DNA from: a virus
Strand: one strand, 5' to 3'
DNA: 64,000 nt
IMG/VR virus record: IMGVR_UViG_3300022839_000011
Coordinates: 1 to 64,000 of that record
The notes under the pieces are model-generated. The model was not told the origin of the DNA. It ran no database searches and saw nothing but the letters and a program-made list of their open reading frames with translations. Shown one piece after another: positions 1 to 64,000 of the stretch; within the stretch, counting starts at the first letter, position 1; each line of letters begins with the position of its first letter. Made by a program: the position numbers and the translations under genes.

Positions 1-543
1 TTTGATCGTATCAATAAATTCAGGGATATATTCTCTCTGTTTTGCATATGTTACATTACGTTCGTAGCTGTCGGAAGGATTGCCCGCCTTGCCCTCGCCC
101 ATATACATATCAAATGTCCACGAATTAAACATATTATCAACTACATCTTTGCGTACCATTGTAAAATACACCGCTGACTTTTTACCATATCCTTGCACAA
201 AAAGCCGATCCTCGTGTGCTGCTTCAAAGAATGTATCTACTGTAAATCCTTCTTTTTTAACAGCAATGTCGTGATAGGTGTTTTTGCCAATTTCGAGTTC
301 CACTAGATTTTCTTGAATGCTTTCCATAATAATGTCTAGCGCAATGCCAGAAGATTCTTCGCCCGCGCCGTAGTCATTATACACAGAAACGAATGGTGTA
401 AGCATAGGTTTGTATAATGCACTACTGTAGCAATGACTGCGATAGCTACTCAAGTCGTTTTCTAATACAGGAAATACATACATCTTCTCGCCATCGTGAA
501 TTGGTAAGTTAGTAAGTCCACAAGTTCCATTCCAACAGCCCAT
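1..543 (-). CDS. hypothetical phage protein (runs off window start)
   Basis: ATG at 543 preceded by AGGAG; reads MGCWNGTCGLTNLPIHDGEKMYVFPV...; absent from the ORF track because it is truncated. Confidence 0.6.
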   Translation of the reverse strand, partial: MGCWNGTCGLTNLPIHDGEKMYVFPVLENDLSSYRSHCYSSALYKPMLTPFVSVYNDYGAGEESSGIALDIIMESIQENLVELEIGKNTYHDIAVKKEGFTVDTFFEAAHEDRLFVQGYGKKSAVYFTMVRKDVVDNMFNSWTFDMYMGEGKAGNPSDSYERNVTYAKQREYIPEFIDTIK

Positions 544-562
544 CTAATTCTCCTATTTAAAT

Positions 563-2244
563 TTACCTATTATCAGATTTTATTTCCGTTACTTTCTTTA
601 ATACTGAATGTAGTAATTCCATACTATCTGCAAATTTAATTGCATTGCTGTTTTTTTCCAAAACTAGATCATCAATATCATCCATCACAATGCGAATATT
701 GATAAAGTTTGTTCCGCCTTTACCATACAGCATGGCATCTATATCCATGAGTTTATCAATTAGCTTCATAGGAATTTTGATGCTGAATACAGCGCATTGG
801 CTGCAATGTCTCGGAATCAATTCTTACTGCAAGAAATCCTTTATGCGAGGAATTCCTGTACCAGTATTGAACGTCTGAAAGACAAACTGATGTGAATGAT
901 TTAGTATAATCATTGCCTTCTTCGTTGCACCCAGCCAAGAGCAAGGACGACAGTAATGCTATGGTAATTAGTTTCATTAGGGGGTTTCCTTTATTTTCAA
1001 GTATCAACATAACATATGATACGGCGATAGTCAATACTTTTTGGCTCACGCCTAATTAGATTATACCTTTTTCTTCAATACGATAAAGTTTGTGTAGTCG
1101 CATGAAACGTATTGATCATAGTTAATGTCTGATGTGTGGATATATTCTGCCCGAATTTCGATATTGTTGATATCAGAATCATCGCCAAAGTGATCCTTTG
1201 CCATTTGTAAAAGTTCACTGATGACATAACCATCAGGAAAATATAGATACAATTCGGTAGGCGTATTGACAGGCCAGAAGTCTCTAGCGGTTTGGCTAAT
1301 GCGTGAATATCCCATTACTAATTCCTTTCTTTGATGAATTCAATATTCTTAGCGTATATCTTGTACTGACAATGTGACGACATAATAGCAAAATGTATCC
1401 ACCACAACTGTTCTGATTTTAGTCACTTTTCCGTTAAAATTTTCCTGCGAGCCATCTGTGTTAGTCAATACTTCTTCACCGATCATAGGAACGCGTTGCA
1501 AGAAATCTTGTCTGGTTATATTGGGTTTATTTTCTACTAGTTTCACAAATTCAATATGAAATTTTTCAGAAGCATCTTTCATTTCTTATTCTTTCTTTTT
1601 GAGCGAAGTTTTGCGCGTGTCTTTTCTGACGGGTTTGATATTGATCTATTAAATGGATTACTATCTGGAATGCGCGATTCCCAGTCTTTAACTTTAGGTT
1701 CAATGAATGATATGTTTTCAGAAAGCCAATCTGTTTCATCAATTATCATAAATTCGTCAAAAGTTCCAAAGATAATATCTTTGCTATAACCTCTTTGATT
1801 CGACAATATCGTTTCTATGTCTATTATCATTTTGTCACTTTTCTATATTTCACAATATCACATTTATTCCACCCAAAGTTACAAGCAATGTCAATCCAAG
1901 ACTCATCCGAATCCGAAAATACAACTTCCACTTCATCATAAGACTTTAATTCTTCTGGCATTCCAGAGTAATGCTTTGGTTTGTAGTTTTTAAATTCCAT
2001 GCGCTTTCCGATACACATATAAAAATTAGCCAAAAGATGTTTATCAGATCCAATTTGGTGACATTTTTCCGACTTGTTCCTTAGTCCATTGTTTGATCCC
2101 GTCTTCCCAGAACTCCACTCGGTGACAGCATTGAATTATAGAATTATAAGTTGGTAGATGTAGTTCATCTGACACCCAGACGATATTAGTACCGTGCATA
2201 TCATAATCAACATGCCAGTCATGTAGGTAAATATAAACTTTCAT
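563..2244 (-). other. cluster of small early hypothetical genes (563-820, 756-1049, 1061-1315, 1349-1582, 1579-1830, 1827-2033, 2044-2244)
   Basis: Tightly packed or overlapping minus-strand ORFs; 756-1049 has a lipoprotein-like LLLAGC signal. Confidence 0.6.
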
Positions 2245-2446
2245 TTCACAGACCTTTTATTGTTATAAGCTAATCGAAGTGTTGCGTCAACTATACTTTT
2301 TCAGTAGATCAAAGTCAATAGATATTACGTTCTTTTATAGGTGATAGGCCACAATGTAATCAACGCAACAATCGCTAATTTAGAAAACACTGTTAAAAAT
2401 GTAGTTGACTTATAATCCAACAACTATAGTACAGGAATTTATAATA

Positions 2447-2812
2447 CTATACTTTGATCAGCCAATCAATGTCCAGCCAATCTGTATCTTCGTTCATCAA
2501 TTCGACTTCATCCCCATGGATTTTTTTTAGCTTGTCCCAAACATATGCGTTGTTCATTTTGATACCGTAAGATTCTTTGTTGCAAGTGTAACAAGAACCA
2601 CTTGTGCTGAAAAATTCATACAAAAAGATTTCTATCTTTTCGCCTAGACTCACATAATGGTCAGTTCTACTTTTAACACTTATGATGCCGCTTTCCATGC
2701 ACCAACTGCTACCATCAAGGTAGCCACCTGATTTTCCACTGAGAACTCTATAGTGTGGTTCCACACCATTAAATTTTATAATAACCCAATTGTCAACTTT
2801 ATAATTTTTCAT
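2447..2812 (-). CDS. hypothetical phage protein, paralog of 9650-9970
   Basis: Shared motif DNWVxxxF..PHYRV..G.SGGY..G.SW.M.SGI. Confidence 0.75.
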   Translation of the reverse strand: MKNYKVDNWVIIKFNGVEPHYRVLSGKSGGYLDGSSWCMESGIISVKSRTDHYVSLGEKIEIFLYEFFSTSGSCYTCNKESYGIKMNNAYVWDKLKKIHGDEVELMNEDTDWLDIDWLIKV

Positions 2813-2848
2813 GAAATGTTCCTTAATTTCAAAGTGATTATATTATTT

Positions 2849-3511
2849 TTACCATGCAACTTCAAGAGTATCATCATCAACATCACAATAGCTGAGTTCA
2901 CCAAGACAAATAAATCTTGTCCCATTTACAACTTTATCAACATCAGTGTGCCAATGACCAAAAATGTGCAAATCGGGCTGGTGGACTTCAAACATGGCCT
3001 GTAGTGCCGATGCGGTCCTAGTTTTGGATTGGTTTTTACCTCCTAAACTGTTCCCTGTTTTGATAAACAGTTCGAGAGCGATCTCTGCAGGACAATCGTG
3101 CGTAACCATTACTCTTGGCTGTGCAAGTTCAAACATATTGATAGCAATGTTTAGATCAGCATAAGAGAGTTCTTCATCCTCCCACATGTCAATACCCATA
3201 GTCCTCCAATGGTGATCAATCGACCAAGCACCGCCCATATACATTACATCATTAATAACTGTAGAATCTGGAATCCACGATTTCATCTTCTTACATTCAT
3301 TAGGCGAGTCATGATTTCCTCGAATGAATTTTGCATTTTTGCGAACCATCATATTATCAAGATTTGTGTGCCAATATTTGCTTTTTTCAAACCCCACGCC
3401 CATATCACCAACTTGAACGACAGAAGTGACTTCCTGAGGAAGATTGTTCAGGACCAATTGCAGTTCGCGAACGTAGCCGTGTACATCGCCTATATATCTT
3501 GTTTTACTCAT
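2849..3511 (-). CDS. calcineurin-like metallophosphoesterase
   Basis: GDVHG, GDMG, RGNHD, THD, GHWH motifs. Confidence 0.9.
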   Translation of the reverse strand: MSKTRYIGDVHGYVRELQLVLNNLPQEVTSVVQVGDMGVGFEKSKYWHTNLDNMMVRKNAKFIRGNHDSPNECKKMKSWIPDSTVINDVMYMGGAWSIDHHWRTMGIDMWEDEELSYADLNIAINMFELAQPRVMVTHDCPAEIALELFIKTGNSLGGKNQSKTRTASALQAMFEVHQPDLHIFGHWHTDVDKVVNGTRFICLGELSYCDVDDDTLEVAW

Positions 3512-4157
3512 TTTGCCTCACCAAATCTTATACTGGTTTCATGCCAACATAAAAATATTATTTGTTTCTTTTGTTGCGCAAGCGGTTCATCATGCGCTTA
3601 TATTTCATAATTTCCGCTGCCAAAACAAGGACTTCATGCACTTCATAACTAAATGTGTGTACATTAAAAACTTCTACCGCACGAAATCCATCGGATGAGG
3701 TACAAAAAGTAACGGGTTTCGAGTAAAAAGAAGCAATTAATTTTTCAGCACCTGTCATTTTAAATCCTTACTATTTTCTACATAATAGGTATACGACAGA
3801 TTGAATGGTTAGTCAATACATAAAGTGTCTTTTTCTGTTAATAATTTTTGCAATTTGTCTGGAGTGGTTTCGAGTATTGATGCAAGACTATTGATAGCTT
3901 CATGGATAGTATAGACCCCAAAACGCATAGTGGGATCATTGTTTTCTGCTGCCAGCAAAAATAATAATAATTTACTATGATTTTCATTCATTCAATTGCA
4001 TCCTTGGCAATGCAGAACCCTCTAACACCGCCAATTAGTTTTAACTGAACAATTGCTGCTCGACAAGATTCTTCATTATTAAATTCTTGCATTGCCACGC
4101 CACTCCCATTGAAAGTGGTGTATATAAGTACCAAGATGAATGCACCCGCTGTATTAA

Positions 4158-4571
4158 TCATTCGTCTGTACCAAACTTTTTATGTAACCGCAAATAATGA
4201 GCATATTCTTTGTCTTTTTTTGTTTTAGCAATAAGGATACCTGCATTCTTACTTTTCATTTCTTCATTTAGTCTTTTTCTTTGTTCTTTGTCGGTTTCAC
4301 TACGGTAATAATAATACCTTGCTACAATTTCGCCATCATTTAATTCACAAGCGGAAAAATAAAAACTTCCAGCATTTACCATTCCTTTTGATTTTGCTAA
4401 TGTAACTACATTATCAATTTTATCTTTTAAATTTTCTGCACTACTGTCAAGCGATTTCATTACTAAACAATCTTGCACTACATATGGGGTTATTTCTTTA
4501 TTAGAAATTGACATTTCATATCTCCTATAAGATTTTTGTCTTAGTTTGCCATTTGACTGTATAACAGGCAT
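4158..4571 (-). CDS. hypothetical protein (likely start 4520 region, MSISNK)
   Basis: ORF track; SD AGGAG before the internal Met. Confidence 0.55.
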   Translation of the reverse strand: MPVIQSNGKLRQKSYRRYEMSISNKEITPYVVQDCLVMKSLDSSAENLKDKIDNVVTLAKSKGMVNAGSFYFSACELNDGEIVARYYYYRSETDKEQRKRLNEEMKSKNAGILIAKTKKDKEYAHYLRLHKKFGTDE

Positions 4572-4616
4572 TCACTTCATATGTTTATATATCATACAAA
4601 TGGCAATGTCAATACA

Positions 4617-4850
4617 TTAAGTTCTACTTAGCTGTTTTGTCTCTAGTGATATAGCAACATTGGAAAGTGCTGCTTCTAGTCTACTTTGCTCGGCAAATAG
4701 ATTTTTGTGCTCGATAGAAGAAAGCTCTTCGTCTAGAAATTTGACTTCTACTTTAGCATCACTAAATGCCTTCATAATATAGGCGGCAACTGTGGATTTT
4801 CCGGCCCCAGTAGCACCGGAAATTACAATGCTAATTTTTTTCTTTTCCAT
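4617..4850 (-). CDS. small P-loop-containing protein
   Basis: GATGAGKST Walker A in a 77 aa ORF. Confidence 0.6.
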   Translation of the reverse strand: MEKKKISIVISGATGAGKSTVAAYIMKAFSDAKVEVKFLDEELSSIEHKNLFAEQSRLEAALSNVAISLETKQLSRT

Positions 4851-4879
4851 AATTATGTCCTTTGTTGCGGTTGGTGGTG

Positions 4880-4903
4880 GGGCAGACTAATTTAGTCTGC
4901 CCC
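4880..4903. terminator. hairpin downstream of the 5319-7316/4909-5322 pair
   Basis: GGGCAGACTAA/TTAGTCTGCCC inverted repeat. Confidence 0.5.
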
Positions 4904-4908
4904 TATAA

Positions 4909-5322
4909 TCAGTCCAATGTAGCCAATTCTGCCTGAATTTCTTCCAGTGTCTTATTTTCCAGAATTTGATCTTTCCTTTTTGCCAAAAGTGTAAGCAATT
5001 GCTCTTTACGTTTTGCTTTTTCGGCAGATTCAATACGTTGGGCGTTTTCTTGTTGCTTTACAGCAATGATATATTTGACCAATTCGAGCTTCTGTTCGTC
5101 TACTGCACGTTTGGTGTTTACAGAAGTTGAGACAAAAGTATCTTCTTCTTGCATTTTCAAATCACGATTGATAGCCTTTGCAACATCATTTAAGTTTGCG
5201 CCGCGCGCAGATGTAAGCGGCAAATCCCACAATTCTGTCACAGTAAGAACCCCCACAACTGAAGTGAACCCGAATTTACGACGTGTAGCATTTTCAAAAA
5301 TATTCATATTATTTCCCTTCAA
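4909..5322 (-). CDS. phage coiled-coil protein
   Basis: IFENATRRKFGF..G.LTVTELWDLPL; overlaps the stop of the upstream large ORF. Confidence 0.7.
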   Translation of the reverse strand: MKGNNMNIFENATRRKFGFTSVVGVLTVTELWDLPLTSARGANLNDVAKAINRDLKMQEEDTFVSTSVNTKRAVDEQKLELVKYIIAVKQQENAQRIESAEKAKRKEQLLTLLAKRKDQILENKTLEEIQAELATLD

Positions 5323-7316
5323 AAGTTTATTTTATAGAGTTGATTAAGTTTTTCGCCTTTAGCATGAACAACAACAGAATTCTTTTTGGTAGAAGAAAAA
5401 CCGACGCCGCTCATCTGCTTTGTAGTATACTCGCATTTTAGTTTGTCTGCAAGGATTTCAAACACTTTGCGATGTTTTGTTAGGTCGGTGCGCAATTGTT
5501 CGTTGTAGAATCCTCTTGTCTCATCTGGATTGATACAATCATCAAGCACAAAAAACCAGTGCTTATTCCCCGAACCATTTTCATCCATATAGTTTGGGCT
5601 GGTAGCAATAGTATTGACTTTTACGAATGTTTCTGTTTTCAAATTCCAAATTTCTCTGCACGCAGAATTTTCTTGGATGCCGGAATGCTTATCAATTGAA
5701 ACAATTTCACCATTCTTAACATAAATCTCGATAGATTTTACATTACCTTGTACCCCTTTAGGATAAGAAAACTCATAAATCTTACCATGTGATTCTACTT
5801 CAAGATTGAATCCCACATCAATAGATTCCCGTTTGGTAAAATTATTGACCATAACACTATAACACCCATCACTAGGCGTAGTCAACCACCGAACGTTCTC
5901 CACCGCATCACAAACAGGATTACTGACATTCATATCAACATCAAGCTTATTTGATTTGTTACTAAAATAAATGCGATTGCCATTTGGTTCAGTTACATAG
6001 ATATCCAAATCATCTGTATTAAACCAATTCAGGCTTACGCGCATCTGAGCATCTACATTACCCCCCGCGCGCTTCACCTTTTCTTTGATAGAATCAGCAA
6101 CATTACCATTATATGACCAAGATAGGTTGTTATCCCATTTAAAAATGTTTTGTGCATCTTCATTGATAGGTGCTGTCAAACTCATAAGATTTTCCGACAA
6201 TTCATTTTTCAACAGCAATTCCATAGATTCGGAACGTGGAATTACAGTGTTGATAAATTCTGAAATGCCAATTTCAATTTTATGTTGTGTAGCTTTTTTC
6301 TGTGGTTTTACTTCTTTCATTAGAAGATCCGCAATCCCGCCATCTTTCATCTGATCACGAGCCTTCGTATCTACAAACAAAACATCGTTTACGCTGATAT
6401 CAGATAGATTCGCAAAACGACGCTTTAGGCTTTCACCAATGCCCAAATCATCAACAGTTTTCATTGCTTCTTTGATCATATTTGGCGTGATAAGTGATGT
6501 AGTACGCTTATAAGTGTCAGGTGCCACTTTCGACTCGTACATCCGCACAGCCTGTTCTAAATCAACGCCTTCTGTCAAATCTTGAACCAGCGAACCAATT
6601 ACAGTGTTGCGAAGACGGGATGCAAAATTAGAAAAGTGTTCCCATACATATGAATTTTTAGATTGGTCTGAATTAAGCTTTCCGTACTGCTCTTTAAAAT
6701 GTTTAAACTGTTCCATGATGGATTGAAACTCTTGCCCACGATAGATGCTGTTAGATTTGATAAGATCCAATACAGAATCAATTGCAGACATACTTAGCTC
6801 GTCTAACCCACGCTGAAAAACATGCACATTTGATTTTGCGACTGACATGAGAGTTGGGCCTTCAGCAGAAACAAATTTGCATTTTAGTTCTGCTTCAAAA
6901 TGATGCCACTGTTTCACATCATTATTCTCAATTTGTTGGTAGCTTACTTCTTGACCATAACGTGCTTCGGATTTGCGAAAAATATTTTTCACATTGCTTG
7001 ACCGAACAATTTCTGCCATTGTCGCAGATACTACGTCATATGGATGAGGTGCATCTACAATAGCGGCATCCCAAACTGTTGTCATTACACCATCTTTAAT
7101 AGATACTGCATTTGCAATATTGGCAATAAATTGTTTGCAGCAGTTACAATCATGTTCTGTGCGCTCTTTAAAAATAGGATCAGTACCTTGTGGAAATGCT
7201 CCTAGATAAGCATTCCAAAGAACATCTGTATCAATATCTGTGGTAAATAGCTCGCCTTTTGACATCATATCAAATTGTTTGCGCACCAGTTTAGAAAACG
7301 TTAGGAAGTTTGACAT
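5319..7316 (-). CDS. large phage protein with HDCNCC motif and YfaP/DUF2135-like domain
   Basis: 665 aa; EHDCNCCKQFI; VSLNWFNTDDLDIYVTEPNG resembles DUF2135. Confidence 0.65.
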   Translation of the reverse strand: MSNFLTFSKLVRKQFDMMSKGELFTTDIDTDVLWNAYLGAFPQGTDPIFKERTEHDCNCCKQFIANIANAVSIKDGVMTTVWDAAIVDAPHPYDVVSATMAEIVRSSNVKNIFRKSEARYGQEVSYQQIENNDVKQWHHFEAELKCKFVSAEGPTLMSVAKSNVHVFQRGLDELSMSAIDSVLDLIKSNSIYRGQEFQSIMEQFKHFKEQYGKLNSDQSKNSYVWEHFSNFASRLRNTVIGSLVQDLTEGVDLEQAVRMYESKVAPDTYKRTTSLITPNMIKEAMKTVDDLGIGESLKRRFANLSDISVNDVLFVDTKARDQMKDGGIADLLMKEVKPQKKATQHKIEIGISEFINTVIPRSESMELLLKNELSENLMSLTAPINEDAQNIFKWDNNLSWSYNGNVADSIKEKVKRAGGNVDAQMRVSLNWFNTDDLDIYVTEPNGNRIYFSNKSNKLDVDMNVSNPVCDAVENVRWLTTPSDGCYSVMVNNFTKRESIDVGFNLEVESHGKIYEFSYPKGVQGNVKSIEIYVKNGEIVSIDKHSGIQENSACREIWNLKTETFVKVNTIATSPNYMDENGSGNKHWFFVLDDCINPDETRGFYNEQLRTDLTKHRKVFEILADKLKCEYTTKQMSGVGFSSTKKNSVVVHAKGEKLNQLYKINF

Positions 7317-7344
7317 TCAAGCCCTCATTAATTTCATGTTAAAA

Positions 7345-7686
7345 TTACTCTGTAAGTACGAATTTCTTAGGCCACCTACCTACATCAATACCGTAATAAA
7401 ATGCGACATCAAAGTAATCGCTATTGACTTCGGAATTATCATACCAATCGCTGCCTTTCATTGCGGCAACAAGTTCGTTCAAAAAGTCTTTTGCAACACC
7501 TTTAAAGTTATAATCAATGTTGTAAACATTTACATTTTCGCCAATATTAACCTTACCTGAAGTAAGTGTAACGACTATCTTAGAATTGTTAGGTATAGAA
7601 ACAGTACCTTTCATGTCATACTTTTTCAGTACGGCTTTGATGTTTGGCATACGGACAGACTTCATTTCTTTTGAGATGTAAGACAT
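7345..7686 (-). CDS. early hypothetical protein
   Basis: ORF with SD AAGGA; upstream TTGACA promoter at 7743-7748. Confidence 0.7.
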   Translation of the reverse strand: MSYISKEMKSVRMPNIKAVLKKYDMKGTVSIPNNSKIVVTLTSGKVNIGENVNVYNIDYNFKGVAKDFLNELVAAMKGSDWYDNSEVNSDYFDVAFYYGIDVGRWPKKFVLTE

Positions 7687-8318
7687 GTTTCGTTCCTTTT
7701 TGTGTTACCTTATGAATACAGATTATCAATTAATCCGTATCCTGTCAAGCACCAATTTAGTTTTAATTGTCGCACATACCACTAAATGCTGCATAAGCAC
7801 CGCCATTTCCTAGCATCAATGTACGCGAACCACATTTTGAAAAAGTGAAAGCCGCCATGCCAATACTAAAAACGACAAACAACAAAAGTAAAAAATTAAA
7901 CATGTCAGATATCTTTCTCATTTTGCAAGTCAAAAACTGGCTCGGTATTGTCGTGTCCATAAAAATAACCTACTGCAAGTGCAATAATAGGTGTAATAAG
8001 TATAATCAGAAAGTATGTCATAGCGTGTTTTCCTTTGATATGTTTTCGCCCTACTGTTTAACAATAGCATCACAATAGGGCAGTGTCAGCCTGTTATTTA
8101 CCAGCCGTGTTTTTACTAAACATGCCGCCGATTACAAGCGCGGCCAACCAAGTCTCAAATACGAACGGGATAGCAGCAACTGGGAATAGGGTATTAACTG
8201 CCCAGATCAATACAAGCGGCATAACCGCAACAAAAACGATAAGCAGTATTCCAAAAGTTAGTTTCATGGTGTGTTCCTTTATTTGTCATTAGAATTACTT
8301 TATATATCTAAAATGGGT

Positions 8319-8355
8319 GTAAGTCAACATGTATTTCACATATGACTAGTTAAAA
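8319..8355. repeat. 37-bp direct repeat, copy 1 (flanks Thg1)
   Basis: gtaagtcaacatgtatttcacatatgactagttaaaa; 36/37 identical to 9238-9274. Confidence 0.9.
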
Positions 8356-9121
8356 GTTCTACTCTTTCTTCGAGTGAATACCCACCGAAATACCCCAAAT
8401 CAATTTCTTCGTATTTTTTTCTTTTGACAGTTTGGATTTTATTCGTGCCATTATATAGTTTTTTGGGTGTTATACAGATATCATGGGACACAGGTTTGAT
8501 GTATGTCCCGTATTTTTGAGCATTGGGCAAATTATCCCATACAACAGTAAAATCTTTCTCCAAAACTCTAATCATATCCTTTCCAGATAAATTTTGCATT
8601 TTTTTATGCCCCGCTGTCCATCTGAACAGCGATGAGATACTATTTTTCTTTGCATCTTGAACACGCCACAAAATTACATTAGAAGCTTCGATTAAAGATG
8701 GGACCGCAAAGGATCTACAATCAAAGAATGCATAGCCATTGCCTGCCATTTGTGTAGGGGCAACTTTTAGTATTTCTGCGTTAAAATATGCAGTAGTCAT
8801 AGATGCAAGTATAGAGTTTATTTTAGATACTTTGCCGCCAAAAATATATTCTGCTTCTGGGTTATCCATTGAGTAGATCAAAGTGATCTCATCTGACTGT
8901 GTATACGCAAATTTTGCATTTGTTTCTGTTGCAATTTGCATAGTTGTATCTACCATAACCCTATTAAGATTAATGTCAAAGGGTTTGATAAAACCTTTGG
9001 TGAACTTACTAAATCGCTTTCCATCTATCCTAACACATAAGATGTCTGGTTGTGAAATTCTTGCTGATGTATATACCTTTTCGTACTCTTTCATACGATC
9101 ACCAAATAGATCATTTTTCAT
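8336..9121 (-). CDS. tRNA(His) guanylyltransferase Thg1-like protein (3'-5' polymerase)
   Basis: GDRMKEYE, VRIDGKRFSKFT, YTQSDEITL, FDCR, WRVQDA.KNSI motifs; start at 9121 (GGAG SD). Confidence 0.92.
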   Translation of the reverse strand: MKNDLFGDRMKEYEKVYTSARISQPDILCVRIDGKRFSKFTKGFIKPFDINLNRVMVDTTMQIATETNAKFAYTQSDEITLIYSMDNPEAEYIFGGKVSKINSILASMTTAYFNAEILKVAPTQMAGNGYAFFDCRSFAVPSLIEASNVILWRVQDAKKNSISSLFRWTAGHKKMQNLSGKDMIRVLEKDFTVVWDNLPNAQKYGTYIKPVSHDICITPKKLYNGTNKIQTVKRKKYEEIDLGYFGGYSLEERVELLTSHM

Positions 9122-9237
9122 ATTATTTACTCCAATGTTTTTGAGCTGGGCATTGTTCTTGTACAGGACAATCATCACAATACCACTCTTCTTCTAATGA
9201 AAGTCTACACCCCCAAGGGGTTCCTTTTTTCCATCCA

Positions 9238-9274
9238 GTAAGTCAACATGTATTTCACATATAACTAGTTAAAA
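9238..9274. repeat. 37-bp direct repeat, copy 2
   Basis: gtaagtcaacatgtatttcacatataactagttaaaa. Confidence 0.9.
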
Positions 9275-9564
9275 ATTTCGAACATGGGCGCGGCGATATT
9301 GGCAACTTGTTGGCCTGTTGCTTGATGGATTAGGCGAACCTGACTAACATGGATGAGGTATCCTGCTGCAACCGACGCGTGATAGTTACAGCCGTTCTGC
9401 TCAAAGCTGGCGTTCAGATTGCGGCGCATGATCTCTGCGTTTTTATCAGTCGGTGCACCGTTCGCCGTGCTGTTGACGCCGCCTCGGACATTCCACGCAA
9501 TCACATGCCATCCAGCTTGGTCTCTGTATTCGGCGCGGTAGATTGGAGTAATAATGCGTCCCAC
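9265..9564 (-). CDS. hypothetical protein
   Basis: GTG start with AGGAG SD; higher GC than flanks. Confidence 0.65.
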   Translation of the reverse strand: MGRIITPIYRAEYRDQAGWHVIAWNVRGGVNSTANGAPTDKNAEIMRRNLNASFEQNGCNYHASVAAGYLIHVSQVRLIHQATGQQVANIAAPMFEIFN

Positions 9565-9649
9565 TTTCGTCTCCTGTGTTTTACCTGTGTGTTAGTTATA
9601 GCATTTATGGTAGTACCGCGCAAGCACTAATTTTGTATTTTACTCCACA

Positions 9650-9970
9650 TTATATAATCCAATCCATGTTTTTCCAATCAACAAATTCATCTACAATTTC
9701 TACATTATCGCCATGTTTTTTTACAAGCATATCCCAAACGTGTGCATTATTCAATCGAAAACAGTATGAGTCTTTGTGGCATAAGTATGTAGAACCACTG
9801 TAACCAGTAAAGGTAAACTTATCTTCGTTTATTGTAACACCAACAATCCCAGAGCTCATTTTCCAACTATTGCCTGTTGTGTATCCACCACTCCATCCAG
9901 CTACCACCCTATAGTGTGGATTTTCGGTTTTAAAATATACAACAACCCAATTATCAGGATTGTACATCAT
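9650..9970 (-). CDS. hypothetical phage protein, paralog of 2447-2812
   Basis: YNPDNWVVV..YRVVAGWSGGYTTGNSWKMSSGI. Confidence 0.75.
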   Translation of the reverse strand: MMYNPDNWVVVYFKTENPHYRVVAGWSGGYTTGNSWKMSSGIVGVTINEDKFTFTGYSGSTYLCHKDSYCFRLNNAHVWDMLVKKHGDNVEIVDEFVDWKNMDWII

Positions 9971-10509
9971 AAAGGCAACTCGATATGATTTGTAGACAAT
10001 AATGTTCCATTCATATCGACAAAAGTAATCATATCAAACCCTTCATCAATAGATGGAATAATATAAGAATTATACATGCTTGTCAATATGTTAATGGGGA
10101 TAGTTTTGCCAATCCGATTTAATAGGCGAGATTTCCAAGCATGTAAATTGTCAACGTCTTTGACTTCTGGTGGAACAATGCAATGACAGTGAATATCATA
10201 ATTCGCCTGTTTCATACGATTTATGATTTTTTTGCGTTTGGCAAGTCCTAAATTTGTTTGGTCCCAGATAACATTTTGTTTGTTTTGCGCAGCAATATCA
10301 AGAAGTGCGTTCATTGACGAAGTTGCATTTTTAATATTTGCTTCGAACGCTTCATCATAAGTAAGATTGAATTGCAGGGCAGCTTCTTCGATGAAGTTAT
10401 CTGTACTGTATACAAAAATATCTGGGTCTATTTTTTTCAATAGATCAACTTGTGTAGACTTCCCCATCGCGGGCATACCAACCATCACGGTGCAAATTGG
10501 GTTTGTCAT
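9967..10509 (-). CDS. P-loop kinase (AAA_33 / polynucleotide kinase-like)
   Basis: VMVGMPAMGKST, YSTDNFIE, VIWDQTNL..KR motifs. Confidence 0.8.
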   Translation of the reverse strand: MTNPICTVMVGMPAMGKSTQVDLLKKIDPDIFVYSTDNFIEEAALQFNLTYDEAFEANIKNATSSMNALLDIAAQNKQNVIWDQTNLGLAKRKKIINRMKQANYDIHCHCIVPPEVKDVDNLHAWKSRLLNRIGKTIPINILTSMYNSYIIPSIDEGFDMITFVDMNGTLLSTNHIELPL

Positions 10510-11498
10510 TTTAAATTCTCCTTACACACACCAGTCAATTTTAAATGCATTCTCTACGATGCACTTCTGTCAGAACATCAACAAGATTTTTTGTTTCTCT
10601 GATAGTCAGGGCCACAGTATGTCCACCAATCATTGTGACAATACCATTTTTGATATCAAGAGCACAAATTGTATTCATATTGATGATTATATTATCAGCA
10701 AAAAAACATTTCATTTTTATTATCCTTGTTATTTCATTATAATGATGTGCTAAATTTTATGGCGTGTCAACTCTTAATTTGTATTATTTTGCTTTAAAGA
10801 AAAGACATAATCATCGAGCTTTTTATTAAGTTCTTTTGAACGAATTTTTGCTTGTTCATTACTCTTACATGAAATACTTGCGATTGTGCTGCCATCAGAA
10901 CCATGAATTTTTATAGAAGGATGCCACCACATATCAAAAATTGACTGTTCGTAAAAACCAAAAAACTTTCGTATTGGATTCTTATTTCCCAGCAACCTCA
11001 ATTTTCTAGGGTGCTTTCCGCTTCTATGACCTCTAATATAGCCAATAGAAGAAATTACTAGTGGATTTATACCTACAATCAAATCATTTTCGGCCATTTT
11101 GTTTTCCTTAGTAGCTTCTGGGTTGCATATAAACACTTTCGAGATAAATTCCGACTCCAGAACTTACAAATTCTGTTGTGTCATGGATTCGGCCATTATC
11201 ACCTTCTACAACAACCATATATTTGGCCGGAAAGAATTTTGAAGGTGGCATAATTTTGTAATCAACTACGAGACCTTCTTCTGTTGGGTAGTATGCACCC
11301 CAGATCATAACAACTTTGGTTCCGATTGCGATAGAAGTCATATTTTCAGCAGTGATACGCATTGATATCTCCTTTTCTTTATCTATGTTATATGATAATT
11401 TGGGAGGCTTGTCAATAGGGGATATACATCTTTTGTTGTTGTTTGTGCTAGGTTGGAATTTAATTCTACTAACACAAACAACATATCAAAATTGTAGT

Positions 11499-12107
11499 TT
11501 ATTCTTCTGATTTTTTCTTGGACTTTGGTTTATCTTTCTTGTTTTTTGCTTCAAGACGCTTGACAACTTCATCGCCATCCATCCATATATCACTACCGTC
11601 TATAAGTTTTTGGATTTCATCTTTTGATAGAAACCCCTGATATACATCATTCATTAGTTTGATAGACCATTTTCTTTCAAACTCTATTTGCGAATGCATA
11701 TCACTGCCCTTGCCGATAGTGCCGCCTGAATAGTTGTGAAACATAATTTGTGAGTGTGGCGAAACCTCAACATTGTCTGCCGCCAACAATATCATAGTAG
11801 CTGCTGACATACATGCGCCTTCGATAGATGCAATTACTGTTGCTTCTGTCTCGTTGATAACTCTCAACATTTGAATTGCGGTATTCATATCACCACCATA
11901 CGAATTTATGTATATTTTTATTGCATCATTAGAACCAGCATGGCGAATTGTGTCAAACCATGGGATGTATTCATCTGCGGTTTCTATGACACCACTTAGG
12001 TAAAATTCATGTATATGCATAATAGGCTTGCAAAAACTTTTATCATCTTGTTTGGTCTGCTTGCCAAAAATATCAGCCAAGTCAAATTTTGATGCTTTTT
12101 TATTCAT
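11499..12107 (-). CDS. clpP: ClpP-family serine protease
   Basis: IYINSYGG, ACMSAAT (catalytic Ser), IMFHN (His), DIWM. Confidence 0.88.
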   Translation of the reverse strand: MNKKASKFDLADIFGKQTKQDDKSFCKPIMHIHEFYLSGVIETADEYIPWFDTIRHAGSNDAIKIYINSYGGDMNTAIQMLRVINETEATVIASIEGACMSAATMILLAADNVEVSPHSQIMFHNYSGGTIGKGSDMHSQIEFERKWSIKLMNDVYQGFLSKDEIQKLIDGSDIWMDGDEVVKRLEAKNKKDKPKSKKKSEE

Positions 12108-12232
12108 TATTTTTCCTTCAATTCTACGCGGATATGTGATCCACTGATTATTAGTAGTATGGGCTTTTATGTAACATCAAAAGTGAAGGTGGTTTGATGT
12201 CACAACACCTGTATTTAGTGTATGATTTTTAT

Positions 12233-12646
12233 TTACTTTAACCATCCTATACGTTTTTGATTTTTTACTCTTTTTTGGTATTCATCATCTGAACTTGGGT
12301 ATCTCCAACTCCAAATACCGACCAACAACATAAACCCACCAGACCCCATTACTGCAAATACATTACCTGTAGTAAACCACAGAAATAATAGTGAAGTTGA
12401 CATTGTTCCTACCATAAAAAACTTGAATTTCAATGGGAAGATTCTTTTTTCTTGCCATCCAATCAAGAAAGGACCGAACAATTTATGGCTGTAAATCCAT
12501 TTATGCATCCTAGTGCTGGATTTTGCAAAACAATATGCTGCGCCCACCGCAGGGGTACTCCAAGGAATCCCAGGTAGAATAACACCCAAATATGCAATTC
12601 CAAGTAATAGTACCCCAAGGGCAAACCAAAATATTTTCATGTCCAC
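12233..12646 (-). CDS. YbaN/DUF454 inner-membrane protein
   Basis: LG.ILPGIPWSTP...AAYCFAKSS.RMHKWI..HKLFGP signature. Confidence 0.85.
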   Translation of the reverse strand: MDMKIFWFALGVLLLGIAYLGVILPGIPWSTPAVGAAYCFAKSSTRMHKWIYSHKLFGPFLIGWQEKRIFPLKFKFFMVGTMSTSLLFLWFTTGNVFAVMGSGGFMLLVGIWSWRYPSSDDEYQKRVKNQKRIGWLK

Positions 12647-13452
12647 AATGACCTTCTAATTTTAATGAGACGAATTAACATTTCTGTATCTTCATCTTCA
12701 TATGATTTTTCGATTGAATTGATATTTTCAAGCATAATACCAGTTTTTTCATGGTCTTCGTTAGGGTCCGTTTCCAGAAATCCTACACCCCTAGATCTCT
12801 TGTCGTCACAATATGCACTCCAACCACTCAAATCATACGCTTCTGGGCGATTAGGGTATGTTTCAGTCCACCATGTGTAAAGATGTAGTATTTCTTTAGC
12901 ATTTATCGCCTGTGAAGTAGGGGCTGCTTCTTGCTTTTTATCATCTTCAAGCCAATCTTCGTTAGTTAATGACATTGACCATTGAAGATGCTTAATTCCA
13001 AATTCCGAACTGCGCCATGTTCTAGTACGCCACATTCCACCTTGCCACCAAGACAATTTCTTTATTTTTTCTTCGTCCCAGCGATGATAAGAATATGCCA
13101 TTTCGATTTCTACAAAATCTACGAGCTCATCAAATAAGCATATCAAAATCCTGCTATCAAAATCTAGATATTGCCCCCGTTTGATATGTTTTTTGTGCGC
13201 AACAAGAGCGTGTGTCTCATCAACCCAACGATTCACGACATAATATTTTACTGCATAAATCTTATCTTTGGGCCAATTTACGAAATTTTGAATACCATCA
13301 AGGGCTTCTTCGGCAACCCAAAATCTAAATTTGTTAAAGTTTTTTGCATTTCTATCCCAAGATGCCCATTCATCGGCAGTGCCAGACTCAATTTTTTCAG
13401 TGCCGCGAATTTTATCGGCAAACTTACTACAACTCCAATAATTAATTCTCAT
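12637..13452 (-). CDS. hypothetical phage protein
   Basis: Trp-rich 271 aa; ends EDTEMLIRLIKIRRSLWT. Confidence 0.7.
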   Translation of the reverse strand: MRINYWSCSKFADKIRGTEKIESGTADEWASWDRNAKNFNKFRFWVAEEALDGIQNFVNWPKDKIYAVKYYVVNRWVDETHALVAHKKHIKRGQYLDFDSRILICLFDELVDFVEIEMAYSYHRWDEEKIKKLSWWQGGMWRTRTWRSSEFGIKHLQWSMSLTNEDWLEDDKKQEAAPTSQAINAKEILHLYTWWTETYPNRPEAYDLSGWSAYCDDKRSRGVGFLETDPNEDHEKTGIMLENINSIEKSYEDEDTEMLIRLIKIRRSLWT

Positions 13453-15068
13453 ATAATTTCCTTTGTGGTATCTGGATACTCAACAACTTTTGCCAACGGA
13501 CCCCAAATAAGTGCTGCTTCTTTAGCTTTATATAGTGTGTTATATGTATGAACTTCAATATTTTTGCTATGGGCATCAATAGGTAGTTTTGTTACATACA
13601 TATAACTACCTTCAAAAGGTATCATTACCGCATAACGCATCTTAAACTCACTTCTACAATATCTACATTGATTACTAAAATCCATGCTATTAACAGAAAA
13701 AATCTTGTGAAACCTGTGTACACCAAAAAAGCATTTTATAAGACCTGTAAACAAAATACAGAATCCTTTAATACCACCGCCACCTGCCATAATTTCGCTA
13801 TTTACATTTATCCAATTTCTGTTGAATAGGATAAACAATTTGCGTTTCTTAATCTTAATAAAAAATTGCATTATAGTTTTTTGCTCTGATTTATTGCAAG
13901 CTTTATAGTTTCAGCATAATTTAACGCGGTTTGCTCTTTCATCACAATCGTACTTTGCATTTCTACATATCCTTTTGTGAGTATTTGCCAGATTTGTTTC
14001 CATCGGCTTTTTCCAGACCATCTGGTATGTACGATAAGGTGCGTATGTACTTGGATATGCATTTTGTCTGCTTCAATTTCAACTTCATGCGAACAATATT
14101 CGTCACCACAATCGCATCGAACATGATAAACCAAAGAGTTACCCCAAGAAGCATCAATTTTTAATACACCTTCCGCAGGTTTTTGATATTTTGTCATCTT
14201 ATTCATCCTTCAACATATCAATCACATCATCTGGTAGGGAAACGCTAATATCTTGGTCGCCTATGCCAAAATCATCATTCAACATTGATAACTCTTCTTC
14301 TAAATTACTTGGTTGTGTCATCTTTGATTCCCAATCAATTTGGTTGGTGTCATCTTCAATATCAATTTCACAACCGCAGCCCATATCAAGCCATTCAGAT
14401 AGTGTTTCTGGGGAACGATTATTGCTCATCGTAAAATCCACAAGACAATGAATACATACATAAGATTGTACCCAAGCTTTAAATTCAGCGAAAGTGCAAA
14501 ACTCACAAGTTTGTTCGCCGTTTGGCAGTGGCGAACTCGTAATAAAAGTTGGGATGTATTCTACTCTAATCACATTAAATTCCTCTAATTTAAGTTATCT
14601 TGCCAAGCAACAAGTTTATCATGATCTTGTGATAATTCGAAATTACACCAATGAGTATATCCAGCCTTCAATGCATACTCGCTCTTTGCGTAAAACGGAT
14701 TGCTTATTGTGTATAACACTCCACAATCGGTTTTACAAGGGAAAAGAATTACTGCATATTCTTTTCCTGTTGGGGGTTCTGTTTTCAAATCAAACCAACC
14801 ATTTTCCATTTTATGATAGCCCTCTTTTTCCAGAACCGCGAACTTTATCAAGGTTCTCCATGATGCAATCGTCACAAATAGCAACGTCGAGTGTTTCACC
14901 TGTGCCCATTGGATCGAATATAGTGGACCCGTAATGTCCATAAGTTCTAAAGTGCAACCCATTCATCGGGTGTACTTCAATTGCTTTTCCATCTTGTCCT
15001 TCGTAATTTAAATTATCGAGTACTTTTGAACAGGATATGCAACAGATTGTAGTAAAGGTTTTTGTCAT
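13449..15068 (-). other. cluster of small hypothetical genes, several with Cys/Zn motifs
   Basis: Overlapping ORFs 13449-13871, 13871-14206, 14199-14573, 14585-14962, 14811-15068. Confidence 0.55.
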
Positions 15069-15476
15069 TTAGTATTTCCTTACTGGCACTTTTGCCTTTT
15101 CTGACTGTTCAATCATGTTTGATGTACCTTTGCCACCTTTAAAAGCAACTACCAAATCTGGTTTGCCTTCGGTCAGCATTTGCTTATTACGAATTGCGCC
15201 CGCAGCTTTTTTATATGTATCCCAATCGGCAGAGAATCCCATATTTAGAATGTCGTTAGTTTCTGCCCATTTCTTTGCCCAAGAATCCGCGCCCTCAGCT
15301 TCACCTTGGATAACAATAAGTGTTCTGCCTAATTCTTCTACCGATTGTCGCAGAATGTCTAATCTATCAAACATAAACTTTACTTCTTGTGCATTCATGG
15401 TTTTCTTGCGATTAGAGTTTATCACCCAACCATAGTCACGTCCACCACATACAATAATTCTAAATTCTTTTTGCAT
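15069..15476 (-). CDS. DUF2493 / YspA-SLOG family protein
   Basis: IIVCGGRDY, GEAEGAD, ADWD.Y.KAAGAIRN..M, AF.GG.GT..M. Confidence 0.85.
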   Translation of the reverse strand: MQKEFRIIVCGGRDYGWVINSNRKKTMNAQEVKFMFDRLDILRQSVEELGRTLIVIQGEAEGADSWAKKWAETNDILNMGFSADWDTYKKAAGAIRNKQMLTEGKPDLVVAFKGGKGTSNMIEQSEKAKVPVRKY

Positions 15477-16072
15477 TATCGGATCTTTCTTCTATCATGT
15501 CTAATATGTCGTTTTTTAATTTCATTGCCCTTGGCGTTAGCATATCGTCTTCTTCAAGTGCGTATTCACTTATCAAAAACCTCATATGACATTTTAGACG
15601 ATTCATATAATCTTTCTGGTCAAACACTACCATTTCTTCTTGGAATCCAGATGGGTAGGTTATGGTATATATATCAAAATCTTCGGTCTGTTCTATTCTG
15701 AAAAAAGGGAAATATTTTGTTTCAAATAATCTATTATTGACGTTGACTATCAAGATTTAAACTGCTGCTCTATTATATAAAGTACCTTATCTTGAAGGTT
15801 TGATTCCTCAGACCCTAATCTGGGATTTCCAAAAATATCTTTTAGTAAACTAAGTTCGTGATTAGATATCGTGGCTTCTTCACTATCGTATACAAAGGAA
15901 CCTCTTTCATTCAATAATTTGACCATGACATCATCATCAAGGTCATATAAATTTTCGTCAAAAACTTTATAACCTCTATCTACGATTTCATCAATCATTT
16001 CATCATCTTCATAATCTGAAAATTCAATACTTAATTCAGCCTTTTTGACGCTTTTATTCATTACAAATCCTT

Positions 16073-16543
16073 TCACATAGCATAAAATATATGATTGCCG
16101 ATCCTAACAACTTTTTCGAACTTTATTGCCCATGTAGGCATCCGCTTCAATTTGTCTGGATTTAAAAAATGGGTAGCGCCGTTATTGAAATATTCTACTT
16201 CACCATTAATAAGGTTTTCTGCTATTTCAAGTGACTCGGCCCAAAGCTTTTCATTATATGGTGTGTGGTCTTTTTTTGTTTTTGTCCAAGAAAATTGACT
16301 GCGTTGATAAACAACATCGCATATATTATCTGGGAAGTTTTTATTCTCAACTCTATTTAGTGTTACTTCGCCAACCATTTGCATACCATCATGACCCTCG
16401 CCACGAGCCTCATGATACATGTTCAATGCAAGCACTTTAATTTCTTTTTCATAGTCACATGTTTGTGATAAAGTTTGACTACAAAATAAAAGTAAGGCAA
16501 TAAAAGCCATACCAATTATTTTCATGTTTTTCCCTTTTTTCAT
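16073..16543 (-). CDS. SleB-like cell wall hydrolase
   Basis: LALNMYHEARGE, V.LNRV...FPDNICDVVYQ.SQFSW, GATHF, IGNHIFY. Confidence 0.92.
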   Translation of the reverse strand: MKKGKNMKIIGMAFIALLLFCSQTLSQTCDYEKEIKVLALNMYHEARGEGHDGMQMVGEVTLNRVENKNFPDNICDVVYQRSQFSWTKTKKDHTPYNEKLWAESLEIAENLINGEVEYFNNGATHFLNPDKLKRMPTWAIKFEKVVRIGNHIFYAM

Positions 16544-16946
16544 ACCAAAGACTATTATAGCCTATAATAATAACAGATTCAAGAAAGAAATTGGCAAGTA
16601 TGCCCGCCAATTTCAGATTTATTAATTTCAATAGTGTCCACCAAAAATATTCTTGGTGCCATCGGGGTAAAATGATGTTGGTGTATTTTTAATTCAATAC
16701 GATTGGTCTATCTTCTTTTTTTGAAACCACCCGCATTGAAATAAAATCATTATCATTCGTTTCGTCAATAATATTTTGAAGCAAGTCATTAGGCTCTACA
16801 GCACCAATTACCCGCCATGTCCAGCCATAACTATACTCTACCCAAAGTTCCCACATACTGATGTAATCCTATGATTGTGGATGAATTTATATTCTATCAT
16901 AAAAAAATGTATATGAAAACCCCCTAAACAGAGGATTTTCAGTTTT

Positions 16947-18032
16947 TTATAGTGAAAATTTACCCATAGCACTTTTATCCACCGCAGTATTCATACCACC
17001 TATACGATAAGATGTTATATTTGTTTCTTGTGGCGCAGGCTGCATTTCTTTTCCGCCAATCCATTTCAAAGTCCAAGGTAGTGGATTTTGCGAAATTTCA
17101 ATATCGCATGGAAGCCCTACTGCTTTCATACGAACTTTTGCGATATAGTCTACATAATCACAAAGAATATTTTCATTTAGGCCCACCATAGAACCTTCTT
17201 TGAATAGATATTTTGCCCATGCTTTTTCTTGTAGAATTGCATCTTTGAACATATCAATACATTCTTGTTCAGTTTCTTTTGCAATATCCGCAAATTCCGA
17301 ATCAGTACGTACAAGCTCTCTTAACATATATTGCGTAGATCCTAAATGTAGATTTTCATCTCTGGCAATCAACTTAATAATTTTCGCATTGCCTTCCATA
17401 AGTTTACGTTCGGCAAAATTCCAAGAACATGCAAAAGACACAAAAAATCTAATGCCTTCGAGAATATTTACTGACATAATACATTTCCAAAGCAGTTTTT
17501 TATGGTCATGTAAGTTTCGGCCATCGGTATATCCATATAGAGAAACTAATTTATTATATTTGTCTAAATCGTCATAATAATGTGAAATGTCATTTGAGCA
17601 ATCTACAATTTCCATGATACTAGGCATTTTGCTAAAAATTTCATCTGGTTTTGGAAATATATTGCGAATTATATAAGTATACGAGTAAGAGTGAATAGTT
17701 TCACTAAATGCCCAAGTCTGTGTCCAGATTTCTGCTTCAGGTACAGAGGTAATTGGCGAAAACACTTCGGAAGGCGCGCGTCCCTGAATACTGTCTAAAA
17801 GGGTTTGACGCAGCAAATTTGAAATAAAAATATGCTGTTCATGCTCGGTTAAACTCCGAAAGTCTTCTTTGTCTTTATTGATGTCATTGATTTCTTCTGG
17901 AACCCAAAAGAATCCTCTTTGTTGTTTAACAAACCGATCAAGAGCAGGAAATTGTGGTTGATCGTATCTTGCGATATCTACAGAACCATCAAGGAACATC
18001 CCCCTGCCCGTATAATCTACTGTTAGTGTCAT
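16947..18032 (-). CDS. nrdB: ribonucleotide reductase class Ia beta subunit
   Basis: FFWVPEEI, QTLLDSIQGR, ETIHS.SY, LEGIRFFVSF, ARDENLH, PAPQE...SY. Confidence 0.97.
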   Translation of the reverse strand: MTLTVDYTGRGMFLDGSVDIARYDQPQFPALDRFVKQQRGFFWVPEEINDINKDKEDFRSLTEHEQHIFISNLLRQTLLDSIQGRAPSEVFSPITSVPEAEIWTQTWAFSETIHSYSYTYIIRNIFPKPDEIFSKMPSIMEIVDCSNDISHYYDDLDKYNKLVSLYGYTDGRNLHDHKKLLWKCIMSVNILEGIRFFVSFACSWNFAERKLMEGNAKIIKLIARDENLHLGSTQYMLRELVRTDSEFADIAKETEQECIDMFKDAILQEKAWAKYLFKEGSMVGLNENILCDYVDYIAKVRMKAVGLPCDIEISQNPLPWTLKWIGGKEMQPAPQETNITSYRIGGMNTAVDKSAMGKFSL

Positions 18033-18054
18033 TATATTTTCCTTTTATTTAAAT

Positions 18055-19134
18055 TTATAGTACGCAAGATTCACAATAATCATCATCGCCGTCTGTGACT
18101 TCATTTACAGATAGCGGCTCATCTAATTTTACTTCACCAGACATATCATATGTGTTGCAATAGTATAGTGTCTTAATTCCCATTTTGCAAGCATAAATGA
18201 TGTCACCAAGTATGACCATAAGTGGAATTTCATTGCTTGGATAAAATTCGGGATTGTAAGATGTGTTCGTAGAAATAGATTGATCCACAAACTTTTGTAT
18301 CGTGGCCATAATATTTAGATAACCAGTAGGTGATTTTTGATCCCACAAAAGATCATATTTATTTTTCAGCCGTTGAATCTCTGGAACAACTTGCTTCATA
18401 GAACCATCCTTTGAATTCTTGACAGAAATAAGTCCACGGGGCGGCTCAACACCATTAGTAGCATTAACCAACTGACTCGAAGTTTCAACAGGCATCAAGC
18501 TCAGTATTGTAGCATTTCTCATGCCTTTGCTAGTAATTTCGCGTAATGCATTCCAGTCAAGCAACAAATCGTTTTCTACAATACTATCAACAGCTTTGCG
18601 ATATGTATCAATGGGCAATTTACCTTTGGCCCATTTAGTAGTGGAAAAAGCATCAAAAGAACCTCTTTCTTGTGCAAGTTCAGCCGACGCTTTAATAGTA
18701 TAATACCCCATTGCCTCCATATATGGATGTAAGAATTTTGGTGTGTCTTCGCCTGTATATTTGTAATTGTTTTTGGCTAAAAAGTATGCCAAATTCGATA
18801 TTCCAATACCAATGTTACGATACTTCAATGTTGATGAAAGTGCGGATGGTAGAAGATAAGTCTGATATGTCAAAACATTATCTAAAAACCTTACAACTAC
18901 TTTTGAAAGTTTTTCAAAATCATCAGGCGTTTTAATATTGCCCATATTATATGCAGCAAGTGTGCACAATGATATTAGTCCGTCAACATCACTAATACTT
19001 TGCATTGGCTTTGTGGTCTGTACGACTTCGGCGCAATTATGCACTAAAACGCCATTAGCAAAAAAGTTATGATTTTCTGCTACTGTTATATCATATACTG
19101 GGGCTCTTTTATTTAATTTTATTACTTTTGCCAT
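18055..19134 (-). CDS. nrdA: NrdA C-terminal half fused to split C-intein (aa 1-33, 19036-19134)
   Basis: MAKVIKLNKRAPVYDITVAENHNFFANGVLVHN|CAEV..., then LCTL, MPVETSSQ, KTLYY and C-terminal CESC. Confidence 0.95.
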   Translation of the reverse strand: MAKVIKLNKRAPVYDITVAENHNFFANGVLVHNCAEVVQTTKPMQSISDVDGLISLCTLAAYNMGNIKTPDDFEKLSKVVVRFLDNVLTYQTYLLPSALSSTLKYRNIGIGISNLAYFLAKNNYKYTGEDTPKFLHPYMEAMGYYTIKASAELAQERGSFDAFSTTKWAKGKLPIDTYRKAVDSIVENDLLLDWNALREITSKGMRNATILSLMPVETSSQLVNATNGVEPPRGLISVKNSKDGSMKQVVPEIQRLKNKYDLLWDQKSPTGYLNIMATIQKFVDQSISTNTSYNPEFYPSNEIPLMVILGDIIYACKMGIKTLYYCNTYDMSGEVKLDEPLSVNEVTDGDDDYCESCVL

Positions 19135-20098
19135 ATAATGTTCTTCCTTTTTTCCATCCTATTAGATTATATTCATTCAAATCAATAAAAGAGATTGATT
19201 TGCTATTAACGCCGTCAGTAACCCAACAACGTTTTCCGCTTATTATTTTCACACGACCAGATCTTCTGGTATAGTATGGGTCATATTTTAGACCTGTTTT
19301 TTCTTCCACTATTTGTATCATACCACGAAAGCCATCTCCATCAAACCTAAAATCTTTTATTGACTTAGGAAAATATATATTATTTTCAACCCCAAAATCT
19401 GTTGCTGTTTTATGACCTGGTATATATCCTAATTTATTGCATATTTCGATAAAGTTTAAAATGAGTTGGTCATCATCATAACCAGAATAGTTATTATTTT
19501 TATCCCCACTACCATTTACCATAGATAATTTTCTTTCATCTGTGTATTTTACACCTTTACTATGGTGGACCCACTGACCCGATATCACTTTAGGGTGTTG
19601 GCAACTTACTGAACCTATAATTTTTAAAGTATCAACATCTTTCACTGGCATATTGCCTTTCCTCGATTCGGATATTTTTTTAGCTCCATTTGGCGTATGC
19701 CACCCAACTTTTTTTCTGAATTCAGATGAATTACTTTTTATGAACGCATATCCGCCTAATATATACTTAGTAAGGTGCATGTTAGACCCATCAACATTAA
19801 ATCTAGCATTGCTTTTCATACCATTAAGAACAAACCTAACAGAAAGCATATCACCTCTTTGACCGTAAGCCTTGTATCTTAGCTTATGTATGAAGACGTG
19901 TTCTTCGGGTAATAGAGTAACAAGATTATGTGGCGAATCGCACCCACCATCATGTTTAGGAATTATATGATGAATCTCCACATATAAATTCTCTTTATCA
20001 AGCCTTTTGTCTATATTATTTTTTGCCATTAACCTTTCTTTAGGGGCGGTATTTATAAAATAATTTATAAATTTGTCATGTAGTTTACGATAGTTCAT
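19109..20098 (-). CDS. free-standing HNH homing endonuclease (MobE-like) between nrdA halves
   Basis: EIHHIIPKHDGG.D..NLV.L.PEEH..IH; basic C-terminal DNA-binding region. Confidence 0.9.
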   Translation of the reverse strand: MNYRKLHDKFINYFINTAPKERLMAKNNIDKRLDKENLYVEIHHIIPKHDGGCDSPHNLVTLLPEEHVFIHKLRYKAYGQRGDMLSVRFVLNGMKSNARFNVDGSNMHLTKYILGGYAFIKSNSSEFRKKVGWHTPNGAKKISESRKGNMPVKDVDTLKIIGSVSCQHPKVISGQWVHHSKGVKYTDERKLSMVNGSGDKNNNYSGYDDDQLILNFIEICNKLGYIPGHKTATDFGVENNIYFPKSIKDFRFDGDGFRGMIQIVEEKTGLKYDPYYTRRSGRVKIISGKRCWVTDGVNSKSISFIDLNEYNLIGWKKGRTLYGKSNKIK

Positions 20099-20103
20099 GT
20101 AGC

Positions 20104-20143
20104 ACCTCTTTGCATTTAACTAATTTTATTTATGCAAAGAGGT
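20104..20143 (-). promoter_or_regulatory. SD-sequestering hairpin containing late-promoter variant CATAAATA
   Basis: 12-bp perfect stem ACCTCTTTGCAT/ATGCAAAGAGGT covering the AGAGGT SD of the HNH gene. Confidence 0.8.
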
Positions 20144-20154
20144 ATTTCATTGTA

Positions 20155-21774
20155 CTATAATGTTTTTATTCTATCTTCTTCAGTCAAATCTATTGCTGCC
20201 ACATATCCTCTATTATCAGTCCAGAATAAATGATCGCTCGTACACACTACACTATGTGTATCATCATCGGTAGTTACTTGATATAAATCTGCGTCGGGGT
20301 TTGTGAGACCAAACGCTTCAATAGGCATATATTCAACAGCCTTCGTATCCGTATTGTAAGACTTGACCACCACGTTATCATACTTGCGCATAAAATTACC
20401 CAAGTCTTCTATATTAATTTTAAATGGTTGATTATCACAAATCACATCAATTTTGGTATCACCGACTAAACACAAATTACTCATATATACTGGATTTTCT
20501 TCGCCTAACATACCTTGCTCGTTTGTGTTGTCAACAAATTGAATATAGATGCGACCTGTCTCAACTCTTTCTTGCGCAAGGACACTGAACGCCTCAATAG
20601 CAGTTATTGTTTTTTTACGAATACTACTGTCATTTTCATATTTGACATAAAGTTCTCCAAACAATTCTTGATTTGTGAAAAAAGCCTCATAAAGGTCTGG
20701 TACATCGTTGGGCGAAAACAGAGTAATGTTGCCATCTTCGATTAGCCTTTGAATCAAAAATCTGTTAAGTTGAACGCCATAATCTACTGATCTAACTCGC
20801 GTGTCTTCTGTACCTTTGTTATTTTTTAGTACAATCATATCTTCATATTCATAATGCCACATTGGATAATAAAATGTGCCGCTTGAATTGCGAACTCCAC
20901 CCTGATTGCAGCTTTTTAGCGCAGCATTGAAATATTTTATAAATGGCACTACACCAGTATGGGTAACTTCACCATTACGGATTGGAGAGCCAACCGCGCG
21001 AATTCTTCCGATATTCAAACCAATACCTGCTTTATTGGCTGCGTATTTTACAATAGCCGATGCGGCAGCATTGATCGAATCAAGTGAATCACCAGCATCA
21101 ATTAAAGTACAAGATGAAAATTGTTTTACATTAGTCCGCAATCCTGCCATGATAGGTGTTGGCAGTGTAAAATCAAACTTGGAAAGATGGTTATAAATTT
21201 TCTTGATAAATTTAAGTCTATCTTTACTTTCTTCAGAAATACAACCACTAGCAGCAATCAACATGTATGCAATTTGCGGTGTTTCGAAATACTCCATAGT
21301 CGATTTATTTTTTACGAGATACTTGGTCCTGAACTGCACCATACCAGCATATGAAATTTCATAGTCTCTATTGTGATTTATGACACCCTCCATAAACGCC
21401 CAATCTTCATCATTGTATACAGAAAGTAAGTCAGGGTTATAAAAACCTTTCTGAACGCCTCGCTTTACGATATCTTTGATATGCCAAGGCTCATAATGCC
21501 CATATGCTCGCTTACGAAGATCAAAGTTAATCAACTTTGATGCAACAAATTGATAGTTAGGGGTTTCTTCTGAAATTAATTCGGATGCTGAACGGATAAG
21601 AGTTTCATGAATTTCTTCACTCGTAATACCTGCATAAAATTGAATTTGTGATTTCAGTTCAACTTCCGAAATAGACACCCCTGTAATCTTGTCACAAGCC
21701 CATTCAACAACAGTATGTATTTTGTTCAAATCTAACTGCTCTTTGCGTCCATCTCGTTTAATAATTATAGTCAT
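20155..21774 (-). CDS. nrdA: NrdA N-terminal half fused to split N-intein (105 aa, 20158-20472)
   Basis: ATP-cone IIKRDG, PTPIMAG.R...QFSSC, ...YMSNL|CLVGDTKI...VVCTSDHLFWT. Confidence 0.95.
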   Translation of the reverse strand: MTIIIKRDGRKEQLDLNKIHTVVEWACDKITGVSISEVELKSQIQFYAGITSEEIHETLIRSASELISEETPNYQFVASKLINFDLRKRAYGHYEPWHIKDIVKRGVQKGFYNPDLLSVYNDEDWAFMEGVINHNRDYEISYAGMVQFRTKYLVKNKSTMEYFETPQIAYMLIAASGCISEESKDRLKFIKKIYNHLSKFDFTLPTPIMAGLRTNVKQFSSCTLIDAGDSLDSINAAASAIVKYAANKAGIGLNIGRIRAVGSPIRNGEVTHTGVVPFIKYFNAALKSCNQGGVRNSSGTFYYPMWHYEYEDMIVLKNNKGTEDTRVRSVDYGVQLNRFLIQRLIEDGNITLFSPNDVPDLYEAFFTNQELFGELYVKYENDSSIRKKTITAIEAFSVLAQERVETGRIYIQFVDNTNEQGMLGEENPVYMSNLCLVGDTKIDVICDNQPFKINIEDLGNFMRKYDNVVVKSYNTDTKAVEYMPIEAFGLTNPDADLYQVTTDDDTHSVVCTSDHLFWTDNRGYVAAIDLTEEDRIKTL

Positions 21775-21842
21775 CAGTACCTCTTAGTGTTAAAATTGTT
21801 TGATAGCAAATATATATTTACTATATGTTGTGCTGGGATGTG

Positions 21843-21850
21843 TATTTATA
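21843..21850 (-). promoter_or_regulatory. T4-type late promoter TATAAATA
   Basis: Exact consensus upstream of nrdA. Confidence 0.55.
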
Positions 21851-21875
21851 CATGTCAAAATACCAAGTTTAGTGT

Positions 21876-22766
21876 TTATACTGCCATTGGTGCTTTTATT
21901 GTGGGATGATGTACATAATTTTTAAGAGTAAATAGAGGGCAATCTTCGAGTTTAAAGCCATTGCGTAGTCTATCCATAAGGTCAAACTCTACACCAATTT
22001 CAAGTGTAGGTAAAGCATATTCTTCTCTTAGCAGTTGTTCTTTTACCTGATCAAAGTGATCATTATATATGTGCGCATCACCGATAGAATGTACAAAATT
22101 TCCTACTTCCAAACCACATTCACGAGCAATAATATGTGTCAAGAGAGCATAACTTGCGATATTAAACGGGATTCCTAAAAATAAATCGCCAGATCTTTGT
22201 GTCATCATGCAACTTAGTTTGCCATTTACCACACGAAATTGCGCGGTGTAGTGACAAGGCGGCAATGACATTTCAGGAATTAACAAAGGATTCCAAGCAG
22301 ATAATATGATTCTCCTTGAATCTGGTGTTTCTTTTATTTGTTCGATAATTTGCAGTATTTGGTCAACACCACATTCTGATCCTCTGAAATAGTCAAAATT
22401 TCGCCAAATTTCCCCATAAATTGGCCCCAGCTCTTTTTTAGAATCGTTATTTTCATATCCTAACGCAACACCTTGATTATCTGCGTTGGCAGTCCAAATT
22501 GTATTTCTTCCAACTAAATCTTTTCTGGGCTTACCATAAGTTAGTTCGGCAAGCCTACGTTCATCTGTGCTTCCTTCAAGCATCCAAAGCAATTCACCAA
22601 CAACAGATTTCCATGCAAGTTTTTTTGTTGTTACCGCTGGAAACCCATCTACAAGATTAAAATGCATTTGACGACCGAATAAGGTACGGGTTCCTGTCCC
22701 TGTTCTGTCACTTACATTTTCACCGTTTTCTAAAATATCTTTTAGTAGCATATGATATTGTTTCAA
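21876..22766 (-). CDS. td: thymidylate synthase ThyA
   Basis: DRTGTGT, ELLW, LPPCH, QRSGDLFLGIPFNIASY, GDAHIY. Confidence 0.97.
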   Translation of the reverse strand: MKQYHMLLKDILENGENVSDRTGTGTRTLFGRQMHFNLVDGFPAVTTKKLAWKSVVGELLWMLEGSTDERRLAELTYGKPRKDLVGRNTIWTANADNQGVALGYENNDSKKELGPIYGEIWRNFDYFRGSECGVDQILQIIEQIKETPDSRRIILSAWNPLLIPEMSLPPCHYTAQFRVVNGKLSCMMTQRSGDLFLGIPFNIASYALLTHIIARECGLEVGNFVHSIGDAHIYNDHFDQVKEQLLREEYALPTLEIGVEFDLMDRLRNGFKLEDCPLFTLKNYVHHPTIKAPMAV

Positions 22767-23251
22767 TTCTTACTCCAAATACTAAATTCTAACCCATCTT
22801 GTTTGTTTACTGCCGTCTTATCATAACCATTAAGATACATATTCATATCTACAAATGCATCACAATCATAATCACCATCAATCTTAGTCACAAAAATGTT
22901 GTCGCATAGATGAAGGGTTTGCCTATAAATATCAGCGCCGCCAATGATCCAGATTTTAAGGTTTGGATACTCCATTTTTAAATTTTCGATGAGTTCCTTC
23001 ATGTCACCAAACCAAGTATATTTAGGGGAGCCTATAATTTCTGATCTTGTGACTACGATATTCATTCTTTTTGGTAGATTTTTACTACCGATACTTTCCC
23101 ATGTTTTTCTACCCATAATTACAATATGGCCATTAGTACATTCTCTAAACCATTTCATATCAGCTGAGGAATGTGGCCATGGTAGAACACCATCTTTTCC
23201 TATACCATATTTATTATCATGCGCTAAAATAGCATTTACTGTCATATTCAT
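22763..23251 (-). CDS. frd: dihydrofolate reductase
   Basis: GIGKDG.LPW, DM.WF, IMGRKTWES, IIGGADIY. Confidence 0.95.
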   Translation of the reverse strand: MNMTVNAILAHDNKYGIGKDGVLPWPHSSADMKWFRECTNGHIVIMGRKTWESIGSKNLPKRMNIVVTRSEIIGSPKYTWFGDMKELIENLKMEYPNLKIWIIGGADIYRQTLHLCDNIFVTKIDGDYDCDAFVDMNMYLNGYDKTAVNKQDGLEFSIWSKN

Positions 23252-23946
23252 TCTCCAAAAAAATTGTGTGATTGGTGTACATGCATTTCCATTACTCTAT
23301 TTGTTGCTATATCATAATATTTTTTGTTTTGTTCTATACAAATCCATTTGCGATTATTCTTTTCAGCAGCAACAGCAGTTGTGCCAGAACCAGCAAATGG
23401 GTCTAGAACGATGTCACCTACAACAGAAGAGTTAGTTATTAACTTTTGTATAAAAGATAATGGTTTTTCAGTTGGGTGCATCTTATCAATACCTTTTAGC
23501 ATTTTTACATGTTGATAATCTCTACTAGTCATATCATGTATTGCTTTTGCTTTACCTTTTTTAAAAAATAAGACTGGTTCAGTGTATTTTAAATACCATC
23601 TGTTTGGCATATTTGTATCTTTTATCATGTTTATAATGTTATGAAAATGAAATCCAACTTCATCAGCTATGTTTAAATAGTTACGCAAGTCATTTCGATT
23701 TGTGAATGTGTAAAAATGAGTAGAATCTTTCATGACTCTGAATACTTCTTCGAACCAAATTCTTGTATCTGGTAAACTGTCACCTATTATAAACCCGTTT
23801 GGCATATAATTTGGTCTTGATGAGTTTCCTGTTTTTGTCATCTTGTATGGTGGGTCGGTTATGACCATATCAATAGAACCATCAGGAATATCTTTCATCA
23901 ATTCAAGACAATCGCCAAGCCAAAATTCACCATTCTTAATTTTCAT
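23248..23946 (-). CDS. DNA N6-adenine/N4-cytosine methyltransferase (beta class)
   Basis: TDPPY ... HPTEKP ... LDPFAGSGTT. Confidence 0.93.
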   Translation of the reverse strand: MKIKNGEFWLGDCLELMKDIPDGSIDMVITDPPYKMTKTGNSSRPNYMPNGFIIGDSLPDTRIWFEEVFRVMKDSTHFYTFTNRNDLRNYLNIADEVGFHFHNIINMIKDTNMPNRWYLKYTEPVLFFKKGKAKAIHDMTSRDYQHVKMLKGIDKMHPTEKPLSFIQKLITNSSVVGDIVLDPFAGSGTTAVAAEKNNRKWICIEQNKKYYDIATNRVMEMHVHQSHNFFGE

Positions 23947-24638
23947 ATTTCCCCCATATTAAAAAAATCTATCAATCCACTTGTGCCATTTATTCTTTTC
24001 TGTGCAGTTGCAAAATATGTTTCATCTAACTCTATTCCTACAAATGGCAAGTTCAATTTCTTTGCTGCTACACCTGTACTACCTGAACCCATGAATGGAT
24101 CTAAAACAATGCCATTAGAACCATCACCAATCCCATGAATAATTTCTTCCATGAGGCTAACTGGTTTGCAAGTCGGATGCCCATTATCTTCGGATGGGCT
24201 TGGTCTACGATGTGAAAAAACAGACTTCAATCGTTTGTTGTCAAAGATTCTTCGTCCTTTTGATGCATACCAGATAATATCATGCATAGGTGCAAAAGCC
24301 CCTGTCAAATCGCCCATGCCATGATGCATACGATTCCAAACACCTTGTGAACGCAAATTGAATCCGTTTTTTTCAATAGACTCCCGCCAAATGTGACTTG
24401 TATTCCAGTCACAAAATGTGACGAAACCACCACCATCTTTTAATACGCGAAAAGCTTCTGAAATCCATTCTGTGTTTACCTTATCATCACCATTAATGGC
24501 CTTATGTCTTGGACCTTCTTTTGCTGCATTAGACACAAAATTCATACCATATGGCGGGTCTGTAACTACCATATCAACAGACCCACTTTCAATTTTTTTG
24601 ATCTCTAGTAGACAATCGCCGTTTATTAGTTTCAACAC
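23943..24638 (-). CDS. DNA N6-adenine/N4-cytosine methyltransferase (beta class)
   Basis: TDPPY ... HPTCKP ... LDPFMGSGST. Confidence 0.93.
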   Translation of the reverse strand: MLKLINGDCLLEIKKIESGSVDMVVTDPPYGMNFVSNAAKEGPRHKAINGDDKVNTEWISEAFRVLKDGGGFVTFCDWNTSHIWRESIEKNGFNLRSQGVWNRMHHGMGDLTGAFAPMHDIIWYASKGRRIFDNKRLKSVFSHRRPSPSEDNGHPTCKPVSLMEEIIHGIGDGSNGIVLDPFMGSGSTGVAAKKLNLPFVGIELDETYFATAQKRINGTSGLIDFFNMGEI

Positions 24639-24651
24639 ATTTACCCCGTTG

Positions 24652-25677
24652 TTAACAGTTTTTAAGATCGATCAGCTTTATCTTAGCTTCCAAACCACTA
24701 TACACGTTTTTCTTGATCATGTCCACAATATAAGATGATGATAATCCACTTGATACAAAATCATTTATGTCTTTTCCATACTTTGTCATCCCTTTAGGGA
24801 ACAAGCATACTTTCATGCCTTTGTCAATTATTTTTTCAACACGTTTCATAATTTCTTTGTTTCTGTATTCCAAATCAAAAACGAAAACCGCATTTTCAAC
24901 ATTATCTAGCCCTGAAAGATTTCCATCAGCACCCGCCATTGCAATAGAATTTGGAACAAACAAACTATCTATCGCACCTTCGAGTACATAATATTGTTTT
25001 TTCGAATCGACTTTATCCAGACCAAATATTTTTGGCTTTTCATCCATCATGATAGTGAGGTATCGTAATCCATTAGGGTCAAATCCCCTACCCGTAAAGC
25101 CAAACATTTTTCCTTTACTATCTAGAAAGGGGATGACAATTCTAGGCTCATCTCTTGTAAATATTAATTTTTCTGGTATAATAGAATTTACCCAAGTCTT
25201 AAACTTGGGCGCATAAAATATCCTGTAATGCTGGTCGGTTGGAATTTTTCTTGATTCGATATACAGTTTTGCTGGGTGATCAAATTTCAACTGACTGACT
25301 TTTTTGATCTTAGATAGATGGTTAATACTTAATTTTGGCGGTTCTTTGGTTGGTTCTATTTTTGCTGTTGGGGGTACATCTACCCTTGATACATTATTGA
25401 CATATTTATCTGTAATGTATGAATTATATGCCATAGGGTCAAACCCGCGCAAGAATGAAACGAAAGAATGACTCTCGCCGCAGTTATGACAAAAATACCT
25501 AAACGACTGATATTTGTCTTCAAGAAACCAAGCTCTTGCTTTTGATTTGGAGGTTTGTGAATCACCACAATATATGCATCTAAAGTTAATACGATAAGGG
25601 GATTTATTTTTGATAGAAAAACGCTCAAGTTTATTAGACAGCATCATAACGTGCTGTAGATCAATATAGTCAACCAT
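24652..25677 (-). CDS. 61: DNA primase (T4 gp61-like)
   Basis: RCIYCGDS...CHNC Zn ribbon; RIVIPF; LEGAIDS; FD.EYRN; KDIND. Confidence 0.93.
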   Translation of the reverse strand: MVDYIDLQHVMMLSNKLERFSIKNKSPYRINFRCIYCGDSQTSKSKARAWFLEDKYQSFRYFCHNCGESHSFVSFLRGFDPMAYNSYITDKYVNNVSRVDVPPTAKIEPTKEPPKLSINHLSKIKKVSQLKFDHPAKLYIESRKIPTDQHYRIFYAPKFKTWVNSIIPEKLIFTRDEPRIVIPFLDSKGKMFGFTGRGFDPNGLRYLTIMMDEKPKIFGLDKVDSKKQYYVLEGAIDSLFVPNSIAMAGADGNLSGLDNVENAVFVFDLEYRNKEIMKRVEKIIDKGMKVCLFPKGMTKYGKDINDFVSSGLSSSYIVDMIKKNVYSGLEAKIKLIDLKNC

Positions 25678-25754
25678 GTTTATTTTATCTCTTACTTACT
25701 TACTATCTCATTCAATATAACATTGATTATATACATAGTGCAAGTACTTGTCAA

Positions 25755-26231
25755 CTAGAAAAATGATGAAAAAGGAAATTTTGACAAGATAAAAATTATG
25801 ACTGCACCTATACCAAGTATGTACCATCTCCAGTTTTCCAGAGAATTTATACGTTTATCTTGATGGTCTAGCTTGTCACTTAGTTTTTGGTTTGACTTAT
25901 TGATGGCATCAAGAACCTCTTTATGCCTTCTATCTCTTTCATGGTCAGATACATTTTTCATATCTTCCAACTTTTGATTTAATTCTTTACGAAAATCTAA
26001 TTCGTCTTGGGTATTCTTCATAGACTTTTCTTCGAGACTCGCAATTCTTTTTTCGTTATTTTGCAGAATGTTTTCCTGAACAGCTATATTTTTTATTACG
26101 TTAGTCATTTGTATGACAGCATCATCAATTTTTTGGAACACCCGTTCAATCTGCTTAACATCTTTTTTTATTAGGGCTATGTCTGTTTTGATAGAATTTG
26201 TTTCATTATCATTCATCTGATTGCCCGTCAT
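25755..26231 (-). CDS. coiled-coil protein with C-terminal TM helix (XhlA-like), lysis region
   Basis: RINSLENWRWYILGIGAVIIF. Confidence 0.65.
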   Translation of the reverse strand: MTGNQMNDNETNSIKTDIALIKKDVKQIERVFQKIDDAVIQMTNVIKNIAVQENILQNNEKRIASLEEKSMKNTQDELDFRKELNQKLEDMKNVSDHERDRRHKEVLDAINKSNQKLSDKLDHQDKRINSLENWRWYILGIGAVIIFILSKFPFSSFF

Positions 26232-26496
26232 AATCTGCCTTTATCCTTTGTATCTTTTCTTGGCCTCTTGTGAAAGCACTAATTCCCAAAACCGCGCCCA
26301 TAGCAGCATGAAAGACACCACCAGCTATTAATGTTAGAGGAGTCCATTGTAATGCAACACTACCAGAACCCCAAACTTGAATTAAACTCCAAAGTATAGG
26401 AGCTACGACAAAATCAAATAGAATAATAATCATATATACAACTGCCATCATTGGCCTCCAATGCGTCCGCAGCCAATTTTTTTTACCATCTTCCAT
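26209..26496 (-). CDS. putative holin
   Basis: HWRPMMA.VY...FDF, two TM helices, GAVLGISAFTRGQEKI; late promoter 26502-26509. Confidence 0.7.
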   Translation of the reverse strand: MEDGKKNWLRTHWRPMMAVVYMIIILFDFVVAPILWSLIQVWGSGSVALQWTPLTLIAGGVFHAAMGAVLGISAFTRGQEKIQRIKADYDGQSDE

Positions 26497-26520
26497 AAGA
26501 TTATTTATACCTTTTGTAAT

Positions 26521-26856
26521 CTACTTTTTGTAAATTGCTATTACTTTTTGCTGTTGCCTAATCATAGCCATAATATCAGATAAATTGAATGCAATATTTT
26601 CGTACCCTTCAGATGTCAATGCAAAAAGAACTTTTTCGCCATTCATATCATCAAACAAATGATTTATGTTTTCAGGCGTGACGATAATCCATTTGACACT
26701 TTTAAGGCCAAGCTGGTCTACTTTAGGAACAATAGGTTTAGGTTTACTGACTTCAACTGTTCGTATCTCAATTGGTGTTACTGCAATATCTTTCGGGCCA
26801 ACTGAACAAGCACTAAGGAGTATTATTACCAGACCAAAACCAAGGACATTCGACAT
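26521..26856 (-). CDS. putative o-spanin (lipoprotein)
   Basis: Signal with LSAC lipobox, Pro-rich, overlapping the 3' end of the i-spanin. Confidence 0.7.
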   Translation of the reverse strand: MSNVLGFGLVIILLSACSVGPKDIAVTPIEIRTVEVSKPKPIVPKVDQLGLKSVKWIIVTPENINHLFDDMNGEKVLFALTSEGYENIAFNLSDIMAMIRQQQKVIAIYKK

Positions 26857-27292
26857 TAAATTCTTTCTCGTTTTTAGCATTTTTTTCCTTATCATTTAAT
26901 GGCACACCGGATAATAATTCGAAACACCTAAGCACATTTGCCGAAGCATTATTGACTGTTCTTTGGACTAATACTGGTTTTGCCGCAGCTAATGCATCTA
27001 ATTCATGGCGACCAAGACGTTCACGCAACTCATTATTTTCAATTCGTATAACTTGAAAATCGTTCTGGACAGCATAAAAATTACTAGTAACTTCTTCAAA
27101 ATTTTGTTCCATTTTATCAATTGTATTGATATTTTCAGTATTGGCCCTTAATAATTGGCCATTGTTCACAACCAACGTGGCATTGGCTTGTGTTAACGCT
27201 TCAATGCGCGTTTGAGTGGTGTTGTAATAATAGTATACAGCTCCACTCAATAACGCTATCAATATACCTATGAAAATCCAAGATTTCATCAA
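26813..27292 (-). CDS. putative i-spanin
   Basis: N-terminal TM then coiled coil; C-terminal Cys residues. Confidence 0.7.
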   Translation of the reverse strand: MMKSWIFIGILIALLSGAVYYYYNTTQTRIEALTQANATLVVNNGQLLRANTENINTIDKMEQNFEEVTSNFYAVQNDFQVIRIENNELRERLGRHELDALAAAKPVLVQRTVNNASANVLRCFELLSGVPLNDKEKNAKNEKEFNVECPWFWSGNNTP

Positions 27293-27299
27293 TTAGCCT

Positions 27300-27641
27300 T
27301 CAAGACACTATTCTTATATTTTTCTTACCAGCCGCTTGTAGTTTTTTTGCTGCAGCAGTAGCATCGGAGTAATCATTTCCATGACTTGAAACTACTTTAC
27401 CATTAACAGTAACCTTATGATTTACCGATTGGCTATCACGTCTATCTTGAACAGATCTAGCTTGGCCCATGTCAACTTCATCTAGTTCATCATCTCCATC
27501 TAATGAATCCTCATCTTCCATGTCACACATTTTTGCTTCAAGCGCAACAGCAATACGGCCACGAAGTTCGTTTTCAAGTGCTTCTTTAAGACCGATAGGA
27601 TTTTTATCTACTGACTCTTTGATTATTCTCTGTAGTGACAT
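27300..27641 (-). CDS. putative internal head protein
   Basis: N-terminus shared with 29211-30191; acidic linker with ELDE motif. Confidence 0.55.
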   Translation of the reverse strand: MSLQRIIKESVDKNPIGLKEALENELRGRIAVALEAKMCDMEDEDSLDGDDELDEVDMGQARSVQDRRDSQSVNHKVTVNGKVVSSHGNDYSDATAAAKKLQAAGKKNIRIVS

Positions 27642-27642
27642 A

Positions 27643-28506
27643 TTAGTTTCTCCTTAAAAGTTTATTTATCTGCTTTTGGTCTATAACACCATTAGCTATG
27701 AATCTATTTATTCTTTGCCAAGATTTGACTGCTGATTCTGTTAATGGCCCAAAAGAACCATCGGCATTGAGCTTCAATGCAGTTTGCACTTCTTTTACCA
27801 AGTTACTATTTGATCCTATTTTTAAGGTAATATCACTCGATGTGGAAGTCGCAGCCCCTATTGCAGATTTGGTATCAACGTTGCCTATGATGGATTTTGC
27901 AGAAATATATCTTCTACGTCTGTCATCAATGCCTATGTCACCGCCATTAATTCTTCTTGACATTCCATTAATGTCGTCTCTATCAGCGAAGCCTGAAATA
28001 TTGTTAGTTTCCCAAAACCAACAAGCAGACTCGAACGCACCTTCTTTAGTTCTGACATAATCAGCCGCTTGCTCAGGACTCATTTTCATAAAATTTGCAA
28101 ATACCGTGAAGTTGCTTCTTCCAGTAAGTTGTTTGATTCCGCCGCCTCTAAATCGCCAGCCATCACCAGCTACAGTATTACCTAGCGCACCTTTTTTAGA
28201 TCTAAATTCATCCATGTACACATAGTTAGCAATTTTTTGTGGGTTTCTGGCATATTCAGCGGCATTTCTTTTTCCTGCACCAAAATACCTACCAAACACA
28301 CGATTAAGAGCATCCTCGCTATAATTCAAGTTTTCTTCAAGTGCACGAAAATCATTAGATTCGTGTGCGCACTGTGCCATAAACCCAGCTATTCTATTTT
28401 GTGTATTAATTTGGTACTTCTCAAAGAATCTCATCGCTATCGCATACCAAGCATCTGGTTCTTTGTTACTTGGAATCATCTGTCTAAAATTTTGTAATGT
28501 TATCAT
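27643..28506 (-). CDS. GH19 endolysin with C-terminal peptidoglycan-binding domain
   Basis: FMAQCAHES, ENLNYS, GDGWRFRG.G..QLTGR.N, SACWFW, INGG; DG.FGP.TE.AVK.WQ. Confidence 0.92.
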   Translation of the reverse strand: MITLQNFRQMIPSNKEPDAWYAIAMRFFEKYQINTQNRIAGFMAQCAHESNDFRALEENLNYSEDALNRVFGRYFGAGKRNAAEYARNPQKIANYVYMDEFRSKKGALGNTVAGDGWRFRGGGIKQLTGRSNFTVFANFMKMSPEQAADYVRTKEGAFESACWFWETNNISGFADRDDINGMSRRINGGDIGIDDRRRRYISAKSIIGNVDTKSAIGAATSTSSDITLKIGSNSNLVKEVQTALKLNADGSFGPLTESAVKSWQRINRFIANGVIDQKQINKLLRRN

Positions 28507-28524
28507 GCCTATTTCCTTTAGAAT

Positions 28525-29106
28525 TTATGCATTTCTGATGTCTGTAATCATATCTCTGAATTTTTTGGTCTTTTGATTACTTTTTTTGTATTTTCTCACT
28601 TGCGATGGTGTGAAACCAACTTCACCTTGCGGCCCAACACCCATCCCAGCAATATTACCAGAGCCGACATTCATAGTTGGCGCATCTTCATCAAATGCTT
28701 TTTCAAAAAGAGAATTGATATCATCTTTGATATTGACATTATTTTCTTTTATGATATTATTGACGTACATAGATAAATCTTCGAAGTTTAATTCGTTATC
28801 TGTAACATCTTCGGTCAGCATTGTGTTGTCTGAAAAATGATTCCACTCACGAATTAAATATAGTGCAGCTGCATAAGAACCAAGCCTTGTGCTTCCACCT
28901 GGGATTTTTTCTAATAGCTTTTTTATGTTAAGAAGCATAACATCATATATACCAAAAGCATTTTTTTCTTCACGTCTTGCAAGGGTTTTGCGCTTTCTAA
29001 GCACTTCCCCTTTTTCATCAATTATGCCAAGTTTATAGGCATCCCATTCCACAAATGGCGTGGCAAGCCTCCGAATGAACTGATATACGAGGAATAAGTC
29101 TAGCAT
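28525..29106 (-). CDS. T4-like late/virion protein
   Basis: DLFLVYQFIRRLATPF..WDAYKLGIID; C-terminal EDAPTMNVGSGNIAG. Confidence 0.65.
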   Translation of the reverse strand: MLDLFLVYQFIRRLATPFVEWDAYKLGIIDEKGEVLRKRKTLARREEKNAFGIYDVMLLNIKKLLEKIPGGSTRLGSYAAALYLIREWNHFSDNTMLTEDVTDNELNFEDLSMYVNNIIKENNVNIKDDINSLFEKAFDEDAPTMNVGSGNIAGMGVGPQGEVGFTPSQVRKYKKSNQKTKKFRDMITDIRNA

Positions 29107-29167
29107 ACAAAAATCTTTCTACTTATTTTTAGTTTCTTTGCCCTGATATACAATACACAAGGATATG

Positions 29168-29207
29168 AATCCCGAGTTAGATGAAACGGATATCTAACTC
29201 GGGATTA
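29168..29207. terminator. long hairpin / putative terminator
   Basis: AATCCCGAGTTAGAT...ATCTAACTCGGGATT. Confidence 0.5.
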
Positions 29208-29210
29208 TAA

Positions 29211-30191
29211 TTAATCAGCGTAGTATATTTCCACACTGTCATCTTTGTATGATGTGCTGTCCATTTTCCACTTTGCATAAAACTGTGTTGGTTGATTCAT
29301 TTTCACCCAATCTTTAACAGCAGCAAGTGTTGGTTTTCCTTTTGCTCCTACAGAGCCTTTTTTAGCTTTAGCAGTGAATTCTTTTATTTTCTTTAGCGTA
29401 TCAAGTTGCCGACCAAAAGGTTGTTTGAAAAATTCGTTATCTGCGCCATTCAAATTTACCGCATAGCTGAATCCATCGTTGCTACCGAACACGGTTTTAG
29501 GCATCTTGGCTTCAAACATGTAGTCTTCTTTGGCAAATTGGAAGCTTGCATTTTTCATAATATTTTGCAGACCACCTACTTGTGCTGGTGTGAATGAATC
29601 ATTTTTTGCATAAAAATCTACAAGACCTTTTCCAAATGCTTTCGACTTTGCATCTTTGCCATTCGCAGCAAGTGACTTGGCGGCTTTTAGGACTTCTGAA
29701 TCATCCATCTTGGCTTCATCAAGACTTTCTTTTAGATTTTCGATGTTCCAACCACGAAGCCATGCTTTCATGAACTCTATCTTAGATTCATGTGATGCCG
29801 TACGCAAAATATCCGACAATGCAGGGTCGAGAACAGGAGCGTTGATCCCAGATTTGAATGCGTTGGCACCCATCTGTTGATACTTTTTAGTTTCATCCGT
29901 TGTAATTTTATACTTTTTGGCTTCATCAAGACTTTCTTTTTTGATTGCTTTAGCAATTGTTTTTCTGCGATTATGTAGATACTCATCTGAATCATCTTCA
30001 TCACCGTCATTGTCAATGTCTTTGTCGTCGCGGTCTTTAAAGTCTTTGCTAAGTTCTTTGGCGTCTACAGCATCGAGTTTCTTTTCTTCTAATGCAGTTT
30101 TAATTCTTTCATTAATAGCTAATGAGAATGCTTCTTTTAAGCCAATTGGATTAGATGCTATACTTGCGATTATTATATCTTTAAGTGACAT
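29211..30191 (-). CDS. putative internal head polyprotein
   Basis: DKDIDNDGDEDDSDEYLH.RRK motif; repeated KESLDEAK. Confidence 0.6.
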   Translation of the reverse strand: MSLKDIIIASIASNPIGLKEAFSLAINERIKTALEEKKLDAVDAKELSKDFKDRDDKDIDNDGDEDDSDEYLHNRRKTIAKAIKKESLDEAKKYKITTDETKKYQQMGANAFKSGINAPVLDPALSDILRTASHESKIEFMKAWLRGWNIENLKESLDEAKMDDSEVLKAAKSLAANGKDAKSKAFGKGLVDFYAKNDSFTPAQVGGLQNIMKNASFQFAKEDYMFEAKMPKTVFGSNDGFSYAVNLNGADNEFFKQPFGRQLDTLKKIKEFTAKAKKGSVGAKGKPTLAAVKDWVKMNQPTQFYAKWKMDSTSYKDDSVEIYYAD

Positions 30192-30566
30192 TTATATCTC
30201 CTTTAATTTTTTTTCTATTGTGATGTCTGTTTCTATTGTATTAGTATATATAACATTTCCATTATACTCTATTTTTTCGGGTAGCATATTTAAAAAATTA
30301 ATAAACGGTTTTAATTTTGTGGCATACTCATCAAGTTTAAAAAATAGCATATTAGTAGCACCTGTTCCGAAAGTGTTATATATAATAATAATATGATTTA
30401 GAATCAACCTTTCTCTCAAATCACCATCAATATTATATCTATTAAAAAGTTTTCGAATATACTGAAATCTTTTAAGATCTTCTTCAAATTCCGCAATGTC
30501 GTGACAATGTGGGTTATCATAATGTTTCATTGCAAATTGGAGAAAGGTCGATTCATCTAATCTCAT
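30192..30566 (-). CDS. conserved T4-like phage protein
   Basis: FAMKHYDNP.C...EFEEDLKRF.YI..L..RY...LRERLILNH. Confidence 0.75.
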   Translation of the reverse strand: MRLDESTFLQFAMKHYDNPHCHDIAEFEEDLKRFQYIRKLFNRYNIDGDLRERLILNHIIIIYNTFGTGATNMLFFKLDEYATKLKPFINFLNMLPEKIEYNGNVIYTNTIETDITIEKKLKEI

Positions 30567-30567
30567 A

Positions 30568-30996
30568 TTAGGACTTCAAAGCAACTAAAGTTTCAACTCT
30601 ACGTCTTGTATTACCATTTTGGTCTGTGTAGGTTTGTGTAGTGGTCCAACCGGGTGTTTTGACGCCTATCAAGCGAGATTCTAAGGTCTGTGCTGTTGCT
30701 ACAGATATTAGGTCGGCAGTGATAGCTTTGTCTAGTGGCAGATATTTTGGTACTTGATTGAAAGATCCCGCAACATCTACATACTCTGCGGTAGCGACAG
30801 GTTCTACTGTCATTTCTGTATCTGATACAATAGATAATACTCTATACATATCTTCTGTTGTGTCTAAAGCAACTACATTACGGACAGAAAGTTCTGACGT
30901 AAAAAGCGTTAAGGTGCCAGTTACCGTTGTGGTATCATCTGCTAACGATACTGTTCCAGTTAGTGGTGCACCGTTTAATTTTCCCCATAGTGACAT
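30568..30996 (-). CDS. putative virion structural protein
   Basis: MSLWG..., Thr/Val-rich, TPGW....YTDQNGNTRRRVETLVA. Confidence 0.6.
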   Translation of the reverse strand: MSLWGKLNGAPLTGTVSLADDTTTVTGTLTLFTSELSVRNVVALDTTEDMYRVLSIVSDTEMTVEPVATAEYVDVAGSFNQVPKYLPLDKAITADLISVATAQTLESRLIGVKTPGWTTTQTYTDQNGNTRRRVETLVALKS

Positions 30997-31024
30997 TGAA
31001 ATCTCCTTTATATGTTATTGTTAT

Positions 31025-31606
31025 TTATTGGATATACATGTTCAATTCAAATCTGCCTTCATCATAATAAACTTGCATATGAAGTCTGCGATTTACTTCT
31101 TTACCATTTTTCATCAAATCAATTATATATCGGTTAGTCTTGCCACTACTTGGCTTTTTTGGCCCCATTGCAACTTTTCTATCCCATTCATCACCATCTA
31201 TCTCAAATCCCTGTTTTTCGGCTTGTGCTTGTGCATGTTGAACAGCAGAAGAAAATGTTTTGTGGTTTACGGTATATTTAGAATCTTCCGATAAGCTTTC
31301 TTTTTTCAATCCCCGACGGATCACCCTATTTTTTGCTAATAGACTAAGAAAATTTATATCTGATTTTGCTACAGTAGCAATTTGCTTATCTGACATGGCA
31401 TCAAGCATTTTTATCATCTTTTTATATGCTTCACTATCAGGGTCAATTTTTTTAATACCAGCATATGCTGTTTTAAGCATCTCCAGATGCGATTTACTAA
31501 AGTCAGCTTCCGCAAGTATTTCCACGGCTTCTTGTAATTCGTTTTTTTCTACAATAGTAGTTGGAGCGAATTCTTTCATAATTTGAATGAGTAATTCTTT
31601 TATCAT
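31025..31606 (-). CDS. late hypothetical protein (probable head-packaged)
   Basis: TATAAATA at 31661-31668; LQEA/LAEA/LSED motifs. Confidence 0.6.
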   Translation of the reverse strand: MIKELLIQIMKEFAPTTIVEKNELQEAVEILAEADFSKSHLEMLKTAYAGIKKIDPDSEAYKKMIKMLDAMSDKQIATVAKSDINFLSLLAKNRVIRRGLKKESLSEDSKYTVNHKTFSSAVQHAQAQAEKQGFEIDGDEWDRKVAMGPKKPSSGKTNRYIIDLMKNGKEVNRRLHMQVYYDEGRFELNMYIQ

Positions 31607-31699
31607 TTGAGCCTCTTTTTGTTAACTGGACTATTGCAATTTATTTAATTATGTCACTTGTATTTATAAGAAAAAGCATTTGGTGTTTATCCAAATGCT

Positions 31700-32431
31700 T
31701 TATTTTCTGCTCATATTTTGTTTGAATTTCATCGCAAGATCGCGCAACCCAACAGTTTTAGACAGTCCATATAGTAGTGACAATGAAAACAGTGCCGCTT
31801 GAGGTCCAGGCCAAGGAAAACTAAATAAAGTACCAGTTACAAAAAGTGTAATGAGTTTTATGCCTTCAGGCCCTGAAAATATATCTGATAAAGTAAAATT
31901 CCCCATCAAAGCGGAAATTAGGGTAGATTGATCAAAGTCATAGTCAAAGTCACCTGTAAAGCTCATATTCAGCCATATGTATAATAAGATAGCACCAACC
32001 GCAACGCCTGCTAATCTTTTTGTCTTTGGGTGCTTTGAAAGAAAAGCATCTAAACCACGAAGTTTTTCTTCTGTCCACTTAACAACTTTTGTAGACGAAA
32101 GATATTCAGAAATAGCTGAACGCAATTCTTTATAGTATTTGAACCCAAGTTTAACCTTAGAAAATATATTTACCATTGAAAATTTTATTTTTTGAAAAAA
32201 TTCAAAAATCTTCTTGTTCTTTAACATGGCAGCAATGTCTTTAATTCCGACCTTAACCTGTTGTGCTATATCCTTAATAAAGTCGTAATACTTTTTGAGG
32301 TTCCCAGCGATTCCTGAAATAAACTCGTTTAGTATATTACTTTCGTACAATTCAATAGCTTCAAGATAAAGGATGTATTCAGATTGATTTCTATGTTCTT
32401 GAAAACTTTTCACTTGGGTTCTTCCAATCAA
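31700..32431 (-). CDS. membrane protein
   Basis: C-terminal hydrophobic helices; start uncertain. Confidence 0.55.
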   Translation of the reverse strand: MIGRTQVKSFQEHRNQSEYILYLEAIELYESNILNEFISGIAGNLKKYYDFIKDIAQQVKVGIKDIAAMLKNKKIFEFFQKIKFSMVNIFSKVKLGFKYYKELRSAISEYLSSTKVVKWTEEKLRGLDAFLSKHPKTKRLAGVAVGAILLYIWLNMSFTGDFDYDFDQSTLISALMGNFTLSDIFSGPEGIKLITLFVTGTLFSFPWPGPQAALFSLSLLYGLSKTVGLRDLAMKFKQNMSRK

Positions 32432-32432
32432 T

Positions 32433-33131
32433 TTACAGTTTATTTTCTAAGACATAAACGGAGTCATATCCATTTTCTTTTGCCCATTTTTTTGCAGATT
32501 GTTTTGCACCCGCAAATGTACCGTATGCTTGGTGAACTTCTTTTTTATTATTTATATCTACCTCACCCGTCTTTTTTGCGGTAAACATATAAGTGCCAGA
32601 ACCACCAGAATCTCTTGGGGCTTTGCCATGAGTTTTCATGTATCTACTTGTAGAGACTTCTATTGCCTCGTCAATATCCAAAGTTTCTGGATATCCTTCG
32701 TCGCCTTTTTCTTTGGGTGCAAGACCCTTTTTCTTGCGCTGATTTATATTATACCAAAGACCTTTTTTGGCAGTTTTGCCGTCTTTTGTTTTGTGGGTTT
32801 CTTTATTTTCACCATACATGTTATATCCATATTGACTATACGTTGGTTCGTCTTGGTAATATTCATCTTCATATTCGTAATCCATATCATCATCCATATC
32901 ATCATCCATGTCTGCGCTCATGCTTGAATATACAGATGCCAATTCATCAGATGCTTTCACAATAGCACTTATTTGCCACCTTTGAATCATTTCACCATCT
33001 TGAAGCATTTCAAGTATATTTTTAGCAGAATATATTGCAATTTTTAGTTCTTTTTGTGTCATATCATCGCCCAAATACTCTTCATGGCCTTCAATATAAA
33101 GTTCTTCATTTAGTGCTTTAAACGTCTTCAT
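32433..33131 (-). CDS. putative internal head protein
   Basis: MKTFKALNEE-type N-terminus; acidic tract; KKGLWYNINQRKKKG. Confidence 0.55.
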   Translation of the reverse strand: MKTFKALNEELYIEGHEEYLGDDMTQKELKIAIYSAKNILEMLQDGEMIQRWQISAIVKASDELASVYSSMSADMDDDMDDDMDYEYEDEYYQDEPTYSQYGYNMYGENKETHKTKDGKTAKKGLWYNINQRKKKGLAPKEKGDEGYPETLDIDEAIEVSTSRYMKTHGKAPRDSGGSGTYMFTAKKTGEVDINNKKEVHQAYGTFAGAKQSAKKWAKENGYDSVYVLENKL

Positions 33132-33156
33132 TTTATCGTCCTTTTGTGGGTAAGAA

Positions 33157-35241
33157 TTAGACTCTTACTATTGTGTTGGGGGTGCGGAAGTCTTTTTTGC
33201 GCATTATCGTTTTAGCGACCACACGCAATTCATCTTTGCTTCTATCATATTCTACTGCAATAGGCATATTAAGATTTGATTGCATATCTTTTATGACCGC
33301 TTCAGTGTCAGTAAATTTTGTTAATGATTTACTATCTGCTTTGTTCAAGTCATATATTTTTTTAATCATAGCCGCCAATTCACGCATAGTAATACAAGGC
33401 GAATTTCTTTCATCAGACATTCTTTCTCTAAAATGCTTAGTGAAGTCAAAATCAATTTTAAACTTGGCAAATAGTTTGTCTACCAGTTTTTCAAATTCGC
33501 GCATTTGCGCCATAGTCAGAACAGTACAAGAATCGTTTTCATTAATCTCCGAAAATGCCTCATAAAGACCGCTCTCGTTTATGCCAACATTTTTTACTTT
33601 TGGGTACTTGTTGATCAATTTTATCAACTCTTTGGCCTTCATCGTTGCTTTAAGAGCAGGAATTTTTATGCCGAGGTTCTTTGCAGCTAACCATCTATGA
33701 TGACCATCAATCACATAGTTGTCAGAGCTTATGATTATAGCTTTTGGCTCTACATTAGATTTGTTCATCTTTGCCATTTTATCAGCAACTTTGTCAGCAT
33801 CAAATTCTTTTTGTGATGCCATTAGTTTTGATGGGTCTGCAATTTTTTTATCAATTGATACGTTATTGGATTTGAGATAATTCTTAAAATCATCCATGTC
33901 CTTACTAGAAACTTGTGGCATTTTATCTCTTTTGATGCCAAGTGTGTCTTTGGCTTTAGGTAGTGACATGCTGTATTCTTTCAGGCCCATTACGCTTCTG
34001 GATTCTAAAATTGCTTCTACATATTCATGCTTAACTATATGCAACTTACCATCTCGTTCGCGTATGCGCATTCTGCCAGTTTTAGCATCAGTTCCTACGA
34101 AAATGCCTTTGGTTGATATCGGTTGTCCTATAATAGATGGCTGTTCAAATGCCACATTCATACCACGTCGTATCATAGAGTTTAATGCTGACTCATTTTG
34201 ATATGGCGTGTCTTTTTTTAATATCCTTACCAAACTATCGGTGCCATATTCGCGCTGTGACGGCGTGGAGTTATTTTCCTTGAAACCATATTTTCCTTTT
34301 AATGCTGAATGATCTTTTGGTTCTTTTATATTTGGGTCGCCAAACTTTTTAATATACATGTTCATGATTTCTCTAGGACCGACGCTAACGCCTGCTGCAC
34401 CACTAATTTCATATGCTATGTCATACAAATTTGTGCCCTTCAAGACATGTTTATGAACTGCGCTTATAACTTTGTCCAATATCGTTTGTTCGTCCAGATT
34501 CTGGTAATCTATACTTTCGCCAAACAAATAATTTTCATATGCTTCAACCATTTCGCAAAGCTTTTCTGATTCCGCAATAGATTCAGTCTGCTCGCTATTT
34601 TTTTTGCTGAAAATCTTAAATCTGTTATCAAATTTTACAGAGTTGTCTTTTTCAAGTGCCATGTGATATCTTTTTTTGATGTTTGTGTCTGCTAAAGAAG
34701 CCTCATATAGAAAGTCTTCGAACCGATTGTCTAAAGATTCTTTCTTGGTTGATCTTAATTTTGACAATCTTTCGACTTCCGCCTTCCTAACTATGGGCAG
34801 TTGTCTTGTTGCTATTCTGTCTATCGCTGCTTTGGGAACTCTTGCCAGCCGCTTGTCTAGTGCCACTTTTTCAGAAGGTGTCATTTCACTATATGATTTA
34901 TTTTTCATAAGCCTTTGGCGTATCATATTACGAGCAGTTTTTCGAGCTCTTAGCTTCAACTTTTCTGGTGATGCTTTTCTTTTCTTTGAACGCGCCCTTG
35001 CAGCTACAATTTTACTTTTGAATTTACGCATGATCATAGCACGTTTTCTTCTTTGTGCAATATTCAAAGGGGCCTCATCTAACGAATCGAAATGTGATAA
35101 CAAATCATCATCATCTAACCCTTCAAGGTAAATATCCATTTCTTCTTCGTTCATTGTAGGCTCAGTCTCAATATATTTTTTGCTGTCATGAGTTTTGGAA
35201 TTGTCTTTTTTATTTGTCTTTTTTGTGTCATCATCAGCCAT
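33157..35241 (-). CDS. large late multidomain protein with ParB/Srx-like domain
   Basis: L.ASQKEFD..KV...AIIISSDNYVIDGHHRWLA; many (L/I)xE sites; TATAAATA at 35303-35310. Confidence 0.7.
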   Translation of the reverse strand: MADDDTKKTNKKDNSKTHDSKKYIETEPTMNEEEMDIYLEGLDDDDLLSHFDSLDEAPLNIAQRRKRAMIMRKFKSKIVAARARSKKRKASPEKLKLRARKTARNMIRQRLMKNKSYSEMTPSEKVALDKRLARVPKAAIDRIATRQLPIVRKAEVERLSKLRSTKKESLDNRFEDFLYEASLADTNIKKRYHMALEKDNSVKFDNRFKIFSKKNSEQTESIAESEKLCEMVEAYENYLFGESIDYQNLDEQTILDKVISAVHKHVLKGTNLYDIAYEISGAAGVSVGPREIMNMYIKKFGDPNIKEPKDHSALKGKYGFKENNSTPSQREYGTDSLVRILKKDTPYQNESALNSMIRRGMNVAFEQPSIIGQPISTKGIFVGTDAKTGRMRIRERDGKLHIVKHEYVEAILESRSVMGLKEYSMSLPKAKDTLGIKRDKMPQVSSKDMDDFKNYLKSNNVSIDKKIADPSKLMASQKEFDADKVADKMAKMNKSNVEPKAIIISSDNYVIDGHHRWLAAKNLGIKIPALKATMKAKELIKLINKYPKVKNVGINESGLYEAFSEINENDSCTVLTMAQMREFEKLVDKLFAKFKIDFDFTKHFRERMSDERNSPCITMRELAAMIKKIYDLNKADSKSLTKFTDTEAVIKDMQSNLNMPIAVEYDRSKDELRVVAKTIMRKKDFRTPNTIVRV

Positions 35242-35311
35242 TTCGATTTCCTCTGAATAAGATAATATGTGTATTTATGATAGCGCAAATTGCACTTTAA
35301 TCTATTTATAC

Positions 35312-35337
35312 AAAAAGGGGGCGCGATGCCCCCTTTT
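35312..35337. terminator. bidirectional intrinsic terminator
   Basis: AAAAAGGGGGC-gcgat-GCCCCCTTTT. Confidence 0.7.
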
Positions 35338-35824
35338 CAGTTCTCGATTTGATTTTTATATTTTGGCAAGAAACCTATTATACTTCTGTATCGGTGCATC
35401 ACCTTTCGACAAAAGACGCTGCCTTCTTTCTAATTCTTCAAGGTTTTCTGATGATGCCAAATAATTATACTCATCGTCATGGGATTTGAAAATAAAGTCA
35501 CGAAGCCATTTGATTGTGTTTTTCATTATATAATACCAGTAAATGGAATTCTACCATTTGTAATTTCATAGTAAGCAAACAGATAGTCTTTTTTATACTC
35601 TGTTTTTGCCCATCTCATTATATTAATGTCAATGGATACACTATTGTATCCAAAAATATTTCTTAAAAACCTCATGTCATTTCCTATCTTATTGATGTAC
35701 TTATTTATATCTACATTACACTAAAAAGAGAGTAAATTGTAATTTATTATAGCATATCTAACATGCATTTTTTGCATACCTAATATAAAAGGCGACCAGT
35801 TGGTTATACTGGTCGCCTCTTTTC

Positions 35825-37447
35825 TCACAACTGCAAATTGGTGCATTTTCCATTTATGACATTAATAAGCTGTCTCTGCCCATTTTCTGCCACCAAGCAA
35901 GAGGTGTGAGTCCAAGATGAAGGCCCTCTATTATAGCCTAAATCTAGTTTGGAAACAGTACCAACTCTAAACACTCCCCTTTGTATTGCGCCTGTGTGGT
36001 TATGTCCTACCACACAATCACCATACACCTGTTCTAAGCCATTAAGTGATGGTTTAGCACCATTCAACCCCAAATCGCCATGAGAACCACATTCTATATT
36101 TGCTACCTTTGAAGAGTCATCCCTTGATAAGAAAACCCAACTATTAGGTATCTTATTATTAGTCAACTTGAACCCGCGCTTCAACACGTCTTCATCTTCA
36201 AAAAGTGCAGTTGCAATCTTCAATGATAGGTAGTGGTTTTTGGGGTCTTCAACATATCTACCGCTTGATATGTATCTTGTGAGAAATTCATCGTGGTTAG
36301 ATTTTACGATATATATCTTGCTTGGTTTTAAAGCAATATCAATGCTTTTAATTAAATCGAAGGTTTGTTCGAGCTCATCATGCAAATCTTCTTCGCCGCT
36401 CAATGCCCTTTGGCTTCTTTCTACTATAGATTTGACATGATGGCTAATACTGTACCCATCAAATACATCATGTAGATAAATGCTTTTTACTTTCATTTTT
36501 GAAAAGGTGTTGATGAATGCATCAAGTGCGTCTTTATCCACACTTGTTCCATGAAGATCCCCAAATACAATATTAATTGGTATGTCTTTGACCTGACCAT
36601 TTGGCATATACATCTTACCAAGATCAACAAAAGCACCGCTTTCATCACATTGTATTTGTCTAAAATGAAATAACTTATCATCTTCAATTTCTACAATTAT
36701 AGCACCCATCTTGTGGTCGAAATCTGCAATATATGACAATCTCTTTGACATAAAAAAATCAGAATAGTATTGAGGTAAAGTACAAGCACCTGTTGTCATT
36801 ATTGAATAGTTTTTACCTCTACTGTTCCCAGCAGGAATATATTCTAAGAATTGTTTAGGACTTGCAAAAATATTAGACCCTTCACGGTTTCCGAGTCGTG
36901 ATAACCCAGTAATTGGTTTAATTTGTTTTGCCGAAACTTGAATACTACATAGCGAAATGTTTTCGTTTAATGGCGTGTCTGCTTGAACAAACAAATATGA
37001 GGGATCACTGAATACTGGATCAAAAACTGCAGTTTTGTTTTCGAAACTATTGGTTATGCTTTCACAAGGCATGATTGCAGCCTGCGCATCATTTCTTTTG
37101 CAAAATGTCTTAATAGCATCAAGAAACCCGTGATGGGCCTTACAGTTTCCTACCGCAGTAGTTACAATAAACACTTTTTTGTTGCTGTTAATCAAGTTTT
37201 TATTAGATGCAAATATGTCATCAACTGAAAAGAAATGCTCTGAAAGAAATTCTTCGTGATTGTCTTTTACAAATTGATGAAGGGTTTCTATTCCACCAAA
37301 TCTTCCTCTTAGTATATCTCTGGTTATGCCATGCACAAGAAAATCTTTATATACAGGCAACCCTTTCTTTTCTGCTATGATAGTTTTGTAGAGGTCTACT
37401 ATTTGTTGGTTTTTATCCTCGTCTTGCTTGTTGATATCTTCATCCAT
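35825..37447 (-). CDS. large metallophosphoesterase-fold protein
   Basis: FGDLH, LHDVFDG, SNHD, SHGD, GHNH. Confidence 0.8.
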   Translation of the reverse strand: MDEDINKQDEDKNQQIVDLYKTIIAEKKGLPVYKDFLVHGITRDILRGRFGGIETLHQFVKDNHEEFLSEHFFSVDDIFASNKNLINSNKKVFIVTTAVGNCKAHHGFLDAIKTFCKRNDAQAAIMPCESITNSFENKTAVFDPVFSDPSYLFVQADTPLNENISLCSIQVSAKQIKPITGLSRLGNREGSNIFASPKQFLEYIPAGNSRGKNYSIMTTGACTLPQYYSDFFMSKRLSYIADFDHKMGAIIVEIEDDKLFHFRQIQCDESGAFVDLGKMYMPNGQVKDIPINIVFGDLHGTSVDKDALDAFINTFSKMKVKSIYLHDVFDGYSISHHVKSIVERSQRALSGEEDLHDELEQTFDLIKSIDIALKPSKIYIVKSNHDEFLTRYISSGRYVEDPKNHYLSLKIATALFEDEDVLKRGFKLTNNKIPNSWVFLSRDDSSKVANIECGSHGDLGLNGAKPSLNGLEQVYGDCVVGHNHTGAIQRGVFRVGTVSKLDLGYNRGPSSWTHTSCLVAENGQRQLINVINGKCTNLQL

Positions 37448-37462
37448 GCGTTATATTTCCCA

Positions 37463-37999
37463 TCACTCTATATTTTGTATTTCTGAAAGAACAACCATTC
37501 TTTCAATCGATTCCATGGCATATGTTCGGATAATAACCTTGTCACTGATACCACCTTGTGATTCTTCTGACGATTTAGGAGGCTCCAACCCTTCAATATC
37601 ATCTTTTTCAATTGGTTCGCCATCTAAGAAATATGTCGAAGCACCAGATTCTTTAAAAAAGCACTCTATGTAAAAGTTGCCTTTGTGTTCTACAAAAGGC
37701 GTGTCTTCGATTCTACTTCCCCATGGGCGTGGTTTGAGAACAAATTCTTCAGGGTCTTTGCCTTCTTTTTCCATGCGGGATTTTACCATACTTTCATAAG
37801 CATTCTTTACATTTGAGCACAAAACAACTTTAGAACCAGCGACCAACTTAGTTACTTTGCCTTGCATTGGATTCTTTTTTCCACCTTTTAGCTGGACTTT
37901 TGTTATGGTATCTATGTCAACCAGATAAGATCCTTTAAGAGCCTCAATTTTTGACCTAACGACATCAAAAGTTTCTTCCCTGCCTTCTATAATAATCAT
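37463..37999 (-). CDS. hypothetical phage protein
   Basis: GGKKNPMQGKVTK...YE.MV..R..KEG...F....RPWG. Confidence 0.65.
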   Translation of the reverse strand: MIIIEGREETFDVVRSKIEALKGSYLVDIDTITKVQLKGGKKNPMQGKVTKLVAGSKVVLCSNVKNAYESMVKSRMEKEGKDPEEFVLKPRPWGSRIEDTPFVEHKGNFYIECFFKESGASTYFLDGEPIEKDDIEGLEPPKSSEESQGGISDKVIIRTYAMESIERMVVLSEIQNIE

Positions 38000-38189
38000 G
38001 TTTTAATCCTTTTAAAATTCAAATCCGCAAAAAAATGTGGCGTGAAACCACGGAATCCAGCACCTGTGTTAAGATTTTTGCAAATGTTTTCTGCACTTGT
38101 TTCATTTGCACTTAATTTAATAGTCGTCTGCGTCACCTTTTCTACAATATCAAAATGCTGCTTTTCGTTGCGTATAACAGTATAGCTCA

Positions 38190-38762
38190 TTAAAAATCTC
38201 CTACATCAAATAATTTGTTTTTCTTAATCTTATGTATGTTATTATAGTTATTGTCTTGACTTATATTTTCAGTATGACTATTATTCTCATTCATTACTGT
38301 TTTTTGGACACTTGCATCTAAATTGCGCAGTTTCATTCTTGGCTTATCAAGACCTATCACAAATCTACGATTTACATTGATATCACCCCATCTATTTTTT
38401 AGCTGCTTGATCATGAGTTGCCCCATATTTTCAAGATCTTCCGATGTTATTAAGGCAAATATGGCATCCGCTGTATGTGTTATGCCCATACTATTTTTTG
38501 TTAATATGTCGTTGCAATAGAATAGCTGGTTTCCGGTTACAGATATATCAACAGTTTCTAATTCACCAACTTCTGAAATCTCTACGATCTCATCATCATA
38601 GTCTATTTTGCAGTCTTCTATTTGCTGCTTTTCTATCTTTTCAATTTCTATGGATATCAATAGATCTGTTAGCTGAAACACATCCATATCTTTTACCATT
38701 CCGTTGATTATCATATGCTCTGCTTTTAGATAACATACGGATTCCAATTTTTCATTCATCAT
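38190..38762 (-). CDS. 41: gp41 helicase C-terminal part fused to an extended split C-intein (90 aa, 38493-38762)
   Basis: DEIVEISEVGELETVDISVTGNQLFYCNDILTKN|SMGITHTAD...KQLKNR. Confidence 0.9.
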   Translation of the reverse strand: MMNEKLESVCYLKAEHMIINGMVKDMDVFQLTDLLISIEIEKIEKQQIEDCKIDYDDEIVEISEVGELETVDISVTGNQLFYCNDILTKNSMGITHTADAIFALITSEDLENMGQLMIKQLKNRWGDINVNRRFVIGLDKPRMKLRNLDASVQKTVMNENNSHTENISQDNNYNNIHKIKKNKLFDVGDF

Positions 38763-38772
38763 ATACTACCTT

Positions 38773-40155
38773 TCACTTGCTATTCAAGAAAGAGCCCACA
38801 TCCAAACCTTCGTTGTAAGAAAGTCTCGATACACGACCGTCTATTGATTTAGATGGGAAAACATGGTCTTTACTAACAATTATGGTTTTTCCTTTTTTTG
38901 TCTTTATGGATATACAATCTTTTAACTTGGGATGATGTACCATTGTTACTATTTTAGTACCATCTTCAGTCTGTACCCTATCGTTGGGCATTAGGTGTTG
39001 TATTTCGATTACATCCCCATTCGATTTGGTTACTTTTTCATGTTTGTATATACATTCTGAAGTATTTGTCAAATCTACGTCCGAATTTCCAAACCCAGAC
39101 CTGTTTAATTGTGAACTTGATACAATAGGGACATTATACTCTACCGCCAAGCCTCTAACTTCTTCTGCTATTGACTTCACTAAAGTATATGAATTCGCAG
39201 CCGCAGCCCCTCGAATTCTGGATGATGCACATATATTTATGTAGTCTAAAAATATGATGTCAGGTTTGAAGTTTTTCTTTTGTCGCAATTCATTCAATAG
39301 ATTTCTGAAATGCCCAACATGCGCAGAACTTGTAGGATACTCTTTGATAACCAATTTCCCAGGTGTATTCTCTTTGAATTTGTTTATTTTTTTGGTATAT
39401 GCAGTAAAAGGTAGATCCATTATTTCATCAAGTGTTATGTCTAAAATATTGGCATCAATTCTTCTACCTACTTCTTCCTCACTCAATTCTGCCGTAATAT
39501 ACAGAACATTTTTGCCAAAAAGTAAATGTGCCGCCGCCATATGGCACTTTACAATACTTTTGCCTGTACCAGTCGCACCTAAGAATAATGTAAGTGACTT
39601 CTTTGGCAATCCACCCTTAGTGATGGTATTGAACATATCAAGATCAAAGGGAATGCGTTCTTCTTTTCTATGATAGTATTCAAACCGCGATTCAAAATCT
39701 TCAAGGAAATCGTGCCCGATATGACTATCGAAACTAATTGACAGTGACTTTGAAAGAAGATCGGGGATTGCGCCTTTGTCTAACTCTTGGTCTTTGCCAT
39801 CTAGAATTAGGATAGATTTTCTAATTGAATTGAAAAGGTCTTTATCTTGGCAGAATTTTTCTGTCTCGTCTACCAACCAATCAATATTGGTTTCAGGGTC
39901 AACTTTCAGTTCTGATAACTTGTCAATAACTTCTTTAAATAGATTTTCGTTTAGGTCTTTTCTACCTTCCAAAGAAACCGCCAAGGCTTCTTTGGAAGGT
40001 GTTACTTTGTATTTTTCTACTAAAATAGAAAATGTGTCCAGTATTTTTTTCGAAGATATGTCGTCAAAATAATCTTCTTTGATGTATGGAAAAACCTTTT
40101 GGAAGTATTCAACATTGTATAGTAAGTTGGCAAGTATAGTGTTTTCCAATGACAT
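38773..40155 (-). CDS. 41: gp41 replicative helicase N-terminal part fused to split N-intein (93 aa, 38776-39054)
   Basis: GATGTGKS Walker A, FLDYINI, SQLNR.G...DLTNTSE|CIYKHEKV...VSKDHVFP. Confidence 0.93.
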   Translation of the reverse strand: MSLENTILANLLYNVEYFQKVFPYIKEDYFDDISSKKILDTFSILVEKYKVTPSKEALAVSLEGRKDLNENLFKEVIDKLSELKVDPETNIDWLVDETEKFCQDKDLFNSIRKSILILDGKDQELDKGAIPDLLSKSLSISFDSHIGHDFLEDFESRFEYYHRKEERIPFDLDMFNTITKGGLPKKSLTLFLGATGTGKSIVKCHMAAAHLLFGKNVLYITAELSEEEVGRRIDANILDITLDEIMDLPFTAYTKKINKFKENTPGKLVIKEYPTSSAHVGHFRNLLNELRQKKNFKPDIIFLDYINICASSRIRGAAAANSYTLVKSIAEEVRGLAVEYNVPIVSSSQLNRSGFGNSDVDLTNTSECIYKHEKVTKSNGDVIEIQHLMPNDRVQTEDGTKIVTMVHHPKLKDCISIKTKKGKTIIVSKDHVFPSKSIDGRVSRLSYNEGLDVGSFLNSK

Positions 40156-40160
40156 TCTTA

Positions 40161-40706
40161 TTATTCCTCTTCTTCATCCACCTCCACATCATCATTGGGT
40201 ATGACTCCGTTTTGATTCATTTTAAACTTGCTTTCAATAAATTTCTTAAATACTGGGTCCGATATCAACTTTTTGAAAAATTTGTCATCTGTTTCAATGT
40301 CTTTGGCGCGTCTTTTGCTTTCATTGATCTCGCCTGTTTCCATATCTACAGTGCTATACCACCCTTGGTTTATCTTTACGATGCTACCATATTCTATAGC
40401 CAAATCGAAAAGTGATGACCATTTTTGGATGCCTGTCTCATACAATACTGTAAATGGCAGTTTGGCTTTTTCTCTCACAAATCTTGATTTTTCAATATTG
40501 ATTGTGAATTTGTATCCAGCGATTTCTGTACCTTCTTTTTCTTGCGCTTTGCCAATCACAAAAATTTGATTTGATGAGTAAGTTACCGCTGTATTATGTG
40601 TTACTACCCCATTTTCCAACACATAATGATGAACATCTTTCACTGTTATATCATATACTTCTTTTTTTCCTACACTCTTAATAGATTTAATTTTCAAGTC
40701 TTTCAT
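40161..40706 (-). CDS. uvsX: UvsX C-terminal part fused to split C-intein (38 aa, 40593-40706)
   Basis: MKDLKIKSIKSVGKKEVYDITVKDVHHYVLENGVVTHN|TAVTYSSNQIF...KSRFVREK; alternative start 40733. Confidence 0.92.
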   Translation of the reverse strand: MKDLKIKSIKSVGKKEVYDITVKDVHHYVLENGVVTHNTAVTYSSNQIFVIGKAQEKEGTEIAGYKFTINIEKSRFVREKAKLPFTVLYETGIQKWSSLFDLAIEYGSIVKINQGWYSTVDMETGEINESKRRAKDIETDDKFFKKLISDPVFKKFIESKFKMNQNGVIPNDDVEVDEEEE

Positions 40707-41655
40707 CCTTTTTATACCGATTTTTACGACCATAATAGAAACCTTTTGGCAAAGGCTCTTCTGCTTTCAATTTAATATTTGAATCGCCATTGGTAGCCCA
40801 ACGGGACTTATTTGGTTTACCTTCATGAGCAAGTTTATACGGATTTTGCCATATTGTCAAATCATAGTCACACATTTCTTCTTTTTTTATTCGAATAGCA
40901 ACGCCAGTGTTTTTATTTTTTAACATTATCATATCTTTCCTCGATCTCTTTTTATTAGATTCGGGGCTTTTTGGAACTCCTCTGAAATTCTTTATGGCAA
41001 CTTCAGAATTTATTTTTTTAACTTCGGCATATCGTTCTGGATTTTCATCGTAAAAGTTTTTTCTTGTAACCAACATTTTACATTTAGAATCTTGGGTGTG
41101 CATTTTACCGTAGAATGAAGAATCTTCGCCATATCTCTTGTTTGAATCAATACGGCCCTTACTCCAACCATCAGGCGGTTCATCCAAAAATTGTTTCTCT
41201 ACATTGCCGTCGTTATAGGTTTTATATCCATAATTTGCATTTACGTACTCCCCGTTTATGACCAGAGGATGATCTTTTTTTAATTTGACGAAATCGCCCG
41301 TTCTGGCATTTCGATATGTGCCATATTCTGGGTTTGAATAATTTGATATGGTGGCCACTGCTTTATTGAAATATTTCGTATCAGATACAACATCCAAAAA
41401 AATGTGTAGATTTTTTTCGAAATCTAATGCATTGTCATAATCTTCAAAATAACCAAGAATTATGGTTTCTACATCACCTTCAATACATAATTGTTTATAT
41501 CCTTTCCATCTGGATGAACCGAAATATTTTTTCCCAGAATTTGTTATTATATTAGTACCGTCAAAAAAGCAGTTTGCTTTAGAGCCGATATAATAATACG
41601 GCTCTAAATTTTTTTCTTTTCTATCTTTTATAATTGTCATGTAAACTACGTTCAT
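40687..41655 (-). CDS. free-standing GIY-YIG (Seg-like) homing endonuclease between uvsX halves
   Basis: VVY...YYIGSK...YFGSS...A..FE; NUMOD3-like FYGKMHT.DSK; TATAAATA at 41683-41690. Confidence 0.88.
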   Translation of the reverse strand: MNVVYMTIIKDRKEKNLEPYYYIGSKANCFFDGTNIITNSGKKYFGSSRWKGYKQLCIEGDVETIILGYFEDYDNALDFEKNLHIFLDVVSDTKYFNKAVATISNYSNPEYGTYRNARTGDFVKLKKDHPLVINGEYVNANYGYKTYNDGNVEKQFLDEPPDGWSKGRIDSNKRYGEDSSFYGKMHTQDSKCKMLVTRKNFYDENPERYAEVKKINSEVAIKNFRGVPKSPESNKKRSRKDMIMLKNKNTGVAIRIKKEEMCDYDLTIWQNPYKLAHEGKPNKSRWATNGDSNIKLKAEEPLPKGFYYGRKNRYKKDERLEN

Positions 41656-41703
41656 TTAATAATCCTATACGTCGCATAAGTTTATTTATAAGAACGGACT
41701 TTT

Positions 41704-42624
41704 CTATACGTCTAATGAAACGATATCATGGGAATCAGTGAGTTCACTCGCCTTGACCCAACCCTTTGTTGTCAAAAACGGGTGGTTGTGTGAACATACT
41801 ACAGAATGATCATCTTCAAATATAATTTCAAAACACTCTGGGGTTCCATTTTCTAATGTGTTTGGGTTCCAAGATTCTATAACTTCCTTGGGGCCTTCCA
41901 ATGTCAAAACCTCATCACCTGCTGAAATGTCTTGAACTTTTCTAAGAGAACCATCATGCATTACAATATTGGTATTTTTGGCCAAGCAACCTCCTGGGAT
42001 GATAGTTTTTGCATACATTGGGCCAATTTCAGTATATACATGATTTATCAGTATACATGGCAAATCTTTCATAGTCAAGTGTGGAGTTATGATTCTTAGC
42101 AAAGAACGAATAGCTTTTGCTCTTGACATATCTGCTACTGACTTTTCATTTTCCGCATCATCTACTTCTTTTTTAGAAGCAAGGTTTCCCAAAGAATCCA
42201 CCATGATGAAAACTTTATCACCACGTTTAATTTCTTCGAGCCGTTTCACAATATCAAATTTCAATTGCTCTACATGCTCAACTGGTATATGTATAACCCT
42301 ACCAGCATCAATGCCATTTGTCGCCAAATAATCTGGTGTGACGCCAAATTCCGAATCGTAAAGAAGTGCGACTGCATCAGGATATTTGTTAAAATATGCC
42401 TTCATACAATATAGTGCCAGCAATGTTTTGAAGCTTTTGCTTAGGCCAGCGAACACTGTAAGCCCAGGTATAAGGCCCCCATCTAACGAACCACTAAATG
42501 CGATGTTCAAAATTGGTAGGTCGGTAGGAATAACATCTTTGGTATTGAAAAATGTAGACTCGCTAAGTATGGCAGAAGTTTTGATTGCCCCTGATTTCTG
42601 CATTCGTTCTAGTAATGAACTCAT
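41704..42624 (-). CDS. uvsX: UvsX (RecA-like) N-terminal part fused to split N-intein (94 aa, 41707-41988)
   Basis: AGLSKSFKT, YDSEFG, DSLGNLASKKE, NHVY...PGG|CLAKNTNIV...CSHNHPF. Confidence 0.93.
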   Translation of the reverse strand: MSSLLERMQKSGAIKTSAILSESTFFNTKDVIPTDLPILNIAFSGSLDGGLIPGLTVFAGLSKSFKTLLALYCMKAYFNKYPDAVALLYDSEFGVTPDYLATNGIDAGRVIHIPVEHVEQLKFDIVKRLEEIKRGDKVFIMVDSLGNLASKKEVDDAENEKSVADMSRAKAIRSLLRIITPHLTMKDLPCILINHVYTEIGPMYAKTIIPGGCLAKNTNIVMHDGSLRKVQDISAGDEVLTLEGPKEVIESWNPNTLENGTPECFEIIFEDDHSVVCSHNHPFLTTKGWVKASELTDSHDIVSLDV

Positions 42625-42667
42625 GTCAATTCCTTTCTGTTTGTTGATTGTTTTAGAGTGGGTGACA

Positions 42668-42952
42668 CTAACCCACTAAAAGTTTTTGTAGTCTATCTTG
42701 AAAATCATCTATTTTTGCCGTTCTGCCAGGCCAATATATAGTTGTTTTTTCTGGATTTTTTTTGAGATTTTCGAGAAACGGATTTATTGAATCAAACATA
42801 AGCCTAAGACGGTTTTGTAAATCTTCAATCATTTCTTCATCAGATTTGTTTTGTGTTTTCATTCTGGAAACTTCGATTTTTACTTCTTCAAAATCTTCGT
42901 CTACAAAGCTAAAGCCAAAATCATCATCTTGTGGTTTTAGATATTCTTTCAT
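42668..42952 (-). CDS. hypothetical protein
   Basis: DDDFGFSFVDE...PFLENLKKNPEK..IYWP.R; start at 42952. Confidence 0.7.
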   Translation of the reverse strand: MKEYLKPQDDDFGFSFVDEDFEEVKIEVSRMKTQNKSDEEMIEDLQNRLRLMFDSINPFLENLKKNPEKTTIYWPGRTAKIDDFQDRLQKLLVG

Positions 42953-43006
42953 TTTATTCTCCAAGTAAGAAGGTTGTGGGAGGAGAAATGCCCCTCCCAC
43001 ATCTTT

Positions 43007-43990
43007 TTAGCGTTTGGCAAGTGACTTGAAAAATTCCATATCTTCGTCATCTTCAACAGAGTTTGTATCGTATGAAGATTTGTCTTGTGTAGCATTGCTT
43101 TCAAATGAAGATTTTGCTTGCACATTTTCTTTTGGTTTGTCTTCTTTAGATGAAGTTGCAAATCTAGACATATCAACACCTTCATCTTCTTCCGCAGATT
43201 CCGACATTTCTTTGCTGCGCGCATTTCCATTAAGATTCAACACCCGCTGTAGCTTTTCTTTAAGCTCATCGTATGATTTGAACTGCTTGGGATCTATTAC
43301 TTCTTGTAGTGAATGTACGTTGGTAAGTTTGGTTTCATACTCGCCATCATTATCAAAAAGCGATGCTAGATCAGCAAAGTCTGATTTGTCGTAGTTTGGA
43401 TAGCCTTCCACCTTACGTATTTTTAGACGGAAGTTTGCACCATTACCCCAAAGATCAAACGGGTCTACCGCTTTTTCGCCTTCGAATTCCGGATTTGGGG
43501 CTTCTTTTAGCTTATCAAAGATTTTCTTGCCATATTTAAACAAGAACACTTTACCCTCATTTTCTGGTTTTGCAGCATCAGAAACAACATAAACATTAGA
43601 GACGAAGCTTAGTTTGCGTTTTTGCTTTCGCGCCTGTGTACGTTCGGCTGACTTGTCATCCATATTTGAATTCCAAAGATCGCTGTTCATTTCATTAACT
43701 GGGTCGTCTTGCTTTAGAGTAGATAGGCAATTTTCGATGTACCATTGTCCTGTTGGACCTTGGAAGCCATGACTCCAAAGGCGTACAAAAGGAATATCTT
43801 CATCTTCTGGTGCTGGTAAAAATCTAATTACGGCATAACCATTCCCTGCCGTGTCAGTTGTGGGCTTCCAATATTTTCCTTCATCAGGATTTGAATAGCC
43901 TTTAGAGGAAACATCCTCCAACTGTTTGTTCAGCTTATCAAAAGAGCTTGAACGGTTCTTTTTTAGTTTATCAAAATTAAATGCAGCCAT
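43007..43990 (-). CDS. 32: single-stranded DNA-binding protein gp32
   Basis: D.AGNGYAVIRFLPA, HGFQGP.G.WYIENC, GKKIFDK, acidic tail. Confidence 0.95.
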   Translation of the reverse strand: MAAFNFDKLKKNRSSSFDKLNKQLEDVSSKGYSNPDEGKYWKPTTDTAGNGYAVIRFLPAPEDEDIPFVRLWSHGFQGPTGQWYIENCLSTLKQDDPVNEMNSDLWNSNMDDKSAERTQARKQKRKLSFVSNVYVVSDAAKPENEGKVFLFKYGKKIFDKLKEAPNPEFEGEKAVDPFDLWGNGANFRLKIRKVEGYPNYDKSDFADLASLFDNDGEYETKLTNVHSLQEVIDPKQFKSYDELKEKLQRVLNLNGNARSKEMSESAEEDEGVDMSRFATSSKEDKPKENVQAKSSFESNATQDKSSYDTNSVEDDEDMEFFKSLAKR

Positions 43991-44148
43991 AATGGCATAT
44001 CTCCTATATTTTACGATTTTTTGCGATTTTTTTAATAGTATTGCTTATTAAGCAACTCTATTTATACATCAATGACATGCTCTGGATTCTTTTGGCATGT
44101 TGATTTTTCTATATTACAGAAATAGTGTTGTATTGTCAACACACTTTT

Positions 44149-44409
44149 CTAAAAAAGTGTGTTGGATTTTTTTATATCTTTTTTTACCATTCTTAGCACG
44201 ATTCCCTCTTCTTTTATTTTTTCACATATCAGTGAGGATTTCTTGACAATTTCTGCTAAGGTTTCAATTTCCATATTTTCTTGTTTCGCATATAGTACCA
44301 AAGCATCTATATGCGAAACACCTTTAGATAGCATATCAGCAATATCGTGATGTACTCTTTCCGGTGTTTTTGAAGCTATAAGATTTGCATGGTCTATCAC
44401 GCTGGTCAT
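44149..44409 (-). CDS. 33: late-transcription co-activator gp33
   Basis: IDALV.YA...MEIET.A.I.......EKI..E; position upstream of gp32. Confidence 0.7.
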   Translation of the reverse strand: MTSVIDHANLIASKTPERVHHDIADMLSKGVSHIDALVLYAKQENMEIETLAEIVKKSSLICEKIKEEGIVLRMVKKDIKKSNTLF

Positions 44410-44933
44410 CCGTTTAGTACCGTGATAGTAGATAGCCAGTTTTCAGCATAATGTTTGGCGGTATTGATGTCATTTATAGAACTTCCTGTTCTTACGTTGA
44501 CGCCACTTGAAGAATAACATTCTACAGTGAATACCCCATCATTTTCATGAATTTCTGCTCTATGCCCAGAGCTGGAGGATTCTTTAAAAAAAGTTTGTAT
44601 TAGCATTTCATTTCCTTCATATAATTGCCCTATTGCCGTTCGCCCAAGATTTTGCAGCATTTACTACCAGTACAAACGGGCATTCCACATATTTTTCTGT
44701 GTGGAATTTTACACCAACATCATCAAAAAATGATATTGTGTGTGGCCCATCACCATTGATGGATGCGCTATAGCCATTTTCTTTTGTGTATTTTAGTTGT
44801 GAGTTTTCGATATCAGACATCATGTCTTTCCTTTAAATATTTCTGTGGGGGTTTATACTTTGCATTTGTTAATAAATGCATATGATGTATTAATGTAACA
44901 CTTAGCGGGTTACATGTCAACTATTAATTTAGC

Positions 44934-45485
44934 TTATTGCCAATTATTTTCTTCTAATTCTTCAAGAAATATTCTAACCATATCAAAGCAAACGATTGCT
45001 TCATCAGCAAGCCCATCATGAAGTTTGCTACGGATATTTGCCTTTAATGAATCCAAGTCACCTTCGAATTGGTATCTAAGCGCAGAACCGAAAACAAATC
45101 TTTTCAATATTTGGCCACCAGAAAGATCGCCCATATGATGTACATATACGTGTGAAAGAAGTTTTTCTGCATCACCAGATATACTCAAAATATATTCTTG
45201 GTAAGCTACCGTCGAATCAAACGGAGTTGGAATTTTAAAACCATGTAGTAGTTCTAATTCTTCCAAATCTTTCATTATCGGTATGGATCGTTTTACAGCT
45301 TTGATATCTTCAAATATTCCGAAATTATGTGCATGTTTTTCGAGTGTATCGTACATCAACCACATATTTGAAAGGTAAACATAATACTGGCCTACAGTTA
45401 TCTGGTGCTTCAGCATTTTCGTAATGAATTTTGATTTTTCTGTTCTGGTGTGATGAACTTTTGTTAGTTCTCTTAAATTACTCAT
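44934..45485 (-). CDS. hemO: heme oxygenase (HemO/Ho1-like)
   Basis: LRELT...H...E; HVYV.HMGDLSGGQI signature; true start 45485 (the ORF-track extension lies in the tmRNA). Confidence 0.9.
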   Translation of the reverse strand: MSNLRELTKVHHTRTEKSKFITKMLKHQITVGQYYVYLSNMWLMYDTLEKHAHNFGIFEDIKAVKRSIPIMKDLEELELLHGFKIPTPFDSTVAYQEYILSISGDAEKLLSHVYVHHMGDLSGGQILKRFVFGSALRYQFEGDLDSLKANIRSKLHDGLADEAIVCFDMVRIFLEELEENNWQ

Positions 45486-45504
45486 TACTGAAATGTGGTC
45501 CTTT

Positions 45505-45800
45505 TTATTAAAGTTGGGACTTGGGTAATACGGCGTCCCTGACCGCAAGAGATTATGCTGCTAGGCGCATCTCTGGTTTTGCATTAGTATTTGCATTTAG
45601 TGTTTTATTCGCGTTAACCCAGCTTATATCGGGGCAACTCCATCCTGCTTAGTCCGTTTGTCGATCCCATTTCATCCCCAGCATAGATACATTGTTACAC
45701 TCATTTAAGAATAATGATATTAAAATATCACCAATGTATCTATGGTGGAGATGTCGGCTTCGAAGCCGAGTCCAAACCGTATTCAGTGAACTTCAACGTC
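45505..45800 (-). ncRNA. ssrA: circularly permuted two-piece tmRNA; tag (A)ANTNAKPEMRLAA*
   Basis: Acceptor piece ends GACTCGGCTTCGAAGCCGACATCTCCACCA (45743); hairpin intervening segment; coding piece starts GGGGATGAAATGGGATCGAC (45679); G3:U70; tag at 45553-45594; outer ends approximate. Confidence 0.92.
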
Positions 45801-45807
45801 ACGTAGT

Positions 45808-45815
45808 TATTTATA
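45808..45815 (-). promoter_or_regulatory. late promoter TATAAATA driving tmRNA-hemO
   Basis: Exact consensus just upstream of the tmRNA. Confidence 0.7.
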
Positions 45816-45868
45816 CAAAATGGTGGCTAACCTATGGCCACCGCGTGTTTAAGAAACAACCTTTTTTA

Positions 45869-46465
45869 TCAGAAAGTTAGATTTAGAGATAGCTTTGCAT
45901 TTGTGCTTTCTAGGCCATCATCAAAGCTGCGAACCAGACTTGGTGTCAGTGTAACTTTTGATGCAACGGTTACTGGCACACCAACTTCCAGATATCCGCT
46001 TGTGCGTGACCAATCATTGCTGATATTCCAAGTATAACCAACTTCACCAAATACTGAAATCTGGTCATTTAGTGTATAGGTAACACCAACAGATGGGTCA
46101 AAAGAAAAATCGCCACTTGAAAGGTTGTTATTTGCAGTGGAGTATTCCAACCCAACTGTACCATACGCAACGGTCTGATCGGCAACCGCAATTGCAAGAT
46201 TATATTCACCACGAAGACCAATGGTGTCAGCATCAAGATTGTAGTTAAGTGCAGCACGAACTTCTGCATCAGCAGAACCCAATGAATGTGCAAGCCCAGT
46301 AACACCGACTTCAAAATCTGTTAGTGCATTTTGATTAGCGTCAACAGTAAAATCCATCATTCCAGAGTTTACAGTAAGGCCAAAGGTGGCATTATCAAAA
46401 TCATTCGCCATTGCAGATGTGGCCGTACCAAACATAAGTGCGATTGTTGTAATTGTAGTTTTCAT
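45869..46465 (-). CDS. outer-membrane beta-barrel (porin-like) protein
   Basis: Signal peptide (AMA|ND), alternating beta-strands, terminal Phe. Confidence 0.8.
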   Translation of the reverse strand: MKTTITTIALMFGTATSAMANDFDNATFGLTVNSGMMDFTVDANQNALTDFEVGVTGLAHSLGSADAEVRAALNYNLDADTIGLRGEYNLAIAVADQTVAYGTVGLEYSTANNNLSSGDFSFDPSVGVTYTLNDQISVFGEVGYTWNISNDWSRTSGYLEVGVPVTVASKVTLTPSLVRSFDDGLESTNAKLSLNLTF

Positions 46466-46724
46466 TTTATTTCCTTAAATTATATAAGTACCCCATAATT
46501 GAGATACGATGGTTAGTAAAATTATTAGTGATTTGGCAGAACTACATTTCAAGCTTCAAAGAAGTTTTACTTAGTTTGTTCATTTCTTCACGAGATGGCA
46601 TAACCTCGTCCCAAACAGAATCAACTTTAGTTGGAGGCGTGATGTTTTCCTTTTTAGATGCATCTTTTTTTGTCATGTTATAGTCCTTTCTAAGGGTTAA
46701 TTATAACTATAAACGAAATAGATG

Positions 46725-48872
46725 TCAATACTTAATTTTCATCTTAGACAACTGCAATTCTTTCATTTTTTCGTGCGACAATAGGGTTTCATCCCATACA
46801 GTTTTGGCATCTTTGCCAGTATTGACTTTTGTGGTGTCTTGTACTTTAGCCTCAAACAACATTTTAAGTTCGCTTGGTCCCTTTTTGTATGCCTCATAAA
46901 AGCTACTTGCGCCATTGCCTGTATAAACACCAACCACAAATGGTTTAGTTTTGTTATTCAGTATTGTATGGTACACTTCGGTCAGTCTAATTCTACTAAA
47001 TGGGGGCAACATTATTTCTTTTTCTTTCGACACGCTTGAATAGTTTAATATCGGAATACACTTAGTACCTTTAGGCAAATAGATTTTCATTCGCGTAGAA
47101 TTTGGTTTGTTTCCCATTTTGACATCTGAACTTAATGAGGTGGATAGCCATGCGGGGTCTACGAATACATCACCTGGTTTAAAGTTTTTTTGGCTTGGGA
47201 CTTCACAATTTCGATACACCCACATATCTTCTTCCATCTCTACTGCGTATTCATTATAAAAAGCAAACATGGCATCTGATCGGGGGTCCAATATGAAATT
47301 TCCATCTTTCATAGTAGCCATAGAATTTCTAAGATTTGGATTTATTGACATGAATCCAGAAGCAGTGTAACTTTTGAAAGCTCTTATGGCTTTTTCTTGT
47401 TTGGCTTCTTCCACAGTCAATTTAGATGTGTCTATACTGTTCAAAACACCTTTAAAAATATCATCGAATTTTTTGTAGCCTTCGTTATTTTTTACTACAT
47501 CTATTTTTTTAGAAATGTCTTCGTTAAAATTCACAAATCCGATTGTTCCATCATCCCATTTGGTATCATTATCAGATTTGAAAGCTTCGTTTGTTGTGCT
47601 AATAGCAAATGGCATTTCAAGAACTTTTGCGGACAGAACTTCTCTTTCAAATTGTGTATTTGAAGGCGAATTGTTATCTATTTTCTTCAATTCTTTTAAC
47701 TCTTTAGAAGCCAAATTCGCTTCATATACAGGCATATCTATAGCATCGTTCAATACTTTTTCCCACATTGATTTATTTTTAACACCAACTTTTATTAATC
47801 CATTATCATTAGCCAATCCCATATTAACTATAACTTTTTTCATAGAAGGCGAAATTTCATAGTCATAAACTTGTTTAAATGCTTTTTTGAGATATTTTAC
47901 AACATTAGGATTATCCATCTTTTTTTCTGTCTTACCCATTTTAATCAAGGTATCTAATGTATATGGGTTCATTCTAGTTTTTATTAGGCCAGCAATTGGT
48001 ATGTTATTAGCATCAATTTGGTCATTTGGCGAATAATTTAAGTTAAACTTACCAAGCGGAACTTCTTCAACTTTATCACCAACAACTTCTTTATTTCCTA
48101 ACAAATCAACAACATTGCTGCCGCCTTTGCTCTGAACAGCTTTATTAGAAATGTCATCTATAAGTTTTATATCCGAACTGGCAATCTCATTTCCCAAATC
48201 TAATTTTTTGAATGCAAACAACTTGCTTGGTTTTGTACTCACAGTCTCTTTTTGTCTTTTATACGGGACAGCAATTGTTTCCAAATTTTCACTTGACACG
48301 ATATCTTGTATGTCCATTCCGGTCGGATCAAATTCGAAGTGTTTTGTGAATACAACAGTTTTGAATATTGTTTCTGGTTTGACACTTTTCTTGGTGACAA
48401 AGATGTAATTTCTTGCACCATCTGAAATCTTTTTGACTGGAACTACCCTAAATGTTTGGATGTATGTTTTTTTGATTATTTTTGTTAGAAGACTTTGGTA
48501 TCTTTCTGACCCTGCTTTACTTGGTATGTCAATAATAATACCATCCATTCTATTTTTTATAAATGGATACGAAGCCTCCATGAATTTTAGAAATGTTGCC
48601 AATACTGGTCGGATGTCTGCTGGGGTTTTAAATGACCATGTTCTTTTCTTGACATTCACAATACGATATAGTTCTATCATGTAAACTTTGTCATATGTTG
48701 TCTCTACCAATGACATACCGTAATCGGACCCATTGATAGAAGCAGAAGCATAAATTTGCTTTGGCAGCATAGTATCTTCGGTCATCTGAAACTCAACAGC
48801 GGTGTTAAGTGACTCAAAGAATAATTCTTGGTCTTTGAAATTGATAAAAGACTTCATGTAACTGCGCTCCAT
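46725..48872 (-). CDS. Alt-like ADP-ribosyltransferase (C-terminal VIP2/ART domain)
   Basis: YT...F..IN..LR, VYR, LSTS, EKEIMLP (R-S-E); TATAAATA at 48889-48896. Confidence 0.8.
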   Translation of the reverse strand: MERSYMKSFINFKDQELFFESLNTAVEFQMTEDTMLPKQIYASASINGSDYGMSLVETTYDKVYMIELYRIVNVKKRTWSFKTPADIRPVLATFLKFMEASYPFIKNRMDGIIIDIPSKAGSERYQSLLTKIIKKTYIQTFRVVPVKKISDGARNYIFVTKKSVKPETIFKTVVFTKHFEFDPTGMDIQDIVSSENLETIAVPYKRQKETVSTKPSKLFAFKKLDLGNEIASSDIKLIDDISNKAVQSKGGSNVVDLLGNKEVVGDKVEEVPLGKFNLNYSPNDQIDANNIPIAGLIKTRMNPYTLDTLIKMGKTEKKMDNPNVVKYLKKAFKQVYDYEISPSMKKVIVNMGLANDNGLIKVGVKNKSMWEKVLNDAIDMPVYEANLASKELKELKKIDNNSPSNTQFEREVLSAKVLEMPFAISTTNEAFKSDNDTKWDDGTIGFVNFNEDISKKIDVVKNNEGYKKFDDIFKGVLNSIDTSKLTVEEAKQEKAIRAFKSYTASGFMSINPNLRNSMATMKDGNFILDPRSDAMFAFYNEYAVEMEEDMWVYRNCEVPSQKNFKPGDVFVDPAWLSTSLSSDVKMGNKPNSTRMKIYLPKGTKCIPILNYSSVSKEKEIMLPPFSRIRLTEVYHTILNNKTKPFVVGVYTGNGASSFYEAYKKGPSELKMLFEAKVQDTTKVNTGKDAKTVWDETLLSHEKMKELQLSKMKIKY

Positions 48873-48903
48873 ATTTTGTTATTAAAGCTATTTATAAGAT
48901 GAA

Positions 48904-49353
48904 TTATCTAAGTTTAAATTCATCTCTTGTTACACCAAATACGTATTGATCTACCATGTCACCATTTTTGTCCAAAAACGATTCTGACAACACGCCTTCC
49001 TGCTTCCAACCTATTTTGTTTATCATGCGGACAAACTTTTTGTGTGGACTAATTCCGTAAATTTTTCGCAGCGTTTTCATATTTTCAAACATATAATCGG
49101 TTAGATATATCGCAGATGTTAAAGCCTGTTTTGCATTTTTGGTGTCTGAAAACACATTAAGTTTTGCAAGCCAAGGCGTCTCTGGCATCATGTAAAAAAC
49201 CATATCATCTTTTTCAAGTGGAAATGTGATGTTGTTATCCATATCCCTTAACATATCTATAAATATTTCATCTTTTGTCTTGTGTGGGCATTGCATAATC
49301 CATGGATCTATTTTTGCGTGGATAATTTCATATATATGATTGTTATATTTCAT
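48904..49353 (-). CDS. GNAT (RimJ/L-like) acetyltransferase-fold protein
   Basis: KIGWKQEGVL.E.F...G...DQYVFG. Confidence 0.6.
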   Translation of the reverse strand: MKYNNHIYEIIHAKIDPWIMQCPHKTKDEIFIDMLRDMDNNITFPLEKDDMVFYMMPETPWLAKLNVFSDTKNAKQALTSAIYLTDYMFENMKTLRKIYGISPHKKFVRMINKIGWKQEGVLSESFLDKNGDMVDQYVFGVTRDEFKLR

Positions 49354-49841
49354 CCAGAAAATAGCTCTTCTAAACTCATGACAGTGCCGATAGGGTATTG
49401 ATATCTTGTATTGACAATACCGACGCCCAATTTACCTGAATATGTTACTGTGTAACCTTGAATAATTTCTGCCAGCTCGCACACTATAATTGTTTCGCAT
49501 TGTTGTACATTTTGATACCCCATCAAAATGTTATTGCCATCAATCGAACCAATTAAAGAACCTATCACCACTCCAGCAAACGCACCACCATCGTCATTGG
49601 TCGCCAATTTACCTAAAACGCCACCTATGATGGCACCAGCAAGAATGTCACCATTACTAGAACGGTTATTTTGGTACACCGGAATACTTACGTCATAACA
49701 TCTTGTTTCTGGAACTTCGAGATGCCCTATCGTGTAATTGGGCGCTACTTCCATTATACGAACAAAAGTAAATGCATCAAATGCATTTACTTTTGTTGCA
49801 AAAATACATAAAGTAGCGATTGCCGATATTTTTTTAAACAT
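49350..49841 (-). CDS. glycine-zipper secreted protein (YcfJ-like)
   Basis: Signal peptide; GAIIGGVLG...GAFAGVVIGSLIG. Confidence 0.75.
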   Translation of the reverse strand: MFKKISAIATLCIFATKVNAFDAFTFVRIMEVAPNYTIGHLEVPETRCYDVSIPVYQNNRSSNGDILAGAIIGGVLGKLATNDDGGAFAGVVIGSLIGSIDGNNILMGYQNVQQCETIIVCELAEIIQGYTVTYSGKLGVGIVNTRYQYPIGTVMSLEELFSG

Positions 49842-49856
49842 TGTAATTTTCCATTC

Positions 49857-50507
49857 TTAGTATTTCACCTCGCAGTTATTTTTTACTACAAATCCTATGC
49901 GATGTGGTTTCAAAAATCCATCAGCATCATCATAACTTTCGATATAAGAATACCCTAATTTTTCATAATTAGCAATCAAATAATGCTGGTCTGACCAAAT
50001 AGGAATTAGCACATCATAATCTGGGTCTGGCGTTTTTCTTAAATGCACTTCGATAATTTTTTGATCTATGAACTCTACATTTATATCATCGACGTCAGTA
50101 TGCAATTGATTAAAAATTTCACCTAACGCAAACTTTTGATTTTCACATCTAGACCATTTATTGAATCTTGGTAAATTATTTTCATTTCTATCTGCTTCCC
50201 AACAAGACACATCGCACCAAACACCATCTATCCATTTGAAGCACACCGAATATTGTGTTCCCGAAAACCATTCTGACCAAAAATATCCGGGCGGAACTTT
50301 CGATGAGTCTCCAACATCGATATAGATTTTTTTAGCGCCTAACCCCATACCGGAAAGGTTCATTATCGGCCTTACGACATACCAACCACTGCTATGTGGC
50401 GCTATACCCGAAGGCCCGCACTGATAACCTAACGATTCAGAAAGCCATAGCTTACTGAACCATTTTCTATGCGATTTAAATTTTGTGTAAGCTTCTGAAT
50501 CATTCAT
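49857..50507 (-). CDS. ATP-grasp-like phage protein
   Basis: YVVRPIMNL.GMG, YSV, INVEFID.KIIEVHLR. Confidence 0.55.
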   Translation of the reverse strand: MNDSEAYTKFKSHRKWFSKLWLSESLGYQCGPSGIAPHSSGWYVVRPIMNLSGMGLGAKKIYIDVGDSSKVPPGYFWSEWFSGTQYSVCFKWIDGVWCDVSCWEADRNENNLPRFNKWSRCENQKFALGEIFNQLHTDVDDINVEFIDQKIIEVHLRKTPDPDYDVLIPIWSDQHYLIANYEKLGYSYIESYDDADGFLKPHRIGFVVKNNCEVKY

Positions 50508-51164
50508 CCTTTATTTATATCAAACACCTAACTTGTCACCAAAATTACTTTTTAGCATCGCCTAGTAGGTAAATTGCTGCTATTGCAAAAAACCCCAAAA
50601 AGAAACCGCCGACAGCCCATGCGGCACCACTCCGATTTCGATTTTCCGCCATCTTATGTGAAACCATGGCAAGAATACCACTAATTACCAATACAAATAC
50701 TACTTCCATTTTACTATACCTTTTCATCTGTTTTGTTGATCGTTACATTTACTTCCAACTGTTTAACTGTTGGGGGCTCAATAAAAATTTCTACCGTTGC
50801 CCATAAAAACCAAATGGGTGTCAATAGCACAAATAACACTAAAGCAATACCCCAATTTCGTTTGAATGTTTGTATTCCACCTTTAATAAGAATGTAAAAT
50901 AGCAACAGTATAACACCAAGTCCAATAATTACGTCCATTCTTTACACCATTATGTTTTATGGCATTATGTCAATATCAATTCCAGTCTGTTTTAATCATT
51001 AGTGCTGAATTCCATTTGTCGTAAACGAAATCAGATGGTGCCGCCTTTTCTATGAATTCACGACCTTGTGCATATCCGATAAACTCTATTTCTGTATTAT
51101 TTGGCAAGGTATCTAAAATTTTGCGCAGTTCATCTACAGTCATTTTGTGTTGCCTTTACATATA

Positions 51165-51854
51165 TCAAAAGTTGAGGTGATCTTCAAAAAGAAACTCATA
51201 AAATGCAACTGGACCCTGCTTGTTTTTGTGATATTCGGCAATTACAAACTTTCCGTAAAATACCGCACCAGCATCAAGATTTAACCGATTGGTTGTCATA
51301 ATTGGGCCATTCTTTTTTGGTGTATGTCCATGCGTAAGATATAACCCTTGATTTTGGTTATTGTATGGTTCGCTATCATGCATACGATACCATACACAGG
51401 AATATTCTACCTGATTTTCTGGCGAAAGAGAATCATCATAATAAGCATGGGCAAATACGTTCTTATCTTCAATGTGGTACAGTTTAAGAAAATGCATCCA
51501 TTCAATAACATCACGTGGAATACTACTTAGTACTGTTTGATACGTTTGAGTATCATTTTGACTATAACCAGCAATATCGAGTGCCGCTTTTCGATTGTGG
51601 AAACTCGTTCCTTTTTTATAAGATTCAAGAAACATACTTTCATGGTTTCCAAGCAGACATACAAACTCCCAATTTTCTGGGGGGTTCATTACAGTTTGAA
51701 GTGCCCCATAATTATCAGGGCCACGATCAATATAATCACCCAAAAATATAATTTTTCCACCTTCTGGGTTGCAATCATACACAGTCTGTAATGCTGTTTT
51801 CAAAACACTATTACATCCATGAATGTCTGGAAAACAATAATACCGTTCATTCAT
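51165..51854 (-). CDS. Ser/Thr protein phosphatase-like metallophosphoesterase (NinI-like)
   Basis: DIHG, GDYIDRG, GNHE, AHA, HGHT, LDAG. Confidence 0.9.
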   Translation of the reverse strand: MNERYYCFPDIHGCNSVLKTALQTVYDCNPEGGKIIFLGDYIDRGPDNYGALQTVMNPPENWEFVCLLGNHESMFLESYKKGTSFHNRKAALDIAGYSQNDTQTYQTVLSSIPRDVIEWMHFLKLYHIEDKNVFAHAYYDDSLSPENQVEYSCVWYRMHDSEPYNNQNQGLYLTHGHTPKKNGPIMTTNRLNLDAGAVFYGKFVIAEYHKNKQGPVAFYEFLFEDHLNF

Positions 51855-51866
51855 AATATTTGTCCT

Positions 51867-64000: not shown

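Follow-up and report, generated by a model that had tools for sequence, protein, structure and literature searches.

Three genes of an uncultured marine T4-like phage (a myovirus), nrdA, uvsX and gene 41, are each broken into two half-genes by a split intein whose splicing residues are in place. We read these inteins, with a probability of roughly 85%, as three independent cassettes that match the "fractured genes" described by Dassa, London, Stoddard, Schueler-Furman and Pietrokovski in 2009 (PMC2677866) and have each reached a different point in the homing cycle. Rather than one coordinated system, the trio represents separate selfish insertions, a type on record since 2009. Fractured gp41 and NrdA genes were already known from that study; for a split UvsX intein we found no paper in the literature, and about 17 cultured phages carry one. 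The layout supports the view that three essential and highly conserved genes of replication and recombination, those for ribonucleotide reductase, recombinase and replicative helicase, would each require a split intein for a full-length product. Our analysis established how the loci are built, which catalytic residues they carry, their homology to solved inteins, the exact empty sites and the polymorphism in presence and absence; that the three pairs splice, are co-expressed and act orthogonally we infer from sequence. The window, the whole stretch of 64,000 nt that was analysed, belongs to a record that is about 42% complete, so additional inteins may be present elsewhere in the phage genome.

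Anatomy of the three fractured genes

All half-genes and both endonuclease genes are located on the minus strand. The nrdA locus is composed as follows:

20155-21774, minus: nrdA-N ORF (N-extein and IntN)
20473..21774, minus: nrdA N-extein, 434 aa, ending YMSNL; ATP-cone, all-alpha domain and first half of the barrel
20158..20472, minus: nrdA IntN, 105 aa, Cys1, beginning CLVGD, block B TSDH, net charge -11
20103..20144, minus: perfect 13-bp hairpin before the HNH gene
19109..20098, minus: free-standing HNH homing endonuclease gene, 329 aa, between the nrdA halves
18055-19134, minus: nrdA-C ORF (IntC and C-extein)
19036..19134, minus: nrdA IntC, 33 aa, ending VHN, followed by CAEV; net charge +2
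18058..19035, minus: nrdA C-extein, 326 aa; its first residue, Cys+1 of the NLCxE motif, is the thiyl-radical Cys

The N-extein matches Pfam ATP-cone, Ribonuc_red_lgN and positions 1-212 of Ribonuc_red_lgC, and the C-extein matches positions 212-522 of the latter. The junction was set by an unsplit allele in L089, and the insertion site is as described for NrdA (PMC2677866). IntN matches the NrdJ-1 intein 8ubs (phmmer, E 3.7e-13) and IntC positions 125-155 of Pfam Intein_splicing (E 1.1e-6). The endonuclease matches Pfam HNH (7.8e-5) and PHROG 655, homing endonuclease (8.4e-17), and the 3' end of its gene shares 26 nt with the start of nrdA-C. The hairpin preceding this gene carries a GAGG Shine-Dalgarno sequence in its 3' arm and a near-late-promoter sequence, CATAAATA, in its loop; its RNA fold reaches -21.4 kcal/mol (z -5.6), with 0 of 200 shuffles equally good. 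The locus would represent a stage at which the split intein is paired with an HNH homing endonuclease gene and a hairpin sequesters the ribosome-binding site of that gene.

The uvsX locus has a similar order of elements:

41704-42624, minus: uvsX-N ORF (N-extein and IntN)
41989..42624, minus: uvsX N-extein, 212 aa, ending IIPGG; Pfam RecA
41707..41988, minus: uvsX IntN, 94 aa, Cys1, beginning CLAKN, block B SHNH, net charge -11
41683..41690, minus: T4-type late-promoter motif TATAAATA, 28 nt upstream of the endonuclease ATG
40687..41655, minus: free-standing homing endonuclease gene, 322 aa, with GIY-YIG-like N-terminus (YYYIGS...YFGSS)
40161-40733, minus: uvsX-C ORF (IntC and C-extein)
40593..40733, minus: uvsX IntC, 47 aa by the ORF call, ending THN, followed by TAVTY; net charge +5
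40164..40592, minus: uvsX C-extein, 143 aa, first residue Thr+1; Pfam T4_UVSX_C

The N-extein matches the intact uvsX of L006 at 100% identity up to the exact junction, and the two exteins are contiguous there. IntN alone gave weak Hint-family Pfam matches, and a profile of seven homologues retrieved the gp41-1 intein (1.6e-10), a BIL domain, PI-SceI, DnaE inteins and PI-MtuI; Cys1 and S..H are invariant across five sequences. IntC matches positions 122-155 of Pfam Intein_splicing (E 2.3e-5), with conservation among relatives beginning near residues 8-15. Structure prediction of a contiguous relative of the uvsX intein reached a pLDDT of only 44, and it is sequence and profile matches that point to the putative HINT fold. 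The endonuclease matches PHROG 7504, homing endonuclease (1.4e-15), with no match in Pfam or PDB, and its 3' end shares 47 nt with uvsX-C. Since the late-promoter motif occurs 20 times in the window versus 9.5 expected, the single copy before this gene is only suggestive of a regulatory element. Here the stage would be that of a split intein together with a GIY-YIG-like endonuclease gene that follows a late-promoter motif.

Gene 41 lacks an endonuclease gene, its halves being separated by a 10-bp gap and a frame change:

38773-40155, minus: gp41-N ORF (N-extein and IntN)
39055..40155, minus: gp41 N-extein, 367 aa, DnaB-like helicase, ending NTSE; Pfam DnaB_C
38776..39054, minus: gp41 IntN, 93 aa, Cys1, beginning CIYKH, block B SKDH, net charge +5
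38190-38762, minus: gp41-C ORF (IntC and C-extein)
38493..38762, minus: gp41 IntC, 90 aa, ending TKN, followed by SMGIT; net charge -14
38193..38492, minus: gp41 C-extein, 100 aa, first residue Ser+1; PHROG 19 DnaB-like helicase, profile positions 522-604

An unsplit allele in L015 set the junction. A profile of seven IntN homologues matches the gp41-1 intein 6qaz over its full length (1.8e-20), the single sequence only at E 0.028; C1, S61 and H64 are invariant among the homologues. IntC consists of a conserved N-terminal extension of about 50 aa and a core of about 40 aa resembling the gp41-1-type IntC of L016. Its penultimate residue is Lys where His is usual, a detail absent from the preliminary description, and both extension and Lys are kept in L007, L008, L010, L012 and L014. 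Because of these two features the splicing chemistry of gp41 may be atypical. We propose that this split intein was stranded once its endonuclease gene was lost.

The unusual Lys and the long IntC could also mean that one or more pairs are splicing-dead, with the intein halves serving as association domains of a non-covalent two-chain enzyme. Functional fragmented ribonucleotide reductases have precedent (PMC3045599; Aeromonas phage Aeh1 NrdA in PMC2677866). We regard this as improbable: all three pairs retain Cys1, the block B His, the terminal Asn and the +1 nucleophile (Cys, Thr and Ser, as the preliminary description had stated), and in both the gp41 and the uvsX class these residues persist in homologues only 37-63% identical in IntN, although a pure docking domain could do without them. 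The intein halves of nrdA, moreover, would be attached right at the thiyl-radical Cys.

An assembly or sequencing artefact, with frameshifts or chimeric contigs imitating split genes, is hardly credible. The window is a metagenome-assembled viral contig and the gp41 halves are merely 10 bp apart in different frames, but four other records of the same phage species and five diverged lineages show the gp41 split as well. Each half begins with a start codon of its own, a purine-rich Shine-Dalgarno-like stretch was read by eye upstream of gp41-C, nrdA-C and uvsX-C, and a complete endonuclease gene fills both the nrdA and the uvsX gap.

Intein-less alleles and the homing cycle

Intein-less alleles have the exteins fused precisely where the junctions were predicted (uvsX in L006, gp41 in L015, nrdA in L089), which together with the half-genes and their intact splicing residues confirms the earlier assignment of split inteins to the three genes. 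Four more IMG/VR records, which come from three additional metagenomes (L005, L006/L088, L011), have the same splits. L006/G001 shows 97-98% nucleotide identity to the window phage over 18.6 kb and has split nrdA and gp41 genes as in the window phage, but an intact uvsX with the exact IIPGG/TAVTY junction. Absence of the cassette from so close a relative implies that the uvsX intein is dispensable and recently came or went; it is still polymorphic in the population. Since the nrdA intein is 100% and the gp41 intein 97-99% identical in L006, the uvsX intein appears to have caused no adaptation in the other two. A second near-isogenic pair, L018 and L016, is 99.9% identical apart from a 1191-nt gp41 cassette. 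Both cases of presence and absence indicate that the cassettes are independent, dispensable and mobile.

Further traces point to homing. At the start of the uvsX C-extein 7 of the first 18 nt differ between filled and empty allele, six of them silently, against a background of 2% (binomial P of about 1e-6 for at least 6 of 18), and the closest intact uvsX relatives look like the empty version. We read this as a homing signature. The uvsX endonuclease is truncated in L010, L014 carries, at the same site in uvsX, a contiguous mini-intein of 134 aa, and gp41 of L007-L009 carries an endonuclease ORF of about 1.1 kb, states that read as stages of the homing cycle in relatives. When phages co-infect a cell, the endonucleases would carry the cassettes into alleles that lack an intein.

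The preliminary description had proposed a natural orthogonal set of inteins or a cross-splicing network, perhaps acting as a replication checkpoint. An evolved set, a network or a checkpoint is not supported by the 98%-identical L006, which lacks the uvsX cassette. In this scheme the pairs would be selected for mutual orthogonality or for tolerated cross-splicing, and splicing conditional on redox state, metal or ssDNA would control replication post-translationally. All three hosts indeed belong to the replication and recombination module, uvsX adjoins gp41 and is probably co-transcribed with it, Cys1 and Cys+1 at the nrdA radical site could provide a redox handle, and the same three genes are fractured likewise in the distant complete 194.6 kb genome G003. 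Recurrence in the same genes, however, also fits endonuclease targeting of highly conserved sequence. The near-isogenic pairs differ in uvsX and gp41 cassettes, both genes are unsplit in 64 of the 75 related loci where both were scorable, and the nrdA intein is the same with or without a neighbouring uvsX intein, so that no co-adaptation is visible. We therefore consider a coordinated system unlikely, and favor independent cassettes.

Divergence, charge and co-expression

Net charges of IntN/IntC are -11/+2 for nrdA, -11/+5 for uvsX and +5/-14 for gp41, bearing out the inverted gp41 charge noted earlier. Such inversion was reported before for gp41-1 and gp41-8 (PMC2677866); it is a lineage trait and not a local device against mispairing, which also speaks against a selected set. 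Identity between the three pairs amounts to 18-34% for IntN and 27-45% for IntC. Mutual orthogonality is plausible given the opposite polarity of gp41 and the identity of only 34% (IntN) and 45% (IntC) between nrdA and uvsX. These two are detectably related (phmmer about 1e-4) and share charge polarity, which makes low-level cross-association conceivable. Their IntC are both basic and share VYDITV and NG..HN, as described before; these motifs fall within the last 30 or so positions of Pfam Intein_splicing and are read as the general intein blocks F and G.

Any orthogonality would be inherited from divergence and not evolved in place. Each IntN/IntC pair would meet post-translationally by electrostatic capture and fold into a HINT domain, which would ligate the exteins to full-length NrdA, UvsX or gp41; discrimination would be a by-product of deep divergence and the opposite polarity of the gp41 lineage, not an adaptation to co-residence. 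The single tight same-strand block of uvsX-N, the endonuclease gene, uvsX-C, gp41-N and gp41-C shows no terminator-like site ahead of 38051, so that at least two pairs (uvsX and gp41) are likely to be co-expressed.

Comparison with known fractured genes and split inteins

Dassa et al. (PMC2677866) described gp41-1 to gp41-9, NrdA-1 to NrdA-7, NrdJ, IMPDH and others. Their loci share with ours the order host-N with IntN, endonuclease gene, and IntC with host-C on one strand, a hairpin or late-promoter element before the endonuclease gene, and an endonuclease 3' end overlapping the IntC ORF, here seen for both endonuclease ORFs. Also the same are the NrdA insertion directly 5' of the thiyl-radical Cys and the charges, gp41 IntN being positive and IntC negative, with NrdA opposite. 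The endonuclease-less gp41-7 locus was described as a later stage, and gp41 here is likewise endonuclease-less. In contrast, their intein loci contain GIY-YIG and Vsr-like endonucleases whereas the nrdA endonuclease here is HNH, UvsX occurs only as an unsplit neighbouring ORF, and their contigs were too short to reveal several fractured genes per genome. Among solved inteins, gp41-1 (6qaz) and NrdJ-1 (8ubs) are closest to the gp41 and nrdA inteins, respectively. The inteins of the window phage are diverged from them. The gp41 intein differs by its penultimate Lys and 50-aa IntC extension, and its site (NTSE/S) is located 12 residues downstream of the gp41-1-type site found in L016. As for orthogonality, gp41-1, gp41-8, NrdJ-1 and IMPDH-1 have been used one-pot as mutually orthogonal inteins (Pinto et al. 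2020, PMC7090010), a set that includes pairs sharing charge polarity; orthogonal split-intein libraries were also reported by Beyer et al. (bioRxiv 10.1101/546465).

For uvsX the closest parallels are cultured Straboviridae (for example Salmonella CF-SP2, Shewanella Thanatos-1, Yersinia TG1, Escherichia HY03), whose fractured uvsX is annotated merely as two recombination proteins. The GG/T insertion site is the same, IntN is 42-47% identical to ours, and the ORF between the halves in CF-SP2 is homologous to the uvsX endonuclease here (31%, E 4e-22), whereas Thanatos-1 has an unrelated Seg-like endonuclease. The order uvsX-N, endonuclease, uvsX-C with gene 41 downstream is shared, except that gene 40 intervenes there. 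These phages infect enterobacteria and relatives while the window phage is marine, and the records examined have at most two fractured genes each (uvsX and uvsW in CF-SP2 and SEA1), compared to three here. For nrdA, Aeromonas phage Aeh1 also has an HNH endonuclease gene (mobE) separating two halves, and a hairpin combined with a late promoter is reported to limit translation of the endonuclease there (cited in PMC2677866). The Aeh1 halves assemble non-covalently with no intein, whereas the break in the window phage is flanked by intein halves.

The three split genes and their splicing residues

The window lies in an 88.7 kb IMG/VR virus record with an estimated completeness of 42%; its G+C content is about 35% and nearly all of its genes are carried on the minus strand. 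Pfam searches identified a T4-like replication module (nrdB, nrdA, thymidylate synthase, the gene 41 helicase, uvsX and gp32), whose proteins reach about 55% identity at best to those of cultured phages. The preliminary description had placed split inteins in nrdA, uvsX and gene 41. This is correct as judged by catalytic residues, homology to solved inteins and exact empty sites, and splicing of all three is predicted from these features. The genes are arranged as listed below, with IntN and IntC denoting the N- and C-terminal intein halves, exteins the parts of the host protein and +1 the first residue of the C-extein.

Features of the three split genes (positions in the window)
18055-19134, minus strand: nrdA-C, 33-aa IntC ending VHN, then Cys+1 and barrel positions 212-522
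19109-20098, minus strand: nrdA HNH endonuclease gene, assigned by Pfam and PHROG
20155-21774, minus strand: nrdA-N, 539 aa, with ATP-cone, all-alpha domain and barrel positions 1-212, then 105-aa IntN (Cys1, block B TSDH)
38190-38762, minus strand: gp41-C, 90-aa IntC ending TKN, then Ser+1 and the helicase C-terminus (PHROG 19)
38773-40155, minus strand: gp41-N, 367 aa of helicase ending NTSE, then 93-aa IntN (Cys1, SKDH)
40161-40733, minus strand: uvsX-C, 47-aa IntC ending THN, then Thr+1 and the UvsX C-terminal domain
40687-41655, minus strand: uvsX endonuclease gene, 322 aa, PHROG 7504
41704-42624, minus strand: uvsX-N, 212 aa of RecA-like core ending IIPGG, then 94-aa IntN (Cys1, SHNH)

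In all three genes the halves are separate ORFs with stop codons and starts of their own; those of gp41 are separated by a 10-bp gap and a frame change. The splits were seen again in L005, L006/L088 and L011, which are further IMG/VR records of this phage species; this excludes an assembly artefact. Megablast of either region gave no match to a cultured phage. The Cys+1 of nrdA is the Cys of the NLCxE motif, the insertion site given for NrdA split inteins by Dassa et al. (PMC2677866).

Cys1 directly follows the N-extein in all three inteins (CLVGD in nrdA, CLAKN in uvsX, CIYKH in gp41) and is invariant among homologues. Block B conforms to (T/S)xxH, and its Ser and His are invariant in two IntN alignments. 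Each intein ends in Asn and is followed by a nucleophile, namely Cys, Thr and Ser as originally described (HN/C in nrdA, HN/T in uvsX and KN/S in gp41, the slash marking the junction). Homologues with IntN identity as low as 37–63% still retain Cys1, the His of block B, the terminal Asn and the nucleophile at +1, which argues for continuing selection on the predicted splicing reaction.

The nrdA IntN matches NrdJ-1 (E 3.7e-13). A profile of seven gp41 IntN sequences matches gp41-1 over its full length (1.8e-20), and a uvsX profile, also of seven sequences, matches gp41-1 (1.6e-10), a bacterial intein-like domain, PI-SceI, DnaE inteins and the RecA intein PI-MtuI. As each ORF encodes just one half of the domain, the Pfam intein matches do not reach the gathering score. 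Scanning the 88.7 kb record with the Pfam Intein_splicing model recovered the IntC ends of nrdA and uvsX but not that of gp41, and phmmer searches with the six intein pieces against all ORFs of this record found no fourth intein. Intein-less alleles with exact junctions exist for every gene: for uvsX in L006, a near-identical genome (exteins 100% and 99% identical), for gp41 in L015 as well as in dozens of further loci, and for nrdA in L089 (81% identical).

The penultimate His of block G is common in inteins, but is not known to be universal. It is present in the nrdA and uvsX inteins, while gp41 has Lys (ILTKN/S, 38493-38498, minus strand). Since this Lys is common to the window and five diverged relatives, it is a trait of the class and not a sign of decay; the related gp41 class of locus L016, inserted 12 residues upstream, has ILTHN/S. 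The gp41 IntC ORF opens with an acidic extension of about 50 aa (38613-38762, minus strand; …DMDxFxLTDLLISxExEK…), which is probably helical. The five diverged relatives all have it as well, and the gp41-1-type IntC of L016 lacks it. Neither Pfam nor PDB searches matched the extension, and ESM Atlas gave sub-threshold leads only.

Presence and absence of the cassettes among close relatives

The window and L006 (record G001) share 97–98% nucleotide identity over 18.6 kb. L006 carries an identical split nrdA with its HNH gene and the same endonuclease-less split gp41, and its uvsX is uninterrupted. Over the first 18 nt of the uvsX C-extein, the filled allele (window 40575-40592, minus strand) and the empty one (L006:9564-9581) show seven differences, six silent and one changing Ser to Ala. 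Against a background difference of 2%, the binomial probability of six or more in 18 is about 1e-6. The junction reads ACTGCCGTCACATATGCT in the L006-type and ACAGCGGTAACTTACTCA in the window-type version, and the closest intact uvsX relatives resemble the empty version. Such local divergence is what a homing endonuclease target should show, and the 18-nt stretch is probably the recognition region of the endonuclease. It could have arisen by co-conversion from a donor or by recoding that protects the filled allele.

A second near-isogenic pair differs in gp41. Loci L016 and L018 are 99.9% identical over 3.9 kb save for a 1191-nt cassette of split intein and endonuclease at the gp41-1-type site (L016:11048-12238), which is absent in L018. 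These polymorphisms between near-isogenic genomes are the decisive evidence for independent cassettes instead of a system. Both uvsX and gp41 could be scored in 75 related loci: neither gene is split in 64, only gp41 in five, only uvsX in one and both in five. The query used to rank the 80 retained loci by similarity itself carried the intein, so that the set is biased and the counts give no frequencies.

Further relatives show other stages of the homing cycle. In L010 all that is left in the gap between the uvsX halves (L010:5373-5697) is a truncated N-terminal remnant of the GIY-YIG-like endonuclease (…YYYIGSK…, then a stop), which is the same cassette in decay. In L014, from a related marine phage, uvsX is interrupted by two inteins (L014:7623-9933): a contiguous 134-aa mini-intein at the GG/T site that is split in the window, and a split intein at a second site, HTYQTM/S, with small ORFs between its halves that may be endonuclease remnants. 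A single-sequence AlphaFold2 prediction of the mini-intein reached a mean pLDDT of 44 and is unusable as a model. The same contig also has a split gp41. The gp41 halves of the window have no endonuclease gene; in L007-L009, which carry the same gp41 class, the halves are about 1.1 kb apart, with an ORF of 369 aa in L007, and in L014, also of this class, about 1.1–1.2 kb. Fractured genes are host genes divided by split intein halves with a free-standing homing endonuclease gene between them, and an endonuclease-less stage like that of the window's gp41 has also been described (PMC2677866).

From these sequence comparisons we regard the three inteins as independent, dispensable mobile cassettes, and their arrangement as an accumulation of selfish cassettes of a known type. 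The pairs window/L006 for uvsX and L016/L018 for gp41 represent natural experiments on the presence or absence of a cassette, and also delimit the exact target region of the endonuclease.

Co-residence and probable orthogonality of the three pairs

From uvsX-N to gp41-C the genes form one block with gaps or overlaps of less than 50 bp and no terminator-like site before 38051; behind nrdA-N through nrdB, too, a terminator-like hairpin comes only at 16941-16914. Because of this organisation it is a reasonable inference that all six halves are present together in the infected cell. Sigma-70 promoter scans were at chance level and say nothing on timing.

Co-expression had led the preliminary description to propose either an orthogonal set or a cross-splicing network. 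IntN identity is 34% between nrdA and uvsX and 18–26% between gp41 and either; the IntC values are 45% and 27–34%. The inverted charge noted for gp41 is real, with net charges of +5/-14 (IntN/IntC) vs -11/+2 for nrdA and -11/+5 for uvsX. In the study of Dassa et al., gp41-1 and gp41-8 pair a positive IntN with a negative IntC, and NrdA-2, NrdJ-1 and IMPDH-1 have the opposite arrangement (PMC2677866); the inversion is thus not special to this genome. The nrdA and uvsX IntC are indeed both basic and share VYDITV and NG..HN. We rejected this shared stretch as evidence of cross-compatibility, as it aligns to the last ~30 positions of the general Pfam Intein_splicing model; we take it to be the general intein blocks F and G.

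Taking identity (18–34% for IntN, 27–45% for IntC) and the opposite polarity of gp41 as proxies, we consider it likely, with a probability of about 0.75, that the three pairs are mutually orthogonal, by default and not through selection. This rating follows from their membership in different intein lineages and from the use of gp41-1 and NrdJ-1, the nearest solved relatives of the window's gp41 and nrdA inteins, together as an orthogonal pair. The inteins gp41-1, gp41-8, NrdJ-1 and IMPDH-1 have been combined successfully in one pot, even though some of them share polarity (PMC7090010), and the cross-reaction reported among natural split inteins concerns cyanobacterial DnaE alleles (bioRxiv 10.1101/546465). 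The nrdA intein is unchanged with or without the uvsX intein, so there is no visible adaptation to co-residence.

The same trio is split in G003, a distant complete genome of 194.6 kb whose exteins are 53–67% identical to those of the window, and is therefore not unique to this phage. A Pfam intein scan of G003 found intein halves at three places only: in the RNR large subunit with a homologous HNH gene, in uvsX with a homologous endonuclease, and in gp41, where the intein occupies the gp41-1-type site 12 residues upstream of the window's and ends THN/S. That the trio recurs is in keeping with the most conserved genes being targeted repeatedly. The trio in two distant lineages, together with a gp41 intein persisting without an endonuclease, would also suit a co-residence beyond chance, with conditional splicing of at least one pair or low-level, tolerated cross-splicing between nrdA and uvsX. 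Candidates would be redox sensitivity of Cys1 and Cys+1 at the radical site of NrdA, or stimulation of UvsX splicing by ssDNA, and conditional splicing would then tune the timing of replication or recombination. We consider this very improbable. A regulatory intein should not be freely dispensable among close relatives, yet uvsX is intact in L006 and the 99.9% identical pair differs by the gp41 cassette. Together with the 64 of 75 loci in which both genes are unsplit, this contradicts the proposed network or checkpoint on replication.

For protein engineering, the window supplies three candidate split inteins that have coexisted in one cell; the practical gain is incremental, as large orthogonal libraries already exist. 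They include the UvsX class with Thr+1 and the gp41 class with penultimate Lys and a long acidic IntC.

Occurrence in other phages and control of the endonuclease genes

Fractured gp41 and NrdA genes have been fully described (PMC2677866). We searched the literature for a split UvsX intein and for a phage genome with several split inteins, and no paper on either came up. A homologous uvsX IntN is present at the same site in 25 cultured-phage records (about 17 distinct phages). In Salmonella phage S16 (L094, NC_020416.1 104626-107352) the UvsW helicase is divided into two ORFs, gp114 and gp115, which flank a further ORF, gp114.1; the final part of gp114 shares 34% identity with the window's uvsX IntN, and the record carries no intein annotation there. 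The cultured-phage search gave only this uvsW match for S16 and none to a uvsX IntN. Salmonella phages CF-SP2 and SEA1 each have two IntN-like places, one in uvsX; the second appears, by analogy with S16, to be uvsW. These results add to the view that the replication genes of T4-like phages have seen repeated, independent colonisation by cassettes of intein and endonuclease.

In nrdA and uvsX of the window a free-standing homing endonuclease gene lies between the intein halves on the same strand. The uvsX endonuclease and the gp41 endonuclease of L007 had no match in Pfam or PDB searches. The 3' ends of the endonuclease genes overlap the following IntC ORF by 26 nt in nrdA and 47 nt in uvsX. 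Upstream of the HNH gene we found a perfect 13-bp hairpin (20103-20144) with the Shine-Dalgarno sequence in its 3' arm and a near-late-promoter sequence, CATAAATA, in its loop; its fold has a z of -5.6, and none of 200 shuffles was as good. The hairpin upstream of the uvsX endonuclease gene is weak (z -1.3), and a perfect late-promoter motif, TATAAATA, is located 28 nt upstream of this gene. Of the 20 copies of the motif in the window (9.5 expected), 17 lie on the coding strand. One further occurrence is at 21843-21850 (minus strand), 69 nt upstream of nrdA-N. Overlap with the IntC ORF, hairpin and late-promoter element are as described for fractured genes (PMC2677866), and the same three control features are described for Aeh1 mobE, as cited in that paper.
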